Below are positions 1 to 64,000 of a stretch of 64,000 bases of DNA, in pieces. A model generated the notes under the pieces. That model worked only from the letters and a program-made list of their open reading frames with translations. It had not been told where the DNA came from and did not search any database. Positions within the stretch are counted from its first letter, which is position 1; each line of letters opens with the position of its first letter. Source of the DNA: Acidimicrobiia bacterium (GTDB lineage Bacteria > Actinomycetota > Acidimicrobiia > Spongiisociales > UBA5794); contig CBDCGU010000003.1 of the NCBI GenBank assembly GCA_965216945.1, forward strand, positions 3,526,653 through 3,590,652, written 5' to 3'. The position numbers and the translations under genes were made by a program.

Positions 1-1730
1 AGGTCTTTCCACGCGAGCTCGTCGCCCCCGGCGACAAAACCCTGTGCGGTCCGGACGACCCCTTCTGGAGTCGTCTGCAGCATCGTTGCCGCCCGGGCGA
101 CGGCTTCGTCGACCAGTCGGGAGACGGCGTTCACGATCGCGTTCGTCACGAAGACCGTTGTGCGGCTGGCGAAGGTCCCTTGGCCACCGTCGTGGGCGCG
201 GCTGTCGCCGCTGAGCACGTCTACGCGATCCGGCGACACGCCCAGGGCAGCAGCGAGGACACGGCTTGCCATCACATCGGAGCCTTGACCGACGTCGGTG
301 ACTGTAGTGCCCAACAGAAAGCGGCCCTCCGGAGTCAACTCCAGCTCGAGGGTCTCCTCCTCGCCGAGTGCGGAATGCGTGACGAAGACTCCCCAACCGA
401 GGCCAACTCGCTCCCCTTGTGAGCGCCGGTGCTCGCGCTCCTGCACCCACGTGGCGTAGCGCTCCCGGCGGCAGAGTTCGTCAAGCATTGCCGGGAAATC
501 GCCGCTGTCGAAGATCGGATCGTGATCGTCGCGTCCGAGGTGCTGTCGATATGGGATCTCCTCCGGGCCGATGAGGTTGCGGCGACGCAAGTCGAGCGGA
601 TCCATTCCTATCCGTGCCGCCGCCATGTCGATCATGCGCTCTCGCACCAACGCGGTCTCTCCCGCCGCCGGGCCGCGAACAGTTCCGACCGGCGTCTGCG
701 TGGTGGCTACACCGCGGCACCGAAGGTCGAGACCCTCCCACCGGTAAGGACCGGGCAAGGTCTCGACGATGATCTCCGCCACCCGCCCGCCGATCGGGCG
801 AGGATAGGCGCCCACGTCATAGCGCACATCGTCGCGGAAGTTGAGGAACCGACCGTCCGCGGAGACGGAGATTCTGGCTCGGTGATGCTGCTCGCCGGCG
901 TGGTTGATGGAGATGAGGTGGTCGCGCCGACGCTCGGTCCACCGGACCGGGCGCTGTGTGACTCTTGCGGCCCACGGAACGAGGAAGTCCTCGGGATAGA
1001 GCTCGCCTCGCACACCGAACATCCCGCCCACGTCGACACGGTGGCAGATAACCGATGACGTCGGGATGCCGAAGAAGTCGGCCACGCTCGCCCGGGTGAA
1101 TTGGACGAACTTGGTCGGGCCCCACAGCTCCAGCACGCCGTTGCGCCACTCGGCGACGAGACCGCGCGGTTCGATCGGCAGCCCGGTGTGGCGACTCGTG
1201 GTGAAGGCTGATTCGACGATCACGGCGTCGTCATCGTCGTCGATCTCGCCGAAGGTTGCGGTGATCTCCGACAGCAGGTTGTTGCGGCCGTCGTCCCACA
1301 TTGGGGCTGGGTCGGTGGCGGTCAAATCGGAGACCGCCGGCATTGCATCGATGTCGGCGATCACCAGACTGGCCGCATCCTCTGCTCGGGCGGGTGTGTC
1401 GGCCACGATCACCGCGATCGGTTCCCCGACGTATCGAACCCTGTCAATTGCGATGACCGGCTGACGTCTGCCTGCCATCTGGATGGTCTCGGATTTGCGA
1501 ATCGGGATGGTGGGTACGACAGCGAGGTCTCCCGCCGTAAGCACGGCTTGGACCCCACGCATCGAACGAGCCCCGTCGGTGTCGATGGCGTTGAGCTTGC
1601 CGTGGGCGAAGAGGCTGCGTACGACGCTCATTGCGAGCTCGCCGGGCCGTCGCACGTCGTCGACGTAGCTGCCGAGGCCGCGAACGAAGCGCTCCGGCGG
1701 GGTCATCTTGGCAGCGCGGATCTCGCGCAT
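1..1730 (-). CDS. xanthine dehydrogenase family molybdopterin-binding large subunit (CoxL-like); 3' end cut by window edge; start ATG at 1730 (MREIRAAKMTPPERFVRGLGSYVDD...)
   Basis: Own minus-strand translation. The frame is open to the window edge, so it is absent from the ORF track. N-terminus and internal segments (ETLPGPYRWEGLDLRCRGVATTQTPVGTVRGPAAG; SVICHRVDVGGMFGVRGELYPEDF) parallel the 783-aa paralog at 27441-29792. Confidence 0.65.
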   Translation of the reverse strand, partial: MREIRAAKMTPPERFVRGLGSYVDDVRRPGELAMSVVRSLFAHGKLNAIDTDGARSMRGVQAVLTAGDLAVVPTIPIRKSETIQMAGRRQPVIAIDRVRYVGEPIAVIVADTPARAEDAASLVIADIDAMPAVSDLTATDPAPMWDDGRNNLLSEITATFGEIDDDDDAVIVESAFTTSRHTGLPIEPRGLVAEWRNGVLELWGPTKFVQFTRASVADFFGIPTSSVICHRVDVGGMFGVRGELYPEDFLVPWAARVTQRPVRWTERRRDHLISINHAGEQHHRARISVSADGRFLNFRDDVRYDVGAYPRPIGGRVAEIIVETLPGPYRWEGLDLRCRGVATTQTPVGTVRGPAAGETALVRERMIDMAAARIGMDPLDLRRRNLIGPEEIPYRQHLGRDDHDPIFDSGDFPAMLDELCRRERYATWVQEREHRRSQGERVGLGWGVFVTHSALGEEETLELELTPEGRFLLGTTVTDVGQGSDVMASRVLAAALGVSPDRVDVLSGDSRAHDGGQGTFASRTTVFVTNAIVNAVSRLVDEAVARAATMLQTTPEGVVRTAQGFVAGGDELAWKD

Positions 1731-1808
1731 TGGTGGCGACGAAGGTCTCGGCCCGGGTTGCTCAGTCACGTGCACATCACCCTTTGTGCGAGGAATGCGA
1801 TGTTCTTA

Positions 1809-1817
1809 GAACGTTCG
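1809..1817. promoter_or_regulatory. GAACGTTCG palindromic core (variant of the recurring operator motif) about 80 nt upstream of the truncated CoxL-like gene; overlaps GTTCTTAGAAC near-palindrome (1803-1812)
   Basis: Sequence read directly; shares the CGAACGTTCG core with sites at 24937 and 56437. Confidence 0.35.
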
Positions 1818-1972
1818 GCGGTTGGGAGATTCGGCTGAGAGCCGCGGCAGGCGTCAGCTGGCACCCCGCAACGGCCACCGGAGCCAGGCACGCACTCGTT
1901 GGGAGGGCCCGCGCTGCTTCCCGGGAGGCGGCATCCTGGGCACAGATGTCTGGATCAACCGTGGCGAGCTGC

Positions 1973-3295
1973 TCACCCATCCTCATGCACCGTCCTTCCC
2001 GTTGGTTCCGCTCCCATGGCTGTTCCTGATCCGCCCATGCGAGCACCGGACCTTCTGGCCCAGACCCCCGCGAGGAGGGCAGCCATCAAGGAGACCGCAG
2101 CGATGCAGCCAAAGGCCGGCGCGTAGTCGTTTGTTGCGTCGACTATGAGACCAAACCCGGGCGGTCCGATGGTGTGGCCGGCGAGGAATCCGAGGACGAC
2201 GATCCCAGAGGCGCGTCCGGCCGCCGAGCTTTCTGCCGTGGCAATGGTGGCGAGCATGCCGACGGCCATCCACGATTGCACGCTGGCGCCGGCGAGCCCC
2301 GCTCCGATCCAGATCCAGCGCCCACCCCAGGATTCGGCGCCCCACATGACGCCGCAGGCGAGCATCGAGACGAGTGACAATGCTGCGATCGCCCTCCCAT
2401 AGTGGCTGAGCCGTTCGCTGAAGTGGCCCCAAGTGATTCTTCCCAAGAACCCGACGCCTCCCATGACCGCTGCCGCAGCGCCGGCGAGAGCGACACTGAA
2501 CCCAACCCGCTCCTCGGCATACAGCGGGAGATACGTGAGCAGCGCGCCCCCTACGACTCCCATCGACAAGCCGAGCGACGCTAGCCACCACGCATCTGTC
2601 GGCACCCGGCTCATCGGGGCGGCCTTCGCCCACGAGGCACCCTCGTCCGCTGGGAGGAACACGAGGGTCGAGGCGGCGAGGAGCCAGGCCGCGAGCGCAC
2701 CCAAGGCAAACGTCGGTCGCCAACCAATGCTGGCTGCCCCGACCGGGACGACGAGACCGGCGAGGACTACCCCTAGCTGGACCGCCGATTGCTTGATTCC
2801 GGTCAGCATGCCGCGTTTACCCGGTGGCACGTTGTGGGCGATCACCTTGTTCGTGCTGGGGTTGGCGACCGATTGGGCGACGCCTGCGACAGTCGAAGCC
2901 ACAATCAGCAAGGGGTAGCTGATACCCAGCGCAATGCCGATGAGCCCGATTCCGGCGAGCACGAAGAGCACCACGAGACTCCGCTTGCCGCCGATCCGAT
3001 CGGCCAGCCAGCCGCCGACAGGCGACAGGACGGCACCGGTCAGGGAGTACGCGGAGACGAGATATCCGATCTGCGCTCGGTTGAGCGATAGTTCACCGAT
3101 GAGCAGTGGGGAGAGCACACCGAACGCCACACGGCCGAACACACCGAGCACCATGGCGGCCGACAGGGTGAATGCGAGTCCGGCGCGAGTCAAGAGCGGA
3201 GAGGCCTCTAGGTGTGCCAGTTCAGTGGCCCCGTGACCCTCCGCGATGGCCCGCGCCTGGGCAGCGCCCGTTGACGGATCTTCGGCCGGGCTCAC
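1973..3295 (-). CDS. MFS transporter
   Basis: 440-aa ORF with about 12 hydrophobic segments; Gly/Ala-rich helix pattern typical of the major facilitator superfamily. Confidence 0.75.
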   Translation of the reverse strand: MSPAEDPSTGAAQARAIAEGHGATELAHLEASPLLTRAGLAFTLSAAMVLGVFGRVAFGVLSPLLIGELSLNRAQIGYLVSAYSLTGAVLSPVGGWLADRIGGKRSLVVLFVLAGIGLIGIALGISYPLLIVASTVAGVAQSVANPSTNKVIAHNVPPGKRGMLTGIKQSAVQLGVVLAGLVVPVGAASIGWRPTFALGALAAWLLAASTLVFLPADEGASWAKAAPMSRVPTDAWWLASLGLSMGVVGGALLTYLPLYAEERVGFSVALAGAAAAVMGGVGFLGRITWGHFSERLSHYGRAIAALSLVSMLACGVMWGAESWGGRWIWIGAGLAGASVQSWMAVGMLATIATAESSAAGRASGIVVLGFLAGHTIGPPGFGLIVDATNDYAPAFGCIAAVSLMAALLAGVWARRSGARMGGSGTAMGAEPTGRTVHEDG

Positions 3296-3308
3296 TGGTG
3301 GTTCGCTT

Positions 3309-3320
3309 GCGTGATCACGC
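3309..3320. promoter_or_regulatory. perfect 12-nt palindrome GCGTGATCACGC in the divergent MFS/cupin intergenic region
   Basis: Read directly; lies 14 nt from the MFS start codon and about 180 nt upstream of the first cupin gene. Confidence 0.3.
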
Positions 3321-3497
3321 GAGACCTGTGGCGAAGGCGGACGGCGGTGATCCGGCAGGTGCGACGCGGCGACGGGCGACTCGCGCCTTTACGGTATTGC
3401 CGCTCACCATCATCCGTTGCGGGCACCTCGCTGCACTGGTATACACTACACCGAGCGCCGCGAGCCGCCGCTCGACCGACGAACGGGAGTCAACGCC

Positions 3498-3845
3498 GTG
3501 CATGTGGTCCGCTGGAGAACCGCCGAGCCATATGTTCCGGCGGGGCACGAAGGAGTCGTGAACCGGCTCCTCGCAGGACGGGCCGAAGGTGAGATCGAAG
3601 CTGTCAGCGTGTGGCATGGGACCTTGGAACCGGGCGGCTTTGCCGAGCCACATGTGCACGAGCGCTCCGTCCAGATCTACGTCGGGTTGACCGGGCAGCT
3701 CGAAGTCGAGACTCCTTCGGGAGTCGCCAACATCACGCGCGGTGACGCAGTCATCCTCGCAGCGACCGAGTCCCACGGTATCCGAAACCCGGATGACGTG
3801 GAGATGGCCACCTTGCTCGTCGTCAGCGCCCCTGCGCTGCGGTGA
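3498..3845 (+). CDS. cupin domain protein 1 of 4 (GTG start; RBS GGGAG 9 nt upstream)
   Basis: PHVHE...G cupin motif 1 region; stop overlaps the next start (GTGA). Confidence 0.65.
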   Translation: MHVVRWRTAEPYVPAGHEGVVNRLLAGRAEGEIEAVSVWHGTLEPGGFAEPHVHERSVQIYVGLTGQLEVETPSGVANITRGDAVILAATESHGIRNPDDVEMATLLVVSAPALR

Positions 3846-4255
3846 CGAACGTGTCGACTACGCATCGGCCGGCGGAGCCCTCTCCTGATCGTGTTCGGGT
3901 CCTCGGCAGCGGGCAGCCGCGTCCGCCGGTGGACGTCGTCGTAGGGGCCGGTACGGCCGTGGCGGTCGTGTGGCCGGGCGTCGGCGCTGAGAAACGGTCG
4001 ATGCATCTGGTGTCCCTGGCCGCTCGAGCTCATACTCGGCACCTGCGCCACCGATCCGAAGCCGTGTACTACGTCATCGATGGCACGGGACAGGCATTTG
4101 ACCAGGACGGGTCCGCCGCTTTCGAACTTGGGCCGGGCTCGATGATCCACGTCGAGCCGGGGACCGGCTACAGGTTCGTGGCTGGCACGAATGGTCTCGA
4201 GCTGGTCGGTGGTCCATGTCCGGCGGACTCTCGTCTCTACGGAGACTCGGCGTGA
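3842..4255 (+). CDS. cupin domain protein 2 of 4
   Basis: Small beta-barrel cupin-like sequence; GTGA start/stop overlap with flanking cupins. Confidence 0.65.
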   Translation: MTNVSTTHRPAEPSPDRVRVLGSGQPRPPVDVVVGAGTAVAVVWPGVGAEKRSMHLVSLAARAHTRHLRHRSEAVYYVIDGTGQAFDQDGSAAFELGPGSMIHVEPGTGYRFVAGTNGLELVGGPCPADSRLYGDSA

Positions 4256-4614
4256 GCGAGCGCCTGCACCCGCTGTCGGAATTGGCGTGGGAATCGGTGG
4301 ACGCCCTCGTCGCCAAGAAAGTCATCTCCACCGACCGGATGACGGTCACCCGGTACCGGTTTCAGCCTGGCGGACGTTTCCCGCTGCACGTGCATCCCCA
4401 GCAGCAAGTCACCTTCGTCCTTGCCGGGCGCCTGACATTCACCACGGGCCGGGAGGAGGATGTTGTTGATGCCGAGAATCTGATCGTGATCGAGGAGGGG
4501 GCCCCGCATGTGGCCGTGGCCGGCCCGGAGGGCGCCGAAGTGGTGAGCATCGTCGTGCCGCCGCGTACCGCGTCGGACGGCATCACAATCCTCGAACCAG
4601 GCGGGGGGACGTGA
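4252..4614 (+). CDS. cupin domain protein 3 of 4 (GTG start)
   Basis: HVHPQQQ...G cupin motif; start/stop overlaps on both sides. Confidence 0.65.
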   Translation: MSERLHPLSELAWESVDALVAKKVISTDRMTVTRYRFQPGGRFPLHVHPQQQVTFVLAGRLTFTTGREEDVVDAENLIVIEEGAPHVAVAGPEGAEVVSIVVPPRTASDGITILEPGGGT

Positions 4615-4994
4615 TGGCGATACGGGTGTTCCACAGGGACGAGCCAGATCTGATGATGCCGATGATCGCAGCCGACGCGCGGCTGATCGTCTGGCCGGGT
4701 GTGGGGGCCCACACCGCCAACATGAACTACGTGGACATGCAGCCCGGCGAGTGCAACGTTCCGCATGTGCACGAATCGTCCGAGGACACGCTCTACATCC
4801 TGGATGGGCGTGGCTCGATCGAGGATCTGACCAACGGGGTTCGCCTCGAGTTCGAGGCCGGGGACGCCGTCCATGTCCCGGTTGGGCTGAGGCACGCTGT
4901 GGCGGCTGATCGTGGCTCGCGGATCGAGAGTGTCGGAGGCCCATGCCCTGCCGACCTGGGACTACTGCGTCGCCTCGGCGCCATCCCAGGGTGA
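4611..4994 (+). CDS. cupin domain protein 4 of 4; complete His3Glu metal-binding cupin signature
   Basis: G-x5-HVHESSE motif 1 and GDAVHVPVGLRH motif 2 (G-x5-PxG-x2-H). Confidence 0.7.
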   Translation: MMAIRVFHRDEPDLMMPMIAADARLIVWPGVGAHTANMNYVDMQPGECNVPHVHESSEDTLYILDGRGSIEDLTNGVRLEFEAGDAVHVPVGLRHAVAADRGSRIESVGGPCPADLGLLRRLGAIPG

Positions 4995-5046
4995 GTCGAC
5001 GGCCGTCCCCTGGGCGGAGGGCTGGCCGGAATGAGAAAGGGAGCCC

Positions 5047-5871
5047 ATGCGTATTGCGGATCTGTCGCACACGATGAACATCCACACTCCCGGTTGGGTG
5101 GGATATCCGGGCGGGAAGCTCTACTACACCCAGACGTTGCAGACGAACCGGATCGTCTCGCAGAGGATCGAGACGGCGCTGCACGTCGGCACTCACCTCG
5201 ACGGCGCGCTCCATGCGGCCGATGACGGAGCGAGCATGGCCGACTACGCCCTGACCCAACTCATCGGTCCGGGCGTGATCGTCGACGTCTCCGACGATGT
5301 CGACGACTGGGACGTGATCACGCCCAAGATGATCACCTCGAAAGTCGAGGTGCGTCGCGGGGACATTCTAATCATCCACACTGGTTGGCATCGGTACTAT
5401 GAGGGCCAGCCTCAGCAAGATCTCGTGCGCTACTTCTGCATGCACCCCGGCGGCACGATGGAGCTGGCGCAGTGGATGATCGACATGGAGATCTCGTGGT
5501 GGGGGATTGACGCCGGATCCGGCGACCACCCGATGAACACGACGATCCGCCACATGCGGCCGGATCTAACGGAGCGCTTCGAACAAAAGGTCGGGATGAC
5601 AGCGGCCGAGTTCTTCGGCACGTACCAGTTCACGCACGATCTGAGCGGTCGCGTGGTCGAAGACGATCTGTTCTTGTTCCACCAGATGATGTTTGGCCGG
5701 GGAATTGTGCACGCCGAGAACATCGGCGGGGAGATCGATGCTGTGCTCAACGAGCGCTGCATCGTAGGCGCCTTGCCGTGGAAGTACGAGGGCCTGGAGG
5801 CTTGTCCATGTCGGATCCTGGCCTTCTTCGACGTGGGTGACTCCGTCGAGGAGATCGTCGTCGGTCGATGA
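5047..5871 (+). CDS. cyclase family protein (kynurenine formamidase/arylformamidase-like)
   Basis: HVGTHLDGALH matches the HxGTHxDxxxH signature of the putative-cyclase/KynB family. Confidence 0.8.
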   Translation: MRIADLSHTMNIHTPGWVGYPGGKLYYTQTLQTNRIVSQRIETALHVGTHLDGALHAADDGASMADYALTQLIGPGVIVDVSDDVDDWDVITPKMITSKVEVRRGDILIIHTGWHRYYEGQPQQDLVRYFCMHPGGTMELAQWMIDMEISWWGIDAGSGDHPMNTTIRHMRPDLTERFEQKVGMTAAEFFGTYQFTHDLSGRVVEDDLFLFHQMMFGRGIVHAENIGGEIDAVLNERCIVGALPWKYEGLEACPCRILAFFDVGDSVEEIVVGR

Positions 5872-5955
5872 CCGGTGTACGGCGGACAGGCCATCCGGGC
5901 AACGCGTGCGACATAGGCTCTTCGCCAGCGAAGCGCAACGACGAGAGGATCGGAC

Positions 5956-6603
5956 ATGACCCGACCACCGCAGAGGACGCCGCCCGAGCTGAGATCGGAT
6001 CCGTTCATCCCCTACGCCGATCGCAACGACGTCTCCGATAGGGCAATCGCAGCGTTGCTCGACGGCACCGAGGAGCGAATGGGGTTCCTGCCCAACAGCT
6101 TCCTCCTCTACCTGCATCAGCCCCATCTCCTTCGAGAAGTGACCCGGATGAACAACACCGTGATGCGGCACCCGTCCAATCTGCTGCCCGAAGCCTTCAA
6201 GTACAGGCTTGCGCTTCTCGTGTCTCGCAACCACTCGTGCCGCTACTGCTGTGCTCACGAAGCCCACGTGATGAAGAGGAAGTGGGGCCTCGATGACGAG
6301 CGCATCGACGAGATTCTCCGTCTCCAGAATCCTGAAGATGAGCGCGAAGCGGCCGCGTGGGCATACGTTCATGCCGCTTCGCGCGGCCCCGAGCACGTGA
6401 CCGACGCGATCAGGAGGTGCCTGGCCGACAAGTTCTCGCCTGCGGAGATCATCGAGATTGCGTGCACTCTGGGCTTTTGGACCTTTTACAACCGGGTGCA
6501 CTCGAGCCTTGCAATCCCAATCGAAGAGCACCTTCACCTCGAGGCCCACTGGGTCGACGTGGATTCCCCGGCCCTCTCGGAGATGGACGGCACCGATGGC
6601 TGA
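5956..6603 (+). CDS. carboxymuconolactone decarboxylase (CMD/AhpD-like) family protein
   Basis: HSCRYCCAHEAH Cys/His cluster typical of the CMD/AhpD core domain. Confidence 0.7.
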   Translation: MTRPPQRTPPELRSDPFIPYADRNDVSDRAIAALLDGTEERMGFLPNSFLLYLHQPHLLREVTRMNNTVMRHPSNLLPEAFKYRLALLVSRNHSCRYCCAHEAHVMKRKWGLDDERIDEILRLQNPEDEREAAAWAYVHAASRGPEHVTDAIRRCLADKFSPAEIIEIACTLGFWTFYNRVHSSLAIPIEEHLHLEAHWVDVDSPALSEMDGTDG

Positions 6604-7624
6604 TTCCGCAACGACGACCAGGGCGCTGGGTGTTTGCGACGTGCATGGTCACTTCCTGACACCTGAAGCCATGCCGCTCCTCGGGCACGCCGAGCCCAGG
6701 GTGACGCTCGACACCTACAAGGGCGTACCCGACAACATCCATGTCGCCGGGATGCCGACGGGCGCAACCATCCACCAGCTCAGCTCGATCGAGAGCATGC
6801 TGGAGGACATGGACTCGGCCGGACTCGACCACCGCGTCGTCGCCCCGCCGCCGTTCACGTTTCGCTACTGGGCCGAGCCGTCCTACGGCGTGGAACTGAC
6901 GGCGCTGTTGAACGATGCCACCGCAGCCGCCGTCGCTCAGGCGCCGGATCGGCTCACCGGGTTCGCAACTCTCCCGATGCAGGATCCCGACCTGGCGATG
7001 CGTGAGTTCGACCGTGCCACCGGGGGCCCGGGGCTTCGCGGTGTCGAGCTGAGCGCCTCGGTTGGCGAGCTCAATCTGTCGGACCGGCGCTTTGCGGGTC
7101 TCTTCGCTCACATCGAGCAGTCTGGCCTGCCGATTCTCATCCATCCCGACTTCGTGCCGTACAAGCGGTGGAGGGACTATTACCTCATCAACGTCATGGG
7201 GATGACGGTCGAGACCGGCGCAGCCGTCGCCAACATCATCTTCTCGGGAATGCTCGAGCGAATGCCCGGTCTCCGGTTCTGCTTTGTTCACGGCGGCGGG
7301 GTTGCGCCATACCTGTTCGGGCGTTGGCACAAGTCGTGGGAGGTTCGCGACGAGCCACATCGTGACCTCGACGCCGACTGGCGCGGCTCGCTCCGAAAGA
7401 TGTTCTTCGACTCCTTGACACACTCGCCCAAGGCTATGCGGTTCTTGGTCGACATCGTGGGCGCCGATCGCGTACCCCTCGGCACCGATTATCCGTTCGA
7501 CGTCCGCCATGCTCAACCCGTTCGTGTGCTCGACGAAGTCGAGGGCCTCACCGATGCGCAGCGACAAGCAATCACCGTGGGCGCCGCTCGCGAATGGATG
7601 TACGGCGCCCCGGCGGGGTCCTAG
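6596..7624 (+). CDS. amidohydrolase-2 family protein, ACMSD-like decarboxylase/hydratase
   Basis: N-terminal DVHGHF (DxHxH), internal HGGG and GTDYPF motifs of ACMSD-type amidohydrolases; ATG at 6596 overlaps the CMD stop. Confidence 0.8.
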   Translation: MADSATTTRALGVCDVHGHFLTPEAMPLLGHAEPRVTLDTYKGVPDNIHVAGMPTGATIHQLSSIESMLEDMDSAGLDHRVVAPPPFTFRYWAEPSYGVELTALLNDATAAAVAQAPDRLTGFATLPMQDPDLAMREFDRATGGPGLRGVELSASVGELNLSDRRFAGLFAHIEQSGLPILIHPDFVPYKRWRDYYLINVMGMTVETGAAVANIIFSGMLERMPGLRFCFVHGGGVAPYLFGRWHKSWEVRDEPHRDLDADWRGSLRKMFFDSLTHSPKAMRFLVDIVGADRVPLGTDYPFDVRHAQPVRVLDEVEGLTDAQRQAITVGAAREWMYGAPAGS

Positions 7625-7663
7625 CCGAGTACACCTAGCCGGGGAGATGATCGATTGGATCCG

Positions 7664-9427
7664 CTACGCCGGTGGGATCACGGGCATCAAGAGCTGGCTG
7701 GGATGATCGGGTCCTGTGTGCACGGTCACCTTTCCTCCGAACATCGAGGGTGGCCGGTCCCGTGATTCGTTGTGCCTGAAGGGGCCGACTCCGGTGAAGG
7801 TAACTCCTGAGGTCGCCGTCTTGCCCGGCCGGGCCGGTGGCTGCGGCACCGCCATTTGGTTCATGTAGTCGCGTCCCCGCACGCTCAGACCGAGCCGGTA
7901 CCCGGCCGGGATCACGATGGAAGTGGGCCAGATCTCGATGTCGAGCTCGTAAACCTCCCCTGGAGTGAGGGATTCGGGCGAATCGTGGGTGTGGTACGGG
8001 CGATAGGGCAGCGTGAGGTCCGGATCGAGGGCGCGATGTGACGCCCGAAGCCATCCGTGGGCGATGGGAGTCTGGGGCTCGTTGGCGCCTCGAAACGTGA
8101 TCTCGCTCAGATCGGGGGTAAACACCCGCAGCACGAGAAAGACGTCGGCGTCTTCGGTGTCCGACGAGACGAACAACTTGCAAGCCACCGGTCCGGTAAT
8201 CTCGGTCTCCGCCGCAAGGGGCTCGCTCAGGAAGGTCAGCCCGTTCCCGAACGCCTCGTACGTGCGCTCGTGCGACGTCTCGGGAACCGACTCGTCGAGC
8301 CCGGCGTCGAAGGCGTCGAGGTACCGCTTGGTCCACTGGGTGCGGGCGATCGGCCACTCGTCCTCGGCGCGGAGCTCGAACCGGTTGCCGGGATACCGGA
8401 TGTTGAGGCTGATCTTGGGCTGGTCGGTCCAGCCGGTGTCCTCACCGAGGAGGAAGTGCCCGAAGAACCTCTTTTGCAGATCGACGCCGTAGTCGGTGTA
8501 GAAGTGCGTCCAGTGCTCCAAACCGTGCATCTCGAGCCATTTTTGCTCCGACGCCGACCTCACGAACCCTTCGATGTTGCCTCGCAGATGCAGGCCGGCG
8601 CCTCCCCAGTTTCCAGCAGAGAGGAACGGGACGATGATCTTCGAGTAGTCGGGGATGCGGGCTCGCCAGTAGTCGTCCATGAAGGCATGGGTGAGCAAAT
8701 CCTCACCGAAGTCGGTGGCCATCGCACCCAGAACCTCGTCGATCTCGGTCGATGGGCCTGCGATCCAGTCACCGGTCATCCGGCTGTGCTGACCGCGACT
8801 CCCCAGCCCGTGCTGCTGGGCGAGGACCCGTCCCTGGTACCAGAGGTCTGGGAACGTGCACAGAATGCCGCCGTGGTGTGCGAGGTCGCGATAGAGGTCC
8901 GCAGCCCCCTCCCAAATGCACAACGCAGCGAGGTGTGGTGGCTGCAGCTCCGCCACCTGCCACTGGTTCATTGCGTAGTAGGAGATGCCGTTGATACCGA
9001 CATTGCCGTTGCTCCACTCGCGGGCACCTGCCCACTCGATGCACTCGTACAGATCCCTGGTCTCTCGAGGCGACCAGGGATCGATGAATCCCGGCGATCG
9101 GCCCGTACCGCGGGAGTCGACCCGGACGATGACGAAGCCATCCGGTACCCACTTCTCAGGATCCACGACCTCCCAGCTCTGGTAGGTGTTGGTGGATCCC
9201 TGCGCGGTCTCCGGGTGATCGCTCGTCATTCGGTCCCATTGATATGGAGACCCGTCGGCGAAATGGAGCCACTTCGAATAGGGCCCGTACGAGAGGACGA
9301 CCCCGTGTGTATCGTTGTCGTCAGGTCGGAAGACATCTGCGCGCAACACGAGTCCGTCATCCATCTCGATCGGCACGTCCCATTCGATGCGCATGCCGTG
9401 ACGAACCTCAGAGCGTGGGTAAGTCAT
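7664..9427 (-). CDS. CocE/NonD family hydrolase (S15 X-Pro dipeptidyl-peptidase-like)
   Basis: GISYYA nucleophile elbow, long alpha/beta-hydrolase plus C-terminal beta domain; start moved to MTYPRSE. Confidence 0.7.
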   Translation of the reverse strand: MTYPRSEVRHGMRIEWDVPIEMDDGLVLRADVFRPDDNDTHGVVLSYGPYSKWLHFADGSPYQWDRMTSDHPETAQGSTNTYQSWEVVDPEKWVPDGFVIVRVDSRGTGRSPGFIDPWSPRETRDLYECIEWAGAREWSNGNVGINGISYYAMNQWQVAELQPPHLAALCIWEGAADLYRDLAHHGGILCTFPDLWYQGRVLAQQHGLGSRGQHSRMTGDWIAGPSTEIDEVLGAMATDFGEDLLTHAFMDDYWRARIPDYSKIIVPFLSAGNWGGAGLHLRGNIEGFVRSASEQKWLEMHGLEHWTHFYTDYGVDLQKRFFGHFLLGEDTGWTDQPKISLNIRYPGNRFELRAEDEWPIARTQWTKRYLDAFDAGLDESVPETSHERTYEAFGNGLTFLSEPLAAETEITGPVACKLFVSSDTEDADVFLVLRVFTPDLSEITFRGANEPQTPIAHGWLRASHRALDPDLTLPYRPYHTHDSPESLTPGEVYELDIEIWPTSIVIPAGYRLGLSVRGRDYMNQMAVPQPPARPGKTATSGVTFTGVGPFRHNESRDRPPSMFGGKVTVHTGPDHPSQLLMPVIPPA

Positions 9428-9616
9428 ACACCGGTCTCCTCCCCGATCCGCCGATTGTGGCATACCGGATGCATGTTGTGAGAAGTGACGCGGCTCGCAA
9501 AGGAGCCTCGCAGCTCAGCGGAGAGACGAGCGACGAAGGGCCCTGCGGAACCTGTCGGGTGGAATGCCGTTGAATGAAACGCCGATGCCGCGCGAGTCCG
9601 ACAGAGTTCTCGCGGC

Positions 9617-10063
9617 TCAGATCTCGGTCGGCACCGCCACGATGGGCTTATGCGCCCCGAGTAGAACTTCTTGCGCGACACTGCCCAGGAGCAGTTTGCC
9701 TACTCGAGATCGATTCCGCACGCCGATCACTGCGTAGTCGTAGTTCCCCCTCTCGAACTCCTCGAGGATCTCCACTTCCGGTTGGCCTTCCACCACCTTG
9801 ACGTCCACATGCACATCCTGATCCTCAGCGGCGCCCATCGCCTGTTCGCTGAGGTTCTGCGCGACGTGGCTTACGACCACGTCGACGAATGCTTGATCCT
9901 CGGGGAGCTCGGCGACGGCCTCGGCCATGGCCTCCTCTGTCACGACGTGTATCGATACGACGGTTGCTCCGATGGTTCTCGCCATCCGTACTGCCTCGGC
10001 GGCTACCCGCCCGGAAGCCTCGGTCAGGTCGCTCGCAAGCAGAATTCGGTTGCGGGACTTCAT
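9617..10063 (-). CDS. universal stress protein (UspA family)
   Basis: MKSRNRILLASDLTEASGRV...AVIGVRNRSRVGKLLLGSVAQEVL...PIVAV: classic Usp motifs. Confidence 0.7.
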   Translation of the reverse strand: MKSRNRILLASDLTEASGRVAAEAVRMARTIGATVVSIHVVTEEAMAEAVAELPEDQAFVDVVVSHVAQNLSEQAMGAAEDQDVHVDVKVVEGQPEVEILEEFERGNYDYAVIGVRNRSRVGKLLLGSVAQEVLLGAHKPIVAVPTEI

Positions 10064-10247
10064 CAATACCTGCCCTTCACGGTCTGTCAGCGAAGATACT
10101 GGTGTCGTCACCTGGGTTTGTGGTTTTGACGGGGCCGTCTGAACCTCACCGGGTTTCGCAGAGGTCACTGCCTCCACCGAACTCGGGGAGGTTCATGGTT
10201 CATCCGACGAGTTGCGGTTCGTAGAGCGCCTGCGACGAACCACACCG

Positions 10248-10905
10248 CTAGGGCTGCAGGGTCTCACCCAGTTCCCGACCAAGCGGCCGCCGAAGTGCCA
10301 CTCTGATCTCGAGACGATCTAGTTGTTGTGCGATGTACCGGCCGGTGCCGGGTAGTGGGTTCGCCGTGAGCCATTCGGCGATGTCAGCGGCGACACCTGG
10401 CTCCGAGCGGTGGTACACCAGGTCGAGCATATGCCACTCGTCGCCAGGGTCTATGGCGGCGACTACTTCGTCCCATCGTCCCTTGATGCGTTTCCATGTG
10501 CCTGCACCGGTATCGCGATGGCTCAACAACAGCGCAAGCGTGCTGGCGGAGTCTTGGCGGCGTACGGATCCATCGAGCACCATCTCGAGGGTCCGAGCTG
10601 CGGGCTTGTGTCTCGGGTATTGCGGTGAGCGCCCGCCGTCTCACCAGTTCGACGTCGGTCATACGTGGGTCTGGGCTTTGCGTCCCTAGCGCGGTCCGGA
10701 TGGGGTTACGCGTTGCGGTAACCGACGAGGCTAAACCTCTGAATGGCCCGAGGTACATCGCATATCGGAGTTCCTGAGGATTCAGCGGGACACCACCTGA
10801 GTTGAGTCGGTCGAATACCGTGTGGACGAAGTCATTCGAGCTCCATCCGCGGATCACCATCGCGGCGTAGGGGCGACTTGTCGATGATCGCCTGATCATC
10901 GACAA
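10248..10905 (-). pseudogene. degraded ORF fragments; upstream piece resembles the C-terminal part of a DUF262/ParB-like nuclease domain (FDRLNSGGVPLNPQELRYAMY), frame-broken
   Basis: Two overlapping minus ORFs in different frames; neither alternative frame restores a continuous protein. Confidence 0.25.
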
Positions 10906-10908
10906 GTC
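10875..10908. terminator. perfect 15-bp-arm inverted repeat with 4-nt loop (GACTTGTCGATGATC gcct GATCATCGACAAGTC), 3' of the S8 peptidase gene
   Basis: Read directly; no U-tract, so it may be an intrinsic-like terminator, an RNA processing element or a repeat element. Confidence 0.4.
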
Positions 10909-10988
10909 TTGGTACCGAACGTTGGCGATGCCGGATGTGACGGAGCCCCGCCGGTGCGGGGCTCCGTGCAGTCACGACGTCGGTGTGC

Positions 10989-12374
10989 TCAGCCCTGTGC
11001 GGCTGCCAGCGCATCGACCATTCCGTGCCCGAAGAACGACGTCTTGCCCTTCCCGCCGTAGCAGGTCTCACGCTCGTCGCCGGGGCCCAGAGGCTCCCAG
11101 TCCGGTGGGCAGGTCAGCTCCTGGGCAGTCGACTGGAGTGCCGCCTCGACGGCGCCGGGGGCCCACTTCGGATGCTTCTCGATGATCAGTGCGGCAACTC
11201 CGGCCGCATGCGGTGACGACATCGACGTGCCGTTCAGGTAGACGTATCCATCTCCGGCGTCGACCGTCGTGATGCCGGGGAAGATCGCGTTGAGTGGATC
11301 GAAGCCGGCGAACAACCCACCGTCGACCGGAACCGCACCGAGGACCGCATCCTGCACCGTCCCGGTGGCCCGGAAGTAGTCGCCTCCGGGCGCAGTCACG
11401 TCGACGACGGACATCCCGACCGACGAGTAGTCCGCGATCCACAGGTCGTAGCCTTCGATGCCGATGGGTCCCGTGGCCGATACTGTGACGACACCCGTCA
11501 GCTCGGCGGGCGCCACCCGGCATTCGTTGCCCACGTCACGCTCTTCGGCCGTGCCGGGAGGCCAGTCCGGGCTGATGCCGTCGGTCCCCGGGTGCTGAAG
11601 ATCGGAGGCCTGGTTCCCGGCCGAGGCGACGATCACGACGCCCTGCTGGCGCGCATAGGTGGCGGCGTCCTCGATCTCCTTGAGCATCGCCTTCTGCTCG
11701 GCGTCGGACTTGCAGTAGTAGAGGTACGGATCGGCGAACAGGCTCAGGTTGACCACGTCGAGCTCGGCATCCCCGGCGTAGCGCAGCGCCGCAGCCACCG
11801 AGTCGAGGAAGCAGTACCCCGCAACCGTGCAGGCCTTGAGCGCAACGATGGTCGCATCCGGAGCAATGCCGGCGATGCCGATGCCGTTGATCGGCGCCGC
11901 GATCGTCGATGCGACGTGCGTGCCGTGACCGTACAGGTCCTCCACTGCGGCATTGTTCGTGCAGTCGCCGTTGGCGATCTCGCTTGGATCCGCCGTGGGC
12001 GTGTCGTCGAAGATGAACGAGCACGACAAGTCCAGATCGAGGTTCGGTGCGATGTCGGGATGGTCCGTGTCGATCCCTCCGTCGATCACTCCCACCGTCA
12101 CGCCGGCACCCGTGGCATGCGAGTAGCTCTCGGTTCCTGCGTTGATCAGAGCCATGTCCCACTGACACGGTCCCAAGGGCTCTGCGTTTGGTGTGCCGAA
12201 TGTCGTGCCGTACAACGCCTCGCATATGTCGACGAGGTCGTCCGGTGGCGTCTCTGCCGAGCCCGGCGCCACGGCCGTGGCCGACACGAGACCGACGACT
12301 GCGGCCAGCAAGGCCAGCCTGCGGAATGTCTTCACTCCGTCCCTCCATCTCTGGTCTGGGCCGGAGACTATCAA
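10989..12374 (-). CDS. secreted S8 family (subtilisin-like) serine peptidase
   Basis: Signal-peptide-like N-terminus; Asp (VIDGGID), His (HGTHVAS), Ser (GTSMSSPH) catalytic triad motifs. Confidence 0.85.
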   Translation of the reverse strand: MIVSGPDQRWRDGVKTFRRLALLAAVVGLVSATAVAPGSAETPPDDLVDICEALYGTTFGTPNAEPLGPCQWDMALINAGTESYSHATGAGVTVGVIDGGIDTDHPDIAPNLDLDLSCSFIFDDTPTADPSEIANGDCTNNAAVEDLYGHGTHVASTIAAPINGIGIAGIAPDATIVALKACTVAGYCFLDSVAAALRYAGDAELDVVNLSLFADPYLYYCKSDAEQKAMLKEIEDAATYARQQGVVIVASAGNQASDLQHPGTDGISPDWPPGTAEERDVGNECRVAPAELTGVVTVSATGPIGIEGYDLWIADYSSVGMSVVDVTAPGGDYFRATGTVQDAVLGAVPVDGGLFAGFDPLNAIFPGITTVDAGDGYVYLNGTSMSSPHAAGVAALIIEKHPKWAPGAVEAALQSTAQELTCPPDWEPLGPGDERETCYGGKGKTSFFGHGMVDALAAAQG

Positions 12375-12432
12375 ATAGGCGACATTCTTCGCTCGGCCGT
12401 GTGGCGCAGCAGCCGACCTGGGGGCGTCCCGT

Positions 12433-13800
12433 TCAGTCGGCTCCGGCGTTGATGACCACCTGGAGCTCGTCGATCGTGGCCGCTCGGCTCACCACACCAC
12501 AGGTGCTCGTTGCGGGGCACGACACACCCACCACAAGCCCGAACTGCACCTCGGGACCCGATACGAGATCGATTGCGGCGTCGCCGATCGGCGAGAAGTC
12601 GGCGGCGACCAGCGTCACCTCACCCGACACCGGCTGCCCGGCTGCGATGGTGAATGGCGCCGCGACGTATACCTGGCCGGAGATGAACAATGCGGGCCGG
12701 ACGGCAACGTTTCCTCGATCGCCTTCCCGTCCTGTGGCGGCGACGACGAAGGCGAGGGTGTTGATCGGCCCCTCGGTGCACGGATCGTGGACGTGACCCT
12801 CCATCACGAGGCCGACCAGATGTGCGCCCACCCCTTCTGCGTCGATCGTCGTGGTCCGTCCCGTGAAGACGTGCGACGACTCGGGATACGTGGCGAGGAC
12901 GATCTCGTCGAGCAATGGTCCACCACCAAGGGTGAACGCCCGCTCGGCAGGCGGCACCGCCGTACACGACGGCGCTTGCGTGACCTCTGCCTCCGCCTCG
13001 GGAGGGGCGGCGAACGCCACGGTGACGCTGACGCTGTCGTCCACGGGGGTCAGAGAGCCCTTGGTGGCGTGGGCGGAGACGGCGACGGTGGCGAGGCCCA
13101 GTGCGGGGCCGGTGCGGGTCACGGTGAACCGGCAGCCGCCTACGTCGACGTCGAACCATTCGCATCGGTCGGGATCGATCGTGACCGCGTCGCCGCTGCT
13201 GGCGGAGATGACCAGAGCCGACTCGCGAGCCTCACCTCCCGACATCCCCGCCGTGGCGTCGACGATCACCGTCTCCCCATCCACGCTTGTCACCACCGGC
13301 TCCTCGATCTCGACCCGGAAGTTGGTTTGGACATGCTGTTGCGCCGACGCCGCTGCGGCCGTGAGTGCCGCCACCACGATCGCGACCATCCTCACCGTCC
13401 GTCGCCGGTGAACAGGTCTCTCCCGTGGTCGCCCGATCGGAATCACCCCCAAGCCGACGCCGGCGGCACCGAACATGGCGTCGACCGGATCGAACGTTCC
13501 CCACCCCGCAAGCGGGCCATATACCTGCGACATCTCGATCGCCGTCACGGCGATCGTGGCGATCGTGGCGATCCAGAGGCGTCGAGCCCCGGGTGCGGCC
13601 CACGACGCACCGAGGACGAGCGCGGCCGCATACAGCCCGCTGGGAAGTGAACCGGTGAACCAGTGCGGGGCTGCGCCGATCGACGAGACGCCGACGAGCG
13701 GCACCGGGTCGCGGAAGACGAGATAGAAGGCACCGCCGAAACCCAGGAGGGCGAGTGCGGCTGCGCCCCGACGGACGTGCTCAGGTCGTGTCCCCGCCAC
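12433..13800 (-). CDS. membrane protein: N-terminal VanZ-like domain fused to an extra TM/signal-like segment and a roughly 320-aa extracytoplasmic domain of unknown function
   Basis: GTFDPVDAMFGAAGVGLG resembles the VanZ C-terminal motif; internal RRRTVRMVAIVVAALTAAAASA; 58 nt upstream of the S8 gene on the same strand. Confidence 0.55.
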   Translation of the reverse strand: MAGTRPEHVRRGAAALALLGFGGAFYLVFRDPVPLVGVSSIGAAPHWFTGSLPSGLYAAALVLGASWAAPGARRLWIATIATIAVTAIEMSQVYGPLAGWGTFDPVDAMFGAAGVGLGVIPIGRPRERPVHRRRTVRMVAIVVAALTAAAASAQQHVQTNFRVEIEEPVVTSVDGETVIVDATAGMSGGEARESALVISASSGDAVTIDPDRCEWFDVDVGGCRFTVTRTGPALGLATVAVSAHATKGSLTPVDDSVSVTVAFAAPPEAEAEVTQAPSCTAVPPAERAFTLGGGPLLDEIVLATYPESSHVFTGRTTTIDAEGVGAHLVGLVMEGHVHDPCTEGPINTLAFVVAATGREGDRGNVAVRPALFISGQVYVAAPFTIAAGQPVSGEVTLVAADFSPIGDAAIDLVSGPEVQFGLVVGVSCPATSTCGVVSRAATIDELQVVINAGAD

Positions 13801-13995
13801 AAACGAAGCGTAGCCACGCCGTCCGCCGAATCACCGGGGACCTCTACGAGAATCCGCCGACCCCCGAGCGCTCGCGACGTCCTCGGGCCACGTCTCCGCG
13901 CTCAGGGCCGGTGGCCACCTCTACCGATCGCCCCCGCTCGACCGCCTTCCTCCCAGTCTCGCGGCGAGGAGGGCGGCGCTGCGGAGCCCGGGCGT

Positions 13996-15288
13996 CTACC
14001 GGTTGACCCCCTCGTGGAGGCGGGCGACGGCTTCGAGCTCGGCGGCAACGTCGAACCTGGTGCGCTCTTCGGCAATCGCCGCCGCCATGCGCCGAGCCGC
14101 TTCGGCGTACGTACGGTCGGCGAGGAGGCGGTCCACCGCCCGGCCGATCTTCGCCGGTGAGGCAGTGGGGGAGAGCCGCACCCCTGCTCCGTGGTGGACG
14201 ACCCGGGCTGCGATGTCGTTCTGGTCCCGTCCCATGGGGATGCACAGCAACGGGACACCGGCGGCGAGCGCTTTCAGCGTCGTGCCGTGCCCGCAGTGAG
14301 TGATCACCAGCGCGGCCCGTTCGAGGATGGGTGTGTGGGGTGCCGAGGCGATCACATGAACGTTGCGGCGTGCCGGCACCTCGGCCGGATCGAGCATCTG
14401 GCCCAGCGTGACCACCGCCTGCACGGGTCTCTGCGCCAAGGCCGCAACCACCCGGCGCAGCAGGGGGCCCTGGTTCTGGTAGGTGGAACTGAACGCCACC
14501 AAGACGACCGGATCCTCGTTGTCCTCGGGCCACGGCGGCGCCCACGATTCAGCCCACGACGGGTCGTCGAGGATGGGCCCGAAGTAGTGGGCCTTCGCCG
14601 GGACGGTTGGTGATGCAAAGTCGAAGGTGGGGCTGGTGAAGACGAGGATGCGGTCGGTGACGAGGACCTGGTCCCAGAACGCAGCGAGCGGCGCGAGGCC
14701 GTGGACGGCTCGCGCCGCGTTCAGCGTGGGGAGGGCCCGATCGAAGATCCGGTTGGCCAAGGCCAGCATGGCGGTGTTCCGGGTGCGGCCGAGCGCGGTC
14801 TTGGGTGGTGCGAAGCCCGGTCCGATGGCGGGCGCCCCCTTGGTGGGCAGCATCCAGATGCTGGGCATCATCGGGGCGGTCGGGAGCCGGGCTGCCTCGG
14901 CGGCGATGATGGCGCCGAAGATCATGAAGTCGGGCACCACCACGTCGGGTCGCACCGTTTCGATCGCCTCGGCGGCGTCGGCGGCGAACAGTGTCGCGGG
15001 CCCGGCTACGAATAGGTCGCGGACCCGGCGCAGCATGGCGAGCGGACTGCGGAGCTCCCAGTCCTTGATGATGTCCTGGTCCGGGTCGAGCGCTGTGCGA
15101 TGCGGGGCCCGCTGCCACGCCGAGAACGTGCAGCCGGCGGCGAGGGCATCGTCTTCGACCGTCGGGTCGGCCAGGACATGGACCCGGTGCCCGCGATCGA
15201 GAAGCCGCCGAGCCACGCCGAGCTGGGGCGGAATCGTGCCGCCGCCCTCCCACATGGGGAACAGGAACTGAAGTTTGTGGGCCGTCAT
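13996..15288 (-). CDS. GT1 family glycosyltransferase (MGT/UDP-glycosyltransferase-like)
   Basis: C-terminal HCGHGTTLKALAAGVPLLCIPMGRDQ UDPGT-like nucleotide-sugar binding motif. Confidence 0.8.
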   Translation of the reverse strand: MTAHKLQFLFPMWEGGGTIPPQLGVARRLLDRGHRVHVLADPTVEDDALAAGCTFSAWQRAPHRTALDPDQDIIKDWELRSPLAMLRRVRDLFVAGPATLFAADAAEAIETVRPDVVVPDFMIFGAIIAAEAARLPTAPMMPSIWMLPTKGAPAIGPGFAPPKTALGRTRNTAMLALANRIFDRALPTLNAARAVHGLAPLAAFWDQVLVTDRILVFTSPTFDFASPTVPAKAHYFGPILDDPSWAESWAPPWPEDNEDPVVLVAFSSTYQNQGPLLRRVVAALAQRPVQAVVTLGQMLDPAEVPARRNVHVIASAPHTPILERAALVITHCGHGTTLKALAAGVPLLCIPMGRDQNDIAARVVHHGAGVRLSPTASPAKIGRAVDRLLADRTYAEAARRMAAAIAEERTRFDVAAELEAVARLHEGVNR

Positions 15289-15872
15289 CGATCGCTCCCC
15301 TCATCGCTGGTAGTGGTGCAGATGACCCCGTCGACGAGGCGGCGGATGATCCGCTCCGTGACGGTGGCGGTGAGATCGAAGTCGCGGCGCAGCAGCTTCC
15401 ACTGCATGACATCGGTGGCGGCGTACAGGGCCATGATCAGTCCTTCCCTATCCGGGGAGCCGGGGGCGGGCAGCCAGGGAGCGAAGACGTGCTCGATCCA
15501 CCCGCGGTGTGCGGAGCGGCCCCGCTTGAGCAAGTGATCCATGGCGTCGACACGGCCCTCGAGCTCCAGGGTGCGGACGTTGGCGTCGCCCATCCGCTCG
15601 TACTGATCGACCAGCCTGGATATGGCTCCGTCCACGTCGCCCGGTTCGACCAGCGTCTCGGCTTCGCCTTCGGGCCCCTTCCACTCGGCGGCCGCCATCA
15701 GCAGCTCGTCCTTGGTGCCGAACTGCCGGTACACCGTCTGCCGCGACACGCCGGCCCGTTCGGCGACATCCGCCAGCGTCACCTCGTCGTAGTGGCGGGT
15801 GAGCCAGAGCTCCGTCATGGCCTCAAGGATCCGCTCTCGGGTCTGGTCGACGGCGTCCCGGCGGGCCCGCAT
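15285..15872 (-). CDS. TetR/AcrR family transcriptional regulator
   Basis: HTH (TLADVAERAGVSRQTVYRQFGTKDEL); stop overlaps the GT start (ATGA). Confidence 0.8.
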   Translation of the reverse strand: MRARRDAVDQTRERILEAMTELWLTRHYDEVTLADVAERAGVSRQTVYRQFGTKDELLMAAAEWKGPEGEAETLVEPGDVDGAISRLVDQYERMGDANVRTLELEGRVDAMDHLLKRGRSAHRGWIEHVFAPWLPAPGSPDREGLIMALYAATDVMQWKLLRRDFDLTATVTERIIRRLVDGVICTTTSDEGSDR

Positions 15873-15952
15873 CTCGTAGCGTCTCGTCGATTCGGTGTGT
15901 GCGGAAGAAGACGTTGCGTTCCTTTTCATATGACAAAGAGTTGCACGAATAT

Positions 15953-15964
15953 ATTGACGTGTCA
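15953..15964. promoter_or_regulatory. inverted repeat TTGAC-GT-GTCAA within an unusually AT-rich divergent intergenic region (about 15900-15990) between the TetR and Memo-like genes
   Basis: Read directly; candidate TetR operator/promoter. Confidence 0.3.
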
Positions 15965-16004
15965 AGCCGTATCACGAAAAAGTGCGAGGCGGTAGCGTTG
16001 GGAC

Positions 16005-16793
16005 GTGAGCGCAATCCGACCCCCGGCGGTTGCGGGGAGCTTCTATCCCGCCGATGCGGGCCGCCTGGCCGGGGAGGTGCGGGCGTTGCTCGACGCCGCC
16101 ACCCCGCCGGTCGTGGAGCTCGGCGTGCGGATGGTGATCGTGCCGCACGCCGGCTACGTGTACTCGGGGCCGGTGGCCGCCACCGCCTACGCGTTTCTCG
16201 AAGGGCGTGTGGGTGGGGATGTCCTGCTGCTCGGCCCTGCACACTTCGCCCGCTTCACCGGTCTGGCGATCTCGGATGCGGTTGCGTTCCGTACGCCGCT
16301 CGGCGACGTCGCAGTCAGCGATGGCTTACGCCAACGGTCGGGCGACGTGGCGTCGGTCCGCCCCCAACCCCACCTCCGCGAGCACAGTCTGGAGGTGCAA
16401 CTGCCGTTCCTCCAGATCATTGCGCCCGAGAGCGCCTGCCTGCCCGTGCTCACCGGAGACGACGATCCCGAGACGGCGTCACAGATCATCGAGAGGGCCG
16501 TGGCGGATCCGGCGCTGACCGTCGTGGTGAGCACCGATCTCTCCCACTACCTGGACCACGACACCGCAACACGTCTGGACAAGGAGACGGCGCAGGCGAT
16601 CGTGGCGCTGGACGAGGCCGGAGTGCCGTCGGGCAGCGCCTGCGGGCGAACCGCGGTGCGGGGGGCGATGCGGGCGGCGGCCCGGCTCGGATGGCGGTGT
16701 GCGCTGCTGGATCGGCGCACCTCGGGCGAGACCGCCGGCGACCCTGCCCGGGTCGTCGGCTACGGAGCGTTTGCGCTCGGAGCCGGGGGCTGA
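16005..16793 (+). CDS. AmmeMemoRadiSam system protein B (MEMO1-like)
   Basis: VAGSFYP, IVPHAGYVYSG, HSLEVQLPFL and DLSHY motifs of the Memo family; GTG start. Confidence 0.8.
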   Translation: MSAIRPPAVAGSFYPADAGRLAGEVRALLDAATPPVVELGVRMVIVPHAGYVYSGPVAATAYAFLEGRVGGDVLLLGPAHFARFTGLAISDAVAFRTPLGDVAVSDGLRQRSGDVASVRPQPHLREHSLEVQLPFLQIIAPESACLPVLTGDDDPETASQIIERAVADPALTVVVSTDLSHYLDHDTATRLDKETAQAIVALDEAGVPSGSACGRTAVRGAMRAAARLGWRCALLDRRTSGETAGDPARVVGYGAFALGAGG

Positions 16794-17881
16794 CCACGCA
16801 GCCGGCTGCGCCTGATCCGCACAGGTCGGCGTCGTGATCCCCATCCACCCGGGCTTGCCTCGAAGACCCCGGCGCAGCGTTCTCCGCATGCGACGCAGTC
16901 ACCGTCTTCGTCCAACCCCCAACCCCCGAGCTCGTAGCCGCGGCGGGCGATCAGCACGTGGCCGCATGCATGGCAGCACGTCGCTTGCGCCGCGGGGTCG
17001 AACACATTGCCGACATAGGCGTGGCGGACGCCGTTGTCGCGAGCGATCTGCCGGGCCCGGAGCAACGTCGCCGCCGGCGTTGGTGGCGGGTCGCGCAACT
17101 TGAAGTCGGGATGGAAGGCCGTGAAGTGGTGGGGCACCGATGGTCCGAGATGCTCCACCACCCAGCGGGTCATCGTATCGAGCTCGGTGTTCGAGTCGTT
17201 GCGATCCGGAATGAGGAGCGTCGTGATCTCCAACCAGACCTCGGTCTCGTGCCGCACGTACTCGAGCGTGTCGAGTACGGGTGCCAGGGACCCGGCGCAG
17301 ACCCGGTGGTAGAACTCGTCGCTGAAGGCCTTGAGGTCGATGTTGACGGCGTCCATCACCGAGTAGAACTCGGCCCGAGGGGCGGGGTGGACATACCCGC
17401 TGGTCACCGCCACGGTGCGCACGCCCTCCTCGCGGCAGGCTGCAGCGACGTCGATGGCGTACTCGTGGAACACGATGGGGTCGTTGTAGGTGAAGGCGAC
17501 ACTGCGACAGCCGAGCTCCGCCGCGGTTCGAGCGATCTCCTGAGGAGATGCCGAATCGGCGAGCACGTCGTGGTCCCGCGCCTTGGAGATGTCCCAGTTC
17601 TGGCAGAAGCGACACGCCAGGTTGCACCCGGCAGTGCCAAAGGACAGCACCGACGTCCCCGGCAGGAAGTGGTTGAGCGGCTTCTTCTCGATGGGGTCGA
17701 TGCAGAATCCGCTGGAGCGGCCATATGTGGTGAGCACGATCTCACCATCCTGGCTGGCCCGGACGTAACACAGCCCGCGCTGGCCCTCGCGCAGCTTGCA
17801 CTCACGGGGACACAGGTCGCACTGCACCCGACCGTCGCCGAGGCCATGCCAGTACTTGGTTGCGGCCAAACCGGCGGTCAT
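16760..17881 (-). CDS. AmmeMemoRadiSam system radical SAM enzyme
   Basis: CNLACRFCQNW (CxxxCxxC) radical SAM cluster motif plus C-terminal CxxC pairs; 3' end overlaps the convergent Memo gene by about 34 nt. Confidence 0.8.
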   Translation of the reverse strand: MTAGLAATKYWHGLGDGRVQCDLCPRECKLREGQRGLCYVRASQDGEIVLTTYGRSSGFCIDPIEKKPLNHFLPGTSVLSFGTAGCNLACRFCQNWDISKARDHDVLADSASPQEIARTAAELGCRSVAFTYNDPIVFHEYAIDVAAACREEGVRTVAVTSGYVHPAPRAEFYSVMDAVNIDLKAFSDEFYHRVCAGSLAPVLDTLEYVRHETEVWLEITTLLIPDRNDSNTELDTMTRWVVEHLGPSVPHHFTAFHPDFKLRDPPPTPAATLLRARQIARDNGVRHAYVGNVFDPAAQATCCHACGHVLIARRGYELGGWGLDEDGDCVACGERCAGVFEASPGGWGSRRRPVRIRRSRLRGQPPAPSANAP

Positions 17882-17981
17882 GCGGTAACTGTACGTGAGC
17901 CGCTTGATCGCCGGAGGACAGCTCGGCGCCGCCCTTCAGGCTGCGCGGAGAGCGCAGACCGTCGGTCGGCGAGGGTGATCG

Positions 17982-18974
17982 TCATCCGTGTGAGGGGGTC
18001 CTGTCGGTGATGATCTCGAACGCCGCCCGATTCTCTGTCGCGAGTTCCCTGGGAGCTTGTCCCTTGCGCTCGATGCGGACACGACACGACGCAAGCTTGC
18101 TGTTGTGACACGTCTTGACGCCCCCGGGCGGGTTCCGGTAGCTCAGGACCGCAAAGGTGGCGGCTTGTCCCTCGAATCGTGCCGAGATGCCGATGTCGCG
18201 GTCACGGGTTGCAGCCGACCACTCGTAGAAGCCGAATGAACCCTTCGCTCGAACACCCTGGTGTAGTGAGTTCAATGCATATTCGTGACCTCGATAACGG
18301 AGAACCGCCAGAGTCAGACGCGGGGTCCAGACCGGCCCCAGCTTGAGCTGTGCGGTGGCGCACTCGAGGAAAGCGTCGGGCTCGCCGTCGAAACCGGCGA
18401 CCTGGCCCCACGCATAACGATCGGTGTGGCGCACGCCCCAGTTGTGGTTCTGACTGCCGATCCAGCCTTCGACGTCGTGCCGATCGTCGTCGATCGACAG
18501 CGCGCCGTCGAAGACGGCATTGGGCATCGCCACCAGAGCCTTGGCCTTGGGGAACCCTCCGTCGTACATCGTTTCGGGTAGCAGAAGCAACGGCGGCTCG
18601 TCACCGGCCCATCTGAGCGACCAACGCAGTTCTCGTCCGGCGGACCGGGCGCCTCCATCCACCTCGCCATCCCGCAACCACGAAGAACCGATCCGAAGGT
18701 CCAGCCCGGACCTCGAAAACGAGCACTCGCGCAACGGGTGGGCCTGGTAGACGGAGACCGATTCCGCTGCTTCGCCGTCGAACCATATTCCCCACAGTTC
18801 TCCTTGCGCCTGCCCGGGATCGCCCTTGGGCGCAAAGATCGTGTACCGGATCCAAAAGGCCAGCGGACGCTGGGGATGATTGGCACGGAGGAACCAACTC
18901 TCGTAGTGGCCACCTGTGGCGCCTTCTGGCATACGGAGTGCGTTCCATCGCTCCCGATCGACTCCCTTGCTCAT
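17982..18974 (-). CDS. hypothetical protein (330 aa), Trp/aromatic-rich, possible lipocalin-like/CrtC-like fold
   Basis: Long ORF with coding-like composition; no motif I can name confidently. Confidence 0.45.
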   Translation of the reverse strand: MSKGVDRERWNALRMPEGATGGHYESWFLRANHPQRPLAFWIRYTIFAPKGDPGQAQGELWGIWFDGEAAESVSVYQAHPLRECSFSRSGLDLRIGSSWLRDGEVDGGARSAGRELRWSLRWAGDEPPLLLLPETMYDGGFPKAKALVAMPNAVFDGALSIDDDRHDVEGWIGSQNHNWGVRHTDRYAWGQVAGFDGEPDAFLECATAQLKLGPVWTPRLTLAVLRYRGHEYALNSLHQGVRAKGSFGFYEWSAATRDRDIGISARFEGQAATFAVLSYRNPPGGVKTCHNSKLASCRVRIERKGQAPRELATENRAAFEIITDRTPSHG

Positions 18975-19151
18975 CCAATCAGGGTACGCAGAGCGGCCAC
19001 GCCATGGCCACGACCGACGTCCGTTGCGATCCGGCGGCAGCGGGACCGTCCGTATGCGTGTCGACTCGCCCCTCAGGTCGCAATGCGCGACACGTCGCCG
19101 GTCGATCGCATAGGGTGTCGATCAACCGGTGACGAGCGAGAGGAGACCGGC

Positions 19152-19523
19152 GTGGCGTCACACAAGATCGTGCATTGGGAGTTGATGGGGCCGGATGCAG
19201 CCGCCCTCAACAGCTTCTACAACGAGTTGTTCGGATGGAAGGGCGAAGAGGTGCCCGGATTCGGCGGGTACACCATGATCTCGGGCGACGACGCCGGCGT
19301 CGGCGGGGCCATCGGGGCGGGCAACGAGCACATGCCGGCGTACCAGACCGTCTACATCGAGGTCGAGTCGATCGACGAGCACCTCGGCAAAGTCGAGGCC
19401 GGCGGCGGCACCACCGCGATGCCGCGCACGGTCATCCCCGGGATGGTCACCTTCGCCATGTTCCACGATCCCGCGGGGAATCTGGTCGGCCTCGTCGAAG
19501 CGGAGACGCCACCCGCCGAGTGA
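19152..19523 (+). CDS. VOC (glyoxalase/bleomycin-resistance/dioxygenase) family protein
   Basis: GTG start with AGGAGA RBS; IVHWELMGPDAAALNSFYNELFGW...AMFHDPAGNLVGLVE VOC pattern. Confidence 0.7.
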   Translation: MASHKIVHWELMGPDAAALNSFYNELFGWKGEEVPGFGGYTMISGDDAGVGGAIGAGNEHMPAYQTVYIEVESIDEHLGKVEAGGGTTAMPRTVIPGMVTFAMFHDPAGNLVGLVEAETPPAE

Positions 19524-19587
19524 TCACGGTCCTCGTCCGAGGTCACAACGGAGAGGTCTGCAGGGGCCGGTCCCACCCGTCCGGGGA

Positions 19588-20406
19588 TCACGACCAGGGT
19601 GTCACCGGCCGCTCCAACAACTCGCCGTCGACCTCGATGTCGACCCGCTCGTTGTAGAAGGCGATGAGATCCTTGATCTTCGGGTTCTCCGGTATGGGAT
19701 CCGGGTAGCTCCACGCGACATTGCGGCCCGGCCGACCTCCATCGCCCAGCGACCAGAACCTGGCCACGCCCTTGTACGGGCAGCGGGTGACGAGATCCGA
19801 CGGCTCGAGCAGGTCGAGGTTCACATCCTGCGGCGGCAGGTAGTAGCGCACGGGCAGCGTGGTCTCGAACAGAAGGTGGGGCCGATCCGATGCGGCCAGC
19901 GCCTCGCCTTCGAAGCGCACGACCACACGGCGAGTGGATGCGATGACATCCACCCTGTGTTGCGGGTCCCTGGCATGCTCGAAGACCTCCTCCGCCTCTT
20001 CGAACCAGGCATCCATCTGGTCCCAATCAAAGGTCAGATGATCGGCGAGCGCCGCAGTGGTGCCGGCCGGGTTCGAATAGGCCCATGCCGCGTACTCCCT
20101 GACCTCGTCACCAACCCTGGCGTGCCACCACGTGCGCTCCCCGATACTCCCGGCCCGAGTGAGGACATCGGTTGCGACGTCCTCGAACGGGAAGAAGTAG
20201 CCGGGGAGGAGAGGTTTGCCGGAACCGGGTCGAACCGGCTTGCCGTATGCCACGTGCAGCATGGCTCGCTTGGAGTCTGCGACGGTTCGTTCCCCCAGAA
20301 CGGTGCGCACCCAGCGCGGTGAGGGCTCGACGCGAACCGGGGGAGCGAAGTCGGCCACGTCCGGGGTCCACGTCGCATCGTCGCCGATGACGCCTTCAGT
20401 GTCCAC
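19588..20406 (-). CDS. DUF427 domain protein (two tandem DUF427 repeats)
   Basis: CPYKGVARFWS and FYNERVDIEVDG motifs; paralog of 21764-22561. Confidence 0.65.
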   Translation of the reverse strand: MDTEGVIGDDATWTPDVADFAPPVRVEPSPRWVRTVLGERTVADSKRAMLHVAYGKPVRPGSGKPLLPGYFFPFEDVATDVLTRAGSIGERTWWHARVGDEVREYAAWAYSNPAGTTAALADHLTFDWDQMDAWFEEAEEVFEHARDPQHRVDVIASTRRVVVRFEGEALAASDRPHLLFETTLPVRYYLPPQDVNLDLLEPSDLVTRCPYKGVARFWSLGDGGRPGRNVAWSYPDPIPENPKIKDLIAFYNERVDIEVDGELLERPVTPWS

Positions 20407-20560
20407 CGTGGCAAGCTACCAGGGTCGGCGTGGCCCGCGAGTCCATGATCCGGCACGATTTCCGTGATTTGGCGCGCCCGTCCCAGTTTCATCACGTTTG
20501 ATGATGCGCCGCGGGCAGCCACGGGAATAAGTTCGACAGTGGTAGGGCAACGTTGGGAGT

Positions 20561-20845
20561 ATGCCAATGTTTCGAGAAGTTCGGCACGAGCGTGCTCCGA
20601 GTCCGGGACGCATCACGCTTGGCATGGTGCTCATGGTGCTGGTGGCCATGTGGACCTTCGCTTCGCCAGGCTTTCAAGCGGGCGAGACGGCGGCAGAAGT
20701 CGTCATCGCCGAGATCCTGCATACGCCGGATGCTGTGGTGGACACGGCGAGCGAACGGCTCGATGTACGCAACCAGGGACCGGCACCGCTCGATCTCACG
20801 GCCGCCTGTGCGGCGTGCCGGGACGGTCAGGTTCCGATCGACTAG
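20561..20845 (+). CDS. hypothetical small membrane protein (94 aa; one TM; C-terminal CAACRDG)
   Basis: GGGAG RBS 5 nt upstream of ATG; reasonable GC3; no homology recognised. Confidence 0.3.
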   Translation: MPMFREVRHERAPSPGRITLGMVLMVLVAMWTFASPGFQAGETAAEVVIAEILHTPDAVVDTASERLDVRNQGPAPLDLTAACAACRDGQVPID

Positions 20846-20932
20846 CGACGGACTGCACGAACGACCAGGAGAGGGAGCCGCCCGGCAGGTCTGGGCGGCT
20901 TTCCTCGATGAGCGTGTGGAACGATCGCTTGC

Positions 20933-21433
20933 TCATCGGTCTGATCCGGGTGGCGTTCCTCTGACGATCGAACCGACCAGGGACGCCAGTGTCGTGCGCA
21001 GGTGTTCGAGATCGCCGGAACCCACGACGTCCACCAGATCCTTCTCGATCGAAGCGAATGCCCGCATCGTCGCCTCGTGTGACTGCAGGCCCCTTTCTGC
21101 CCACGTGATCAGTTTGGCGCGGCCGTCGCTCGGATCGGCTTTGCGCACGAAATAGCCCCGCTCGACCAGGTCATCGACGAGTTCGCCCATCGCCTGCTTC
21201 GACATGCCAGCAGCTGCCGCCAGGTCGGTGAGACGAATCCCTTCTGCGGGCACGTTGATGAAGACGGCATTGTGGGCGCGGCGCACGTCATCGAAGCCCG
21301 CCTCGGCCATGAGCTCCAGATGTCGCGTCTCCCACCAGCGTTTGAGGACATCGAGCAGCGCGGGCAAGGGGATCGAGTCGGGGGAACCGCTCAGCATTCC
21401 CGCTGAAGCAGCCGTGATCAATGAATCGGTCAT
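20933..21433 (-). CDS. MarR family transcriptional regulator
   Basis: Winged-HTH region (LTDLAAAAGMSKQAMGELVDDLVERGYFVRKADPSDGRAKLI). Confidence 0.8.
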   Translation of the reverse strand: MTDSLITAASAGMLSGSPDSIPLPALLDVLKRWWETRHLELMAEAGFDDVRRAHNAVFINVPAEGIRLTDLAAAAGMSKQAMGELVDDLVERGYFVRKADPSDGRAKLITWAERGLQSHEATMRAFASIEKDLVDVVGSGDLEHLRTTLASLVGSIVRGTPPGSDR

Positions 21434-21763
21434 GGTGACTGCCGGATCATAGTGCACCTTGACGGACCAGTCAGGTAGCCGTATTATCTAGTCAGGAAAC
21501 CAGACGAATGCGAGGAGAGGGGTGATGCACGGCGGTGTGAATGTTCGCTGGAACCGGCCGCCGCGGACGGCGGCTGGTCCAAGCCGCAGGCGCCAGTCTC
21601 GGGCGAGGCGGGGCCCGTCGCGCCTACGCATGAGGGTCGTTCTGGTCGTATTACACCGCACGTTGCCGTTTGGGGAGCTCTTCGTCCTCGGCCCACCGGC
21701 ATCCGCATATCGGGCGATCGGCCGCACCGGTGCGGAGCGAGCCATGGAATCGGAACAGCGGCG

Positions 21764-22561
21764 GTGAAGGAGCTCGTGGTGGCCGATGAGGCGAAGTCGC
21801 CGACCGGGATGCGCCCGTGGTGGCCGGCCGTCGAGTCGACGGCGCGCTGGGTCCGGGTGCGTCTGGGTGACGTGGTGATTGCAGACAGCAGGAGAGCGCA
21901 GCTGCTCATCGAGTACGGGGCGCCACCGGCGTTGCCGACATATTTCTTCCCGTTGGACGACGTCGACACGGATGCGCTGGTGGATCGCAGCACACTCGAC
22001 GATGGTTCGATCCGCTGGTCCGTGCAGGCGGGTGATCGACGGGTGATCGATGGGGCTTGGACGCACCCAGCGGCCGATGGGCGCTTGGCAGGCATCGCCG
22101 GGATGGTTTCGTTCACTTGGACCGATCAATTGCAGTGGCTGGAGGAAGAGGAAGTTCTGTTTGCGCATGCCCGAGATCCGCACAAGCGGGTGGACGTCGC
22201 GCCCAGCTCGCGCCACGTACGAGTGCTGGTCGCCGGCGTCGAGGTCGCCAACAGCCGTCGACCGTTGCTGCTGTTCGAGACCATGCTCCCGACTCGCTTC
22301 TACCTCCCGCCGGACGATGTGCAGATGGAGATGCTGGTACCGAGTGCCACCGTCACCCAATGCCCTTACAAGGGCACCGCCACCTACTGGTCCGTGACGG
22401 TGGACGGAGTCGTGCACGACGACCTGGCTTGGTCCTATCGGGATCCCGTCCCCGAGAACCCTCGGATCTGCGATCTGATTTGCTTCTACAACGAGTCTGT
22501 CGAGATGGTCGTCGATGGCGAGGCTCTGAGCCGTCCGGTGACTCCCTGGTCGTCCCCATAG
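21764..22561 (+). CDS. DUF427 domain protein (paralog)
   Basis: CPYKGTATYWS and FYNESVEMVVDG motifs; divergent from MarR. Confidence 0.65.
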   Translation: MKELVVADEAKSPTGMRPWWPAVESTARWVRVRLGDVVIADSRRAQLLIEYGAPPALPTYFFPLDDVDTDALVDRSTLDDGSIRWSVQAGDRRVIDGAWTHPAADGRLAGIAGMVSFTWTDQLQWLEEEEVLFAHARDPHKRVDVAPSSRHVRVLVAGVEVANSRRPLLLFETMLPTRFYLPPDDVQMEMLVPSATVTQCPYKGTATYWSVTVDGVVHDDLAWSYRDPVPENPRICDLICFYNESVEMVVDGEALSRPVTPWSSP

Positions 22562-22639
22562 CCGGGCACGCCGGCTTGCTCGACGTGCGCTTCTCAGGCG
22601 AACCGGCCGCAGGGCGGCACGAAGGCCGACCGTTCTTCA

Positions 22640-23060
22640 GGTCGGGCCCGATCACCGCCCCCTGAGACGGCGACCGGGCCGGCCGGAGCTGCTCGACATC
22701 TGCTCGCTGGGTACGACCTCACCCGCGACGAGTTGTACGGGCACCTCGAGAAGCGCAAGGCCCGGACCCAGTTCCTCGAGTTCTGCCGGTACCTCCGGTC
22801 CCTCTACCCCGCCGGAGGTGCGGATCGCCATCGTGAGCGACAACTTCACCCCGCACTTGTCAACCCGCCGTGACACCCGAGTGAGGTTCCCCCGGTTTCC
22901 CGGATTGTTTGGGTTGGGTGATCATGCCACGGCCTCGAGGGCGGTGTGGCGCTGTTCGTAGTCGATGGGTGATCGGCAGTCGAGGCTGCTGTGTCTGTTC
23001 CCGGTGTGGCACGAGGCTTCGACGACCGGCTGGCGCTGGCCGCGTCGGCTTTCATCGCTG
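22640..23060. mobile_element. degraded transposase remnants: IS630-family-like DDE_3 fragment on + (about 22700-22880; YDLTRDELYGHLEKRKARTQFLEFCRYLRSLYP / PEVRIAIVSDNFTPHLSTRRDTRV, frameshifted) and C-terminal tail of an rve-type transposase on - (about 22922-23060; ...NRHSSLDCRSPIDYEQRHTALEAVA*)
   Basis: Own translations of both strands; no intact transposase ORF or obvious terminal inverted repeats. Confidence 0.45.
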
Positions 23061-23096
23061 GTTGATTCGCGGTGAGCTCGGGTCTAGGGTTCGATG

Positions 23097-23114
23097 CGAA
23101 CGTACGTACGTTCG
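23097..23114. promoter_or_regulatory. perfect 18-nt palindrome CGAACGTACGTACGTTCG, about 40 nt upstream of the amidohydrolase gene; member of the recurring operator family
   Basis: Read directly. Confidence 0.5.
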
Positions 23115-23155
23115 TCCGCCTGGTTTGCGTCCGATCGTGTTGCCTGGAGTGAGCT

Positions 23156-24019
23156 GTGATCATCGATTTCAGGGTGCGCCCGCCCTACAAGGGTTTCGTG
23201 AAGCTGCACCTCTACCGTCCGCGTCCGAGCACACCCGATCCCGTGGTGTCGAGTGGACTTCTCCTTGATCTTCCGCGATACCGCTCGTTCGAGGAGCGGT
23301 CCATGGAGGCCTTCGTCGAGGAGATGACCGATGCCGGCGTCGACGTGGCCGTTGTCATGGGACGTCAGGCGCCGAACCACTACGGATGGATCCCCAACGG
23401 CGACGTCGCTGGCCTAGTTGAGGACTACCCCGGACGATTCCAAGGGTTCGGCGGAGTGAACGGCGCCGTCGAGTCCGACGCCCTGCGCGAGATTGAGAAG
23501 TGCGTCGACTTCGGGTTTAAGGGAATATGTCTCGACAATGGCTGGAACGATCCGCCGATGTATGACGACGACGAACGGCTATATCCGCTGTACGAGAAAG
23601 CCGAGGTGGCTGGGCTGATCGTGTCCCTCACGAGCAGCATCTTCGTTGGCCCCGATCTGACATACTGCATGCCGGTTCATATCCAGAGGGTAGCTCGCCG
23701 CTTTCCTGCGCTCACGATCGTCGTGCCACATGGCGGATGGCCGTGGACTACTGAGATGTGTGCCGTGGCGTTTCAAAACCCTAATCTCTACCTCGTTCCC
23801 GACTTCTACGGTCATATTCCGAACATGCCGGGCAGTGAGCAGTACGTTAGATCGGCGAACTACTTCCTGAGCCACCGTCTCATGTACGCCAGTAGCTATC
23901 CGGTCCGACCTCTCGGGCAGAGTGTCGAGCAATTCAAGGCGCTCCCGTTCGAGTCCGATGAGATCAGGGCTCGCTGCCTTGGCGGAAACGCGGCACGGCT
24001 ACTGGGCCTTGCCAGCTGA
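23156..24019 (+). CDS. amidohydrolase-2 family protein
   Basis: MIIDFRVRPPYKG N-terminus (TIM-barrel metal-dependent hydrolase type); paralog at 41540-42388. Confidence 0.7.
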   Translation: MIIDFRVRPPYKGFVKLHLYRPRPSTPDPVVSSGLLLDLPRYRSFEERSMEAFVEEMTDAGVDVAVVMGRQAPNHYGWIPNGDVAGLVEDYPGRFQGFGGVNGAVESDALREIEKCVDFGFKGICLDNGWNDPPMYDDDERLYPLYEKAEVAGLIVSLTSSIFVGPDLTYCMPVHIQRVARRFPALTIVVPHGGWPWTTEMCAVAFQNPNLYLVPDFYGHIPNMPGSEQYVRSANYFLSHRLMYASSYPVRPLGQSVEQFKALPFESDEIRARCLGGNAARLLGLAS

Positions 24020-24027
24020 GGCATCCA

Positions 24028-24909
24028 TTGGACGTTGGAATCAACCTGCCAAACGCAGGACCGAAAGCGACAAGGGCCAACATCGAAGCGGTCGCCGAGC
24101 GGGCCCAAGCGCTCGGGTTCGGGTCGTTGTGGGTTACGGACCATGTGATCCTGGCGGAGACCATCACTTCGCCCTATCCCTATCGCGACAACTACCTGTG
24201 GGACTACCCAACGGACGTGCTCTGGCTGGATCCCTTGATCTCGCTTGCCGTCGCCTCCAGTGTTGCCCCCAACCTCGCGGTTGGCACTTCCGTGCTCATC
24301 GGACCATTGCGCAACCCGGTGTTGGTGGCAAAACAAGTAGCCACTCTCGACTACCTGACCGGTGGTCGAGCGATTCTCGGGTTGGGAGCCGGTTGGAACG
24401 AGGAGGAGTTCGCCCTCGTCGGTGTGCCGTTTGCCGAACGAACGCGTCGGCTGCTTGAGATGGTCGGTGTCATGCGCGCCCTGTGGACCGGCGAGTCGAT
24501 CGACTTCGAGGGCGAGTATTGGAGTCTTCGGGACGCCCGTATGTATCCCGTGCCGGTCAACCACAAGGTTCCGATCCTTTTCGGCGGTCATAGCGACGCT
24601 GCGTTACGGCGTGTAGCGAAGGTGGCTGACGGGTGGTTGCCGACGCAGCTCACTCTTGCGCAGCTTCAAGACGGAGTGGAGCGGCTGCGCCGCTATTGCG
24701 ACGAAGCCGGGAGAGATCCCGATGAGATCACTGTCGTTGCCTGGCCGGGCAAGACGTATGAGTTGACGCCGGAGTCGCACGCAGCCCATGTTGAACTCGG
24801 TTTGGACGGCGTCATTGGCAGCACGCTCATCAGCGATCCAAGCGTCGACATGTTGATGGACACGATGGAGGAGTGGGCTGAGATTTGTGGGTTGGAGTCG
24901 ATCGGGTGA
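24028..24909 (+). CDS. LLM class (luciferase-like) F420-dependent oxidoreductase
   Basis: GFGSLWVTDHV, LGLGAGWNEEEF and ILFGGHSDAALRRVAKVADGW motifs; TTG start. Confidence 0.8.
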   Translation: MDVGINLPNAGPKATRANIEAVAERAQALGFGSLWVTDHVILAETITSPYPYRDNYLWDYPTDVLWLDPLISLAVASSVAPNLAVGTSVLIGPLRNPVLVAKQVATLDYLTGGRAILGLGAGWNEEEFALVGVPFAERTRRLLEMVGVMRALWTGESIDFEGEYWSLRDARMYPVPVNHKVPILFGGHSDAALRRVAKVADGWLPTQLTLAQLQDGVERLRRYCDEAGRDPDEITVVAWPGKTYELTPESHAAHVELGLDGVIGSTLISDPSVDMLMDTMEEWAEICGLESIG

Positions 24910-24933
24910 GCTCTTCGGTGAAGATGCGGTCGT

Positions 24934-24949
24934 GAACGAACGTTCGCTC
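24934..24949. promoter_or_regulatory. GAACGAACGTTCGCTC operator variant followed by CTTCCC, about 60 nt upstream of the second LLM gene
   Basis: Read directly; near-identical to the 56434 site, including the downstream CTTCCC. Confidence 0.45.
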
Positions 24950-25005
24950 TCTTCCCATGGGCGATGGGCGCTCCGCGGCGGCGGTGTCAGTGTGCGCCCG
25001 TCGAG

Positions 25006-26055
25006 ATGATGGAAGTCGGCATCCGCGTACCCGGTTCGGAATCGGTCGACGAGGTCGCCTCGTTCGTGGCGGAGCTGGAGGGTCGTGGGTTCTCTTCGGC
25101 GTGGGTCCCCGATTCGCAGCTGCTCTGGCGCGACGTGTGGATCACACTGGCCGCAGCAGCCCAATCAACGCAGCGGATCGCCCTGGGGACCGCCGTTGCC
25201 AACCCGGTGACTCGGCACGGATCTGTTACGGCCACGGCGGCGAGGACCGTGGACGAACTGGCCGGCGGACGCATCCAAGTCGGGATCGGCCTTGGGGGAA
25301 CGGCCACCTCTTCTGTGGGACTCGATCCGGCAACGGTGCGCACGTTCGAAGGATTCGTCAACGGCCTTCGCACCTTCCTGAGCCAGCAGCTCGCGCTCGA
25401 TGCAATCGAGAGCGACACCACCCAGCGGTCCCGGATCCCGCTCCTTGTCGGTGCGTCGCGCCCGAGGATGATCCGACTGGCCGGTCGAGTGGCGGACGGT
25501 CTCATCTACCCAGGGCCGTTTACGGAGGAAGCCGTGAGGGGCGCGCTACGTCTTGCGCGTGAAGCTGCAAGGCAAGCCGGTCGCAACCCGTCGCGTCTGA
25601 AGTGTGTGCTCGCACCACTGACCCATGTGGGCGACGAGCCGCTCGGCGAGTTGGCCGATCTTGGTCCCCACGTGCTCCAATCGATTGCCAAGGATGCAGA
25701 TCATGCCTCAAATGCTCACGCCGCCGCCATCGGTCATCGGACGTTCCCCGATTTGAGTCACGCCGTCGATTGGGACCACGCCGTGCTAGCTGCCACCGAC
25801 GTGGATCAGGCCACGATTGCGACGTACGCCGATGAGATGTGTCTCATCGGCACTCCGCGTGACGTGGCGCGACGGATCGAGGCCTTCGGATCGTGGGGCG
25901 TCGACGGCGTCATCCTCCGCGGTCTCCACCCGCATCGGCTGCCTCGCGAGCTCAGCTGCACGGTCGCAACCGACGTTCTGCCACGGATCGGCACCGATGA
26001 CATCGTGCCGTCCGGCCATGAGCTCGCCGAGGAGAAACCGAAGGCGGCACGGTGA
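25006..26055 (+). CDS. LLM class flavin/F420-dependent oxidoreductase
   Basis: Luciferase-like TIM-barrel pattern (GFSSAWVPDSQ, IGLGG). Confidence 0.75.
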   Translation: MMEVGIRVPGSESVDEVASFVAELEGRGFSSAWVPDSQLLWRDVWITLAAAAQSTQRIALGTAVANPVTRHGSVTATAARTVDELAGGRIQVGIGLGGTATSSVGLDPATVRTFEGFVNGLRTFLSQQLALDAIESDTTQRSRIPLLVGASRPRMIRLAGRVADGLIYPGPFTEEAVRGALRLAREAARQAGRNPSRLKCVLAPLTHVGDEPLGELADLGPHVLQSIAKDADHASNAHAAAIGHRTFPDLSHAVDWDHAVLAATDVDQATIATYADEMCLIGTPRDVARRIEAFGSWGVDGVILRGLHPHRLPRELSCTVATDVLPRIGTDDIVPSGHELAEEKPKAAR

Positions 26056-26942
26056 AGCCCGCACCGTTCTCCTACCACGCCCCGACCGACCTGGATGAGG
26101 CGATCGCGACTCTCGTCGAAGAAGGCGCCGCCGCCAAGCTTCTGGCCGGCGGCCAGAGCCTCGGACCTCTGCTCAATCTGCGGCTGGCGAGCCCATCGAC
26201 CCTCGTCGATCTCAATCGGATCCCTGATCTCTCCACAATGACGGTTGACGAGAAGGACTGGATCCGGATCGGTGCCATGACCCGTCAGCGGAACCTCGAA
26301 CGTTCGGAAATGGTGGCGACTCTGTCGCCGCTGTGGACAGAGGCGGTCCGGCACGTCGGCCACGCTTCAGTGCGCAATCGAGGCACCGTCGGCGGCAGCC
26401 TGTGTCACGCAGATCCCAATGCGGAGTTGCCCGCAGTTGCCCTGATAACCGGAGCTCGCATGGTCTTACGAGGGCCCGACGGCGATCGAACTGTCGATGC
26501 GGACGACTTCTTCGTCACGTATCTCACAACCGCTGCTGCTCCCGATGAGGTACTGCGTGAGATCCGGATCCCCCCGAGCCCGCGCCGCTCCGGCTCTGCA
26601 TGGGTCGAGTTCTCCGTTCGGCACGGTGACTTTCCAATCGTTGGTGTTGCGGTCGCGCTCGACGCTGACGCAAGCGGTGAGATCATTTCGGCCCGCGCTG
26701 TTCTTGCAGGCGTCGCGGGCAGGCCGGTCACCGCGAGTCCCGCCATCCTCGCTGGGCTTTGCGGCCAGGGTGTCGGGCATATCGCGACCGATGTCGCGGC
26801 AGAGGTCGCCGGAGCGATTGGCGACGAAACCGAGCCAAACCCGGATCTCATCGCCGGGCCCGACTACAAGCGCCGGCTCGTCCGCCATCTGAGTGTCGTC
26901 GCGATCAAGACGGCCGAATCGAGAGTTGCAACTGATGAGTGA
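26052..26942 (+). CDS. molybdenum hydroxylase FAD-binding medium subunit (CoxM/XdhB-like)
   Basis: LLAGGQSLGPLLNLR FAD-binding motif; GTG start overlaps the previous stop. Confidence 0.8.
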   Translation: MKPAPFSYHAPTDLDEAIATLVEEGAAAKLLAGGQSLGPLLNLRLASPSTLVDLNRIPDLSTMTVDEKDWIRIGAMTRQRNLERSEMVATLSPLWTEAVRHVGHASVRNRGTVGGSLCHADPNAELPAVALITGARMVLRGPDGDRTVDADDFFVTYLTTAAAPDEVLREIRIPPSPRRSGSAWVEFSVRHGDFPIVGVAVALDADASGEIISARAVLAGVAGRPVTASPAILAGLCGQGVGHIATDVAAEVAGAIGDETEPNPDLIAGPDYKRRLVRHLSVVAIKTAESRVATDE

Positions 26943-27444
26943 CCCCACCGCGAACATCGTGGCCACCATCAACGGTCGCACCCACAGTGCAAGCGTGGAG
27001 CCCAGACTGACGCTGGCCGACTTCTTGAGGGAGCGTCTGGGTCTCACGGGAACGCACCTCGGATGCGAGCACGGGGTCTGCGGTGCCTGCACCGTGCTCG
27101 TCGACGGGTCTGCGATCCGCAGCTGCATTCTGTTTGCGGTCCAAGTCGATGGTTGCGTCGTGGAGACGGTCGAAGGTCTCGATGACGGCGGTCGGCTCAG
27201 CCCGATCCAAGAGGCCTTCAAGACGAACCAAGGGTTTCAGTGTGGCTTCTGCACCCCGGGCATCATCATGATGGCGACCGAGTTGTTACGCGAGGGCGGA
27301 CCTTTGACGAGGGAGCAGGTTCGTCAGGAGATGAGCGGGAACCTCTGCCGGTGCACGGGCTACCAAGGCGTGATCGATGCAATCGTGGCTGCTGCTGCCG
27401 CGAGAGACATCACACCATCGCGTGATTCTGAGACTGCATCATGA
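26935..27444 (+). CDS. (2Fe-2S)-binding small subunit (CoxS-like)
   Basis: CEHGVCGACTV and CGFCTPG, NLCRCTGY iron-sulfur motifs. Confidence 0.85.
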   Translation: MSDPTANIVATINGRTHSASVEPRLTLADFLRERLGLTGTHLGCEHGVCGACTVLVDGSAIRSCILFAVQVDGCVVETVEGLDDGGRLSPIQEAFKTNQGFQCGFCTPGIIMMATELLREGGPLTREQVRQEMSGNLCRCTGYQGVIDAIVAAAAARDITPSRDSETAS

Positions 27445-29792
27445 TTCGGGAGCCGGTCTTCGGGTCGCCGATCGATCGCATCGATGCGGACCGTATGCTC
27501 TCCGGACGCGGCGAGTTCGTCGCCGACGTGATGCGGCCAGACATGCTGCACGCCGTATTCGTGCGCAGCCCGCTGGCGCATGCCACCGTCGGTACGATCG
27601 ACATCCAGTCCGCCGCGGCGCTCCCCGGGGTGGTGGCCGTTCTAACCGCAGATGACTTTCCGGCGACGGCCCTGTCGAGCGGTGCGCGCCGTGAGGGTCT
27701 GCAGGAAACGCCGCAACCGATCCTCGCCAGAGATCGTGTCAGGTTCGTAGGTGAGGCGGTCGCGATCGTCGTTGCGGAGAACCGTTACGTCGCCGAGGAT
27801 GCGTCGAGGCTCGTGGTAGCCGATTACGAAGCGTTGCCCGTGTCGATCGATCCCATGGCTCGAAGCCGTGACGACCACGAGCCGCTGTGGCCGCACCTCG
27901 ATGACGACGTGGTGTTCCGGGAGGACGCAGTCTTTGGCGACCCCAGCGCTGCGTTTGCGTCCGCCGCCCACGTCGCGTCGGCCACGCTGGACATGAGCCA
28001 TGTGAGCGCGGCGCCGATTGAGACGCGAGGGTGCGTGGCTGAGTACGACCCGGCAACGACCACACTCACATTTTGGAGTTCGACCCAGGCTCCACACCGG
28101 CTTCGCAACAGTCTCTCCGGCCTCACGGGACTAGCCGAGCACCGCATCAACGTGAAAATGCACGATGTGGGAGGTGCGTTCGGCTCGAAGATCCCGCTTT
28201 CGCCGGAGGAGGTGGTGGTCGCCTTGACATCGCTGCGGCTCCATCGACCCGTCAAGTGGATCGAAGACAGAAGAGAGAGCCTGGTTGCCGCGCCACACGC
28301 CCGCGGCACTTCGGCGGACGTTCAGCTTGCCCTGGGACCGCGTGGTGAGCTGCTCGGCGCCAAGGCGCGGTTCGTGGGTGATGCGGGTGCATACTCCTAC
28401 AACAGTGGGAGTGCCCTCGTCGAGGCGTTCATCGCCGCTCGACGCTTTCCCGCGTGCTACCGCCTCGAGCACTACTCGTACACGGTCGAGGTCATTCTCA
28501 CCAACAAGTCCCCGATCGCCCCGTTCCGAGGCGTCGGCGACGTGTGTGCGACGACGATTCGTGAGCTTGGGCTCGACGCCGCGGCGCGTGAGGTTGGTGT
28601 CGATCGGGTAGCCATCCGCCGGCGAAACCTCGTTACGTCCGAAGAACTGCCGTACACGTCGTGCACCGGGTTCGTACTCGACAGCGGCAGTTTCCTGGAG
28701 GCGTTCGACAAGCTCGTCGACATCGTCGGCTATGACCGGTGTGTCGCTGATCATGGCGAGGAGAGCAAGGTAGGACGCACCCTCGGGGTCGGCCTGAGCG
28801 TCTTCATCGAGGCCTCCGGCGACGGAGCCGAGCGCGGTCGACATCTCTGGGGCCGTCCGACGACCGTCATGGAGACAGCTCGAGTGGCGCTCAATGCGTC
28901 GGGTACAGCAACGGTGTCCTTCGGTACGACGTCGCAAGGTCAGGGTATCGAGACGGCGATGTGTCAGATCGCGGCGGATGTTCTTGGTCTCTCGATCGAT
29001 GACGTCGATGTCGTGTTGTCGGACACCGCCACCAGCCCGGTGAGCACCGGTGGGACGCGCGCGAGCAGGGTCGCAGTTGTCACGGGAGGCGCCGTGGGAC
29101 GAGCCGCCGAAGCGGTGCGCGAGCAGATTCTCCGCGCCGCGTCCCATCTGTACGAGGTGGCGGTGGGCGATCTCGAGGTCATCGGCCGGGAGCTGATGGT
29201 CGTCGGGGCTCCGTCGACGGCCACCCCCATGAAGGTCGTCATCGCCGACGCATTCCGATCTCCGCTTGTGCGGGAACGCGAGCCGGACCTCACATTCTCC
29301 GCTACTCGGGCGTACGACATGGGATCGACGTTCGGCAACGGCGCTATCGGCTGTGTCGTCGAAGTTGATACCGACACCGGACGGATCATCCCAAAGAGGG
29401 TTGTCGTCGTTGACGATTGCGGCACGGTGATCAACCCCGCCAGCGTCGACGGTCAGGTGCGAGGCGGCGTTGTGCAGGGGATTGGATCAGCTCTGTACGA
29501 GCGGGTTCATTATGACGAGAACGGCCAGATCATGACGGCGACTCTCTTCGATTACCTCCTGCCGGTGGCTGCCGATGTGCCCGACATCGACGTATATCAC
29601 GTCTCATCTCCATCTCCGAACACCTGGCGTGGGATCAAGGGAGCAGGTGAGGGTGGGAGCATTGGGACGCCAGCGGCGGTGCTTGCGGCCGTAGCAGATG
29701 CATTGGCGCCGCTCGGTGTGGACATCGCGAACATGCCGTTGCTGCCTGAGCTGGTGAGCTCGCTGGTCGAGGCCAAGCTCACGGACACATGA
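27441..29792 (+). CDS. xanthine dehydrogenase family molybdopterin-binding large subunit (CoxL-like; not a form I CODH signature)
   Basis: 783 aa; ATGA overlap with the small subunit; active-site loop reads IAPFRGVG rather than VAYRCSFR. Confidence 0.85.
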   Translation: MIREPVFGSPIDRIDADRMLSGRGEFVADVMRPDMLHAVFVRSPLAHATVGTIDIQSAAALPGVVAVLTADDFPATALSSGARREGLQETPQPILARDRVRFVGEAVAIVVAENRYVAEDASRLVVADYEALPVSIDPMARSRDDHEPLWPHLDDDVVFREDAVFGDPSAAFASAAHVASATLDMSHVSAAPIETRGCVAEYDPATTTLTFWSSTQAPHRLRNSLSGLTGLAEHRINVKMHDVGGAFGSKIPLSPEEVVVALTSLRLHRPVKWIEDRRESLVAAPHARGTSADVQLALGPRGELLGAKARFVGDAGAYSYNSGSALVEAFIAARRFPACYRLEHYSYTVEVILTNKSPIAPFRGVGDVCATTIRELGLDAAAREVGVDRVAIRRRNLVTSEELPYTSCTGFVLDSGSFLEAFDKLVDIVGYDRCVADHGEESKVGRTLGVGLSVFIEASGDGAERGRHLWGRPTTVMETARVALNASGTATVSFGTTSQGQGIETAMCQIAADVLGLSIDDVDVVLSDTATSPVSTGGTRASRVAVVTGGAVGRAAEAVREQILRAASHLYEVAVGDLEVIGRELMVVGAPSTATPMKVVIADAFRSPLVREREPDLTFSATRAYDMGSTFGNGAIGCVVEVDTDTGRIIPKRVVVVDDCGTVINPASVDGQVRGGVVQGIGSALYERVHYDENGQIMTATLFDYLLPVAADVPDIDVYHVSSPSPNTWRGIKGAGEGGSIGTPAAVLAAVADALAPLGVDIANMPLLPELVSSLVEAKLTDT

Positions 29793-29815
29793 GCCCGGAG
29801 GCTTCGTTGCCAGGA

Positions 29816-31618
29816 TCAGACCCCTTGCCCGGGAGTCCCCTTGAAGTCTCCGGCGAGTGTGCCGCGCGTGCGGGAACGACTGAGGATCAATCGCATCACC
29901 ACGTATACGACTCCCATCAGCCCGACAAGGATGATCGCGAGCGCTGAGCTAGGGCCGGTCAAGCCCTCACCCCACAGGAAGAAGACTCGTTGCGAAAGCG
30001 TGGATGTCGCGGACGTTCCCGTGCCGAGGAACAGCGGTGTGAGAAGGTCCCTCATGCTGGCCATCCAGAGCAGGAGGAACGTGGCGATCGCGACTGGCTT
30101 GATGGCAGGTAGTGTGACAGACCTGAGCACGTCGAACGTGCCCGCACCACAGGTCCGTGCCGCGTCCTCGAGATCGGGATGGAGTTGATCGAGCCCGTCA
30201 CGCAGGTGCTGGATGCCCAGGGGCAGGAAACGGGCGAGCTGAGCCAGGATGATGATCCACATCGTGCCGTAAAGGATGACGGGCGACCTCAACCAGGCCC
30301 AGGCCACACCGATCACGAAGGCAACGGCGGGCACAGCCGCCATGAACGTCCCACCGAATGTGAGACTCTCCTTCACGAATCCACGGCCGCGAAGGTCGGT
30401 CCAGGCGATGACCAGGCTGAGGGCGATCCCCACGACCGACATGAAGACCGCGGCCTGCAGCGTGTTGACGAGAATTTCCCGGAACACGTCGCCGGTGAAG
30501 TGGTCGAGGTAATGGTCGAGGCCAAGATTCGACAGTGAAAAACCCTGGTAGATGCTCTTTCGGATCGAGAGCGAGAAGATCACCCCGTAGGGCAGGAACA
30601 GGGCCAAGGTCACGACGATGACGTTGAATGCCGCGAACACATGGCGGATCGGTCCTACCTTCATCCGAACGGACCGATGGCCCTTGCCTCCGATCACGTG
30701 GTAACGGCCGGCACCTCCCCGACGGGCAAGTCGCAGCCCAAGCCATGCGAGGACACCCGCGGTCAGGGCGAAGAAGACACCAATCGCGGCAGCGAGCGCC
30801 AAATCGGGCGGGGGAGTATTGATCAGGCGGTAGAGATAGGTGGCAAAGACGTAGACCTTTCCCGGCGTGCCGAGAATGGCTGGAATGGTGAAGAATCCCC
30901 ACATGATGATGATCGAGAAGATTCCTCCGGTGATCATGGCCGGCTTCACGAGCGGGAGCGTCACGGTTCGAAGGACCCTCATCGGTGAGAGCCCCGATGC
31001 GAGCGCTGCTTCCTCGTACGAGCTGTCCATGCTCTCGAGAGCTGAGCTGATCGTCAGGTAGAGATATGGGTAGAGAAACAGAGACGCCACGAATATCATC
31101 GTGATCATCGAAAAGGCGTTGAAAGGCTTGATGCCAAAGAGGTTGTCCATCACCGAGTTTGCGATGCCAGCATTGGGTGACAGGAGCCAGGCGTACGACA
31201 TTGCCATGATCCACGGTGGGTTGACGAAAGCGATCACGCTCGAGATCCTGATGAATCGGCTAAATGGTGTGTTGAGGCGTGTCGTTGATAGCGCAGATAT
31301 CACCGCCATCGCAAAACCCAGGACCAGTGCGAAGAACGCAAAGATGACCGAGTTCTTGACGGCCTCGATCGGCCCGAAGCTCGAGAGGAGTTCGCCGTAC
31401 TTGGCAAGGGAAGGCTGCACTCCCGTCCCACCGAGACTCCCGAGGAACAGCCAGACCATTGGGTAGATGTTCAGAATGAGCAGCAGGATCCCCGCCACGG
31501 CAACCATCGTGCCCTGCTGGGTATCCCGGACTCCGAGGAGTCGAAGCAGTCGTCCCTTCGGTTTCGATGGGGCCGGTCCGAGGAGTTCCGGTTCCGTCGG
31601 AGCCGTGAGATCTGTCAT
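29816..31618 (-). CDS. ABC transporter permease (two fused transmembrane domains; Fe3+/polyamine/thiamine type)
   Basis: Duplicated binding-protein-dependent inner-membrane component pattern; ATGA overlap with the ATPase gene. Confidence 0.8.
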   Translation of the reverse strand: MTDLTAPTEPELLGPAPSKPKGRLLRLLGVRDTQQGTMVAVAGILLLILNIYPMVWLFLGSLGGTGVQPSLAKYGELLSSFGPIEAVKNSVIFAFFALVLGFAMAVISALSTTRLNTPFSRFIRISSVIAFVNPPWIMAMSYAWLLSPNAGIANSVMDNLFGIKPFNAFSMITMIFVASLFLYPYLYLTISSALESMDSSYEEAALASGLSPMRVLRTVTLPLVKPAMITGGIFSIIIMWGFFTIPAILGTPGKVYVFATYLYRLINTPPPDLALAAAIGVFFALTAGVLAWLGLRLARRGGAGRYHVIGGKGHRSVRMKVGPIRHVFAAFNVIVVTLALFLPYGVIFSLSIRKSIYQGFSLSNLGLDHYLDHFTGDVFREILVNTLQAAVFMSVVGIALSLVIAWTDLRGRGFVKESLTFGGTFMAAVPAVAFVIGVAWAWLRSPVILYGTMWIIILAQLARFLPLGIQHLRDGLDQLHPDLEDAARTCGAGTFDVLRSVTLPAIKPVAIATFLLLWMASMRDLLTPLFLGTGTSATSTLSQRVFFLWGEGLTGPSSALAIILVGLMGVVYVVMRLILSRSRTRGTLAGDFKGTPGQGV

Positions 31619-32757
31619 GGCTTGCTGCTTGCGTTTGCGTGCCGCGAAGGGGCTACCTCTTCGGATGTTCCGTGGAGCAATGAGAGATGCGGGGTTCTGA
31701 ACCCAACATGAACGGTTGCGCCGGCTCGCCAGTCCTCGATGCCGGGAACGAGCGCGCGTATGGTGAGATCGCGGATCTCGACGAGGCAATCGAGCACGGA
31801 ACCCAAGTACGTCACTCGGCTGAGCGTTCCGCGGATGGTCTCCGCACCCTCCTCATGCTCGAGGCGAACGGCGCCCGGTCTGACCGCAACCCAGACCTGT
31901 TCACCGACGTCGGCCTCGTCCTCCACCCGGACGCCGTGATCCCAACCTTCGACCTGCACGACGACGTGATCGGCTTCAATGCGAACCACTTGCCCGCTGA
32001 GAAGATTCGAGACGCCGAGGAAGTCGGCGACGAACGGGTGCTTCGGGTTGTGATAGACATCGCGGGGGTCTCCCTGCCGAAGGATCTCACCCTCTTTGAG
32101 GACGAGGATGTCGTCGGACAATGCCATTGCCTCGGCTTGGTCGTGTGTGACGTAGATCGTCGTCAGGCCGTACCGTTGCTGAACCTCTCGAACCTCAAAG
32201 CGCATGCTTTCGCGCAGCTTCGCATCGAGATTCGCCAGTGGCTCGTCGAGAAGGAGCACTCTCGGTCGATAAACGAGCGAGCGGGCGAGGACAACGCGCT
32301 GCTGCTGACCGCCGCTGAGCTCCGACGGATAGCGGTTCTCATAGCCCTCCATTCCGACGCTGGTGAGCACCTCTCGGACCTTCGTTCTGACCTGGTCCTT
32401 GCCAGCAGAGTTCCCTTCGCCCTTGCCAGTGAGCTTGAGCGGAAGCGCAACGTTCTGGAACACGGAGAGATGTGGCCATATCGCATATGACTGGAACACC
32501 ATGCCGATCGTTCGCTTGTCGACGGGCACGTTGATACTCGCGGTGCTGTCGAAGACGACCTCGTCACCGAGCTTTATTCGCCCCGACGTCGGCTGCTCAA
32601 GGCCGGCGATGCACCTGAGGATCGTGCTCTTGCCACATCCAGACGGACCGAGGAGGGTCAGCACCTGACCCTCCTCGACCGTGAATGAGACATCTCCGAC
32701 CGCAGTGACGTCGGCACCGAACTGTTTGACGAGGTTCCGAACCTCTACGCGAGCCAT
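31615..32757 (-). CDS. ABC transporter ATP-binding protein (PotA/FbpC-like)
   Basis: Walker A (GPSGCGKST), signature (LSGGQQQRV), Walker B (LLLDEP); C-terminal TOBE-like domain. Confidence 0.85.
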   Translation of the reverse strand: MARVEVRNLVKQFGADVTAVGDVSFTVEEGQVLTLLGPSGCGKSTILRCIAGLEQPTSGRIKLGDEVVFDSTASINVPVDKRTIGMVFQSYAIWPHLSVFQNVALPLKLTGKGEGNSAGKDQVRTKVREVLTSVGMEGYENRYPSELSGGQQQRVVLARSLVYRPRVLLLDEPLANLDAKLRESMRFEVREVQQRYGLTTIYVTHDQAEAMALSDDILVLKEGEILRQGDPRDVYHNPKHPFVADFLGVSNLLSGQVVRIEADHVVVQVEGWDHGVRVEDEADVGEQVWVAVRPGAVRLEHEEGAETIRGTLSRVTYLGSVLDCLVEIRDLTIRALVPGIEDWRAGATVHVGFRTPHLSLLHGTSEEVAPSRHANASSKP

Positions 32758-32826
32758 GTCGGCACCTCTTCACCAAACCTCTGCGCTTGGTGACATCGTT
32801 GAACGCCGTCGCTTCCCGGCCTTCGA

Positions 32827-33957
32827 TCAGCCAGCGAGTGACCTCCACAGGTCGACGATCCGGTCCCTCGTTTCCATGAGTGTCTGAATCGGGATGTCCG
32901 TCGGGTTGAGTGGGGTCAGATCCGGGAAGCCCTCAGGTGGTGTGACGTCCTGCACGACCGGGTTGATCCTGAGCTGGTCCGCAGCTCGCTGCTGGTGCTC
33001 CACGGACAGGAGGAAGTTGACGAAGAGTCGCGCGGCATTGGGATGCGGAGCATCCGTCGGAATGACTGCGACGTACGTCGAGTTCAGCACCCCTTCCGGC
33101 CAATGGAAACCGAGCGGTGCACCAGCCTCCAACTGAGCTGCTGGAGCCGTTTGGCTGATGACAGCCACCTCCCGCTCACCCCTCGCCACGAAGTCGGCGG
33201 CTTCCACCTCACGCTCTGTCTCGAGGAGGTCTTGGTTTGCGAACGCCTCGACCCATTCTTGACCGAACGCTTGCTCGGCCGCATAGATGAAGGCCGCAGC
33301 TGCGAAGGAGTTCTCCGGCGTGCCGAACGCCAGCTTCCCCGTCCATCGCGGGTCGGTCAAGCCCTCGTACGAGGTTGGGAGCTCCGACGGATCAACGAGA
33401 TCTGTGTTGTACACGAGTGGGTATGCCGACGAGACGATCGTATGGAACTTCGGATCGTCGACCGTGTAGATGTCGAGCAGGTTGGCGTCGTTGACAGTCT
33501 CGTAGTCCGCCAGCAAGTCCAGCGGTGCGCCCTCTGCGATGGCGCGCCCAATCTGCATGACGTCGACGAGGTTCTGGCCCGCTTCAACCTCGGTTAGCCA
33601 GGACTGGAGCGTTGGTGGCGAGCCGCCCTTTCGGGAGTAGTCCACCGTGATGCCGTACTTCTCTTCGAACTCCTTGAAGAGCTCCGCCTCCACGGACTCA
33701 GGGAACACGCTACGTACGGATATCGATCCTTCGGCTTGTGCCGCGGCGATCAGGTCAGCCATGGGGTCAGCAGGGGCCGCAGTGGTTGTTGCCCCTTCTG
33801 TCGTTGTTGCGCCCGCATCATCGGCCGCGGGCGCAGTGGTTGTTGCCCCTTCTGTCGTTGTTGCGCCCCCCTCAGTCGTCGAACTGTCATCGTCTCCGCA
33901 TGCGGTGGCGATGAGCAAGATCGCTGCCGCTGCTGCTACTAGACGGCGTGCTCTCAT
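32827..33957 (-). CDS. ABC transporter substrate-binding lipoprotein (family 1 solute-binding protein) with Thr/Ala-rich repetitive linker
   Basis: Lipobox LIATAC; periplasmic binding protein architecture. Confidence 0.75.
   Translation of the reverse strand: MRARRLVAAAAAILLIATACGDDDSSTTEGGATTTEGATTTAPAADDAGATTTEGATTTAAPADPMADLIAAAQAEGSISVRSVFPESVEAELFKEFEEKYGITVDYSRKGGSPPTLQSWLTEVEAGQNLVDVMQIGRAIAEGAPLDLLADYETVNDANLLDIYTVDDPKFHTIVSSAYPLVYNTDLVDPSELPTSYEGLTDPRWTGKLAFGTPENSFAAAAFIYAAEQAFGQEWVEAFANQDLLETEREVEAADFVARGEREVAVISQTAPAAQLEAGAPLGFHWPEGVLNSTYVAVIPTDAPHPNAARLFVNFLLSVEHQQRAADQLRINPVVQDVTPPEGFPDLTPLNPTDIPIQTLMETRDRIVDLWRSLAG
33779..33868. repeat. two perfect copies of a 36-nt unit, 54 nt apart, inside the substrate-binding-protein gene (encodes repeated DAGATTTEGATTTAAPAD linker)
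   Basis: Read directly: 33779-33814 and 33833-33868 are identical. Confidence 0.7.
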
Positions 33958-34043
33958 GAGCCTCTCCCTCTTTTCGCTGGACGACCCTTGCTGGTCTCAG
34001 CTTCAGGACTCGGACGCTGAACCAACGTTGCCCTCACGTCGCG

Positions 34044-34061
34044 AGAACGTACGCTCGTTCG
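34044..34061. promoter_or_regulatory. operator-family site (minus-strand CGAACGAGCGTACGTTCT; 17/18 identical to the 41496 site), about 85 nt upstream of the ABC transporter operon
   Basis: Read directly. Confidence 0.5.
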
Positions 34062-34296
34062 TCGGAATCGTTCCTGAGGATAGCTGGCCCAGTCGCGTGA
34101 TTTCAATCGGATTCTTCGCAGGGCCGACAATCGGCATATGAGCCCTCTCCGCAAGCCACTGCGGATGGACCACCTGCCAGGCCGCTCGGGGACTCGGGCC
34201 TCGGTTCTTTCTGCGCCTCCGTCGACGAACGACCGCTCGACGACCGGGGCCCAATAGGATCATGGCGCTACCACCCACCCGGGCGCCGACGCCACC

Positions 34297-35046
34297 CTAT
34301 GTGAGCCAGCCCCCGTCCACGGCCAGCACGTGGCCGGTCACGTAGGAAGCTGCATCCGAGCACAAGAACGAAACGGCTGAGGCCACATCGTTGACGGTTC
34401 CGAGTTGGCCGAGCGGAATCCACTCGTGGATCGATTGCTCGACCGCTTGAACGCTCTCTGCGGCCGCCCACATCGCCTCTGTCGAGATCGTCCCCGGTGC
34501 GACGGCATTTACCCGGATGCCCAATGGGGCGAGTTCGCGAGCCGCCGTGATGGTCAGCATCCGCACGGCTCCCTTCGACGTGTCGTACACGCTGTTTGGG
34601 ACCGTGGACGCTCGGAAGCCGGAAGTCGAGGATATGTTGACAATCGATGGCTCGTCGCCGGCGGACATCACTGACGCTGCGGCTTGGATGCCGAAGAAGA
34701 CACCACGGACGTTGACGTCCATGACCCGGTCGTACTCCTCAGGAGTCACGTCGGTGATTCGCTTTCGCAACCTGAGGCCCGCGTTGTTGACGTACAGCCT
34801 CAGCGGCCGCTGCGACGAGACCTCCTCGCAGAGCTCGTGAATGGCCGCCGCATCGGTCACGTCCAATTCTGCGAAGTCGGCCTCGAGGCCCCGAGCGCAC
34901 AGGGCCGATGCACGTTGCGCTGCCTCCTCGGCGCTCACATCGCCGAGAGTGACCGCATAGCCATCGACTGCGAGACGTTCGGCGATTCCAAAGCCGATAC
35001 CGCGTGCAGCCCCGGTGACGATGGCGGCACCTGCGGACCTGGTCAT
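34297..35046 (-). CDS. SDR family NAD(P)-dependent oxidoreductase
   Basis: TGAARGIG Rossmann motif, NNAG, YxxxK region. Confidence 0.8.
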   Translation of the reverse strand: MTRSAGAAIVTGAARGIGFGIAERLAVDGYAVTLGDVSAEEAAQRASALCARGLEADFAELDVTDAAAIHELCEEVSSQRPLRLYVNNAGLRLRKRITDVTPEEYDRVMDVNVRGVFFGIQAAASVMSAGDEPSIVNISSTSGFRASTVPNSVYDTSKGAVRMLTITAARELAPLGIRVNAVAPGTISTEAMWAAAESVQAVEQSIHEWIPLGQLGTVNDVASAVSFLCSDAASYVTGHVLAVDGGWLT

Positions 35047-35281
35047 AGTCTTCCGTTTCTGATCGGGCGGTTGGGGGTGGAAGAAGCAAGAAGGTGGCGG
35101 CCAGTCCGGGCACTGTAGCGCAGCGCAGTCCACGGCCGAAGGCCCGGCGGCAGTACGAAGGGGCTGATGCCCCGTACCCCCTCGTCGGTTGTGAGTGCGG
35201 CGTGTTGACTTGACGGCGCTCGGCAATATTGGCGATGCTCGATGCCGTCGGCCACTTGCGACGAGAAGATCGGACCCTGAC

Positions 35282-36076
35282 ATGGAACGGACAGCGACAT
35301 CGGACGGTGGAGAGCTGAGTCGATGTCAACGACTCATCGGAACGCGTTGCTTCGTGACCGGGGCAGCATCCGGTATCGGTCTCGGCGTCGCTCGCCGCTT
35401 TGCGCAGGAGGGTGCATTGACAACCCTTGCAGACATCGATGCGACAGGGGTTGTCGATGCGGCGCTTGCGGTTGCCGAGTTCGGCGAGACGTATTCAGTG
35501 GTCGTGGACGTCGCCTCCAAGCCGTCCGTGCTTGCGGCGATGGCCGAAAGCGTTGAGCAGATGGGGGGAGTCGACGTTGTCGTCAATTGCGCCGGCATTG
35601 AGAGTCACCACACTCCTTACGACCTGCCCGTGGAAGAGTGGGACCGAGTATTTGCAGTGAATGCACGGGGAACGTTTTTGGTCGCACAAGCGGGCGCTCG
35701 GCAGATGCGAGAGCAGGGGACAGGCGGGTGCATCATCAACATCTCGTCGGTTCAGGCCGAGGTTGCCACTGGGGAGATTGCCCACTACGCGGCCTCGAAG
35801 GGTGCCGTTCGTCAGCTCACCAAGGCCCTCGCCGTGGGTTTCGCCCGAGACGGGATCCGTGTGAACGCAATTGGTCCAGGTCCTGTGGCGACTGGCATGT
35901 CGAGTTGGCTCCACGATTCGGCACAACGCGCACGAATCCTCGGACGACTGCTCAGCGAGCGTCCCGGTACTCCCGACGACATCGCGGCAGCTGCAGCGTA
36001 CTTGGCTTCCGACGATGCCGGATTCGTGACTGGTACGACGCTATACGTCGACGGTGGTGTCTTGGCGGTCAGATGA
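35282..36076 (+). CDS. SDR family NAD(P)-dependent oxidoreductase
   Basis: VTGAASGIG, NCAG, SSVQ...YAASK motifs; start position approximate. Confidence 0.75.
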   Translation: MERTATSDGGELSRCQRLIGTRCFVTGAASGIGLGVARRFAQEGALTTLADIDATGVVDAALAVAEFGETYSVVVDVASKPSVLAAMAESVEQMGGVDVVVNCAGIESHHTPYDLPVEEWDRVFAVNARGTFLVAQAGARQMREQGTGGCIINISSVQAEVATGEIAHYAASKGAVRQLTKALAVGFARDGIRVNAIGPGPVATGMSSWLHDSAQRARILGRLLSERPGTPDDIAAAAAYLASDDAGFVTGTTLYVDGGVLAVR

Positions 36077-36095
36077 GCGGAGGCTGGCTGCCGGC

Positions 36096-37169
36096 TCACA
36101 CGTCGAGGCGTGAACGTAGCTGCAACATTGCTGCCGCTGCCCCTTCGAGATCGTCGACGTGGAAGCCTTCGGCAAGATCAGGGTCGAGCGCGGCGAGGGC
36201 TTCTCTCACGGATCCGTTGTAGACAACCCGACCCTCTTTCGTGACTTGGGTGCCGTGTTCGTTCTCAAACTGGGAGTTCCAGGCGACGGCAGCGTCCTCG
36301 TCCAGGCCTGGGGGGAGATCGAGCGACAGCTCCCCCTTGTCGATCCTGATCGGATAGCCGCCAGGGAGTCCGGCCGGTCCGGGGACGTGGTCGAAGTGGT
36401 CGCTACCTCGAGCCAGCGCCACGATCAAAGGCACTGTTACGAGAGCTGCTACGAGGTTGTGGGGCTCGATACGGCCCAGCTCTGCCTTGCGGAATTGGTC
36501 GTACACATCGTCGACCTCGCGGCCATCGATCCATACTCGCGGGGGCTGGCCTTCTCGATCGGCGGCGGGCTCCTGCCATGTGGCCGATTGTCTATGGTGC
36601 GCCAGCATTTGAAGCTTCGTCCGTGCAGGGAGTGTTTCCCTGAACGCGGCAGCAAGGATCTGGATGTTGCCAACACCACACGTGACCGGAAGGCGCTTCG
36701 CAGCCAGGATTTGGTTGACAACGTCCGGGAAGGAACAGTTGACGTAGGGCGGCACGTCGTCCAAGAGCAACAACGCTTGACCGATCCGAGCGGCCAGGAG
36801 TGCCTGTAGAGGCGAAGCAACCGTGAGACCGGTCTCTCTGAGAAAGGTCGACCATTGCGAATCGCGGGTCAGCGACATCAGGGGAGGTTGCACTGTCGCC
36901 GCATTCACGACCAAGCGGGGGCCGAGCGATTGGATGGTCTCTGCAATCGTCGACGGACTCGACCAGTCGATCAGAACCGGGGAGAAGCGGACCTCGCAAC
37001 CTGCGGCGATCGACCGTACGTTTCCCGTATACGTCAGGTCCGTCAGTGTCTCACTATGGCGCCCTCCAACGGCGACTCGCAGCGGGCCATCAGGGACGAG
37101 CGCCAGATCGTGCACGATCTGCGTCGCATAGAGCCCGCTACCCGCCAGAAACACGTCACATGATGTCAT
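36096..37169 (-). CDS. hypothetical NAD(P)-binding protein (saccharopine dehydrogenase-like N-terminus?)
   Basis: VFLAGSGLYATQIVHDLA Rossmann-like start; otherwise unrecognised. Confidence 0.4.
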   Translation of the reverse strand: MTSCDVFLAGSGLYATQIVHDLALVPDGPLRVAVGGRHSETLTDLTYTGNVRSIAAGCEVRFSPVLIDWSSPSTIAETIQSLGPRLVVNAATVQPPLMSLTRDSQWSTFLRETGLTVASPLQALLAARIGQALLLLDDVPPYVNCSFPDVVNQILAAKRLPVTCGVGNIQILAAAFRETLPARTKLQMLAHHRQSATWQEPAADREGQPPRVWIDGREVDDVYDQFRKAELGRIEPHNLVAALVTVPLIVALARGSDHFDHVPGPAGLPGGYPIRIDKGELSLDLPPGLDEDAAVAWNSQFENEHGTQVTKEGRVVYNGSVREALAALDPDLAEGFHVDDLEGAAAAMLQLRSRLDV

Positions 37170-37236
37170 TGGTCACTCCTCCCGATCCTGTGAGCCGAAC
37201 AGCCCGACGAGACTGCTGGGGCTATCACACTCCTAT

Positions 37237-37971
37237 TCATGGCACCAACAGGCGAACACCGGCAAGCGTTACGACGGAAGCCAGCAAGATCCTGAAGAGG
37301 CTGGGGCTCATCTTGCCGAGCAACCGCTTTGCGTACGAGGTCGCGATCAGAATTGCGACCGATAACAAGGCAATCGCCGGTATGAATTCGGCAACCAGAA
37401 GGCCCGACGCCGAGTAGACAGCGGTCTTGGCGAGTACTGTCGTGACAGCCATCAGTGCCATCGTCGAGACGAACCGTTCCTTCTCGAGACCGCGACGCGT
37501 CAAGAAGGGCGCGATGATGGGGCCTGAACCACCGACCGTTGCGGCAACGAATCCTGAGACTGCTCCGACCGCTGAGAATGGGCGATGGCTCATCGCCTGC
37601 CGTGATGTAGCTCGGTGCCATCTCGCACCGGCCACGATCACGCTGCCGAGGAGGAATGTGCCCATGGCAACCTCGAGGGCACGCTGCGGTATCTGCGTCA
37701 GCAGCAGGCCACCGACGACGACGCTCGGGATCATCCCCATGGCAAACCAACCCACCGCCTTGCCATCCACGTCGCGTCGGAACAACCACGACCTGAGGAG
37801 GCTTCCGACCAACAAGACAGGCGCAGTCACCACGACCACCGTTTGTGGCGGCAGGAAGGCCGACAGGACGGCGATCATCAGCAGTCCCCCTCCGAGGCCG
37901 ACGATGCCATCGAGTGCGCCGGCTCCCAGGCCGATGAGCAGCAACAGAAGCACGGCCACCGGAGTGCTCAT
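37237..37971 (-). CDS. sulfite exporter TauE/SafE family membrane protein
   Basis: Two-repeat 4-TM pattern with GxGGG segments (LGGGLLMIAVL; VGGSGPIIAPFL). Confidence 0.75.
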   Translation of the reverse strand: MSTPVAVLLLLLIGLGAGALDGIVGLGGGLLMIAVLSAFLPPQTVVVVTAPVLLVGSLLRSWLFRRDVDGKAVGWFAMGMIPSVVVGGLLLTQIPQRALEVAMGTFLLGSVIVAGARWHRATSRQAMSHRPFSAVGAVSGFVAATVGGSGPIIAPFLTRRGLEKERFVSTMALMAVTTVLAKTAVYSASGLLVAEFIPAIALLSVAILIATSYAKRLLGKMSPSLFRILLASVVTLAGVRLLVP

Positions 37972-37985
37972 GCCATCGAGAGGCG

Positions 37986-38465
37986 TCACTTCGATCGATG
38001 CTTCGGGAGGCGGCGAGGGTAGTTGCGATGGTCGAGCGGCTCCGAGTTGAGCATCACCGTCGTCTCGGTGGGCACTTCGGCGGTCGCAAGGGCCCGCGCA
38101 TGACACCCGGCCTCGGCAGTCTGGATCAAGGCTGCCACTTCCGAAGGGTCATCTGGAGATTCGACATGTAGCTCGATGCGGACGCCACGACACTCCGAGT
38201 TCAGGGTTCCGGCAAGTACCGACCCGCTGGTGGCCCAATCGATCTCGACCGAGCAGCGTGCGGACTCCACCGTGACCTTCATGAGTTCCGCATATCTGAG
38301 CACCATGCTGGCCAGGCACATCCCCACGCCGGCCGCGACGTAGTGCAACGGATACGGGTGGGCGTCCCCGCCGCCGGCATCTACCGGTTCGTCCGCGAGG
38401 AAGGTGTGGTCCCCAACCGTCGCCTTCATGACGAGGCCGGCGATATGCGAGACACTGACCTGTAC
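37986..38465 (-). CDS. OsmC/Ohr family peroxidase-like protein (start approximate)
   Basis: DEPVDAGGGDAHPYPLHYVAAGVGMCLASMV and AEAGCHARA: the two conserved Cys regions of OsmC. Confidence 0.55.
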   Translation of the reverse strand, partial: VQVSVSHIAGLVMKATVGDHTFLADEPVDAGGGDAHPYPLHYVAAGVGMCLASMVLRYAELMKVTVESARCSVEIDWATSGSVLAGTLNSECRGVRIELHVESPDDPSEVAALIQTAEAGCHARALATAEVPTETTVMLNSEPLDHRNYPRRLPKHRSK

Positions 38466-38529
38466 GCCGACCGATCGTCGTGGTGCGTATCGGGAACACT
38501 CACCTGCTGCGGTCACGATGCGACGGGCC

Positions 38530-39453
38530 TCACGCACCCAATCTCGAGTCCGCTTCCCGCAGAACCTCGCACACCTGATCGTGGTCACCCGTTGCCCAAT
38601 CGGTGTCAACGACGACCTCGGTGAGGCCGGTCGCCACGAGATCGGCCCATTGCTCGGCGATCGCATCAGCGCGGCCCTGGGACCGGCTCAAACGTAGCGC
38701 AAAACGCAGCGTGGCCGGGTCGCGGCCGACCGATTCGGCTTCGTGTTTCATCTGCTCGAAACCCTCGCGCAGCTCCTCGAGATAGAGCTGATCGGCGCGA
38801 CGAACCGGGTTCCAGGCGCCGTTGGGTATTCGGCCCGCACGGCGGATCGCGTACTTGCTGTTTCCTCCGATGAACACGGGGATCTCGTGCAGGGGTGTCG
38901 GGTAGGCGAGGGCACCCTCTCCCAAGCTGTAATGCTTGCCATTGAAGGGCGACGTGTGCCCCTTCCAGCATTCCTGCATCAGGGCGATTCCCTCGTCCAG
39001 CAGCTTGCCACGTTCCTCGAACGGCACGCCGAGAAACTCGAACTCCTGTGCGAGCCACCCTGCGCCGACGCCGAAGCCTTCGACCCTCCCGTTCGACAGA
39101 TGGTCGATGGAGGCAACCTGTTTGGCGACCACGATGGGGTGCCGGTAGGGGAGCACGAGGACCGTTATGCCGAGTTCGACTCGATCCGTCACGGCAGCCA
39201 TGGCCGCGAGGGTCGTCATGGCGTCGTGCCACGGGTTGAGCGTGTAGGCGGAGTCGGCCTCCTTTCCCCAGAACCCGCCCTCGACGAACCGGTCTCTCCT
39301 GGGTGTGGTGATCTTCGTCGGAAGCACGACATGGTCGCGGCACCACATGGAATCGAACCCGGCCTGCTCGAGGATTCGGGCCATTGTCGTGATACCGATC
39401 TCCTCCGGAAGCGGCCCGCTGTTGGGCAGCATCACTCCAATCTTGGTCGGCAT
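38530..39453 (-). CDS. LLM class F420-dependent oxidoreductase
   Basis: Luciferase-like pattern; RBS GGGAGAAGAGG before ATG 39453. Confidence 0.8.
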   Translation of the reverse strand: MPTKIGVMLPNSGPLPEEIGITTMARILEQAGFDSMWCRDHVVLPTKITTPRRDRFVEGGFWGKEADSAYTLNPWHDAMTTLAAMAAVTDRVELGITVLVLPYRHPIVVAKQVASIDHLSNGRVEGFGVGAGWLAQEFEFLGVPFEERGKLLDEGIALMQECWKGHTSPFNGKHYSLGEGALAYPTPLHEIPVFIGGNSKYAIRRAGRIPNGAWNPVRRADQLYLEELREGFEQMKHEAESVGRDPATLRFALRLSRSQGRADAIAEQWADLVATGLTEVVVDTDWATGDHDQVCEVLREADSRLGA

Positions 39454-39466
39454 GTGCCTCTTCTCC

Positions 39467-40501
39467 CTAGTCGTTGCGTCGGTCGGCTTGCTGATGTTCT
39501 TGGGTCCTGTTTCCCACGATCGGTCGCTCGACGAGTGGTCGCTCCGCGAGTCGCAAGCGAAAGGCGACATCGGCCGGAGGCCAACACTCGATCATCGTGC
39601 ACGCCTGGAACATGACGGTTCCCTGAATCGTCACGTCCCCACCTCCTGGCTCGCCGGAAAACGTCAGTGGTTGGTAGCCACGCACCATCCTCTGGTAGCC
39701 GACGTAGGACCCGTCCCCGTCGCTCATCACGATCGGCGACGCCGGTGGCCACTCCGTTGCCCCGATCTCCACGCCGGGTATCGGATCAATGCGCACGACG
39801 AGTGGTTGGCATCCCTCGGGCACGGGGGAGGCGTAGATGTGAACATCGTCCGAGAGTTCGATGTCGTAGATGAGCCAGATCCGCTGGAAGTGTCCGTAGG
39901 TTGGCGAGTCGGCCCGTACCGTGACGTTGACCGGGCCCGACCCAAGGTCGACGCGTGGCCCGCCATGTGGTGCGGCGATCCCGAGGGCTCGCTCGAGCAA
40001 GCCGGAGCCGGTCTCGCGCTCGCGGTAGCTCTGGTGGAACCGCTTGTCCACCACCGTGCTACCTCTGATGACGAACACGCCAGGGTACGGGACACCCTCG
40101 TGGTGTGGCTTGGGCGAGATGCCGTAGGCTGCGTGCTGTTCCTCGACGTGAACGTTGAGAAGGCCGAGACGCTCGATGACACGTCCTCCTGCATCACTCA
40201 GCAGCGGGAACTTGATGCCGTGGCGCGCGGAGAACGACGCAAGTACCTCCGAGGTATCGGGGCTCACTGCGACGACGCAATAGCCGGCGCTCTCCAGCAC
40301 TTCTCGCACTCCCTCCAACTCGACCAGCTGGGTCTTGCAGAAGGGTCACCACTCGGCACTGCGGTAGAAGAGGACGATGGCGTTTTCGGCCGAGCAGTGA
40401 TCGGAGAATCTCGCCGTCCGGCCGAACTGATCCGGAAGCTCGAAGTCTGGCCAGGCTTGACCAACCAGCGGACCGATCGCATCGAAGTCGAGCTCAATCA
40501 C
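39467..40501 (-). CDS. peroxiredoxin (AhpC/TSA/redoxin) with C-terminal extension; single in-frame TGA (40346-40348) exactly at the peroxidatic Cys of FYRxxWCPxC (reads FYRSAEW-TGA-PFCKTQL). Either a selenocysteine candidate or a nonsense-disrupted pseudogene
   Basis: Same reading frame on both sides of the TGA; GTG start with N-terminus GQAWPDFELPDQFGRTARFSDH typical of Prx. Confidence 0.5.
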
Positions 40502-40541
40502 CTTGGTGCAGCTTCCATGGAGTCGGATCCGGGAGGCGGCT

Positions 40542-41429
40542 TCACGCTGGCTCGATCTCGAGCTCGGTCGCAAGTTCCTCGATGGCGCGCAGCGACTCGT
40601 CGAGAGTCCGCTTGCGATAGTCGACGTCGACGACGAGGTCGTGAACACCAAGTGCTTCGTATTGGGCCGCCAATTCTCTGGTGTGCGGCCAGTTCTTGAG
40701 GGAGGGGTTCACGACGATCCGCAGCTCATCGAAGGGGCGCTCCGCACCCTCGGCGAAGGCACGGAGTCGTCGGAGTCCATCGGCCACCTTGTCGGGTGAG
40801 TCGCCAGCGGGATTCCAGCCGTCGCCAACGGCGACGACTCGGCGGAGTGCTGGATTGCTCGAACCGCCGATGAGGACGGGGACGTGGGCTCCCTGTGCGG
40901 GCTTTGGCTGTTGGTAGAACGTCGTGTCGTCGTGGAAGCGCTTGTCCTCCAACGTGACGGGGTCGTTGCCCCAGACGTCGCGCAGAACCTCGATTGCCTC
41001 GGTCGTGAACGGGCCCCGGTCGGCGAACGAGGCACCGACGAGCGAGAACTCCTTTTCGTTCCACCCGGCCCCCACACCGAGCCAAAGCCGGCCATCTGAG
41101 AGAACATCCAGCGACGCCGCGAGCTTGGCGACCACCAACGTGGGGCGATAGGGCAGCACCAGAACTGTGATACCCAAACTGACGCGCTCTGTGTGAGCGG
41201 CGACCCATGTCAGCGCCACAAACGGGTCGAGCCGAGGGGTATCCAGGGGAAACTCCATGCCGCCGTGGGAGCTATAGGGATAGACGGTGCCGTCGAGGTC
41301 TGGCAAGGCGACGTGGTCCGTCGACCACAAGGACGTGTAGCCCGCGCTCTCTGCCAGCGTGGCGACCGCGGTGAGCGCTTCGACGCTCATCAACGGCCCA
41401 TGGCTCGGCAACTTGAGTCCGAATCTCAT
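40542..41429 (-). CDS. LLM class F420-dependent oxidoreductase
   Basis: MRFGLKLPSHGP start; luciferase-like motifs. Confidence 0.8.
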   Translation of the reverse strand: MRFGLKLPSHGPLMSVEALTAVATLAESAGYTSLWSTDHVALPDLDGTVYPYSSHGGMEFPLDTPRLDPFVALTWVAAHTERVSLGITVLVLPYRPTLVVAKLAASLDVLSDGRLWLGVGAGWNEKEFSLVGASFADRGPFTTEAIEVLRDVWGNDPVTLEDKRFHDDTTFYQQPKPAQGAHVPVLIGGSSNPALRRVVAVGDGWNPAGDSPDKVADGLRRLRAFAEGAERPFDELRIVVNPSLKNWPHTRELAAQYEALGVHDLVVDVDYRKRTLDESLRAIEELATELEIEPA

Positions 41430-41495
41430 GTCAGTCCTCGATTCTCCTCGTCGTGATCTCAACGGCCCGTCCGCCCAAGACACTACCTCGCAATC

Positions 41496-41513
41496 CGAAC
41501 GAGCGTACGTTCG
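41496..41513. promoter_or_regulatory. operator-family site CGAACGAGCGTACGTTCG, about 65 nt upstream of the LLM-Prx-LLM-OsmC-TauE operon
   Basis: Read directly. Confidence 0.5.
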
Positions 41514-41539
41514 ATGAAGACGCCACCTGCTGCTCTGAA

Positions 41540-42388
41540 CTACGTGGTTGCCGATTGCGCCAAGCCGAGCACGTTCGCTGGGTTTTCGAACAGGAGCTTC
41601 CGCAGAACGTTCGGTTCGAATGGAAGCTGCCGAAACCGGTCGATTGTGTCGAGACCATTGAAGGGAAAAGCACTGGCGTAGAGCACCTGATTCTGGATGA
41701 CGGAGTTTGCGGCCGCAATGACAGGCTCGGCCCCCGGGAGGAACTCGTACAACGAAAGCTCGAGGTAGACGTTGGGGTGGCGGTAGGCGAGGCCAATCAA
41801 CTCTGTCACCTGTGGCCAGCATCCGTGCGAGCACACGATCGTCAGCTCGGGGAAGTCCTCCGCCACCCGGTCAACGGCGGCAGGATTGGCGAATCTCCCT
41901 ACCAGCGGTCCCAAGGTCAGCACGACCGGGACACTTCGCTCGGCTGCCGCTGCATAGATCGGATAGAAGATGCGGTCGTCTGGACAAGACTTGGCCGCAT
42001 CCGGATCCAGCGCCACGCCGGCAAGCCCAAGCTCTCCGACCGCCCGATTGACTTCAGCGACCGCAGCTACGATGCCATCGGTCGGGTCGACGCCTGCCAC
42101 CCCGATCAGGCGTCCGGGGTAGCGTCGCACACAGTCGGCGATGTAGTCATTGTCGACACCCCTCGTCAGGGCGCCGTTGGTGCGTCGCTGCCGGCCCGTG
42201 AAGACGGCGTGATCGATGCCGTTCTCTTCCAACGCGGCGACGTAGTCCTTCAAGGCAACACCGGTTGGGGCCAGGTGGTCGAAGAACTCCCACATCCGCT
42301 CAGTGCCTTCCCCGACATAGTCTTTCATGACCTGTGCGGTGTTTGGTCTCGCTCGGAAGTCGATGATCGGGTAGCTCTCTTTAGGCAT
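41540..42388 (-). CDS. amidohydrolase-2 family protein (paralog of 23156-24019)
   Basis: MPKESYPIIDFRARP start parallels MIIDFRVRPP. Confidence 0.7.
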   Translation of the reverse strand: MPKESYPIIDFRARPNTAQVMKDYVGEGTERMWEFFDHLAPTGVALKDYVAALEENGIDHAVFTGRQRRTNGALTRGVDNDYIADCVRRYPGRLIGVAGVDPTDGIVAAVAEVNRAVGELGLAGVALDPDAAKSCPDDRIFYPIYAAAAERSVPVVLTLGPLVGRFANPAAVDRVAEDFPELTIVCSHGCWPQVTELIGLAYRHPNVYLELSLYEFLPGAEPVIAAANSVIQNQVLYASAFPFNGLDTIDRFRQLPFEPNVLRKLLFENPANVLGLAQSATT

Positions 42389-43349
42389 CGGTGCTCCTAT
42401 CCCTTGGCGACAATCTGGACATGACATCGGCGGAGAAGTCCATGAAGAAGCGCTGCTGGGCAACACGTGAGGCTCCTTCCAGCATGACTCTGCAGACGAT
42501 CTGGCTGGCATCGATGTCAGCCATTGCTGCCAAGGCAGACGCCACGTGGTCGGCGTCGCCGACGATTGCTGTGCCCACCGCCTTGTCGAGCGCGTCTTCG
42601 ACCTCGGCGCGAAAATCCATCGCCGAGTGCTCTCCTTGTGCGTCCATCGCCCAGCCAAGACCTGCGTAGAGCACATAGCTGGCTCGGAGCCAGCTCAGGA
42701 CGGCCTCGCGCTCGGCTTCGCTACGGACGATCCATGTGTTTCGCATGAGTACGAATCCCGGCCTTGACTGCGCCGTTCCGGACTGAGCCCAGCCGTCGAG
42801 CTGGGCGGACCGCAGGTCGCGCGCCCTTTCGATCGGGGTGGCTCCCGACATGATCAGCGCCCTTCCGTGGCGACCAGCACGTCTTGCGCCCGCGGTGGTG
42901 GATGTGCCAACGACCACACCAAACCCGGCGTTCTCGAGGCGAGAGCACAGCGCCTCGTGTCGCGCCACGCGTTCGCTCCGGAGGATGCCCTTGCCGTCGA
43001 ACTCTGGATCGCGGTACCCAAGGCCGAGTCCGATGTCGATACGCGGGCCGTAGCTTTGCACGAGTTGATCGGCGATCCGCACCACTCGGTCTGGATCCTG
43101 AAGCGGAGCCAGCAGCACACCGGTGCCAACTCGGATGCGCTCGGTCGAGGCAAGCGCACTGGCTGCAGCCGGAAGAAGGGCTGGGCAGTACCCGTCATAG
43201 AAGAAGTGGTGCTCGGAGAGCCAGAGTTCGTCGAACCCCAGGCTCTCCAGCATGACAGCAGAGTCTCGTAACTGCTGGTAGGCAGCGACGTGGTGCATTG
43301 GCCTGGTCGCCGTGGACTGAAGGCAATAGAGTCCGACGCCGAACTTCAT
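42381..43349 (-). CDS. LLM class flavin-dependent oxidoreductase
   Basis: MKFGVGLY start; luciferase-like pattern. Confidence 0.75.
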   Translation of the reverse strand: MKFGVGLYCLQSTATRPMHHVAAYQQLRDSAVMLESLGFDELWLSEHHFFYDGYCPALLPAAASALASTERIRVGTGVLLAPLQDPDRVVRIADQLVQSYGPRIDIGLGLGYRDPEFDGKGILRSERVARHEALCSRLENAGFGVVVGTSTTAGARRAGRHGRALIMSGATPIERARDLRSAQLDGWAQSGTAQSRPGFVLMRNTWIVRSEAEREAVLSWLRASYVLYAGLGWAMDAQGEHSAMDFRAEVEDALDKAVGTAIVGDADHVASALAAMADIDASQIVCRVMLEGASRVAQQRFFMDFSADVMSRLSPRDRSTDA

Positions 43350-43371
43350 GCGAGCCCAATACTCGAAGAGG

Positions 43372-43389
43372 CGAACGAACGTACGTTCC
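43372..43389. promoter_or_regulatory. operator-family site CGAACGAACGTACGTTCC, 23 nt upstream of the LLM start (inside the ORF-track's extended ORF)
   Basis: Read directly. Confidence 0.45.
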
Positions 43390-43578
43390 GAGTGGCGTCT
43401 CCGACGCAACGAGGTCGCCCTGACAACGTGTGCCACGCTGCTCCTGGCTTGGCGATCCAGTTTCGGGGAAGGAGCCGCCGGGCCATCTTGAGGTCCATGT
43501 CTCTGGGGGATCTACTCACCAGCGAATGTCGGGCCTTGCGACGACTCGCCGATTCCCGAGTGCCGATGCTGCAACTGC

Positions 43579-44700
43579 TCATGAGGGCTTCGGGTCGGGC
43601 CACGCCGGCTTCTTCAAACGGCTCGGATGTGCCATGCGGTACTGCTTTGGGTATGAAAGGTCGATACCCAGCCTGTCGGCTGCGTGCCATGCCCAGCGCG
43701 GATCGTCGAGCATGCCACGGGCAAGTGCAACGAGGTCGGCTTTGCCAGAATTGACGACCTCATCTGCCTGGAACGGCTCAGTGATCATCCCGACTGCGAT
43801 CACGCGTATGCCGGCTTCGTTTCGGATGCGTTCGGCGAATGGGACTTGATATCCGGGCCCGGTAGCGATTCGTTGTTGTGGCGCCAGACCACCCGATGAG
43901 ACATCGATGAAGTCGCATCCCAGCTCGCGCAGCTCGCGGGCAAGTACAACGCTCTCGTCGATGTCCCACCCACCGGGAACCCAGTCCGAGGCAGAGATTC
44001 GCACGCCGAGCGGCTTGTGGCGCGGCCACTCGGATCGCATCGCAGCGAACACCTCGAGTACGAGTCGCATCCTGTTGACCAGCGACCCGCCGTAGGAGTC
44101 GGTCCGCTTGTTGCTCAGGGGCGACAGGAACTGGTGGAGCAGATAGCCGTGAGCGGCGTGCAACTCCACGACGTCGAATCCGATTCGTTCGGCACGCCTG
44201 ACCGCTCCGACGAATGCGGCCACGATTCGCTGCAACCCCTGCGACTCCAGAGCCACCGGGGGAGGGTCTTTTGGGTCGTAGGGGATGGCCGAAGGGGCAC
44301 TGCATTCCCACCCGCCTTCGTCCGGCATGATGAAGCCATAGCCTTCCCAGGGTGGGCGGGTCGACGCCTTCCTTCCGGCATGTGCCAGTTGGATCCCGAG
44401 TGAAGCCGAGCCGTGTCGACGGCAGAAGTCAACAACGCGCGTGATGGCGTCTTCCGTAGCGGTGGAATGAAGTGAGGGACACCCTGGGCTGATCCGGCCC
44501 TCGGGCTCGACAGCGGTTGCTTCCGTGAATACGAGGCCGGCACCGGAGACCGCATATTGGCCGAGGTGCATGAGATGCCAGTCCTGCATGAGGCCGTCAA
44601 CTGCGCTGTACTGGCACATCGGCGAGACAACGATCCTGTTCTCCAGTTCAACCGAGCGGAGCGCAAGCGGCGTGAAGAGGGCGGCCTTCGAGTCGGGCAT
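43579..44700 (-). CDS. NADH:flavin oxidoreductase (Old Yellow Enzyme family)
   Basis: LALRSVELENRIVVSPMCQY...HAAHGYLLHQFLSPLSNKRTDSYGGSLVNR OYE motifs. Confidence 0.8.
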   Translation of the reverse strand: MPDSKAALFTPLALRSVELENRIVVSPMCQYSAVDGLMQDWHLMHLGQYAVSGAGLVFTEATAVEPEGRISPGCPSLHSTATEDAITRVVDFCRRHGSASLGIQLAHAGRKASTRPPWEGYGFIMPDEGGWECSAPSAIPYDPKDPPPVALESQGLQRIVAAFVGAVRRAERIGFDVVELHAAHGYLLHQFLSPLSNKRTDSYGGSLVNRMRLVLEVFAAMRSEWPRHKPLGVRISASDWVPGGWDIDESVVLARELRELGCDFIDVSSGGLAPQQRIATGPGYQVPFAERIRNEAGIRVIAVGMITEPFQADEVVNSGKADLVALARGMLDDPRWAWHAADRLGIDLSYPKQYRMAHPSRLKKPAWPDPKPS

Positions 44701-44747
44701 CTCGCACCTTTCCCTTGGAGAGAGTAGATTCACCACGCGAACGGACG

Positions 44748-44761
44748 TTCGTATGACCGTG
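44748..44761. promoter_or_regulatory. operator variant CGAACGGACGTTCG (followed by TATGA) in the divergent OYE / cupin-SO intergenic region
   Basis: Read directly; resembles the 60523 site CGAACGAACGATCGTATGA. Confidence 0.4.
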
Positions 44762-44922
44762 CTACGACAGCGTAGCCCATTTGTCCGGGCGCAAGGCTCG
44801 CTGCAAGCGGGAGCTGGCCCACTATGCCACCGGCGGCAATCGCATGGCTCACCGGACTCGAGGAATGCGGTCGCGAACGGCCGCTCGATGCGGCAGTGCG
44901 TAGAGACAGCGAAGGCGGACCG

Positions 44923-46425
44923 ATGCCGATCGTTCAACATGACCGTGATACGGCCATCCCAGGGGAGAACCGTGTCTCCCTGCGCGACCTGGTCACCCAA
45001 CAACAGGGGGCGACGTCGTTGAATGTCACGGAGTTGGTGATCGAGCCAGGAGTTCGGCGGAGCTTCTCAGGTCAACCGGTAGAGACTGCATACATGCTCG
45101 TCGAAGGCTCGATACAGATGGTGGTCGGAGACGAGCGCCGCACCGTCTGCGCTGGCTCGACGCTGCTGGCGCCGGCGGACACAGCGCACGAGCTCGTAAA
45201 CGACACCTGGGTTGACGCCAGGCTCGTTGTGATCACCACGGTGGAACGAGGTCGCAGAGCACCCGGGCTCGCCACCCTCGCGTCACCTGGGCCAGCGGAT
45301 GAGACCGCCTCGATGCCGCATCGGGAGGAAGGGCATCTGATACCTACGGACGGCGATGGCCGCTCGTTTGCTACGCCACCCGGTGCGCTGCGCGACGTTG
45401 TCGTGCCAAATCACAGGTTCTACGTTCGCAACCATTGGGAAGGCGCACCTCATGTCGATCGCGACACGTATCGGCTCGACGTCAGCGGTGACGTTTCACA
45501 CCCCCTGCAACTGAGCATGGACAGATTGCTGGCGCTGCCCAGTAAGCGACTGGAAGTCACTCTCGAATGTTGTGGCAACAGCCCAGTACCCCATTTCTGG
45601 GCGCTACAAACGCGACCGGCAATGGACAAGGTCTCTGGTCACGGACTCGTCGGCAACGCCGTGTGGCGTGGGGTGCCTCTGGCCCAGGTCCTCGAAATGG
45701 CTGCCATCAACGAGAGTGCCGTCGAGGTGGTGTTCACAGGTGCTGACCATGGGCCGGATGAAGTAGCAGGCGAGCCACCGGATGTGACCTACGAACGCAG
45801 TCTGCCGATTGCCAAGGCCACACATCCGGACACGTTGTTGGCCTACGAGATGAACGGTGAACCCCTCCCGCCACTGCACGGATCACCACTGCGCCTTATC
45901 GTTCCCGGCTGGTACGGCATGACCTCGGTCAAGTGGCTGGTCGGCGTGACGGCGATCGACCACACGTTCGCTGGGTTCTACCAAACGAGCCGTTACATGG
46001 TCGCAAACGGCCCCGCCGCTGAGCACTACTACACGTATCTGACGGAGATGCGTGTCAAATCGATCATCACGAGTCCCGCCCCCGGTGAGAGCGTGCCGCT
46101 CGGAACATACCGGATCGCCGGCGCCGCGTGGTCCGGCACAGACGAGATCATCGGCGTCGAAGTGAGCTCCGACGCAGGTCTCACGTGGTGGGGTGCGCAC
46201 CTCTCGCCGCGGACCGACTATTCCTGGCAGCGGTGGGAAGCCGAGTGGACGCCTCAGACGGCCGGTAGGTATACCCTCATGTCGCGGGCCACGAACAGCA
46301 GCGGTGAGACCCAGCCGATGGAGTTCCCCAATGTCTGGGATGGTCGCAGCTATGGGAACAACATGGTCTTCTCACGCATCGCCGAGGTTCGGGACGTGAC
46401 GGCGGCGAGGTCCTGGCACCATTGA
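44923..46425 (+). CDS. fusion protein: N-terminal cupin domain plus sulfite-oxidase-family molybdopterin oxidoreductase (Mo-binding and dimerisation domains)
   Basis: Single uninterrupted frame; cupin-like N-terminal 140 aa, then SO-family region (LECCGNSPVPH...GWYGMTSVKWL). Confidence 0.65.
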   Translation: MPIVQHDRDTAIPGENRVSLRDLVTQQQGATSLNVTELVIEPGVRRSFSGQPVETAYMLVEGSIQMVVGDERRTVCAGSTLLAPADTAHELVNDTWVDARLVVITTVERGRRAPGLATLASPGPADETASMPHREEGHLIPTDGDGRSFATPPGALRDVVVPNHRFYVRNHWEGAPHVDRDTYRLDVSGDVSHPLQLSMDRLLALPSKRLEVTLECCGNSPVPHFWALQTRPAMDKVSGHGLVGNAVWRGVPLAQVLEMAAINESAVEVVFTGADHGPDEVAGEPPDVTYERSLPIAKATHPDTLLAYEMNGEPLPPLHGSPLRLIVPGWYGMTSVKWLVGVTAIDHTFAGFYQTSRYMVANGPAAEHYYTYLTEMRVKSIITSPAPGESVPLGTYRIAGAAWSGTDEIIGVEVSSDAGLTWWGAHLSPRTDYSWQRWEAEWTPQTAGRYTLMSRATNSSGETQPMEFPNVWDGRSYGNNMVFSRIAEVRDVTAARSWHH

Positions 46426-46540
46426 TGCTCAACGCACGATCGGGGGCTGAACGCTCGGTATACTCTGTGCTCAGTGAGGGTGGTTTGCGATCGCCTGATT
46501 GCGCCTCGCCATTTCAACGCCGAGATGAGGACACCAGGAG

Positions 46541-47170
46541 ATGTCGCTGCGTACGACAGCCGGAGCCAACGACGCGATCTACCCAGCTGCGATCGATCTT
46601 TTTGCCGAACACGGGTACGAGGCAACGACCCTGAGAATGCTCTCAGACGCGGTCGGGCTTCAGGTGGGGAGTCTCTACAACTACATCGTGTCCAAAGAAG
46701 ATCTTCTCTTTTCGATCATGCGAAACGTCATGGTCGCCCTGTGCGAAGAGGCGGAGGAGGCGGTGTCGCAGAGCAGCGATCCTGCGACGCAGATCGATCT
46801 CTTCTTTCTTCACGCGGTCCGATTCCACGCAGACCGCAAGAAGGAGACGTTCGTTGGCAACACCGAGTTGAGAGCTCTGTCGCCGGCGAATAGAGCAACG
46901 ATTGTCGGTCTCAGGGACCGGTACGAATCGATTCTCCGAGTCGCACTCCGCGCATGTGCTGCGAAGGGCCTCTTGCCGCCGAGCGACGTGCGTCTCGCAA
47001 CCTACGCGGCAATCGCCATGGCCACGCACGTCTCGACATGGTATCGAGACGACGGTGAGCTCTCGATCGAGGAGGTTGCGCTCGGCTTGCGTCGGATGTA
47101 CGCACCCTTCTCAGATCTGGAAGATGCCGCCGACCAGGTGCGCGACAGCCAAGAGAAGTCGTCACGCTGA
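46541..47170 (+). CDS. TetR/AcrR family transcriptional regulator
   Basis: HTH TLRMLSDAVGLQVGSLYNY; AGGAGA RBS. Confidence 0.8.
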   Translation: MSLRTTAGANDAIYPAAIDLFAEHGYEATTLRMLSDAVGLQVGSLYNYIVSKEDLLFSIMRNVMVALCEEAEEAVSQSSDPATQIDLFFLHAVRFHADRKKETFVGNTELRALSPANRATIVGLRDRYESILRVALRACAAKGLLPPSDVRLATYAAIAMATHVSTWYRDDGELSIEEVALGLRRMYAPFSDLEDAADQVRDSQEKSSR

Positions 47171-47324
47171 ATACCCATCGACTGGGCCTACCGCGATCAT
47201 TGATGCAGTAGGAATGTTGCACGGCTCGATCGTCGCTGCGGCATGAGTTCGGCTGATCCATACCTACGGCGTAACAGCACAAATGTGCGCTCTGTGTCGC
47301 TGTACCGTCGCGGTATCGTCGGTG

Positions 47325-48536
47325 TCACACTCGGACGATCACGGCCTCAGCCTCGCCGATCCCTCCACATATGGACACCAATCCGACGAGTCGACGGCTG
47401 CCTGCGAGCGCGGCTCTCTGCCTCCTGAGCTCCAAGATTGCCGTCATTACGAGACGGGCAGCCGTTGCACCTGTGGGATGGCCGATCGCAATGGAGCCAC
47501 CATTCGGGTTGGTTCGGTTGCGGATGTCGACGACAAGTTCCGGGTCCTCGTCGGCCAGGAGCAGGGTCGATACCAGGGGAACGGCGGCGAATGCTTCGTT
47601 GATCTCGATCAGGTCGACATCCTCGAGATCCGTACCTGTTTTCTCGAGCGCCATGCGTGCAGCCACGGCCGGAATCGATGCGATCCGGTCGGGGTGCCCT
47701 GATGCCATCGACCATCCGTGAAGCGTCGCCAGGGGCTCGAGACCCCTTGCTTCAGCCTCACCAACCCGCATGAGTACGAGCGCACTCGCTCCCGAGCTCA
47801 ATCCAGGTGCGTTCCCTGCCGTGACCGTGGGGCTGCCGTAGATGGTCGGCAGAGCAGCGAGCTTCTCCATCGAGCTATCCGGACGGATCGACTCATCGCT
47901 GTCGAAGGTCCGCATCCCGCCGCGTTCCGAGATCTTCATCGGGACGATCTCGTCCACGAACTTGTGCTCGTCGACGGCGTGCTGGACGCGGAGGTGACTG
48001 CGGACTGCCCAGGCATCTTGTTCCTCGCGAGAGATGCCGTATTCGACTGCCTCCTCGCCGGCTTGGAGGGCCCTGGGCTTTCCGGTCATGGGGTCGGCGA
48101 TGACGAGTTGGTCCTTGAGAGTGACATCGCCGAGTTTGCTGCCCCATCGCTGGCGGGTGAGGAAATACGGAACGATGGACATGTTCTCGGTCCCGCCCGC
48201 CACGCCGATTCGTGCTTCGTCCAGCCGGAGTGATCGAGACACCATCGTTATGGCGGCGAGCGAAGAGCAACACGCTCGATCCACGGTATATGCGACTTTG
48301 CTCTCGGGGATTCCGGATTCGATCAGGACCTGGCGTGCGACCGATCGATCAGCTCCCGGCAGGTTGACGCCCATCCCGACCTCGTCGACATCGTCAGGCT
48401 CGAGTCCAGAGCGTTCCAGGGCAGCAGTAACGGCGACCGCACCGAGTTCCGGGAGGCTGAAATCGCGCAACGAGCCTCCAAACCGGCCAAATGGTGTGCG
48501 CGCAACGCCCACAACGGCGATGTCAGTCCTATCCAT
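47325..48536 (-). CDS. thiolase (acetyl-CoA C-acyltransferase) family protein
   Basis: VDRACCSSL active-site Cys region; C-terminal GGGIG. Confidence 0.85.
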   Translation of the reverse strand: MDRTDIAVVGVARTPFGRFGGSLRDFSLPELGAVAVTAALERSGLEPDDVDEVGMGVNLPGADRSVARQVLIESGIPESKVAYTVDRACCSSLAAITMVSRSLRLDEARIGVAGGTENMSIVPYFLTRQRWGSKLGDVTLKDQLVIADPMTGKPRALQAGEEAVEYGISREEQDAWAVRSHLRVQHAVDEHKFVDEIVPMKISERGGMRTFDSDESIRPDSSMEKLAALPTIYGSPTVTAGNAPGLSSGASALVLMRVGEAEARGLEPLATLHGWSMASGHPDRIASIPAVAARMALEKTGTDLEDVDLIEINEAFAAVPLVSTLLLADEDPELVVDIRNRTNPNGGSIAIGHPTGATAARLVMTAILELRRQRAALAGSRRLVGLVSICGGIGEAEAVIVRV

Positions 48537-48547
48537 CGTTCCTCCAG

Positions 48548-49780
48548 TCAGACAATCCCGCGCTCGACCAGTGCACGTACCTCGGATGCCCCGAGTCCTA
48601 TCTCGGCCAAGACCTCGCCCGTATGCTCGCCGAGAGCCGGGGGTGGTTCCGAACGGTTGGCGGCAGCACCGGACATCTTCACCGGCGAACCAACGACCCT
48701 CACGGTTCCCATCACCGGGTCGTCGATGTCGAGCATCAGCTGGCGTGCGGCCACGTGCGGGGAGTCGAAGACGTCATGGGCCGTATGGACGGGGCCGGCT
48801 GGCAGCCCTGCTTGGTCGAGGGCCGCGAGCGCCTCGGCCTTGGACCGCTCGTGGAACCATGTGCGGATCAAGTCGCCGAGCCAGCCGTCCATATTGCTGG
48901 CACGTTCGGTCCCGGACTCCGTTCCGGTTGCTCCCACGAGATCGGTTCGGCTGATCGCGTTGCAGAACCGTTGCCAATCCCGCTCCGTGGCGACGATCAA
49001 TGCGATCCACCCGTCGCGACACTCGAACGGTCCCCACGGTGCCATGAACGGTTCATTGCCTCGCTCCAGCACCCGACCGGTCAGCGAGTACGCGGTGACC
49101 GACCGCTCGGCCAGTGCCACCATCGAATCGAGCATCGCAACATCGACGTACTGGCCGATCCCCGTCTGTTGGCGATGGTAGAGAGCCAGCGTGATCGCAT
49201 GCGCGGCGTTCATGCCGGAGACGATGTCCCCCAAGGCAACGCCGAGCCAGGTGGGCGGCCCGCCGGCTTGACCACACGTGTTCATGAGTCCGCTCATGGC
49301 CTGGGCGACAATGTCGTACGCCGGGCGACCGCTGTAGGGTCCCTCGAAGCCCTCCGTGCTACCGAAACCGGTGATGCTGGCGAAGATCAATCCCGGGTTG
49401 TCGCCCTTCAAGTCGGCGTAGCCGAGTCCGAGGCTCGCCAACACTCCAGGCCTGAAATTCTCGATCACGACGTCCGAACGGGCCGCGAGGCGCCGAAACA
49501 CGTCCTGACCCTCTGCCGTCTTTATGTCGAGCGTGATGCTTCGCTTGTTGCGGTTGAAGCGGAGGAAGTAGCCGCTGCGACTATCACCGTCGTCATTGGT
49601 GACGATCGGTGCTCCGTGTCGAGCGGTGTCACCCGTACCAGGACGCTCGACCTTCACCACATCTGCACCTCGGTCGGCGAGCATCATCGAGCAGTAGGGG
49701 CCCGCGACCTGGATTTCGAAACTCAGTACCTTGATCCCGTCGAGGGGGAGTCCCATGGTGCCCAAGGCAGACGCCGTCAC
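48548..49780 (-). CDS. CaiB/BaiF family (class III) CoA-transferase
   Basis: GIKVLSFEIQVAGPYCSMMLADRGADVVKVERP N-terminal signature. Confidence 0.8.
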   Translation of the reverse strand: MTASALGTMGLPLDGIKVLSFEIQVAGPYCSMMLADRGADVVKVERPGTGDTARHGAPIVTNDDGDSRSGYFLRFNRNKRSITLDIKTAEGQDVFRRLAARSDVVIENFRPGVLASLGLGYADLKGDNPGLIFASITGFGSTEGFEGPYSGRPAYDIVAQAMSGLMNTCGQAGGPPTWLGVALGDIVSGMNAAHAITLALYHRQQTGIGQYVDVAMLDSMVALAERSVTAYSLTGRVLERGNEPFMAPWGPFECRDGWIALIVATERDWQRFCNAISRTDLVGATGTESGTERASNMDGWLGDLIRTWFHERSKAEALAALDQAGLPAGPVHTAHDVFDSPHVAARQLMLDIDDPVMGTVRVVGSPVKMSGAAANRSEPPPALGEHTGEVLAEIGLGASEVRALVERGIV

Positions 49781-50103
49781 TCCAGTTCCCCTGCGAGAAA
49801 TGCCGGGATCTCGAGTCTCAGGAGGGCCGTCGACATGGCCTTTCCCGTCTGGTCGAGGCGAAGGGTGCGCGTGGCACCGCCGCCGAGAGCGGACCTGCAG
49901 ACCACGTTGTACGAATGGATATTCGGCATTGGGTACACCTCGACATCGCCCTCGACCCAGCCGGCGAAGTGAGTCTTGATACGATCGGGCGTCAGCAGCT
50001 TGCCGATGGCATCGTAGAAGGCGGGCTCTTTGGCGATAACTCCGATGTTCGATACGTCTCCTTTGTCGCCCGACCGGGCAAACGCGATATCACGAAGCTG
50101 CAT
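49777..50103 (-). CDS. small DUF4387-like protein (the usual partner of AtuA-family proteins)
   Basis: 108 aa, LRDIA...SGDKGDVSN start; recalled family resemblance, not verified. Confidence 0.45.
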   Translation of the reverse strand: MQLRDIAFARSGDKGDVSNIGVIAKEPAFYDAIGKLLTPDRIKTHFAGWVEGDVEVYPMPNIHSYNVVCRSALGGGATRTLRLDQTGKAMSTALLRLEIPAFLAGELE

Positions 50104-50878
50104 CGTGATTCCCCTTCCATGATGGTGGACGCTTCTCGAGGAAAGACCGCACTCCCTCTCTCAACTCGGGGGAGTGGAGGAACGCCGGCCGTATCGCCTG
50201 ACCAAAAGCCACCGCATCGCGATAGGTCAGGTCTCTGATCTGGTTCAGATAGCGCCTACCGAGGGCGAGGGCCGCCGGGGGCTGGGCAGCGAGGCCGGTT
50301 GCGATCTCCATCGCCGCCGGAAGCAGGTCGTCGTGGGGGACCACCCGCGATATCAGGCCCATCGCCGCGGCTTCATCGGCGCCGAAGATCCGCCCGGTCA
50401 AGGCGAGCTCGCGGGCGATGCGGTCACCGACGGCCAGCCGCACGGCGGGCCAAACCATCAACGGAAAGAGCCCGATCCGAATCTCTGTGAGGCCGAATCT
50501 CGCACGGTCCGAAGACAGCGCGACATCGGCGAGGGCAACGATGCCACATCCGCCGGCCATGGCGGCGCCGTTGACGGCGCACACGACTGGGATCCCGAGG
50601 GCCGGCATCTCGACGAAGAGATCGTGCCAGCCGGCGCCGGAGGTCCACATCTCGCTGGCCGATTCGTCGAGTTCCAGCTCGAACTGTGCGAGGTCCGCAC
50701 CGGCCGAGAAGACAGATCCGGCTCCGGTGATCACCACACAACGTACGTCGGGGGCGCTGTCGGCCGCCTGCAGGTGTCTGAGGAGTTCAGCAACTCCGTC
50801 GTAGTCGAGTGCGTTCCGCTGATCTGGATCGTTGAGCGTTAGAAGCCGAACGGCGCCGCGAGTCTCGACCTCAATCAT
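50090..50878 (-). CDS. enoyl-CoA hydratase/isomerase (crotonase) family protein
   Basis: VITGAGSVFSAGADL and CAVNGAAMAGG oxyanion-hole motifs. Confidence 0.8.
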   Translation of the reverse strand: MIEVETRGAVRLLTLNDPDQRNALDYDGVAELLRHLQAADSAPDVRCVVITGAGSVFSAGADLAQFELELDESASEMWTSGAGWHDLFVEMPALGIPVVCAVNGAAMAGGCGIVALADVALSSDRARFGLTEIRIGLFPLMVWPAVRLAVGDRIARELALTGRIFGADEAAAMGLISRVVPHDDLLPAAMEIATGLAAQPPAALALGRRYLNQIRDLTYRDAVAFGQAIRPAFLHSPELREGVRSFLEKRPPSWKGNHDAAS

Positions 50879-52238
50879 CGACGCGATGCATCTTGGTTTC
50901 GACGTTGACGGCGTCTCGGTCGATGAGTGTTGGCCAGAGGCTGATGACCCGCCGCGGCCTCCCAGGCGGCGCAATCGCCGAGCCGACGCCGCCAAGCGTC
51001 CACAGGTGTAGCACCTCGCGCCGCACGGCGTCGGCCTCCTCGGCGGAGTCGCAGTGTGCTGCGACCCGCAAGCCCACCTCGTTGGGTTCGCAGGCGGGGT
51101 CGGGAGCGGACGGGCCGTGGAGCGTGTCGATGCCGACGTACTCGAAGTTGACGTCGCGTGGGTGGACGTCAACCGTCTTCAGCCGCTGTCTCACGATCTC
51201 CTCTCCCCGGCGTGCCTTGAGGTGTGCATCCGGCCAGGAGAACATGGCCATGCCCTCGCCGATCCACCCATCTTCGTACCCGACGCACACCTTGAGCTGG
51301 TCGGGCCGCGTCCGACCTGTCATTCCCGTGACCCGAACACGATCGTCGCCGAGATCCCGAATGGAAGGCTTGGTGAAGTCGGCGATCCCGTCTGGCATCA
51401 CGTAGCTCGCCGGATCGATGACCTCGTACAGCAGTTGCTCCTTGACGGTACGTTCGTTGAGGAGCCCGCCGGTGCCGTCGAGCTTGTGGAACTCGGCGTT
51501 GCCCGAGGCATCGACGTCAGCCATGGGGAAGCCGATGTTCCAGATGTCCGGTGCGTCATTCCAGAAGTTGGAGAGGGAGCCAGTGAGGAGAGCGGCACAC
51601 TCGAGCAGGTGACCGATGGTCACAGCCGCTCCACACAGCTCCGGCTGATCGTATGTCCATCCGAACTCGTGCATCATGGGGCCGACGTAGAGTGCGTTGT
51701 CCGATACACGCCCTGCGACAACCACGTGTGCGTCGTTCACGAGCCCCGCAACGATGCCTTCTGCGCCGATGTACGCATTGGCCGCCACGATCCGGGACTC
51801 GATCCTGGTGATATCGGTCTCGCCCGTGTCGAGGTTCGGAAACTTGGTTCCGCCGGACCAGAGCTCCCGCATCGTCTCGAGAACATCGTCGCCGGTCACG
51901 ACAGCGACCCTGGTGTCGTTGAGCCCGAACTCGGTGGCGATGCGAAGCACCTGTTCGGCTGCAGCGGGTGGATTGGCACCACCGGCGTTGGTGATCAGGC
52001 GGGTTCCCTGCGTGCGGGCTGTGGGGAGGATTGCCCGCATCCACGGCACGATGTCGCGGATGTAGCCGCGGTTTGGATCGGAGTTTCGCTGGCGCTGGAG
52101 GATGGCAAGCGTCAGCTCGGCGAGGTGGTCGAAGCAGAGGTAGTCCAGGTTTCCGCGTTCGGCGAGCTGGACGGCCGGCTCGAGCAAGTCGCCCCAGTAC
52201 GCCGAGCCGCTGCCGAGGCGGATGGTATGGCTTGTCAC
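50871..52238 (-). CDS. acyclic terpene utilisation AtuA family protein (DUF1446)
   Basis: HTIRLGSGSAYWGD N-terminal AtuA pattern; start moved downstream so the operator is not translated. Confidence 0.65.
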   Translation of the reverse strand: MTSHTIRLGSGSAYWGDLLEPAVQLAERGNLDYLCFDHLAELTLAILQRQRNSDPNRGYIRDIVPWMRAILPTARTQGTRLITNAGGANPPAAAEQVLRIATEFGLNDTRVAVVTGDDVLETMRELWSGGTKFPNLDTGETDITRIESRIVAANAYIGAEGIVAGLVNDAHVVVAGRVSDNALYVGPMMHEFGWTYDQPELCGAAVTIGHLLECAALLTGSLSNFWNDAPDIWNIGFPMADVDASGNAEFHKLDGTGGLLNERTVKEQLLYEVIDPASYVMPDGIADFTKPSIRDLGDDRVRVTGMTGRTRPDQLKVCVGYEDGWIGEGMAMFSWPDAHLKARRGEEIVRQRLKTVDVHPRDVNFEYVGIDTLHGPSAPDPACEPNEVGLRVAAHCDSAEEADAVRREVLHLWTLGGVGSAIAPPGRPRRVISLWPTLIDRDAVNVETKMHRVDD

Positions 52239-52254
52239 GGTTTCACCCACCCAA

Positions 52255-52274
52255 GAACGAGCGTTTGTTCGAAC
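52255..52274. promoter_or_regulatory. operator-family site GAACGAGCGTTTGTTCGAAC abutting the AtuA start
   Basis: Read directly. Confidence 0.4.
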
Positions 52275-52358
52275 CATAATGGTAACGACGTCTGCGGAAT
52301 CCAGTCAATACGGCAGAGGCCCTCTGATCGAGCGCTTTGGCCACCGATCGTGCGGGCG

Positions 52359-53972
52359 TCAGTTCGGCTCGGTCGACCGGCTCGTGGGTGTCCATGGCAG
52401 CTGCCGGTCCCGCAAGCTGCGTTTGAGGACCTTGCCGCTCGGGGATACCGGGATGTCAGAGAGAGGAACCAAGGCGACCTTCTTCGGAATCTTGTAGCCC
52501 GCGAGGTGTCGTCTCAGGTACGCATCCAGCTCGTTGAGGGTCAGGTCACGCCCGGCCCGAAGTGCAACCACGGCACGGACCTCCTCGTCCCACTCTGCAC
52601 TGGGATATCCCAAGATCGCTGCTTCGGCGATGGAGGGGTGTGAATAGAACACCTGCTCGACCTCAGCCGAATACACGTTCTCCCCTCCGGACTTGATCAT
52701 GTCCTTCGCCCGGTCCCTGAAGAAGAAGTACCCGTCGGCGTCACGGGTCCCGAGATCGCCGGTGCGCAGCCAGCCACCCCGCAGTGCCGCGCTCGTGGCG
52801 TCCGGGCGTCGGAAATACCCCTGCATCACGTTGGGGCCGCGGACGCACAACTCCCCAACCTCGTCACTCGGGAGTTCTTCGTCTGACTCGGGATCGAGCG
52901 ATCGGACGGTCGCCTCCGTCAGCAGGAACTCCTGTCCGATCGAGCCGTCGATGTCGGTGCGGAACATGTCGGCGGGAAGAAGGCGAGTCACGATGGGACC
53001 TGCTTCGGTGAGGCCGTACTGGTAATAGATCTCCGTATCCGGCAGCGCAAGTCTGACGAGGTCCTTGTCCGGCATGCGCCACGTCGAACCCCCCGTGTAC
53101 AGGCGGGCCAGCGACGCCATCCTGCCGTGCTCGACGGCACCGCTCGCCAGGAGTCGCCTGATCATGTTTGGGACGAAGAAGCCGTTCGTCACGCCATGGC
53201 GTGCGATCAAGTCGACGGCATGTTCCTCATCGAAGGCTCTCATGAGCACGCTGGTTGCGCCCAGAAGGAGATGCGGAGCGAACCAACACAACAGCGATGC
53301 CGAGTGGAACATGGGTGCGATCAGGAGCGTGACGTCGCCAGGATGCATATTGGTGTCGATCGTCTCGTTGAGAGCGTTCGTCATGGCGTTCTGGTGCGTG
53401 AGTACGACACCCTTGGGGAAGCCGGTGGTGCCGCCGGTATAGATGATCACCATCGGCGAATCGGGAGTGATCGGTGCGGCTGGGTCGCCTGCCGAACTGA
53501 GAGTTTCATCGAGAGCCGGCCCACCGACGATTGTCTGTTCCAGTAGCTCGAGTTGACCGCTGTCTCGCGACGCCGTCACGAGGTCGACGAACTCGCTCTC
53601 GACGAGCAGGACCCGAGCCATCGAGTCATTCAGCGCAAAGACCAGCTCAGGCGTCGCCCACCTCGAGTTGTATTGAACGGCCACGGCACCTGCGCATGTG
53701 ATAGCAAGAAACGCCTCGACGGCAAAGACGCTGTTGCCGGACAGGAGACCAACCGCATCCCCAGGCTCGACTCCGCACCCGAGCAACATTCGGGACATCG
53801 CCCATACACGGCTGGCGAGGGTCTCGAAGGTCCGTTGCTCGCCATGGTCGTCGATGACCGCCACCTTGGAGGGGCTCCGTCGGCTGTTGATTCTCAGGAT
53901 GTCAGCGAACGTCAACATGGCTCTCTCCACATCAGGCTCGGCTCCGCGGGGCAGTGGGTCGATCACGTCCAT
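52359..53972 (-). CDS. AMP-dependent acyl-CoA synthetase/ligase
   Basis: IIYTGGTTGFPKGV AMP-binding motif; start may be the internal Met at 53918. Confidence 0.8.
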   Translation of the reverse strand: MDVIDPLPRGAEPDVERAMLTFADILRINSRRSPSKVAVIDDHGEQRTFETLASRVWAMSRMLLGCGVEPGDAVGLLSGNSVFAVEAFLAITCAGAVAVQYNSRWATPELVFALNDSMARVLLVESEFVDLVTASRDSGQLELLEQTIVGGPALDETLSSAGDPAAPITPDSPMVIIYTGGTTGFPKGVVLTHQNAMTNALNETIDTNMHPGDVTLLIAPMFHSASLLCWFAPHLLLGATSVLMRAFDEEHAVDLIARHGVTNGFFVPNMIRRLLASGAVEHGRMASLARLYTGGSTWRMPDKDLVRLALPDTEIYYQYGLTEAGPIVTRLLPADMFRTDIDGSIGQEFLLTEATVRSLDPESDEELPSDEVGELCVRGPNVMQGYFRRPDATSAALRGGWLRTGDLGTRDADGYFFFRDRAKDMIKSGGENVYSAEVEQVFYSHPSIAEAAILGYPSAEWDEEVRAVVALRAGRDLTLNELDAYLRRHLAGYKIPKKVALVPLSDIPVSPSGKVLKRSLRDRQLPWTPTSRSTEPN

Positions 53973-54001
53973 CCGTTGGGCCGGGGTGTGCTCTGCTGTC
54001 G

Positions 54002-55141
54002 TCAGGCGAGCGGTGCTCGCTCGATGATGCGGCTGAGTCCGGCGCGCAACGTTTCTTCGCCGGTCGCCAGAGACACCCGCAGATGGTCTCGCGCCCTATT
54101 CCCGAAGGCGCTGCCAGGGGCGACCGCCACTCCGTGATCGATGAGCTTCAGCGCCGTCAGGCGAGAGTCCGTGTCCGGCACCAGCGGTAGCATCACGTAG
54201 AACGCACCCCCCGGTCTGCGCACAGGGTGACCGGCGTCGGCGAGGAAATCGACCACGAGGTCACGTCTCGATCGATAGGCAGCACGCATTTCGGCGACGC
54301 AATCCTGTGGTCCGGTCACAGCGGCTACCGCGGCGGCCTGGACGACAGAGGACACGCACGTGATGAGGGGCTCTTGGAGCACCCACAAGATCGGTGCCAA
54401 CCAGCGGGGTGCCACGACATACCCGATTCGCCACCCCGTCATCGCATACGTCTTCGACAAGCTGTACACGCCGACGACATGCTCCTCGTCGTACTGGTAG
54501 GCGTTGGCGGGGCTACCTTCGTAGACCAATTCGTCGTAGACTTCGTCAGAGATCACGGTGATATCGTGCTCCGCCGCGATCTCGACGATCCGTCGCACGA
54601 CGTGGGGTGGAAACACCGCTCCGGTGGGGTTCGAAGGTGAGTTGAGGCAGATGGCCGCGGTTCGATCCGTCACGAGGGACTCAATGTCCTCGGGGTTCGG
54701 CACGAAGTCGTTGTCCGGTCGTTGCGGGTAGGGGACTGCATCGGCGCCAAAGAGCGAAGCCAGCATCCCATAGTTTGGATAGCCTGGATCAGGCACGAGC
54801 ACCTCGCTGCCTGGGGTGACCAGCGCGGCAAATGCGAGCGAACATCCCTGCATGCCTCCACTGGTGACGACGATCTGGTCCTCGGCGACGTCGAGCTCAG
54901 AGTTCGCCCGGAGCTTGGTTCGGATCGCGGACCGCAACTCGGCTGAGCCGCCGCTCGCCGTGTATCCGGATCCCGTCGAGGCTGCCTTGTGTGCGGCCTC
55001 GACGATGTGCCACGGTGTTGAGAAATCCGGCTCGCCGATCTCGAGTCGGAGAATGTCGTCGCCGCGCTCGATCACGAGGTGCACGATCTCGCGGATTCCG
55101 GACGGAACGACGTTCGTGGCTCGGCTCGACGCTGTAGGCAT
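54002..55141 (-). CDS. pyridoxal phosphate-dependent aminotransferase (class I/II)
   Basis: Fold-type I aminotransferase pattern (SLSKTYAMTGWRIGY with Lys); AGGAGA RBS before ATG 55141. Confidence 0.8.
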   Translation of the reverse strand: MPTASSRATNVVPSGIREIVHLVIERGDDILRLEIGEPDFSTPWHIVEAAHKAASTGSGYTASGGSAELRSAIRTKLRANSELDVAEDQIVVTSGGMQGCSLAFAALVTPGSEVLVPDPGYPNYGMLASLFGADAVPYPQRPDNDFVPNPEDIESLVTDRTAAICLNSPSNPTGAVFPPHVVRRIVEIAAEHDITVISDEVYDELVYEGSPANAYQYDEEHVVGVYSLSKTYAMTGWRIGYVVAPRWLAPILWVLQEPLITCVSSVVQAAAVAAVTGPQDCVAEMRAAYRSRRDLVVDFLADAGHPVRRPGGAFYVMLPLVPDTDSRLTALKLIDHGVAVAPGSAFGNRARDHLRVSLATGEETLRAGLSRIIERAPLA

Positions 55142-55212
55142 GGTGCCCCTTCTCCTCATTCATCCCGGTACTGTTCCGAGCGGTCCATCCATCACCTTCA
55201 CGACACACGTTT

Positions 55213-56394
55213 CTAGAACGACCGAGGGAAACCAAGGAATCGCTCACCAAGGTGGTTACGTGCCATCTCGTTCGAGATCGGCGCGAACGTGTAGAGCCGT
55301 GCGTCTCTGAAATGGCGTTGTACTGCTATCCCTCGAGCGAACGCTGCTCCGCCGAACACCTGCATGGCGTCGGTTGTCGCCTTGATGGCGGCCTCGCTTG
55401 CGGCGATCTTGGCCATGGAAGACAGGAGATCAGCTCGACCTCCGGCGGCCTCGACTTCGGCAGCTCGGACCATCAGGCCTCTCGCTGCCTCAAGCGCGAT
55501 CGCTGCATCGACCAAGCGGTGCTGGAGGGCCTGAAAACTCCCGATCGCCTTGCCAAACGCAGTTCGCTCCGAGGCGTACTCCACAGCAAGCTCGAGCGCA
55601 CCACGTCCGATGCCGATGGCGGCGGCCGCGGCGTTGATACGCTCCTCGTTCAGCGTGTCGAGGACCTGTCGGAATCCCATGTGGATGTCACCCAACATGT
55701 CGTCCTTGCCGACGCGAACGTCGTCGAGGAAGACCTCGGACGTGTCGAGACCATGGATGCTCAGCGTCGCAAGAGGAGTCGTCTTCAGACCGGCGGCGCC
55801 GCCGTCGACCAGGAACATCGTGATTCCGTCGATTGGTGAACCTTCCGAGGTAGCCGTTCGCGCCAGCACTATCAGCACATCGGCTTGGCTCGCTCCTGAG
55901 ATCCACATCTTCGAGCCTGACAGAATCCAGTCATCGCCGTCAGGCGTCGCACGTGTCTTCATGGCTGCTGCAACGTCCGTGCCACCCCCCGGCTCCGTCA
56001 GAGCGAAGGCGACCTTGAGATCGCCGTCGATGAGTTGCTCGAGCATGTTCGAACGGTGCCCACGAACGGTCGCGGTCGACAAGAGGTGGGCCGCCATGTA
56101 GTGGACGATGACGTACACGGCCATCGACGTTGGTCCGGCAGCCAGCTCTTCGACAACAACCGTCTGATCTCGGATGTTTCCCTCGGCGGTTCCGATACCG
56201 AGGATTCCCATCTCGGCGAGTTGGCCGAAGAGCGGCGCATCGAAACGTTCCTCTTCATCGAGTGCCGCCAGACGTTCTGGTGGAGAGGTCGATGCAATCA
56301 TGGTGCGCAAGGTCGATCGCAGCTCGCGCCGCTCAGGGGAATCGGCAGTGGGATCTGATTGGAGCCCGAGAGAATCAGTTAGTTGCACTGCCAC
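55213..56394 (-). CDS. acyl-CoA dehydrogenase family protein
   Basis: ACAD N, middle and C-terminal patterns (MFLVD...; QVFGGAAFARG). Confidence 0.85.
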   Translation of the reverse strand: MAVQLTDSLGLQSDPTADSPERRELRSTLRTMIASTSPPERLAALDEEERFDAPLFGQLAEMGILGIGTAEGNIRDQTVVVEELAAGPTSMAVYVIVHYMAAHLLSTATVRGHRSNMLEQLIDGDLKVAFALTEPGGGTDVAAAMKTRATPDGDDWILSGSKMWISGASQADVLIVLARTATSEGSPIDGITMFLVDGGAAGLKTTPLATLSIHGLDTSEVFLDDVRVGKDDMLGDIHMGFRQVLDTLNEERINAAAAAIGIGRGALELAVEYASERTAFGKAIGSFQALQHRLVDAAIALEAARGLMVRAAEVEAAGGRADLLSSMAKIAASEAAIKATTDAMQVFGGAAFARGIAVQRHFRDARLYTFAPISNEMARNHLGERFLGFPRSF

Positions 56395-56433
56395 CGCACA
56401 GGGTCGGATTGAGACGTTAACCTTAGCGAATGC

Positions 56434-56449
56434 GTACGAACGTTCGCTC
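56434..56449. promoter_or_regulatory. GTACGAACGTTCGCTC operator variant plus CTTCCC, in the divergent ACAD / LLM intergenic region
   Basis: Read directly. Confidence 0.45.
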
Positions 56450-56509
56450 GGCTTCCCCTGAGGCCTGCAATATCAGCATGATGTCCTGTGCTCTGGGGAC
56501 CGAGCCACC

Positions 56510-57274
56510 GTGAGGATCGGGTTGGTGCTGCCGGCGGAAGACCAGGCGACGGTGGCGATCGCGGCAGAAGAGGCTGGGCTCTTCGGTGTCATGGTGGATG
56601 GTGACGGAAGAGGATCTGGGGTGGTGGTGGCTGCCGGGATCGCGGCTCGCACTTTTGCGGTGCGCATCGTGGTGCTCGTCCGCCTGGATAGCGAGCACCC
56701 CGTCACGCTTGCGGAAGAGCTTGCGGTCCTGGACAACATCTCGAACGGCCGGTTGATCGTTGCGGTGGACCCGGGTCAGCTGACAGTCGCCCAAGCTGCC
56801 GAGGCGATCCTGTTGGTGCGCGAGTGTTGGTCTGGCCGACCGGTGCGGCATCGAGGTCCCCATTGGAGGGTCCCGGCCAACCTTCCCGGTCACGAGGCAC
56901 CGAGAAGCATCGTTGTCACTCCAAAGCCCGCCCAGATCGAGCCACACATATGGCTTGGTACGGCGGCCGATTCTGATTTGGCGGAGCTCACAGGCCTTCC
57001 GGTCATCGTGACGTCGCCGCTGGCAGAGCAGCAGCCGGGGCATGTTCAGCCGGGAAGGCTCCGTATCGCAGGTGACGCGGAGATCGATCGGCCGAGCGTG
57101 ACCGAGTGGGCGGACCGGGGTGCGACGCACCTGCTGCTCGATCTCGATGAAGTGCCGACGCCGGATACGCTCGCATACGTCGCCCGCTCTCTCGTACCCG
57201 TTGCCATGATGCCGGGCTTTCCCGAGGTTGTGGCCGAGCTCACCAACCCGCTACCTTGGCCGTCCGATCCCTGA
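56510..57274 (+). CDS. LLM class flavin-dependent oxidoreductase (short form)
   Basis: GTG start; luciferase-like N-terminal pattern. Confidence 0.55.
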   Translation: MRIGLVLPAEDQATVAIAAEEAGLFGVMVDGDGRGSGVVVAAGIAARTFAVRIVVLVRLDSEHPVTLAEELAVLDNISNGRLIVAVDPGQLTVAQAAEAILLVRECWSGRPVRHRGPHWRVPANLPGHEAPRSIVVTPKPAQIEPHIWLGTAADSDLAELTGLPVIVTSPLAEQQPGHVQPGRLRIAGDAEIDRPSVTEWADRGATHLLLDLDEVPTPDTLAYVARSLVPVAMMPGFPEVVAELTNPLPWPSDP

Positions 57275-57313
57275 CCAATCGGAAATAACCGATGGTGCAG
57301 AGTCGTCGACGAA

Positions 57314-57550
57314 TCAGCTCGGTACGCTTCGTTGCTCGCGTTCCTCGATCGTGGCGATCAGCTGATGTTCCTGGATGGATTCGCCTTCTGTGACGTGGAG
57401 TCGCGCAGTTCCGCTGGCAGGGCTCTCGATCGGAATCTCCATCTTCATCGATTCGAGAATGACGAGGGTGTCGCCGGCGGCGACTGTCGACCCCGTCTCG
57501 GTGGCGGTCTTCCACACGTTGGCAGCCATCTCGGCTCGAACTTCAATCAT
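57314..57550 (-). CDS. biotin carboxyl carrier protein (stand-alone biotin/lipoyl attachment domain)
   Basis: ILESMKMEIPI biotinylation motif. Confidence 0.75.
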   Translation of the reverse strand: MIEVRAEMAANVWKTATETGSTVAAGDTLVILESMKMEIPIESPASGTARLHVTEGESIQEHQLIATIEEREQRSVPS

Positions 57551-57565
57551 TGAGCGCCTCAGTCA

Positions 57566-58924
57566 TCACGATCGCATCATCGATACGAGATTGGTGGTGT
57601 ATGCGCCTTGGACAAAGGAAGGAGTGGTGAGCACCTCTTCGAGGAATGGCAGGTTCGTTTCGACGCCATCGATCACGAACTCACCCGCGGCGCGGCGGGC
57701 GCGAAGGATCGCATCGGGACGACTCTGGCCCCAAGCGACAACCTTGGCTAGCAGTGGATCATAGAAGGGCGTGATCTCGTCACCCTTGCGGTAACCAGAG
57801 TCCACGCGGATACCGTCGCCCGTCGGCTCGATCCACTCCGTAACAGGACCAGGTCTGGGGAGGAACCGTTGCGGGTCTTCGGCGTAGACCCGCAGTTCGA
57901 TGGCGTGACCCTTGGGCTGAGCGTCGTCGAGCGTTGGCGTCCGTGTGCCGCCACCCGCGATCCGAAGCTGTTGTTCAACGAGGTCCACTCCATGGACGGC
58001 CTCGGTGACAGGATGCTCGACCTGAATCCTTGCGTTCACCTCGAGGAACGAGAACTCATCACCGTGCAGCAAGAACTCGAAGGTACCTGCATTCTGGTAG
58101 CCGATCGCACGAGCTCCCTCACTGGCCGCGGTCTGCAGTCGTTCCCTCAACTCTTCCCCGATGCCAGGAGCCGGCGTCTCCTCCACTACCTTCTGGTGCC
58201 GGCGTTGTACCGAGCAATCTCGCTCCAGGAAGGTCACGACTTGCCCGTCCGGCATGCCAAGTATCTGGACCTCGATATGGCGTGCGTCCGGGTAGTACTT
58301 CTCCAGCAGCAGGCCCCCACCCCCGAAGAATCTGAGGGCCTGATCGCGAGCCTTGTCGATCGCCGGCAGCAAAGCTGCGGGGTCTTCGATGATGTGCATG
58401 CCGATGCCTCCGCCGCCGGCGGAGGCCTTGAGCATCACTGGAAATCCGATTTCAGCAGCGAGCGCGACGGCGTCGCTGTCGTCCGCAACGGGCCCTCCCG
58501 CACCCACCGGCACGTCGGCTTCCGCCATTCGACTGCGCGCCGCATTCTTGTCGCCAACAGTGGCGATCGATTCCGGGGACGGTCCCACCCACGTCATGCC
58601 TGCCGCCTCGACAGCCCGAGCAAACGGTGCGCTCTCGGCCAGGAACCCGTAGCCGGGGTGGACGGCGCGAGCTCCGCCGAACGTGGCCGCCCTCATGATG
58701 GATGCGATGTCCAGATACGACTCCGCCGGCGGCGGGGGGCCGATGACGTGGTAGCTGTCTGCCTCTGCGACGTGCCGGCTGGCCTCATCGGCGGTGGAGC
58801 AGACCGCGATGGTCTGAATGCCCAGCTTGCGAGCCGTCTCGATCACGCGACACGCGATCTCGCCGCGATTGGCGATGAGGAGAGGACTGAGCGATGTCAA
58901 AGACTCGCTAGACGGGATAGACAC
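57566..58924 (-). CDS. acyl-CoA carboxylase biotin carboxylase subunit
   Basis: ATP-grasp motifs (MLKASAGGGGIGM; EVNARIQVEHPVTE). Confidence 0.85.
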   Translation of the reverse strand: MSIPSSESLTSLSPLLIANRGEIACRVIETARKLGIQTIAVCSTADEASRHVAEADSYHVIGPPPPAESYLDIASIMRAATFGGARAVHPGYGFLAESAPFARAVEAAGMTWVGPSPESIATVGDKNAARSRMAEADVPVGAGGPVADDSDAVALAAEIGFPVMLKASAGGGGIGMHIIEDPAALLPAIDKARDQALRFFGGGGLLLEKYYPDARHIEVQILGMPDGQVVTFLERDCSVQRRHQKVVEETPAPGIGEELRERLQTAASEGARAIGYQNAGTFEFLLHGDEFSFLEVNARIQVEHPVTEAVHGVDLVEQQLRIAGGGTRTPTLDDAQPKGHAIELRVYAEDPQRFLPRPGPVTEWIEPTGDGIRVDSGYRKGDEITPFYDPLLAKVVAWGQSRPDAILRARRAAGEFVIDGVETNLPFLEEVLTTPSFVQGAYTTNLVSMMRS

Positions 58925-60470
58925 CGTTGCGCCGATCTCGTCGACCGATCGGTCGGGTGCTGTAGAGCTCGAAGCGGCGGATCAGCTCTTCACGCAGCTC
59001 TTCACCCGGCACGACAGCCTCGACGGCGTTGTCGGATGCCACCTCGAGGATGTCGATCTCTTCCTCGTACTCGGCTTGCTTCTTCATGACGAATCGTCTG
59101 CGCTCATCGAGGTCCGTGATCTCCTCCAGTCTTCTGGCGTAGATGGCATTGATGGCCGCCGCCGGGCCCATGAGCGCAGGCCGAGCCGTGGGGAGTGCGA
59201 TGAGCGCATCTGGCCCTGTGGGAGCGCCCGACATCGCGAGATAGCCACCGCCGTAGGCCTTGCGGACCATGACGGCGATCCGGGGTACGGTCGATTCGCA
59301 TACGGCGAAGAGCAGCTTCGCACCATGCCTGATGATGCCGTTCCTCTCGACGGCACTGCCGACCATGAACCCCGAGATGTCCTGGAGGAAGAGCAGCGGG
59401 ATGCCGAAAGCGTTGCAGAGCCAAATGAACCGCGCGGCCTTGTCGGACGAATCCGGGAACAGCACACCGGCACGAATCCGAGAGTTGTTGGCAACGATGC
59501 CGACCGATCTGCCACCCAACCTCGCGAAGCCGGTGATCAACTCCTTGGCGAACAGCTCTTTGATCTCGAAGAACGAACCTTCGTCGGCGAGCGCTTTGAT
59601 CAACTCGTGCATGTCAAAGGCAAGGTTCTCGCGTGTTGGCACGATCTCCTCGATCGATGGACCGGGAGCCGGCTCCTTAGCCTCGATCAATCGTTGGGGA
59701 CCGTCCCACCGCGCTGGAACGTAGGACAGGTACTGGCGGAGCGCGCCGATCGCCTCTTCGTCAGTCTCGACGAGCATGTCGCCGAGACCCGAGACGGAGC
59801 AGTGCATCCGCGCGCCGCCCATCTCCTCGAGAGTGACCTTCTCACCAGTGGCCATCTCGGCGAGGCGGGGGGACCCGATGTAGGCGGTGGCCCGGACATC
59901 CACCATCACGATGAAGTCACAGAGAGCGGGGACGTACGCAGACCCCGCGGGACTCGGCCCAAACATCGCGCAGATCTGCGGTACCCGGCCGGACAGCTGG
60001 ATCTGGTTGTAGAAGATGTTGCCCCACGCACGGCGCCCGACGTAGCTCTCGAATTGCTCGTTGATCCGTGCACCTGCGGAATCGACGAGGTACACGACCG
60101 GCGCACCGGCTTCAACGGCGACCTCTTGGATGCGGGTGATCTTCTCGAACGTCTTGCGGCCCCACGTGCCTGCTTTGACCGTGTAGTCGTTGGCGATGAC
60201 GGCCACCAGTGAGCCGTCGACCTTGCCAAACGCCGTCACGACCGCGTCGCCCGGCAGATTCTCGCTCGTGCGTGCCAACAGTCCATCCTCGATCTGCCAT
60301 CCGTCGTCGAACAACAGATCGAGCCTGTCTCTCACCAGCATCTTGCCCGCGACGAGCTGCTTGCGTCGTGCCTCTTCGGACCCGCCGAGCCGTGCGGACT
60401 CGTTGGCCCGGCGAACGGTGTCGGATACCGACTCGTGTTCGGGTCGTGTTTCGCCAGTTCTCGATACCAT
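58908..60470 (-). CDS. acyl-CoA carboxylase carboxyltransferase (beta) subunit
   Basis: Carboxyltransferase N and C domain pattern; start at MVSRTGETRP. Confidence 0.85.
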   Translation of the reverse strand: MVSRTGETRPEHESVSDTVRRANESARLGGSEEARRKQLVAGKMLVRDRLDLLFDDGWQIEDGLLARTSENLPGDAVVTAFGKVDGSLVAVIANDYTVKAGTWGRKTFEKITRIQEVAVEAGAPVVYLVDSAGARINEQFESYVGRRAWGNIFYNQIQLSGRVPQICAMFGPSPAGSAYVPALCDFIVMVDVRATAYIGSPRLAEMATGEKVTLEEMGGARMHCSVSGLGDMLVETDEEAIGALRQYLSYVPARWDGPQRLIEAKEPAPGPSIEEIVPTRENLAFDMHELIKALADEGSFFEIKELFAKELITGFARLGGRSVGIVANNSRIRAGVLFPDSSDKAARFIWLCNAFGIPLLFLQDISGFMVGSAVERNGIIRHGAKLLFAVCESTVPRIAVMVRKAYGGGYLAMSGAPTGPDALIALPTARPALMGPAAAINAIYARRLEEITDLDERRRFVMKKQAEYEEEIDILEVASDNAVEAVVPGEELREELIRRFELYSTRPIGRRDRRNGVYPV

Positions 60471-60522
60471 GCAGTCCACAGCCTTCTCGTCGGCATCCAG
60501 CGGCACAGGACGCTGAGAGCGA

Positions 60523-60540
60523 CGAACGAACGATCGTATG
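60523..60540. promoter_or_regulatory. operator variant CGAACGAACGATCGTATG in the divergent carboxyltransferase / MaoC intergenic region
   Basis: Read directly. Confidence 0.4.
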
Positions 60541-60662
60541 ATCAGGAGCCTAGGGACGAGCACTTGCACCCGCAACCGCAGACGTCGGCGTGTGCGGAGC
60601 GTGTGCGGAGGAGCGGGGCGGCGCCGCAGTGTATCGTCATGCGGCCGCACCTGAGAGGTACG

Positions 60663-61163
60663 ATGTCAACCACTCCACAGAACGGCGGTCCGGCGGAATC
60701 CGCCGATCGAGGACTCTACGATCGATTCTGGGAAGACTTCCCGAGAGGACGGTCTATCACCACGCGTGGCGTCACCGTCACGGAAGCGCACATTGTGGGT
60801 TGGGCGAATCTTGCAGGCGACTGGCTACCTATTCACGTTGACCAGAACGTCTCCTCCCAGAACCACTTTGGTGGCGTGGTGGCACACGGGCCGCTCACCT
60901 TTGCGCTTGCGCTCGGCCTCGTCACACAGAGCGGCATATTTGGTGACGGTGTCCTCGCATGGCTCGGTGTGGACGACCTGCGGCTTCCGCGACCGGTTCG
61001 GCCCGGCGACACTATCTACGTGGACGTCGAAGTGCTCGAGCAGGCGGAGACGTCACGACCCGAACGGGGCAGGGTGACGCTTCAATACACCGTGAACAAC
61101 CAGCACGGTGAGACGGTTATTCACTTCCGATCGACCCTACTCATGAGGAGGGTCGGCGGCTGA
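60663..61163 (+). CDS. MaoC family dehydratase (hot-dog fold, R-specific enoyl-CoA hydratase-like)
   Basis: HVDQNVSSQNHFGGVVAHGPLT hot-dog motif. Confidence 0.75.
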   Translation: MSTTPQNGGPAESADRGLYDRFWEDFPRGRSITTRGVTVTEAHIVGWANLAGDWLPIHVDQNVSSQNHFGGVVAHGPLTFALALGLVTQSGIFGDGVLAWLGVDDLRLPRPVRPGDTIYVDVEVLEQAETSRPERGRVTLQYTVNNQHGETVIHFRSTLLMRRVGG

Positions 61164-61262
61164 GAGCTTTCTGTCCGGTCATGACGAGTCGGCGCCGGGA
61201 GTGGCACATTGCTGGTCGCCAGGAACTGACACCGGTCCGACCACAGGCTATTCTCGCAAAAG

Positions 61263-61280
61263 CGAACGAACACTCGCTCG
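61263..61280. promoter_or_regulatory. operator variant CGAACGAACACTCGCTCG about 50 nt upstream of the 2-oxoacid dehydrogenase E1 alpha gene
   Basis: Read directly. Confidence 0.35.
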
Positions 61281-61329
61281 GTGAGCTTGGTCGAAGCTCT
61301 ACCGGACCGATGGTCGTCTCGACCCAGCC

Positions 61330-62388
61330 ATGAGGAGAGAGCGCTTGCTGCAGATTCTCGATGAGCGTGGACACCTTGTCGGCCCTGTTCCGGAGGGTCT
61401 GGACGAAGGAGTGCTCACTTCGATGATGCGTCTCATGCTCTTGGGCCGTGAGATCGACGGCAAGGCAGTGTCGCTTCAGCGGCGAGGCAAACTAGGCACT
61501 TATGCCCCACTGTCGGGACAAGAAGCGTGTTCGGTCGGCAGTGCGTTCGCAGTTGTTCCCGGTGTGGACTATCTCGTGCCGCAGTATCGGGAACAGCTGG
61601 CGATGTTGCGCTTCGGGTTGCCTCTCGGCATCTATCTTCTCCAACGTTACGGGCACCCGCTCGGCGCCCAACTCCCCGACCACGGCACGCTGTTCCCTCA
61701 GCAGGTCGCTCTCGGTTCTCACCTGCCCCACGCCACCGGGCTCGCCTGGGGGCTTCGGTTGCGAGGAGTGAGCGCTGTCGTCTTGTGTCACTTCGGAGAC
61801 GGTGCCAGCTCGCAAGGCGACTTTCACGAGGCGCTCAACCTTGCCGGCGTGAAGAAGGCGCCAGTGATCTTCTTCTGCCAGAACAACCAATGGGCCATCT
61901 CTGTGCCCACGCGTGAGCAGACCGCCGCCACCGCAATCGCAGATCGTGCTACAGGGTTGGGCGTTTTCGGTCAGCGGGTCGACGGAAACGACATCCTCGC
62001 GGTCTATGAGGCAACGCGCGTCGCAAAAGCGAGAGCGCTTGCTGGCGACGGACCAACCCTGATCGAAGGAGTGACCTACCGTCTTGGTGCGCACACGACC
62101 GCAGATGATCCGACGCTGTACATCGATGCAGCGGAGCTCGACGAGGCCCGGAGCCGTGATCCCATCTCGCGATTCCGGACGTGGCTCACTGCCGAAGGGC
62201 TTTGGGACGAGACGCTCGAGGCGAAAGCGGAAGAAGAGATCGAACGCGTGATCGAGGATGCGATCGAGGTCTTCGATGCCGCCGGTGAGGCCGACCCCAC
62301 AGCGATGTTCGCCCACGTCTACGCGGAGGATTCCCAGCGTCTCATCCGACAGCGAGAGGAATTCGAAGCCTCTTTGGGAGAGGCGTAA
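61330..62388 (+). CDS. thiamine-diphosphate-dependent 2-oxoacid dehydrogenase E1 component alpha subunit (branched-chain/pyruvate type)
   Basis: GDGASSQGDFHEALNLA TPP-binding motif. Confidence 0.85.
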   Translation: MRRERLLQILDERGHLVGPVPEGLDEGVLTSMMRLMLLGREIDGKAVSLQRRGKLGTYAPLSGQEACSVGSAFAVVPGVDYLVPQYREQLAMLRFGLPLGIYLLQRYGHPLGAQLPDHGTLFPQQVALGSHLPHATGLAWGLRLRGVSAVVLCHFGDGASSQGDFHEALNLAGVKKAPVIFFCQNNQWAISVPTREQTAATAIADRATGLGVFGQRVDGNDILAVYEATRVAKARALAGDGPTLIEGVTYRLGAHTTADDPTLYIDAAELDEARSRDPISRFRTWLTAEGLWDETLEAKAEEEIERVIEDAIEVFDAAGEADPTAMFAHVYAEDSQRLIRQREEFEASLGEA

Positions 62389-63365
62389 TGGCCGTTCTCA
62401 CCATGATCGAGTCAATTCGGCATGCGCTCGAGTTCGAGTTGGAGCGGGATCCGCGGGTGATGTTGTTCGGCGAGGATGTTGGGCGGCTTGGTGGGGTCTT
62501 CCGCGCGACGCAAGGTCTGCGCGACAGGTTCGGAGCGGAGAGGGTCGCCGATACGCCGGATTCGGAGAGTGCGATCATCGGCGCAACGATCGGGCTTGCT
62601 GCTGCCGGGCTCGTTCCGGTCGCTGAGATTCAGTTCCTTCCGTTTGCCCATCACGGCTTCCACCAGCTCGGTTTCCAGTTGGCAAGGTTTCGATATCGAA
62701 CGCTGGGCAAGTTCCCCCTTCAGGTCACGATCCGCGCCCCGTATGGCGGCAGTGTCCACGCACCGGAGCTGCATTCGGACGCATTTGAGTCCATGCTCGC
62801 CAACGGCCCTGGGCTCAAGATCGTCGCGCCGTCGACGGCCGCCGATGCGAAGGGTCTCCTACTGTCGTCGATTCGCGATCACGACCCCGTGGTGTATATG
62901 GAGCCGCTTAAGGGCTACAGGCTGGTGAAGGACGATGTGCCCGACGGGGATCACACGGTGCCCCTCGGCGTCGCGCGGGTTGCGAGGAGAGGTAGCGACG
63001 TGTCTGTGTTCGCTTGGAGCTACCAGGTCCACAATGCCTTGGAGGCCGCCGAGCTCGCCGAGAGGCTTGGCATAAGTGTGGAAGTAGTCGACCTTCGGTC
63101 GCTCGTGCCGCTCGACGAGGCTGCAATTGCCGAGTCCGTCACGAAGACGGGCCGAGCAGTTGTCGTCGAGGAGGCGCCGCGGACGGCCGGTTTTGGGGCT
63201 GAAGTTGTGGCCACCATCCAGGATCTCGTGTTCCTCGACCTCGAGGCTCCCGTCCGCCGTGTGTCCGGATACGACATACCGTACCCGATGCCGCTGCTCG
63301 AGAATTACCACATTCCAACGCCGCAGCGGATCCTCGGTGCGGTTGCGAAGACCGTGGAGTTCTAG
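62388..63365 (+). CDS. 2-oxoacid dehydrogenase E1 component beta subunit
   Basis: Transketolase-like pyrimidine-binding and C-terminal domains; TAATG overlap with the alpha subunit. Confidence 0.85.
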   Translation: MAVLTMIESIRHALEFELERDPRVMLFGEDVGRLGGVFRATQGLRDRFGAERVADTPDSESAIIGATIGLAAAGLVPVAEIQFLPFAHHGFHQLGFQLARFRYRTLGKFPLQVTIRAPYGGSVHAPELHSDAFESMLANGPGLKIVAPSTAADAKGLLLSSIRDHDPVVYMEPLKGYRLVKDDVPDGDHTVPLGVARVARRGSDVSVFAWSYQVHNALEAAELAERLGISVEVVDLRSLVPLDEAAIAESVTKTGRAVVVEEAPRTAGFGAEVVATIQDLVFLDLEAPVRRVSGYDIPYPMPLLENYHIPTPQRILGAVAKTVEF

Positions 63366-63368
63366 GCG

Positions 63369-64000
63369 GTGGCTCTGGAGTTCCGGCTGCCCGATGTCGG
63401 GGAGGGTCTGGCCGAGGCCGAGATCGTGCAATGGCGAGTTGCTGCTGGTGACGTGGTTGCGATGGACTCGGTCCTCGTTGAGATCGAGACGGATAAAGCG
63501 ATCGTCGAGATCCCGGCGCCCGTCGATGGCACGATCCTTCGCCTCGGAGCTGAAGAGGGCGAGACCATCGCGGTTGGAAGTATCTTGGTTGTCATCGATG
63601 ACGGGAGTGACGACGCGGATAGCGAGACCATTGCGCCCGCTGTAATCCCGGCCTCGACTTCGGACGTGCCATCGGCCGGCGTGTCAAGAAGGCCGACACC
63701 CCACAGGCCAAGGGCGACACCGGCGACGCGCAGTCGAGCACGCAAGCTCGGTGTAGACCTGGCCGACGTCACGCCCACTGGTCCGGGAGACCGCATCACG
63801 GATGCAGATGTCGAGCGGGCCGCTGCCGCTGAGGTCGTCGTGTCCGCCTCCACGATGCCTTCCTCCGCGGAACCAACTGGATTGCACGAGGCTCCACTCG
63901 CTGGTGACAAGCGTGTTCCGCTCAAGGGCGTGCGTGCTACCACGGCACGAGTCATGCTCGAGTCATGGCAGTCGGTACCCCACGTCTCGTCGATGCACGA
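63369..64000 (+). CDS. dihydrolipoamide acyltransferase E2 component, 3' end truncated by window edge (GTG start)
   Basis: Own translation: lipoyl domain (VEIETDKAIVEIPAPVDGTI), then E3/E1-binding domain (ARKLGVDLADVTPTGPGDRITDADVE). Not in the ORF track because the frame is open at the window end. Confidence 0.7.
   Translation, partial: MALEFRLPDVGEGLAEAEIVQWRVAAGDVVAMDSVLVEIETDKAIVEIPAPVDGTILRLGAEEGETIAVGSILVVIDDGSDDADSETIAPAVIPASTSDVPSAGVSRRPTPHRPRATPATRSRARKLGVDLADVTPTGPGDRITDADVERAAAAEVVVSASTMPSSAEPTGLHEAPLAGDKRVPLKGVRATTARVMLESWQSVPHVSSMH

Follow-up and report, generated by a model that had tools for sequence, protein, structure and literature searches.

The catabolic region of the 64,000-nucleotide stretch analysed here (the window) carries ten copies of a single 18-bp palindrome between positions 23097 and 61280, with the consensus CGAACGWAC|GTWCGTTCG and the half-site CGAACG[A/T][A/G]C. 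As judged from sequence comparison, these ten sites are probably operators for a single transcription factor, with the TetR-family product of the plus-strand gene at 46541-47170 as the most likely one. They serve up to 13 transcription-unit starts, with three of the sites located in divergent regions, and the target block comprises ~40 kb of catabolic genes (23-64 kb) with about 38 genes in up to 13 transcription units. A first-pass annotation of this DNA had proposed a recurring palindromic operator and one large regulon over this region, with two TetR proteins and a MarR to be tested as regulators; its core, one operator and one large local regulon probably under TetR control, is supported by leave-one-out scoring, cross-prediction, bimodal intergenic scores and a comparative link to the regulator. 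Its estimate of at least 11 operons is better expressed as ten sites with up to 13 transcription-unit starts than as 11 sites. As a gene switch the set is of a type common in bacteria, but this example is unusually dense and had not been described before.

The four 18-mers first recognized at 23097, 34044 (minus strand), 41496 and 43372 are present exactly as reported, and six of the seven supposed shorter variants prove to be degenerate versions of this palindrome, so that the division into short and long motif types is replaced by one single motif. The variants at 24933, 52254, 56433, 60523 and 61263 are found as described, with ACGAACGTTCGCTC...CTTCCC common to 24933 and 56433 and a CGTATGA tail at both 44738 and 60523; the variant placed at 44748 exists, but its sequence CGAACGGACGTTCG really begins at 44738, and the one at 60523 has its best register at the carboxyltransferase promoter at 60523-60540. 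The seventh variant, at 1809, is unsupported as it scores 4.9 with the refined matrix against a background maximum of ~15, and the first Mo-hydroxylase gene (3-1775) is therefore not shown to be part of the regulon. All ten sites score at least 20 and the best non-site position in the window ~15, each site is the rank 1 position in the window under leave-one-out scoring, and a matrix built from either half of the sites ranks the other half first, which amounts to cross-prediction between two site classes. Allowing up to two mismatches to the 18-mers, the window contains 8 strand-matches versus 0.09 expected in shuffles, and when the window is simulated with a third-order Markov model, the maximum score averages 15.2 and 1.3 positions reach at least 14, versus 16 such positions observed. 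Within the window none of the ten sites overlaps coding sequence, and the non-coding share is 11.4% (binomial p = 4e-10). Intergenic scores are bimodal (at least 20 or at most 8.2, with 13.7 as the sole exception), and site-bearing gaps make up 10 of the 19 intergenic gaps between 22.5 and 61.3 kb and 0 of the 16 in the first 22.5 kb. The flanks of the ten sites are dissimilar (mean identity 26%, maximum 38%) and the sites are therefore not part of a repeat element. Outside this set, a match at 37007 lies within an ORF and has a background-level score, and a borderline match at 20918 (score 13.7-14.5) is located at the 3′ end of a MarR gene (20933-21457).

The distance from the end of a site to the most likely start codon is 15-86 nt for the ten sites. 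Site 1 (23097-23114; CGAACGTACGTACGTTCG; score 27.7) is a perfect palindrome with 0 mismatches that ends 41 nt upstream of the GTG at 23156 of an amidohydrolase_2 gene, which is followed by a monooxygenase gene at 24028, and a promoter-like TTGATT-17-TAGGGT ends 6 nt ahead of the operator. Site 2 (24933-24950; TGAACGAACGTTCGCTCT; score 23.8) lies between this monooxygenase gene (24028-24909) and the next (ATG 24964 or 25006), with Mo-hydroxylase FAD/FeS/large-subunit genes (26052-29792) also downstream; because no -10-like hexamer was found upstream of it, site 2 may be an internal operator. Site 3 (34044-34061; AGAACGTACGCTCGTTCG) ends 86 nt upstream of the ATG at 33957 of a minus-strand ABC transporter operon (binding protein, ATPase, permease), and TTGAAA-18-TATCCT (34106-34077, minus), from the promoter scan, ends 15 nt ahead of the site. 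Site 4 (41496-41513; CGAACGAGCGTACGTTCG) ends 66 nt upstream of the ATG at 41429 of a minus-strand monooxygenase gene (40542-41429) that is followed on the same strand by AhpC/DsbD-like, monooxygenase, OsmC and TauE genes and the gene at 36096-37169. Site 5 (43372-43389; CGAACGAACGTACGTTCC) ends 22 nt upstream of the ATG at 43349 and precedes the minus-strand genes for a monooxygenase (42381-43349) and an amidohydrolase (41540-~42370).

The remaining sites include the three that lie between divergent genes. Site 6 (44738-44755; CGAACGGACGTTCGTATG; score 20.0) separates an old-yellow-enzyme gene (ATG 44700, minus) from a cupin plus sulfite-oxidase-like gene (ATG 44824, plus), after which comes the TetR gene at 46541-47170, and the -10-like hexamers TAGATT (plus) and TACGCT (minus) end 7 nt and 13 nt ahead of the site, respectively. 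Site 7 (52254-52271; AGAACGAGCGTTTGTTCG; score 23.9) ends 15 nt upstream of the GTG at 52238 of a minus-strand operon encoding AtuA, enoyl-CoA hydratase, an AtuA-ferredoxin-like protein, CoA-transferase III and thiolase, a gene order that recurs after a TetR homologue in foreign locus L081; TTGACT-18-TACCAT (52308-52279, minus), from the promoter scan, ends 7 nt ahead of the site. Site 8 (56433-56450; CGTACGAACGTTCGCTCG; score 23.9) lies between an acyl-CoA dehydrogenase gene (GTG 56394, minus), followed by aminotransferase and acyl-CoA synthetase genes on the same strand, and a monooxygenase-like gene at 56510 (plus). Site 9 (60523-60540; CGAACGAACGATCGTATG; score 20.4) lies between a carboxyltransferase gene (ATG 60470, minus), followed by a biotin carboxylase gene, and a MaoC-like hydratase gene (ATG 60663, plus), where TTGCGG-17-TAGGCT on the minus strand ends 6 nt ahead of the site and the promoter-like CTGAGA-18-TATGAT on the plus strand (60513-60542, promoter scan) overlaps the operator. 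Site 10 (61263-61280; CGAACGAACACTCGCTCG; score 21.3) ends 49 nt upstream of the ATG at 61330 of the genes for branched-chain 2-oxoacid dehydrogenase E1alpha, E1beta and E2, and CTGACA-17-TATTCT (61226-61254), from the promoter scan, ends 8 nt ahead of it.

In 8 of 12 site-gene pairs the operator is preceded, at a distance of 6-15 nt, by a TANNNT -10-like hexamer (binomial p ~1e-9), three of these promoters are recovered by the independent promoter scan as well, and most of the start codons have Shine-Dalgarno-like sequences. The position of the hexamers predicts leaders of roughly 35-110 nt, and the suggestion that transcripts are leaderless or short-leadered is thus not generally supported, the 43349 monooxygenase apart. 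The downstream revision of three starts (41429, 43349 and 52238) agrees with where the Pfam profiles begin; the start at 41429 is supported because the profile begins at residue 136 of the long ORF. Placement of the operators just past the predicted -10 hexamers fits repression at the transcription start, and their length of 18 bp falls within the ~14-20 bp of palindromic TetR-family operators.

The candidate regulator, TetR 46541, is a protein of 209 aa with an N-terminal helix-turn-helix domain (PF00440 TetR_N, E=1.6e-11, residues 15-58) and a C-terminal TetR_C_24 domain (PF17932, E=1.4e-24), and its relatives in the PDB include PfmR (3vpr, E=4e-24), AibR (5k7f, E=3e-17), KstR2 and FadR. The C-terminal domain and these relatives indicate a member of the acyl-CoA-sensing TetR subgroup. 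Its gene is the only regulator gene found within the 23-64 kb block and follows the cupin/sulfite-oxidase-like gene, in the same orientation, after a gap of 115 nt. This gap contains no operator site (best score -1.5) and no terminator-like element, and the nearest site, 44738, lies ahead of the cupin/sulfite-oxidase-like gene. As there is no site directly upstream of the TetR gene, autoregulation in this genome would hinge on putative co-transcription, and TetR 46541 is probably self-controlled by being transcribed with the cupin/sulfite-oxidase-like gene from the promoter with site 44738. Among the three regulators originally suggested, support is confined to TetR 46541; the other two, TetR 15285 and MarR 20933, have neither an upstream site of their own nor a comparative link.

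Homologues of TetR 46541 at 45-55% identity occur in six other genomic contexts with the same motif in their intergenic DNA, and the families encoded beside them include AtuA, ECH, AtuA-ferredoxin-like protein, CoA-transferase, thiolase, carboxylase, MaoC hydratase, BCKDH, aminotransferase and monooxygenases. Matches scoring at least 16 number 14 in 106 kb of homologue loci versus 11 in 1.5 Mb of control loci, corresponding to 13 versus 0.7 per 100 kb, and 8 of the 11 control matches precede, by ~150 nt, the genes of TetR relatives from Chloroflexota that are more distant. In the homologue loci 13 of the 14 matches are intergenic, the exception at 1099 in L081 being inside a CDGSH gene and probably due to chance, and matches directly upstream of the TetR's own operon are seen in L091 (2389), L093 (6302), L096 (8546) and L098 (8489 and 8579). 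Of 120 metagenome loci carrying the exact palindrome, 23 encode a TetR_C_24-family protein, and 22 of these have the estimated start of the gene 7-293 nt from the palindrome. A matrix built from foreign TetR-linked sites alone gives a top ten in the window that is exactly the ten sites, a test that is only partly independent because the foreign sites were chosen with the window matrix. Conservation of the motif in orthologous intergenic regions is seen around TetR homologues but not in L099, where an orthologous monooxygenase/amidohydrolase/ABC/TauE cluster without such a TetR lacks the motif, and half of the proposed regulon is accordingly not a conserved target set. In these comparisons the motif tracks the regulator and not the monooxygenase/amidohydrolase/ABC target genes.

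Control of the palindromes by some other regulator, namely MarR 20933-21457, TetR 15285-15872 or a factor encoded outside the window, is unlikely. The lack of a site immediately upstream of TetR 46541 would be consistent with it, as would the position of the MarR gene just outside the first site with the borderline match at its 3′ end, but the upstream regions of the MarR and TetR 15285 genes are without a site, and the motif-adjacent regulator in the six foreign loci and 22 metagenome loci is a TetR_C_24 homologue of 46541. It is very unlikely that two regulons with separate factors are superimposed, one using the near-perfect sites with CGTACGTTC halves (n=4, 23-44 kb) and the other the more degenerate AAC|GTT-centred sites (44.7-61.3 kb). 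Such a division draws on the location of the four strongest sites, all in the 23-44 kb monooxygenase/amidohydrolase/ABC part, and on the orthologue of this part found elsewhere without motif or TetR, which suggests that it is a separately acquired module. A matrix trained on one class nevertheless gives rank 1 in the window to all sites of the other, one site of the AAC|GTT type (24933) falls inside the first module, TAC-type half-sites also occur beside TetR homologues (L091 3810 and 7 of the 22 TetR-linked metagenome sites), and the 23-64 kb block yielded no second regulator gene.

Interpretations that dispense with a DNA-binding protein fare worse. The palindromes could act as RNA hairpins in 5′ leaders, with a role in stability, processing or attenuation, given their predicted position at ~+1 to +25 of the transcripts and the ability of the perfect 18-nt palindrome to form a short hairpin. 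This is highly improbable, as the half-site sequence itself is conserved beyond pairing, degenerate sites such as 61263 (CGAACGAAC|ACTCGCTCG) lose pairing without compensation, three sites are shared by divergent promoters, asymmetric sites can face either way with respect to the gene, and the motif co-occurs across genomes with a DNA-binding protein family. The chance that the motif is a functionless compositional or low-complexity artefact of ACG-rich sequence is close to negligible: the motif does have a period-4 NACG structure, and the same 18-mer arises at (CGAA)n|(CGTT)n microsatellite junctions in 16 of the 120 metagenome loci, but no microsatellites flank any of the ten window sites, the Markov simulations do not reproduce the observed scores, and all ten sites fall in non-coding DNA, which makes up 11% of the window.

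On the preferred reading, a homodimer of TetR 46541 would bind the 18-bp palindrome and, when bound, block initiation or early elongation at up to 13 transcription units, acting by repression rather than activation; as the sites lie a few bases past the -10 hexamer or overlap the promoter, a bound dimer would be expected to block transcription. A pathway CoA thioester, e.g., a branched-chain acyl-CoA, probably alters the affinity of the protein for DNA and thereby switches the island on. The analysis provides a probable regulator, operator and transcription-unit map for about 38 poorly characterised catabolic genes, including those for AtuA-type proteins, monooxygenases and the cupin/sulfite-oxidase fusion. 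Since a single ligand-responsive repressor usually controls genes of the same pathway, a putative organosulfur/oxygenase module and a leucine- or isoprenoid-like acyl-CoA pathway are tied together by the regulon, and the ligand of TetR 46541 would identify a pathway intermediate. Mechanistically the regulon offers nothing new in kind. Its operator consensus is that of a TetR_C_24 subgroup with members in many uncultured bacteria, and is of use for regulon annotation and possibly as an acyl-CoA biosensor part. A broader, speculative reading is that the TetR/operator pair, acting through the palindrome CGAACGAAC|GTTCGTTCG, represents a widespread uncharacterised regulon family for AtuA-type/branched-chain acyl-CoA catabolism in Actinomycetota-like high-GC bacteria, Chloroflexota and others, and that it has here also captured a separately evolving module of ~20 kb. 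The captured module may comprise six luciferase-like monooxygenases, amidohydrolases, the Mo-hydroxylase, the ABC importer, the TauE sulfite exporter and the sulfite-oxidase-like enzyme. If true, one acyl-CoA signal would co-induce desulfonation/oxygenation of a substrate and the subsequent degradation of its carbon skeleton.

In architecture the closest analogue is the KstR cholesterol-catabolism regulon of mycobacteria and rhodococci, in which one TetR repressor acts through a short palindromic operator repeated at many promoters across a large catabolic gene block, but the KstR operator (TnnAACnnGTTnnA, 14 bp), protein subgroup and pathway are different. The LexA SOS box of Gram-positive bacteria and actinobacteria, GAAC-N4-GTTC upstream of DNA-repair genes, was rejected as a match, since the outer GAAC/GTTC arms of the window motif are 8 nt apart, its inner arms abut, and the downstream genes are catabolic. 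The mycobacterial BkaR/Fad35R (Rv2506) is likewise a local TetR repressor over a carboxylase, acyl-CoA dehydrogenase and branched-chain 2-oxoacid dehydrogenase cluster whose gene content is very like that of the window at 55-64 kb (PMC3920632). It differs in its divergent transcription, in the two operators within the promoter of its own gene and in the size of its regulon (10-12 genes, 2-3 operators), and it was rejected as the same system because its operator, GTTA(N)T(N4)A(N)TAAC (PMC3920632), is unrelated to the window motif CGAACGWACGTWCGTTCG.

The near-full-length best matches of TetR 46541, PfmR/TTHB023 (3vpr), AibR (5k7f), KstR2 (4w97) and FadR (3whb, 1vi0) with E = 4e-24 to 1e-8, share its TetR_C_24-type ligand domain and regulate fatty-acid, isovaleryl-CoA or steroid side-chain CoA-ester metabolism. 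AibR also has an 18-bp inverted repeat as operator, but the operator sequences of PfmR (CTGACCGATCGGTCAG) and AibR (ACCTACCGGTCGGTAGGT) are unrelated to the window motif, and as these closest solved homologues bind other sequences the window operator is not predictable from homology. AibR requires isovaleryl-CoA for DNA binding, so that the direction of the ligand response in the window TetR is not deducible from its relatives. A further system, with a similar operator, is PaaR (TTHA0973) of Thermus thermophilus HB8; the closest solved relative of the window TetR is PfmR and not PaaR. As a member of the TetR family, PaaR represses phenylacetyl-CoA catabolism by acting on its own operon and on one other catabolic operon, and its effector is reportedly a CoA thioester. 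The window targets include AtuA, CoA-transferase, thiolase, carboxylase, BCKDH and monooxygenases and not paa genes, with no PaaABCDE-type genes in the Pfam annotation of the window. The experimentally selected PaaR consensus, AACnAACGTTnGTT (tested probe AACAAACGTTTGTT; PMC6651687), is identical, apart from its two n positions, to the central 14 bp of the consensus in the window, AACGAAC|GTTCGTT. By direct reading the window core AACGAACGTTCGTT fits it, with one mismatch at 24933 and 43372 and two at 23097, 41496 and 56433. The window motif differs from that of PaaR in its 18-bp length, its conserved outer CG...CG and its tolerance of a TAC|GTA centre, and the window regulon has ten operators versus two for PaaR.

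The operator motif in the window, whose G+C content is about 63-68%, is real and statistically solid. A pattern search of the window with CGAACGNNCGTACGTTCG, allowing at most two mismatches, returns eight strand-matches at four places (23097, 34044, 41496 and 43372), where dinucleotide shuffles lead one to expect 0.09, and thereby bears out the four strong 18-mers described in the first-pass annotation. A matrix derived from the four selects as next best the positions 52254, 44738, 24933, 61263, 56433 and 60527, which are the sites previously listed as shorter variants. These weaker sites are thus recovered, but they do not constitute a second motif, as all ten sites can be aligned to one 18-bp palindrome, CGAACG[A/T][A/G]C|G[T/C][A/T]CGTTCG, with variation in the centre (AAC|GTT vs TAC|GTA) and in the degree of outer-base degeneracy. 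A symmetric matrix scores the ten sites at 20.0-27.7, while the next best window position scores 15.1 and third-order Markov simulations of the window reach a mean maximum of 15.2. In leave-one-out analysis each omitted site ranks top in the window outside the other nine, with a margin of at least 3 bits over the best non-site, training on the four strong sites puts all six weaker ones at the top of the ranking, and training on the weaker six likewise puts the strong four there. The 60-nt flanks of the sites share a mean identity of 26% (maximum 38%), no likeness above chance, so an origin from a repeat element or by promoter duplication is rejected. An eleventh site proposed at 1809 scores 4.9 (at 1808), far below the others, and is not supported; position 37007, also picked by the four-sequence matrix, is rejected on score and on its location inside an ORF.

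By Pfam annotation, catabolic genes form an unbroken block that extends from about 23 kb as far as the end of the window. On the plus strand an amidohydrolase_2 gene and two luciferase-like monooxygenases precede a three-subunit Mo-hydroxylase (23156-29792), followed by a minus-strand ABC importer (29816-33957), two short-chain dehydrogenases and a minus-strand run of an unknown gene, TauE, OsmC, a monooxygenase, an AhpC/DsbD-like gene and another monooxygenase (36096-41429). Next come an amidohydrolase and a monooxygenase (41540-43349, minus), an old-yellow-enzyme gene (43579-44700, minus), a cupin and sulfite-oxidase-like fusion (44824-46425, plus) and a TetR gene (46541-47170, plus). The remainder comprises thiolase, CoA-transferase III, AtuA-ferredoxin-like, enoyl-CoA hydratase and AtuA genes (47325-52238, minus), acyl-CoA synthetase, aminotransferase and acyl-CoA dehydrogenase genes (52359-56394, minus), a monooxygenase-like gene (56510, plus), biotin carboxylase and carboxyltransferase (57566-60470, minus), a MaoC-like hydratase (60663-61163, plus) and the 2-oxoacid dehydrogenase subunits E1alpha, E1beta and E2 (61330 onward, plus). 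Two of these genes escape a simple codon-bias gene call, the enoyl-CoA hydratase gene located between those for AtuA and the AtuA-ferredoxin-like protein (50090-50870, minus) and the MaoC-like hydratase of the mesaconyl/methylglutaconyl type, which is divergent from the carboxyltransferase; both families are kept beside TetR homologues elsewhere. The deposited annotation of the amidohydrolase at 23156-24019 is probably truncated N-terminally: the deposited protein P0090 (238 aa) begins at ATG 23303, and its homologues of 285-287 aa, at 99-100% query coverage, favour the GTG start at 23156. Megablast of 24 kb of the window against a plasmid collection gives no match.

The beginnings of the Pfam profiles agree with the downstream starts that the first-pass annotation assigned at 41429, 43349 and 52238. 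With these starts, all ten sites lie wholly in non-coding sequence, which makes up 11.4% of the window (p=4e-10, for this window), and end 15-86 nt before a start codon. Scores of the intergenic gaps are bimodal, at least 20 in site-bearing gaps and at most 8.2 in others, with a sole exception of 13.7 at 20918. Gaps with a site of at least 20 account for 10 of 19 between 22.5 and 61.3 kb and for 0 of 16 in the first 22.5 kb. The exceptional match (20918-20935, GGAACGATCGCTTGCTCA) is borderline, as its score of 13.7-14.5 is close to the background maximum; it adjoins the 3′ end of the MarR gene and precedes a DUF427 gene by about 500 nt. Two DUF427 paralogues flank this MarR gene (19588-22561), and a Memo-like gene convergently overlaps a radical-SAM gene at 16005-17881, an AmmeMemoRadiSam-like pairing; both arrangements are unrelated to the motif.

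Eight of the 12 site-gene pairs have a TANNNT hexamer whose end lies 6-15 nt before the site begins, and five of these eight also carry a TTGnnn-like or CTGACA -35 element at a spacing of 17-18 nt. As TANNNT occurs at 0.36% of non-coding positions, the binomial probability of this arrangement is p ~1e-9. An independent consensus scan recovers three of these promoters (34106-34077, 52308-52279 and 61226-61254) and finds a plus-strand promoter whose -10 overlaps site 60523. From the placement of the -10 and -35 elements, the operators are predicted to span about +1 to +25 of the transcripts or to overlap core promoter elements, which is the usual position for a repressor. The predicted -10 elements upstream of the sites argue against transcripts being generally leaderless, as had been suggested.

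Within the block, the TetR at 46541-47170 is the sole regulator gene found; its product combines a TetR_N with a TetR_C_24 domain. Among solved structures this protein is closest to PfmR of Thermus (3vpr, E=4e-24) and AibR of Myxococcus (5k7f, E=3e-17), followed by KstR2 and Bacillus FadR, all of which are regulators of CoA-ester metabolism. A contig scan of species representatives with the TetR query finds no close relative (best 30% identity over the full length); metagenomes hold homologues at 45-55% identity. Six independent homologue contexts were fetched, 106 kb in all, in which the TetR is adjoined by gene families also seen in the window block. Locus L081 contains TetR, MC-hydratase, AtuA, ECH, AtuA-ferredoxin-like, CoA-transferase, thiolase, mutase and carboxylase genes in an order matching window 52.2-47.3 kb. 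L091 has an acyl-CoA synthetase and TetR, with an aminotransferase, two monooxygenases and BCKDH farther along, L093 has a cupin, then monooxygenase-TetR, carboxylase and ACAD, and L096 and L098 have a cupin, HMG-CoA lyase and TetR. In L095, which encodes two TetR_C_24 paralogues and where the motif has drifted to CAAGCGAGCGTTCGCTTG, several short ORFs (2894-9911) take the place of intact AtuA, thiolase, CoA-transferase and mutase genes, a fragmentation probably caused by frameshifting errors of long-read metagenome assembly.

The window-derived matrix gives 14 matches of at least 16 in the homologue loci (13 per 100 kb), compared with 11 in 1.5 Mb (0.7 per 100 kb) in a control set of 80 loci from the scan of species representatives. 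Thirteen of the 14 are intergenic, and the match at L081 1099, within a CDGSH gene, is probably due to chance. Several lie directly upstream of the TetR-containing operon (L091 2389, L093 6302, L096 8546, L098 8489 and 8579). Eight of the 11 control matches precede, by about 150 nt, TetR genes of Chloroflexota (L005-L012) that are more distant relatives, with DNA-binding domains 41-46% identical to that of the window TetR; the palindrome conserved there, CCAACGAACGTTCGTTAG at about 9804-9821, suggests an operator type common to different phyla.

A search of metagenome contigs with the exact palindrome CGAACGWACGTWCGTTCG returns at least 120 loci, though the scan is noisy and many contigs are too short for neighbouring genes. 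A TetR_C_24-family protein is encoded in 23 of the 120 listed, with its estimated start 7-293 nt from the palindrome in 22 of these 23. Another 16 of the 120 listed are microsatellite junctions unrelated to the operator, in which a (CGAA)n tetranucleotide array abuts (CGTT)n, its inverted copy, and so produces the 18-mer; examples on contigs of about 50% G+C are L117, L135, L137, L145, L169, L171, L173 and L198, and the inverted arrays are possibly of eukaryotic origin. A matrix from 13 foreign TetR-linked sites only places exactly the ten sites at the top of the window (19.1-24.7; next 16.2), a test that is only partly independent because the foreign sites had been chosen with the window matrix.

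A less probable alternative is that a paralogous regulator encoded elsewhere in the source genome binds the sites. Comparative sequence evidence makes the assignment of the TetR at 46541-47170 to the predicted operators well supported, and an orthologous module bears on what the motif accompanies. Locus L099 (1-20864) encodes an amidohydrolase 76% identical to that at 23156 together with monooxygenases, AhpC/DsbD-like, ABC importer, TauE and OsmC genes, as in the window. It has no TetR_C_24 gene, and used as a second anchor it yields no match of at least 11 and no other repeated palindrome, so the motif travels with the regulator and not with the gene module. A different TetR (TetR_C_11) lies nearby, so the same module would be wired to a different regulator in the other organism. 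In the genome of the window, the TetR regulon appears to have taken in the monooxygenase/amidohydrolase module. The gene content of window 23156-29792 and 36096-46425, a set also present in L099, suggests oxygenative breakdown of organosulfur (sulfonate) or similar compounds with release of sulfite. It comprises six monooxygenases of the luciferase-like type, the sulfite exporter TauE (37237-38106), the ABC importer, OsmC, AhpC/DsbD-like, old yellow enzyme and the fusion of a cupin with a sulfite-oxidase-like Mo domain (44824-46425).

With the window TetR as regulator, a homodimer bound to each palindrome, at the transcription start or shortly after it, would repress up to 13 transcription units, and a CoA thioester of the pathway could bind the TetR_C_24 domain and alter DNA affinity. 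The 115-nt gap between the cupin/sulfite-oxidase-like gene and TetR contains no site and no terminator-like element. The TetR is probably co-transcribed with that upstream gene from the promoter carrying site 44738.

Literature searches with the motif string give no match. Mycobacterial BkaR has a closely similar set of target genes, yet its operator, GTTA(N)T(N4)A(N)TAAC, is different (PMC3920632). The operators of AibR, ACCTACCGGTCGGTAGGT, which binds DNA only with isovaleryl-CoA (PMC5389471), and of PfmR, CTGACCGATCGGTCAG (PMC7022988), likewise differ, and all three are rejected as the window motif. For Thermus PaaR/TTHA0973, experimental selection gave the consensus AACnAACGTTnGTT (PMC6651687), which matches the inner 14 bp of the window consensus, AACGAAC|GTTCGTT, except at its two n positions; as the window has no paa genes, its system does not belong to a paa regulon. 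By analogy, it would function as a local TetR regulon of the PaaR or KstR type, and is an unusually dense, new example of a familiar kind of system.

Follow-up and report, generated by a model that had tools for sequence, protein, structure and literature searches.

In the trihydroxypyridine branch of nicotine and 2-hydroxypyridine catabolism, PKC/HpoH is followed by NIT/HpoI, and ring opening is credited to the cyclase-family protein (PMC6214936, PMC9304392). In pAO1, the family order of the genes is Mo hydroxylase, cyclase, FAD monooxygenase, SRPBCC/CoxG and CN_hydrolase. Cupins with a canonical His3Glu metal site are typical of redox or oxygen chemistry, but not exclusively so, since His3Glu cupins also cover isomerases, lyases and decarboxylases; ureidoglycine aminohydrolase is a cupin non-oxygenase with a variant ligand set. 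Here we analysed a window of 64,000 nucleotides (the whole stretch of DNA under study) that carries four cupin genes in a row together with a cyclase-family gene. No described counterpart of this arrangement was found, in agreement with an earlier note which had called it no textbook pathway, and a search for characterised orthologs of its members likewise gave none.

Seven plus-strand genes were confirmed at 3498-7624, at the coordinates given by the earlier note, and both these coordinates and the source genome's gene calls bear out its description of four cupin genes and three downstream genes with GTGA/GTGATG overlaps. The first gene, cup1 (3498-3845; GTG start, GGGAG 9 nt upstream), encodes a 115-aa monocupin. 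It is followed by cup2 (3842-4255; 137 aa), cup3 (4252-4614; 120 aa) and cup4, which runs from 4611 (GTG) or 4614 (ATG) to 4994 and thus comprises 127 or 126 aa; start-stop overlaps are formed by GTGA at 3842, where cup2 overlaps the cup1 stop, and at 4252, and by GTGATG at 4611. All four proteins pass the Pfam Cupin_2 cut-off, cup2 only barely (27.8 vs 27.2 bits). Further downstream lie a PF04199 cyclase of a 275-aa subfamily (5047-5871), which would be a metal-dependent amidohydrolase of the formamidase or lactam-hydrolase type, an AhpD/CMD-like ('peroxidase-related') protein with the motif C-R-Y-C-C (5956-6603), and an Amidohydro_2 protein of the ACMSD subfamily, termed amh (6596-7624), the last two sharing an 8-nt overlap, ATGGCTGA. 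The motifs HVGTHLDGALH, DVHGHF, HGGG and GTDYPF were each found. Exact-sequence look-ups revealed that the source genome's own calls (115, 137, 120, 126 from ATG 4614, 274, 215 and 342 aa) keep the same boundaries as ours. None of the seven reading frames is disrupted, their catalytic residues are conserved, and the genes are tightly packed on one strand with coupled junctions; they probably constitute an operon.

The operon is flanked by minus-strand genes. Divergent from it, an MFS transporter (1973..3295; PF07690 at 1.9e-43) shows weak NCBIfam matches to aromatic-acid/H+ symporters; a remnant of this gene also adjoins the cup1 homolog in another genome (locus L093). The 202-bp intergenic region between the two (3296..3497) is presumed, from its position, to hold the promoters, and a sigma-70 consensus scan of it gave no match. 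Downstream of the MFS gene and on the same strand, the large subunit of a xanthine-dehydrogenase/CoxL-type Mo hydroxylase (1..1742, start coordinate estimated) runs off the window start; tblastn with the large subunits of loci L088 and L090 matched it in one piece at 24-1691 (-), with 36-39% identity over 553-564 aa. At the other end, a convergent CocE/NonD-family alpha/beta hydrolase (7664..9463, minus strand) carries PF02129 plus PF08530 and scores 234.8 against TIGR00976 (cut-off 66.3).

The central finding on the cupins is that, judged by homology, cup2 and cup4 are the N- and C-terminal halves of one bicupin encoded by two genes. The two are paralogs (35% identity, E 7e-14), and they align with residues 5-123 (44% identity) and 147-270 (72% identity), respectively, of a fused 279-aa bicupin of Spongiisocius. 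Of 81 related loci, 34 encode the halves as one fused gene and 47 as two genes, and cultured isolates include both forms. Homologs of the two halves always co-occur as neighbours (80/80 loci), and 33 of the 44 split loci that lack cup3 leave only -4 to +5 nt between them. The metal would be held in the C-terminal half, where 86/86 homologs share H52, H54 and H95 of the cup4 His3Glu site; at position E58, 84 of them have Glu and 2 have Asp. The N-terminal half, which alone among the four cupins has no canonical site, appears to have lost its metal site, as H70, E/D73 and Y110 are the sole conserved residues in the cup2 homolog alignment. An AF2 model of cup4 gives a cupin barrel (pLDDT 85.7), and the folds closest to it belong to generic metal cupins, quercetinases among them. 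For the two halves joined into one chain, a single-sequence AF2 prediction reached a pLDDT of only 34.7.

Between the halves, cup3 (Cupin_2 at 3e-11) is, as its homologs indicate, a facultative accessory monocupin with its own predicted His3Gln metal site: H46/H48/Q52/H86 are invariant in 22/22 homologs, and a homolog occurs in 19/80 bicupin loci. In L006-L009 and L088 it separates the two halves, and 15 loci, most of them from Solirubrobacterales MAGs, have it upstream of cup2. The two-cupin unit is universal and the three-cupin block cup2-cup3-cup4 is kept in the closest clade; the four-cupin block, strictly speaking, is not conserved elsewhere, since a cup1 homolog was found in 0/80 bicupin loci. 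Of the metal sites predicted previously, the exclusive His3Glu site of cup4 stands, but cup1 and cup3 do not have merely partial motifs, the His-His-Gln-His site of cup1 (H52/H54/Q59/H93) being invariant in 57/57 homologs as well. As for the proposed cupin hetero-oligomer, at least cup2 and cup4 very probably form a heteromeric unit, but an assembly of four equivalent subunits is not supported.

A first conserved module (module A) is formed by cup2 and cup4, with or without cup3, and the cyclase-family hydrolase of 275 aa. Over 2300 homologs of the cyclase (PF04199 at 4.6e-30) are spread across phyla at 64-73% identity, and at least 97% of 168 family members retain its residues H46, H50, D52, H56, H161 and E224. 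Within 10 kb on either side of the bicupin in 45 full-length loci, we counted this cyclase subfamily in 32, a CN_hydrolase in 32, a xanthine-dehydrogenase-type Mo-hydroxylase large subunit in 36, an FAD-binding subunit in 29 and a Rieske oxygenase in 11. Unbiased clustering of the 1129 neighbour proteins left this ranking unchanged and added an XRE-cupin regulator, CoxG, CMD and isochorismatase. Members of the cyclase subfamily are found in other, unrelated surroundings too, e.g. in L001-L004.

The second module (module B) pairs cup1 with the ACMSD-like amidohydrolase and has the CocE/NonD hydrolase as its neighbour. In other genomes, homologs of cup1 (Cupin_2 at 7e-11; homologs of about 114 aa) lie directly 3' of amh orthologs (44-49% identical) with a 4-nt overlap, and face a cyclase of the HpoH/PKC type, 48-50% identical to pAO1 PKC. 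A CocE/NonD hydrolase, 62% identical to that of the window, stands beside amh-cup1 in one of five contexts (L099/L100), and L028 and L061 have copies, 55-57% identical, close to their bicupin; it is a recurrent neighbour of module B. The amidohydrolase itself (PF04909 at 2e-31) has ACMSDs as its best solved relatives (human ACMSD at 6e-46) and keeps the catalytic residues, the equivalents of ACMSD His174, His224, Arg235 and Asp291 being aligned; it is probably a non-oxidative decarboxylase of this subfamily. The AhpD/CMD-like protein gave no Pfam match at E<=0.01, scores below cut-off against TIGR01926 (52.1 vs 81.8), has the debrominase Bmp8 as best solved relative (6e-10) and is 28% identical to the CMD gene product of L099. 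Since the 80 bicupin loci hold no ortholog of this gene, and amh relatives in only five of them (24-31% identical), the link of the two genes to module A is specific to this genome.

The partners of module A, namely cyclase, CN_hydrolase and Mo hydroxylases, together with the Mo hydroxylase of the window itself, point to N-heterocycle catabolism rather than to a 3-hydroxyanthranilate/kynurenine route. We therefore consider it fairly probable that the operon is a mosaic of two conserved modules of a Mo-hydroxylase-dependent pathway of this kind; substrate and cupin chemistry are assigned at family level, as neither module has a characterised ortholog. In such a pathway, the Mo hydroxylases encoded beside the operon would hydroxylate the ring next to the nitrogen, the ACMSD-like enzyme would remove a carboxyl group without oxygen, and the split bicupin, with its metal and O2, would open the hydroxylated ring or oxygenate it. 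This would give a formamide or cyclic amide, which the cyclase-family zinc hydrolase would then cleave, and ammonia would be freed by an amidase, the CN_hydrolase in most genomes, which is missing here; the AhpD-like thiol protein probably handles redox side-products. An order of one oxygenase and then two hydrolases is supported by the Pantoea At-9b plasmid, in which a split cupin pair lies after a DhpH-type FAD monooxygenase and ahead of an MBL hydrolase and isochorismatase-type amidases are encoded close by, and by a formate dehydrogenase about 10 kb from the cupins on an R. ruber plasmid. The existence of non-oxygenase His3Glu cupins counts against the oxygenase reading, as does the fold search, which returned only generic cupins. 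Further points against the pathway as a whole are the missing CN_hydrolase, the genome-specific link of amh and the AhpD/CMD-like gene to module A, and the cyclase subfamily's occurrence in other surroundings.

It is possible, if unlikely, that the ring is instead opened hydrolytically, as in the trihydroxypyridine branch: the cyclase-family enzyme would cleave the hydroxylated ring at a C-N bond, an amidase would finish, and the cupins would serve an accessory step (hydroxylation, tautomerisation/isomerisation, decarboxylation or ureidoglycine aminohydrolase-like ammonia release). The pAO1 family order parallels the bicupin neighbourhood, the ring opening is placed with a cyclase-family protein there, and a true PKC-type cyclase accompanies module B elsewhere. 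The best NCBIfam matches of the module CN_hydrolase include N-carbamoylputrescine amidase, which fits ureido or amide intermediates, and an HpxZ-like protein is encoded near the Pantoea cupins. However, the window cyclase shares only 20% identity with pAO1 PKC (E 0.13), and the module CN_hydrolase only 27% with pAO1 NIT. Moreover, the cupin unit stays the same in Pantoea, where MBL and isochorismatase types replace the hydrolases, and the conserved His3Glu site is typical, if not exclusively so, of redox or oxygen chemistry.

We regard as improbable a recombination patchwork, in which rearrangement within a catabolic island joined both modules without unified function; the two could then serve separate substrates, or the operon could have decayed in part. 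In line with this, cup1 and amh, adjacent elsewhere, are here separated by five genes, the whole window lacks a CN_hydrolase and a PKC-type cyclase, IS and PIN elements interrupt the locus of the closest relative (L093), and all seven proteins are singletons in clustering at 90% identity. Against it speak the intact frames and the compact, coupled, one-strand layout described above, the Mo hydroxylases that accompany both modules in other genomes, and two loci, L006 and L088, which likewise do without a CN_hydrolase and have a nearby Amidohydro_2 gene.

The reading of the earlier note, a four-cupin hetero-oligomeric ring-cleaving dioxygenase with a KynB-type arylformamidase and an ACMSD-type decarboxylase acting on 3-hydroxyanthranilate or 2-aminophenol, is very doubtful. 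It drew on the four adjacent, overlapping cupin genes, on the KynB-type metal motif HxGTHxDxxxH, which the cyclase keeps, and on the ACMSD relationship of amh. Yet overlaps alone do not mark the cupins as a complex, because stop-start overlaps are the rule in related operons and also join non-cupin genes (cyclase-cup3 and cup4-CN_hydrolase in L090), and the distribution of cup1 and cup3 contradicts such an assembly. No cupin matched the 3-HAO family at E<=0.01, and with the KynB equivalog TIGR03035 the cyclase reaches 38.7 bits where the cut-off is 223. In the NCBIfam search amh gave no match; it lacks Arg at the ACMSD Arg47 position (by offset), and the conserved partners are not kynurenine-pathway enzymes. 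Secondary-metabolite tailoring by RemF/TcmJ-like cupin polyketide cyclases and a 'polyketide cyclase' family protein is least credible. In its favour, RemF ranks with the closest solved structures for cup3 and cup4, and PF04199 was once named 'putative cyclase'. Against it, no PKS, NRPS or other biosynthetic core gene occurs among the annotated window ORFs (part of all ORFs) or the annotated neighbour clusters, and the neighbours (transporters, Mo hydroxylases, amidases, regulators) are typical of catabolism.

In conclusion, conserved neighbourhoods support the view that these genes are functionally linked as a catabolic cluster, and of the three options raised previously, N-heteroaromatic catabolism agrees best with the Mo hydroxylases, CN_hydrolase and Rieske oxygenases found as partners. 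The two-module mosaic would thus serve the breakdown of an N-heterocycle, probably a compound of pyridine, pyrimidine or purine type.

The seven tightly packed forward-strand genes at positions 3498-7624 combine a bicupin split into two genes, between which an accessory cupin is inserted, with the cupin-amidohydrolase pair of a second module; they probably belong to a Mo-hydroxylase-linked cluster for the catabolism of nitrogen heterocycles. They encode, in this order, four small cupins, cup1 (3498-3845, 115 aa), cup2 (3842-4255, 137 aa), cup3 (4252-4614, 120 aa) and cup4 (4611/4614-4994, 127/126 aa), followed by a PF04199 "cyclase" (5047-5871, 274 aa), an AhpD-like protein (5956-6603, 215 aa) and a PF04909 amidohydrolase (6596-7624, 342 aa). 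In the source genome (4.16-Mb contig), an exact-sequence look-up returned gene calls with identical boundaries, cup4 being called from the ATG at 4614. Hereby, the reading frames overlap at GTGA (3842-3845 and 4252-4255), GTGATG (4611-4616) and ATGGCTGA (6596-6603). Against Pfam Cupin_2 (gathering cut-off 27.2 bits), cup1 to cup4 reach 42.1, 27.8, 43.3 and 42.3 bits, respectively, so that all four exceed the threshold, cup2 marginally. Junctions, matching gene calls and Cupin_2 scores thus confirm that the four-cupin operon described in the earlier note is real and better than chance. Rfam as well as promoter and terminator scans of the operon region gave nothing informative.

The four cupins differ in their metal sites. 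That only cup4 possesses a complete site, the others showing partial motifs, is correct with respect to cup2 but not with respect to cup1 and cup3. In cup4 the site is formed by H52/H54/E58/H95; across 86 sequences the three histidines are invariant, while position 58 holds Glu in 84 of them and Asp in the other 2. Both cup1 and cup3 carry a His-His-Gln-His site which is invariant in 57 and 22 homologs, respectively. In cup2 the canonical site is lost, and the homolog alignment reveals conservation of H70, E/D73 and Y110 alone. An all-against-all comparison of the four proteins identifies cup2 and cup4 as paralogs (35% identity, E = 7e-14), with no detectable relation of cup1 and cup3 to this pair or to each other. 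A search of solved structures returned the C-terminal domain of the B. subtilis quercetinase YxaG as best sequence match of cup4 (3e-7), and a Foldseek search with the cup4 model retrieved RemF, KdgF, TM1459, Ni-quercetinase and 5-nitrosalicylate dioxygenase with TM scores of 0.5-0.7. Sequence and fold matches place cup4 among generic metal cupins, and fold matches of this kind do not discriminate function. The idea that cup3 represents a detached sensor domain of XRE-cupin regulators was set aside, the two being only 31% identical along 72 residues (E = 5e-4).

To trace the cupins in other genomes, we used 80 loci obtained from a scan with cup4, restricted to one genome per species, and one additional locus of Candidatus Spongiisocius (L005) which was reached via the cyclase. 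The 80 loci belong to Acidimicrobiia, Thermoleophilia/Solirubrobacterales, Mycobacteriales, Propionibacteriales and Micromonosporales as well as to Bradyrhizobium, Bauldia, Rhodovarius and other Alphaproteobacteria. In L005 a single 279-aa bicupin is found, whose N-domain is 44% identical to cup2 and whose C-domain is 72% identical to cup4, and in all 80 scanned loci a cup2 homolog lies directly upstream of the cup4 homolog. With L005 counted, the two are fused into a single reading frame in 34 loci, whereas 47 loci encode them as separate genes. Both states occur in isolates, the fused one in Aeromicrobium, Nocardioides, Mycolicibacterium, Phytohabitans, Acrocarpospora and on the R. ruber plasmid pmega_2 (260 aa), the split one in Bradyrhizobium elkanii, Rhodovarius and on a plasmid of Pantoea At-9b. 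Matches to fused bicupins of 203-221 aa are N-truncated gene calls. Among the 44 loci whose split pair lacks cup3, 33 have a stop-to-start gap of -4 to +5 nt. Taken together, the domain matches to L005, the pairing without exception, the coexistence of fused and split states, the short gaps and the location of the site in cup4 and not in cup2 identify, at the level of sequence, cup2 and cup4 as the two halves of one bicupin with the metal in its C-half. A single-sequence AF2 model of concatenated cup2 and cup4 reached a pLDDT of 34.7 and was unusable.

Homologs of cup3 are present in 19 of the 80 loci. They lie between the bicupin halves in L088 and in L006-L009, the four loci most similar to the window (cup4 76-78% identical), and upstream of cup2 in 15 loci, mainly MAGs of Solirubrobacterales. 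A single open reading frame spanning cup2, cup3 and cup4 in L009 (9104-12118) was rejected as a triple fusion; the adjacent CN_hydrolase and cyclase genes on the same contig are frameshifted, so that the long frame is probably a long-read assembly artefact. No cup1 homolog was found in any of the 80 loci. The four-cupin block is thus not conserved as a unit, and the hetero-oligomer of four cupins that had been proposed dissolves into a split bicupin, an inserted accessory cupin (cup3) and a cupin from a second module (cup1). Coupling of stop and start codons alone does not mark a cupin complex, since in related operons, e.g. in L090, genes other than cupins overlap in this way as well.

The homologs of cup1 are monocupins of about 114 aa, chiefly from Acidimicrobiia, and five intact contexts were examined. 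In four of the five an Amidohydro_2 gene (340-359 aa) lies directly before the cupin gene and overlaps it by 4 nt, its place being taken by an alpha/beta hydrolase in the fifth, and a cyclase of 323-325 aa lies convergently downstream of the cupin in all five. Identities to the window proteins amount to 44-49% for the amidohydrolases and 50-57% for the cupins, and the context cyclases are 48-50% identical to PKC of the nicotine plasmid pAO1. [quoted passage not shown] Based on this recurrent order and on these identities, cup1, the amidohydrolase and the CocE/NonD hydrolase are assigned to a second conserved module, which in the window is wrapped around the bicupin module. The closest relative copy (L093, cup1 81% identical) shows the Mo-hydroxylase-MFS-cup1 order of the window, broken by IS and PIN elements. 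Signs of decay in this copy (7669-12416) are MoCoBD fragments, an MFS remnant and a cup1 which diverges past residue 85, followed by PIN, HicA and IS481-type genes.

The amidohydrolase of this second module aligns with human ACMSD at DVHGHF, IHP, HGGG, GR and GTDYPF, and in agreement with its designation as ACMSD-like all metal and catalytic residues (HxH, His174, His224, Asp291 and the partner-subunit Arg235*) are matched. The position of Arg47 (human) or Arg51 (Pseudomonas) corresponds, by offset, to Gly56 with no Arg nearby, in an N-terminal stretch of 65 residues that lies outside the HMMER alignment. The genomic context is not that of the ACMSD pathway, where 3-HAO and aminomuconate-semialdehyde dehydrogenase would be expected as neighbors, as a Pfam search yielded no 3-HAO-type cupin and the conserved neighbors of the orthologs are cup1 and the PKC-type cyclase, with the CocE/NonD hydrolase in one context. 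Metagenome contigs contributed two distant matches alone (24-26% identity). An analogy to the dioxygenase KpiC was dropped, this protein having been published as Amidohydro_1 and not as Amidohydro_2. For the upstream gene the label CMD/AhpD-like holds in part: PF02627 is absent (no Pfam match at E<=0.01) and TIGR01926 reaches 52.1 bits against a cut-off of 81.8, whereas PDB matches to AhpD-like proteins support kinship at the level of the fold family. Its closest solved relative is the thiol-dependent debrominase Bmp8 (6ohi, E = 6e-10), and a Cys-x-x-Cys motif is present; by analogy one may guess at a redox-protective or thiol-dependent role. It differs from the CMD-family protein encoded behind the cyclase in R. 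ruber, a type found in 16 of the 45 loci with full flanks of +-10 kb around the bicupin.

The cyclase matches PF04199 with 105.1 bits (cut-off 23.1) and contains the HxGTHxDxxxH signature, as had been noticed, along with the downstream His and Glu ligands; among 168 family members, H46, H50, D52, H56, H161 and E224 are conserved to at least 97%. Its assignment as a KynB arylformamidase fails, the TIGR03035 equivalog model giving 38.7 bits against a cut-off of 223.05. Neither is it a close relative of the pAO1 PKC (20% identity over 137 aa, E = 0.13). The 275-aa subfamily to which it belongs is 64-73% identical from Acidimicrobiia to Rhodospirillales, counts more than 2300 matches at E<1e-10 and has its own invariant residues H8, H13, H111, H133, H212, H222 and C255. 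Members also occur without cupins, e.g. beside B12-mutase and thiolase genes (L001-L004). An exact-sequence look-up found no genomic context on record for the window cyclase and for the protein P0001.

Within the +-10 kb flanks of these 45 loci, the cyclase of the window type and a CN_hydrolase each occur in 32, the large subunit of a Mo hydroxylase, often in two copies, in 36, its FAD-binding and 2Fe-2S subunits each in 29, a VanA-type Rieske oxygenase in 11 and a Bmp-type binding protein in 12. Unbiased clustering of 1129 neighbor proteins left this ranking unchanged and added an XRE-HTH-cupin regulator, CoxG/SRPBCC, isochorismatase and NMT1-type binding proteins. In the window itself, a Mo-hydroxylase large subunit is encoded on the reverse strand at about 1-1742, just past a divergent MFS gene, and a complete set of three subunits at 26052-29792. 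Adjacency to a Mo hydroxylase, by which we recognize an N-heterocycle cluster, is thus found both in the window and in 36 of 45 related loci. The Mo enzymes belong to the XDH/CoxL (CODH)/4-HBCR family and miss every equivalog cut-off of NCBIfam. Neither a CN_hydrolase nor a PKC-type cyclase was found within the window; L006 and L088 lack the CN_hydrolase as well and have an Amidohydro_2 gene nearby.

Further genes of the window comprise a second catabolic block at 23156-29792 (+), with an Amidohydro_2, two luciferase-like monooxygenases and the three-subunit XDH/CoxL-type Mo hydroxylase, as well as another Amidohydro_2 and an Old-Yellow-Enzyme reductase at 41540-42676 (-) and 43579-45003 (-). 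Overall, the window looks like a catabolic island. Flanking the cluster, three long reverse-strand open reading frames at 9617-10177 (186 aa), 10989-12374 (461 aa) and 13996-15288 (430 aa) look, from their translations alone, like universal-stress-type, subtilisin-like serine protease and glycosyltransferase-like proteins and are probably unrelated to the operon. In Rhodovarius crocodyli (L057, 12057-16752), gcvP, gcvH and gcvT of the glycine cleavage system directly adjoin the cupin-cyclase pair, which may point to glycine as an end product or may be mere coincidence.

In family composition, the closest known system is the trihydroxypyridine lower pathway of nicotine and 2-hydroxypyridine degradation (pAO1, Rhodococcus PY11) with PKC/HpoH and NIT/HpoI. 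Both pAO1 and the bicupin loci combine a PF04199 hydrolase and a CN_hydrolase with adjoining Mo hydroxylases and a CoxG/SRPBCC protein, and the pathway proposed here would share with pAO1 the logic of hydroxylation beside the nitrogen followed by cleavage of C-N bonds. Around the bicupin, the families stand in the same order as in the pAO1 locus (L092, 7701-15828), namely Mo hydroxylase, Dabb, cyclase, FAD monooxygenase, SRPBCC/CoxG and CN_hydrolase. However, the window cyclase (274 aa) and PKC (310 aa) represent different subfamilies, the CN_hydrolase of the module is 27% identical to NIT, the place of the pAO1 FAD monooxygenase DhpH is taken by the bicupin, and the two small uncharacterized cupins of pAO1 (114 and 116 aa) are unrelated to cup1-cup4. 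With YxaG/QdoI, the B. subtilis quercetin 2,3-dioxygenase, the bicupin shares two duplicated tandem cupin barrels and the His3Glu site. Unlike in YxaG/QdoI, the barrels are often separate polypeptides (47 of 81 loci), the metal site resides in the C-half only and a third cupin can be inserted, and the similarity of YxaG to cup4 is limited to the motif region.

We propose that Mo hydroxylases, and in some genomes Rieske oxygenases, first hydroxylate a nitrogen heterocycle, for which the operon would provide the lower pathway. In the window, the ring substrate is probably provided by the ACMSD-like enzyme through non-oxidative decarboxylation, in the manner of PicC, the 3,6-dihydroxypicolinate decarboxylase of picolinate catabolism. 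PicC is a Zn enzyme of the ACMSD family whose substrate, a hydroxylated pyridine carboxylate, is produced by a Mo hydroxylase and whose product feeds a ring-cleaving dioxygenase; judged by this description, its role equals the one proposed for the window amidohydrolase. The pic cluster is not known to carry a 115-aa His3Gln cupin such as the conserved partner of the amidohydrolase here. The bicupin would then open or oxygenate the ring in an O2-dependent reaction, the cyclase-family Zn hydrolase would remove a formyl group or open a cyclic amide, and an amidase would release ammonia in the last step. This order of metal-dependent oxygenolytic opening, formamide hydrolase and amidase downstream of a Mo hydroxylase resembles NicX (2,5-dihydroxypyridine dioxygenase), NicD (N-formylmaleamate deformylase) and NicF (maleamate amidase) of nicotinate catabolism (in part from PMC3831237, PMC7910607). 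The likeness is one of mechanism only, the families being distinct by their descriptions (NicX fold, alpha/beta hydrolase and isochorismatase as against cupin, PF04199 and CN_hydrolase).

Alternatively, the cyclase could open the ring hydrolytically, as has been proposed for the cyclase-family protein PKC/HpoH (PMC6214936, PMC9304392), with the cupins performing an accessory step. This fits the gene content; yet the cupin pair is invariant while the hydrolases are exchanged, as on the plasmid of Pantoea sp. At-9b, where a metallo-beta-lactamase-type (MBL) hydrolase and isochorismatase-type amidases accompany the pair without a cyclase. This constancy of the cupin unit modestly favors ring opening or oxygenation by the bicupin over the hydrolytic route. 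On the Pantoea plasmid (pPAT9B02, L087, 8918-20442) the split pair is preceded by a PRK07236/DhpH-type FAD monooxygenase and followed by the MBL hydrolase. Its surroundings also encode two isochorismatases, an HpxZ-like protein that scores 128.7 bits (cut-off 135) and two Rieske oxygenases. These oxygenases share 50-59% identity with their counterparts next to the bicupin of R. ruber, a hint at a purine- or pyridine-like substrate common to the two bicupins. An identity of the bicupin with ureidoglycine aminohydrolase was rejected, given the lack of an NCBIfam match, an E-value of 0.91 in the PDB and a different ligand pattern. The kynurenine/3-hydroxyanthranilate reading of the operon, to which the KynB metal motif of the cyclase and the ACMSD His, His, Arg and Asp of the amidohydrolase (about one-third identical to ACMSD as estimated by eye from the alignment) had lent some appeal, fails on the low KynB score, the absence of a 3-HAO-type cupin and entirely different genomic partners, none of them from the kynurenine pathway.

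Within the incomplete range of literature searched, we found a characterized ortholog neither for the cluster nor for one of its seven proteins. Tentatively, and with rather less than even confidence, we suggest that cup2/cup4, with cup3 as optional third subunit, could represent a new heteromeric split-bicupin family of metalloenzymes which opens or oxygenates hydroxylated N-heterocyclic rings. Together with the new and highly conserved 275-aa PF04199 clade and the CN_hydrolase, it might form a widespread lower pathway, non-orthologous to NicX/NicD/NicF or HpoH/HpoI, in Acidimicrobiia including sponge symbionts, Thermoleophilia, Mycobacteriales, Propionibacteriales, Bradyrhizobium and Acetobacteraceae. 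The system is widely distributed and built from known superfamilies, and it contradicts no established principle.

What is known of the aerobic degradation of pyridine-, pyrimidine- and purine-like rings comes from a few model pathways, and for most substrates and phyla the ring-opening enzymes that act after Mo-dependent hydroxylation are unknown. Soil Actinomycetota, rhizobia and marine sponge symbionts frequently carry the bicupin module, of which no member is characterized; it thus represents a concrete candidate for a new set of ring-processing enzymes, one that can be tested and for which several cultured carriers exist. For annotation, it follows from the results that the labels "kynurenine formamidase" and "ACMSD" on these genes would be wrong. 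Moreover, the bicupin forms a natural series of gene fission and fusion, from one chain over two coupled chains to two chains with an inserted third cupin, which is useful for studying how domain interfaces turn into subunit interfaces, and it offers a lead toward a possibly new family of ring-cleaving enzymes.

Follow-up and report, generated by a model that had tools for sequence, protein, structure and literature searches.

The AmmeMemoRadiSam pair and its described relatives

Conservation of Memo and AMMECR1 extends from bacteria to humans, both proteins have been linked to human disease, and we know of no established biochemical function for either of them. The main contextual clue to their role is a bacterial three-gene system, AmmeMemoRadiSam, whose families were defined as co-occurring: TIGR04335 for the AMMECR1-like protein A (Pfam PF01871), TIGR04336 for the Memo-like protein B, and TIGR04337 for a radical SAM enzyme. 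Our literature search retrieved no experimental paper on the function of this system, only annotation mentions and two predictions from comparative genomics. The nearest relative of the radical SAM enzyme that has been characterised, and also the nearest with a solved structure, is the pyruvate formate-lyase activating enzyme PflA (PDB 3C8F), and protein B can be compared with the structures of human MEMO1 (PDB 3BCZ, 7KQ8, 7L5C).

The stretch of DNA analysed here (64 kb, in the following the window) leaves this general picture unchanged. It contains adjoining, full-length B and radical SAM genes that score far above the family cutoffs and, unlike the described system, no A gene anywhere in the 64 kb. 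We consider it very likely that the two genes form an intact and functional core of the system, arranged as is typical of an Acidimicrobiia lineage, and that the absence of an AMMECR1 neighbour is ordinary. A preliminary description had recognised both genes by their motifs and had named TIGR04335 and TIGR04336 as the models to compare them with; the assignments hold, and the numbering has to be shifted by one, to TIGR04336 for protein B and TIGR04337 for the radical SAM enzyme.

The B gene (16005-16793, plus strand, GTG start) encodes 262 residues, of which residues 5-257 align with positions 1-269 of the 270 positions of TIGR04336 at 231.8 bits (cutoff 26). Pfam Memo (PF01875) reaches 157 bits in the profile search, the Memo motifs quoted in the preliminary description are present, and a third-position GC content of 0.84 gives a strong coding signal. 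The AlphaFold model (pLDDT 94) shares the fold of human MEMO1 with TM scores of 0.85-0.87, and the metal-site motifs PHAGY, GPxH and DxSH of the human protein align with those of protein B. In this alignment, H48, H80, D178 and H181 correspond to MEMO1 H49, H81, D189 and H192, and C213 appears to be the counterpart of C244. The Memo fold and the His/His/Asp/His/Cys metal site are both present. These five residues, together with E126, H127 and the segment V250-Y253, are invariant in an alignment of 44 sequences, and their conservation in 120 homologs is 97% or higher. The differences from MEMO1 lie in sequence (about 25% identity), in length (297 residues in the human protein) and in genetic context, as protein B is linked to the radical SAM enzyme, which to our knowledge eukaryotes do not possess.

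The radical SAM gene (16760-17881, minus strand, ATG start) encodes 373 residues with a similarly strong coding signal (third-position GC 0.83). Residues 8-356 cover all 349 positions of TIGR04337 at 624.3 bits (cutoff 220), which places the protein with the CNLACRFCQNW motif in the AmmeMemoRadiSam clade as had been proposed, and the Pfam Radical_SAM domain (PF04055) scores 68.8 bits. In 81 sequences, the Cx3Cx2C cluster motif C86/C90/C93 (CNLACRFC) is invariant, two further cysteine groups (C21/24/28/38 and C303/306/329/332) are conserved, and across phyla 145 of 349 positions reach an identity of at least 95%. The cluster motif and the radical SAM core are common to this enzyme and PflA, but the score on the PflA model TIGR02493 (55.4 bits) falls below the equivalog cutoff of 231.75, the protein is much longer than the 245 residues of PflA, and the invariant N-terminal Cx2Cx3Cx9C and C-terminal Cx2C...Cx2C sites have no counterpart in PflA. 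The neighbourhood of the gene contains no gene for a glycyl radical enzyme.

Convergent ends, control region and flanking genes

The preliminary description had placed the two genes on opposite strands with overlapping 3' ends, and both reading frames and the overlap of 34 nt (16760-16793, both strands) can indeed be read directly from the sequence. The TAG stop codon of the radical SAM gene (16760-16762, minus strand) is antisense to the last base of the Gly252 codon and the TA of the Tyr253 codon of the Memo gene, and the length of the overlap is explained by this coincidence of the stop codon with the antisense of an invariant Tyr codon. The closest relatives (L081/L082; protein B 58% identical) have an identical 34-nt overlap and the same radical SAM tail, ...PSANAP*. 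Within the Acidimicrobiia clade, convergent 3' ends of the two genes either overlap by 4-48 nt or stand 6-55 nt apart, whereas in other phyla the genes are mostly co-directional, divergent or present as B-A fusions. A terminator scan found no terminator-like site between the two convergent genes.

On its other side, the Memo gene is divergent from a gene for a TetR-family regulator (minus strand, 15285-15965 as the longest reading frame with a TTG start; Pfam TetR_N 49.4 bits), which overlaps by 4 nt with a glycosyltransferase gene of the MGT/EryCIII-like families (13996-15288). The TetR protein probably starts downstream of the TTG, at Met13 (15929) or Met32 (15872), and the spacer therefore would comprise 75-132 nt rather than 39 nt. 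The spacer had been noted as unusually AT-rich, and indeed the 60-mer at 15922-15981 has with 0.37 the lowest GC content of all 60-mers in the window. This control region contains two near-palindromes (15920-15939, and TTGAC-GT-GTCAA at 15954-15965), and the sequence TTGACGTGTCAA can be read directly within it. A sigma-70-like site at 15975-15948 on the minus strand, which is the TetR strand, was the only consensus-type site in the promoter scan. On the plus strand, the TANNNT-type sequence TAGCGT (15993-15998) is located 6 nt upstream of the Memo GTG and is a candidate for a -10 element; Actinobacteria frequently use promoters of this type and mRNAs without a leader, and the position of the element would imply a leaderless Memo mRNA. 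The order GCG(G/A)TAGCGT, 6 nt, start codon is common to the window and to L081/L082, despite the different upstream genes.

Could the pair have been captured into a lineage-specific accessory module that is controlled by the TetR protein and includes the glycosyltransferase, for example to detoxify or modify a small molecule? TetR regulators that are encoded divergently across a short spacer often act on the adjacent gene, the spacer of at most 132 nt harbours the most AT-rich 60-mer and both near-palindromes, and the overlap of the TetR gene with that of a macrolide-type glycosyltransferase would agree with such a module. However, in 88 related loci neither of the two genes has a homolog close to the pair, and the -10-like element is shared with relatives in which a ferritin-like gene lies upstream instead, which indicates that Memo brings its own promoter. 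Moreover, the extreme conservation of the radical SAM enzyme argues for a housekeeping-type target. We therefore regard a TetR-controlled module as unlikely, and by the comparison of gene neighbourhoods the TetR gene is a neighbour without conserved membership in the system.

Much the same holds for the other surroundings of the core pair. The nearest minus-strand gene upstream of the radical SAM gene (17982-18974, minus strand) had been described as encoding an unrelated hypothetical protein of 330 residues, which agrees with its exclusively sub-threshold matches (Tocopherol_cycl, 25.3 bits against 26.6; Rv3169 family, 27 against 150) and with the lack of a homolog near the pair in the 88 loci. 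The neighbouring S8 protease, 455-residue protein, VOC, DUF427 and MarR genes do not recur beside the pair in related loci either. An all-against-all clustering of neighbouring reading frames, which was swamped by shadow frames due to the high GC content, gave no convincing recurrent third partner, and an Rfam scan of the window gave no match. As to transcription, Memo probably would be expressed as a leaderless mRNA from the TAGCGT element just downstream of the AT-rich region that it shares with the divergent TetR-glycosyltransferase operon, and the radical SAM gene would be transcribed from the opposite strand, possibly jointly with the 330-residue gene; the two transcripts would necessarily overlap at their 3' ends.

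Protein A in the window and in relatives

As had been stated before, only two of the three genes are present. Two profiles built from TIGR04335-verified seeds, and tblastn, were run against the six-frame translation of the whole 64-kb window, and neither an AMMECR1 gene nor a remnant of one was found in any frame (best profile E-values 0.44 and 0.076, best tblastn E-value 0.16). The A profile recovered 5 of 5 AMMECR1 genes that were independently annotated by Pfam and gave no false match in control loci, and a search of the window for the GC[IVLM]G motif matched off-frame reading frames only.

The preliminary description took the missing A gene for an exception, assuming that an AMMECR1 gene normally stands next to the pair. 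In this branch of the family that assumption does not hold. Of the 38 relatives whose flanks extend for 5 kb or more in both directions, which were taken from the best 80 radical SAM matches of more than 600 candidates and thus were not drawn at random from the family, 17 have B and the radical SAM gene without A, the commonest state, compared with 8 complete loci and 13 with the radical SAM gene alone. A missing A neighbour is therefore not an anomaly. In a neighbor-joining tree, the window falls into the Acidimicrobiia clade with its conserved convergent, tightly abutting layout of the two genes, and the nearest relatives (L081/L082, L085, L002) likewise have no A at the locus, so that both the overlap and the A-less state are typical of the lineage and not specific to this genome. 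Other relatives of the clade (L083/84, L086/87, L088, L006 and L065) share the convergent arrangement with abutting or overlapping 3' ends, and their proteins are 70-75% (radical SAM) and 49-55% (B) identical to those of the window, but they carry a divergent AMMECR1 gene for 175-195 residues upstream of B where the window has the TetR-glycosyltransferase operon. The same slot is taken by the ferritin-like gene in L081/82 and L002, by an ABC transporter gene in L085, and by unrelated genes in L004 and L025/27. Adjacency of A is the rule in the sister subclade around L083, and A-less loci may for this reason be a minority within the Acidimicrobiia, although they make up most of the cross-phylum sample. 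Judged from these loci, A is a facultative component at this place and, within the clade, lies divergently upstream of B when present.

Does the source organism have a protein A at all? There is about an even chance that an AMMECR1 gene is located elsewhere in the 4.16-Mb genome and acts in trans, which would make the system complete but dispersed. The definition of the three families as co-occurring speaks for such an arrangement, and a dispersal of components is evidently common, since A is not found within 5-10 kb of the radical SAM gene in 30 of the 38 relatives, nor B in 13 of them. In the clade of the window, however, every A found sits divergently upstream of B, and the different unrelated genes in this slot across A-less lineages look more like repeated loss than like repeated relocation. 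The search with a clade-type A protein bears on this in both directions: among the 120 matches listed, no singleton A protein came from the source contig at 60% identity or more, which counts against an A elsewhere, but for a vertically inherited A we would expect about 61% identity to the query, a value that coincides with the cutoff of this list, and contig assignments in this search describe only the representatives of 90%-identity clusters.

The other reading, to which we assign an appreciable but less than even probability, is that A was lost here and independently in several relatives, and that B and the radical SAM enzyme form a self-sufficient two-component variant to which A is accessory. 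The linkage of B to the radical SAM gene is much tighter than that of A (25 versus 8 of the 38 relatives), and A-less loci recur in the clade with differing replacement genes. Since no invariant residue is missing from either protein of the window, selection acts on both even with no A gene beside them. In favour counts further that the A proteins of this clade diverge from the curated TIGR04335 model (101.5 and 83.9 bits, cutoff 99). Against this reading, they are well conserved among each other (63-82% identity), a sign that A is of importance wherever it occurs. Two B genes on contigs of 955 kb and 856 kb, which had first been read as A-less, both turned out to have an adjacent A; that reading was rejected, and the loss of A is the weaker for it.

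Possible function of the core pair

What the comparison of loci adds to the known picture is that B and the radical SAM enzyme are a tightly linked core, that A is facultative at the locus and was replaced repeatedly within one clade, and that the radical SAM enzyme stands out by its extraordinary conservation. If lineages truly devoid of A are confirmed in complete genomes, they would be natural knock-outs in which the contribution of A can be tested. In terms of gene content and order, the pair is real but ordinary, a widespread enzyme system in the commonest arrangement among the relatives examined.

By analogy with the family, the radical SAM enzyme would bind a [4Fe-4S] cluster via C86/C90/C93 and use it to generate a 5'-deoxyadenosyl radical from S-adenosylmethionine, which then would abstract a hydrogen from the substrate. 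The two other invariant four-cysteine sites, N-terminal and C-terminal, may hold auxiliary metal centres. Protein B, with its His/His/Asp/His/Cys site, could act on the same substrate in a redox or ring-modifying step, or alternatively serve as a direct protein partner of the radical enzyme. As the radical SAM enzyme shows such strong conservation and no substrate gene accompanies the pair, the target probably is a universal cellular molecule, such as an RNA, a protein or a lipid, and not a product encoded at the locus.

A more specific possibility is that protein B itself is the substrate, with the radical SAM enzyme acting in the manner of PflA on a glycyl-radical-like site in the invariant C-terminal RVVGYG of B. 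PflA is after all the nearest characterised and solved relative, the segment VVGY is invariant in 43 of 43 diverse B proteins at a distance of 10 residues from the C-terminus and resembles the RVxGY of glycyl radical enzymes, and human MEMO1, which has no radical SAM partner, has a Ser at the position of the glycine, its C-terminal strand reading VSYAA where protein B reads VVGYG. Nevertheless, the Arg is found in only 27 of the 43 proteins, none of 170 B proteins matches the strict PROSITE pattern [STIV]-x-R-[IVT]-[CSA]-G-Y-x-[GACV], and the radical SAM enzyme scores far too low on the PflA model (55 against 232 bits). In addition, the metal site of protein B is complete and speaks for metal chemistry. 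With the pattern test and the structural model both weakening it, a glycyl radical in protein B is very improbable. In the model with pLDDT 94, the motif does not form the tip of a hairpin but is part of a regular beta-strand of 12 residues (250-261), which pairs with the strand 230-239.

Gene identities and linkage to AMMECR1

Two open reading frames with a strong coding signal were found where the preliminary description had placed them, at 16005-16793 on the forward strand (262 aa, GTG start) and at 16760-17881 on the reverse strand (373 aa, ATG start), and the third-position GC of both is high, as expected for real genes in 64% GC sequence. The first matches TIGR04336 with 231.8 bits (cutoff 26) and Pfam Memo with 157 bits, and the second aligns end to end with TIGR04337 at 624.3 bits (cutoff 220), with the pyruvate formate-lyase activase (PflA) model as second best at 55 bits, far under the cutoff of that model. 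Judged by these curated models, the assignments already proposed, Memo-like AmmeMemoRadiSam system protein B and the AmmeMemoRadiSam radical SAM enzyme (rSAM), are unambiguous; the earlier suggestion to compare the proteins with TIGR04335 and TIGR04336 had the family names right and the accession numbers wrong, as TIGR04335 describes the A protein, i.e. AMMECR1. The pair is a fairly divergent member of the known AmmeMemoRadiSam system.

It had been assumed that such a pair is normally accompanied by an adjacent AMMECR1 gene, and this is not the case in this part of the family. We scanned one genome per species and retained the best 80 of more than 600 candidate loci, with rSAM proteins 64-72% identical to that of the window, and counted neighbours in the 38 of these 80 that have at least 5 kb on either side of the rSAM gene. 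Among these 38 best-matching loci, B is nearby in 25 and A in 8; B without A, the state of the window, is the commonest arrangement (17/38) and is also found in the closest relatives, both genes are missing near rSAM in 13 loci, and A never occurs without B. B and rSAM thus form a tightly linked core with A as a loosely linked member, and a missing AMMECR1 neighbour is not unusual. Layouts vary widely, from co-directional and overlapping to divergent, convergent or fused genes, and none of the window's other neighbours recurs near the pair in any of the 88 loci examined. The B-A fusions (450-490 aa, B at the N-terminus) occur in several Proteobacteria (loci L034, 7489-8964; L043, 8517-9917; L074, 5398-6771; L063 and L075), and the L043 fusion matches both TIGR04336 and TIGR04335. 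In eight loci (L003, L004, L006, L025, L027, L032, L070 and L076; e.g. L032 11868-12881), a second, distinct PflA-like radical SAM reading frame of about 338 aa (CNLRCVFCQNYDIS) lies within about 6 kb of the rSAM gene.

AMMECR1 in the window and in its clade

That no AMMECR1 partner is nearby could be corroborated for all 64 kb. A profile was built from AMMECR1 genes that lie beside rSAM homologs in related loci and were confirmed against TIGR04335; in a six-frame search of the window with filters off, its best hit had E=0.44, a larger profile including the clade-specific A subtype reached E=0.076, and the best tblastn match (E=0.16) was on the wrong strand. As the profile recovered 5/5 independently Pfam-annotated AMMECR1 genes in loci L083-L088 (E 1e-44 to 1e-48) and gave no match in three loci where Pfam likewise has none, the window is without an A gene or a recognisable remnant of one.

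In a neighbour-joining tree of rSAM proteins, the window belongs to a clade of Acidimicrobiia whose members all have rSAM and B in convergent orientation. In a protein search with B, the closest match other than itself, that of L081/L082, is 58% identical, which marks the source as an isolated lineage. Several members of the clade (L083/84, L086/87, L088, L006 and L065) carry a 175-195-aa AMMECR1 gene in one and the same slot, divergent from B. In the closest relatives of the window, L081 and L082, which share its layout including the extent of the gene overlap, this slot is occupied by a ferritin-like gene, in L085 by an ABC transporter, and, as labelled from reading the translations, in L002 by a ferritin-like, in L004 by a dehydrogenase-like and in L025/L027 by a DegV-like gene. 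The AMMECR1 proteins of the clade form a subtype of their own, GVFVSLH...GPLRGC[IV]GS (L006 6372-6914, L065 2009-2728, L083 2996-3583). Clade-type A proteins score close to the TIGR04335 cutoff of 99 or under it (101.5 and 83.9 bits). A search by the name "system protein A" would overlook part of them, and several are publicly named only "AMMECR1 domain-containing protein".

Has A been lost, or is it encoded elsewhere in the genome? Where A is present in the clade it always takes the same position, and the genes found in its place differ between lineages, both of which favour repeated loss. On the other hand, the system is defined as a co-occurring triad, and A is well conserved where present (63-82% identity), both of which speak for a gene elsewhere. 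With the clade-type A of L083 as query, no A of the source genome is among the 120 matches listed, all at least 60% identical, but the identity expected for such a protein, about 61% by calibration on 15 relatives in which one contig carries both genes, coincides with the edge of this list, and attribution is via representatives of 90%-identity clusters only. Two B genes on contigs of 0.86-0.96 Mb do have A beside them. We regard loss and a location elsewhere as about equally probable. If the complete genome proves to be without any AMMECR1, the significance of the locus would increase modestly.

Protein features and possible function

Protein B is intact. The model (pLDDT 94) matches human MEMO1 with TM 0.85-0.87, ahead of class III extradiol dioxygenases, and H48, H80, E126, H127, D178, H181 and C213 are invariant in the alignment; H48 and H80, together with the DxSH motif of B, align with the metal ligands of MEMO1. 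The rSAM protein has the canonical C86/C90/C93 motif and two further conserved four-cysteine groups, an N-terminal Cx2Cx3Cx9C (C21/24/28/38) and a C-terminal Cx2C...Cx2C (C303/306/329/332). Across an alignment of 81 sequences from many phyla, 145 of its 349 positions reach 95% identity or more, which is unusually strong conservation for an enzyme whose function is uncharacterised. Its closest solved relative is PflA (E=3e-9).

This kinship raises the possibility that B itself carries a glycyl-radical-like site, as its C-terminus (...RVVGYGAF, with VVGYG at 16752-16772, Memo residues 250-256) resembles the glycyl radical enzyme motif RVxGY, and VVGY is invariant in 43/43 diverse B proteins. However, no B protein matches the strict PROSITE fingerprint, an arginine precedes VVGY in only 27 of the 43, and the model places the motif inside a long regular beta-strand and not at a hairpin tip, which makes such a role very improbable. 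In the B-A fusions, VVGYG is internal.

A 2019 paper reportedly linked Memo to nucleotide-base and isoprenoid modification. The cysteine motifs, the conservation and the PflA kinship of rSAM, together with the anatomy of B, suggest that rSAM would use the usual radical SAM chemistry to abstract hydrogen from a cellular substrate that is itself highly conserved, and that B may either act on this substrate or serve as partner of rSAM. An RNA base modification role has been predicted by comparative genomics for AMMECR1, the rSAM enzyme and a dioxygenase-like protein (PMC2034487), and PMC7159879 has "Memo-Ammecr1 systems" as a citation. The accessible literature offers this one prediction and this one citation, and no experimental function for the system.

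Gene ends and the upstream region

The 3' ends of the convergent genes overlap by 34 nt (16760-16793), as had been noted, and the overlap is fixed at this length in both the window and L081/L082 (L081 3820-3853). Seen from the Memo strand, the rSAM stop (TAG, 16760-16762; TAA in L081) is made up of the final base of the Gly252 codon and the TA of the codon for the invariant Memo Tyr253. The rSAM tail ...PSANAP*, identical in the window and L081, results from reading the conserved YGAFAL codons of Memo in antisense, and the family model ends before it. As the DNA is GC-rich, the antisense frame stays open up to the conserved tyrosine codon and stops there. The overlap is a by-product of this, and a regulatory explanation is not needed. 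Clade-wide, there are overlaps of 4, 4, 17, 20, 20, 34, 34 or 48 nt or gaps of 6-55 nt, and the convergent overlap is inherited, with a trivial sequence explanation. Due to the overlapping ends, the mRNAs of B and rSAM must overlap; a terminator scan found no terminator-like structure between the genes.

Upstream of Memo, on the opposite strand, a TetR-family gene (15285-15965) overlaps with its stop by 4 nt (15285-15288) the start of a macrolide/EryCIII-type glycosyltransferase gene (13996-15288, reverse strand), which suggests a translationally coupled operon of a kind known from antibiotic modification or self-resistance. The spacer to Memo is indeed unusually AT-rich, as the 60-mer from 15922 has the lowest GC of the whole window (0.37). 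Its stretch 15920-15981 contains two near-palindromes, TCCTTTTCATAT/ATATGACAAAGA and TTGAC-GT-GTCAA, and, on the TetR strand, the sole consensus-type promoter match of the region, and is read as a candidate promoter and operator of the TetR-glycosyltransferase operon. TetR may control Memo as well, but conservation gives this no support. The window (15993-16007) and L081/L082 (L081 ~3050-3067) have GCG(G/A)TAGCGT, 6 nt ahead of the start codon, in common, despite different upstream genes. TAGCGT matches the actinobacterial -10 pattern TANNNT; as a candidate -10 element, it is spaced such that transcription would begin on the start codon, so that the Memo mRNA is probably leaderless, which in turn supports GTG-16005 as the true start.

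On the other side, a 330-aa reading frame with matches below threshold only lies upstream of rSAM on the same strand. More distant neighbours are an S8 protease, a glyoxalase-fold gene, two DUF427 genes and a MarR gene; the two DUF427 genes are paralogous, encode tandem DUF427 domains (PF04248) and flank the MarR-family gene (19588-20406, reverse; 20933-21457, reverse; 21764-22561, forward).
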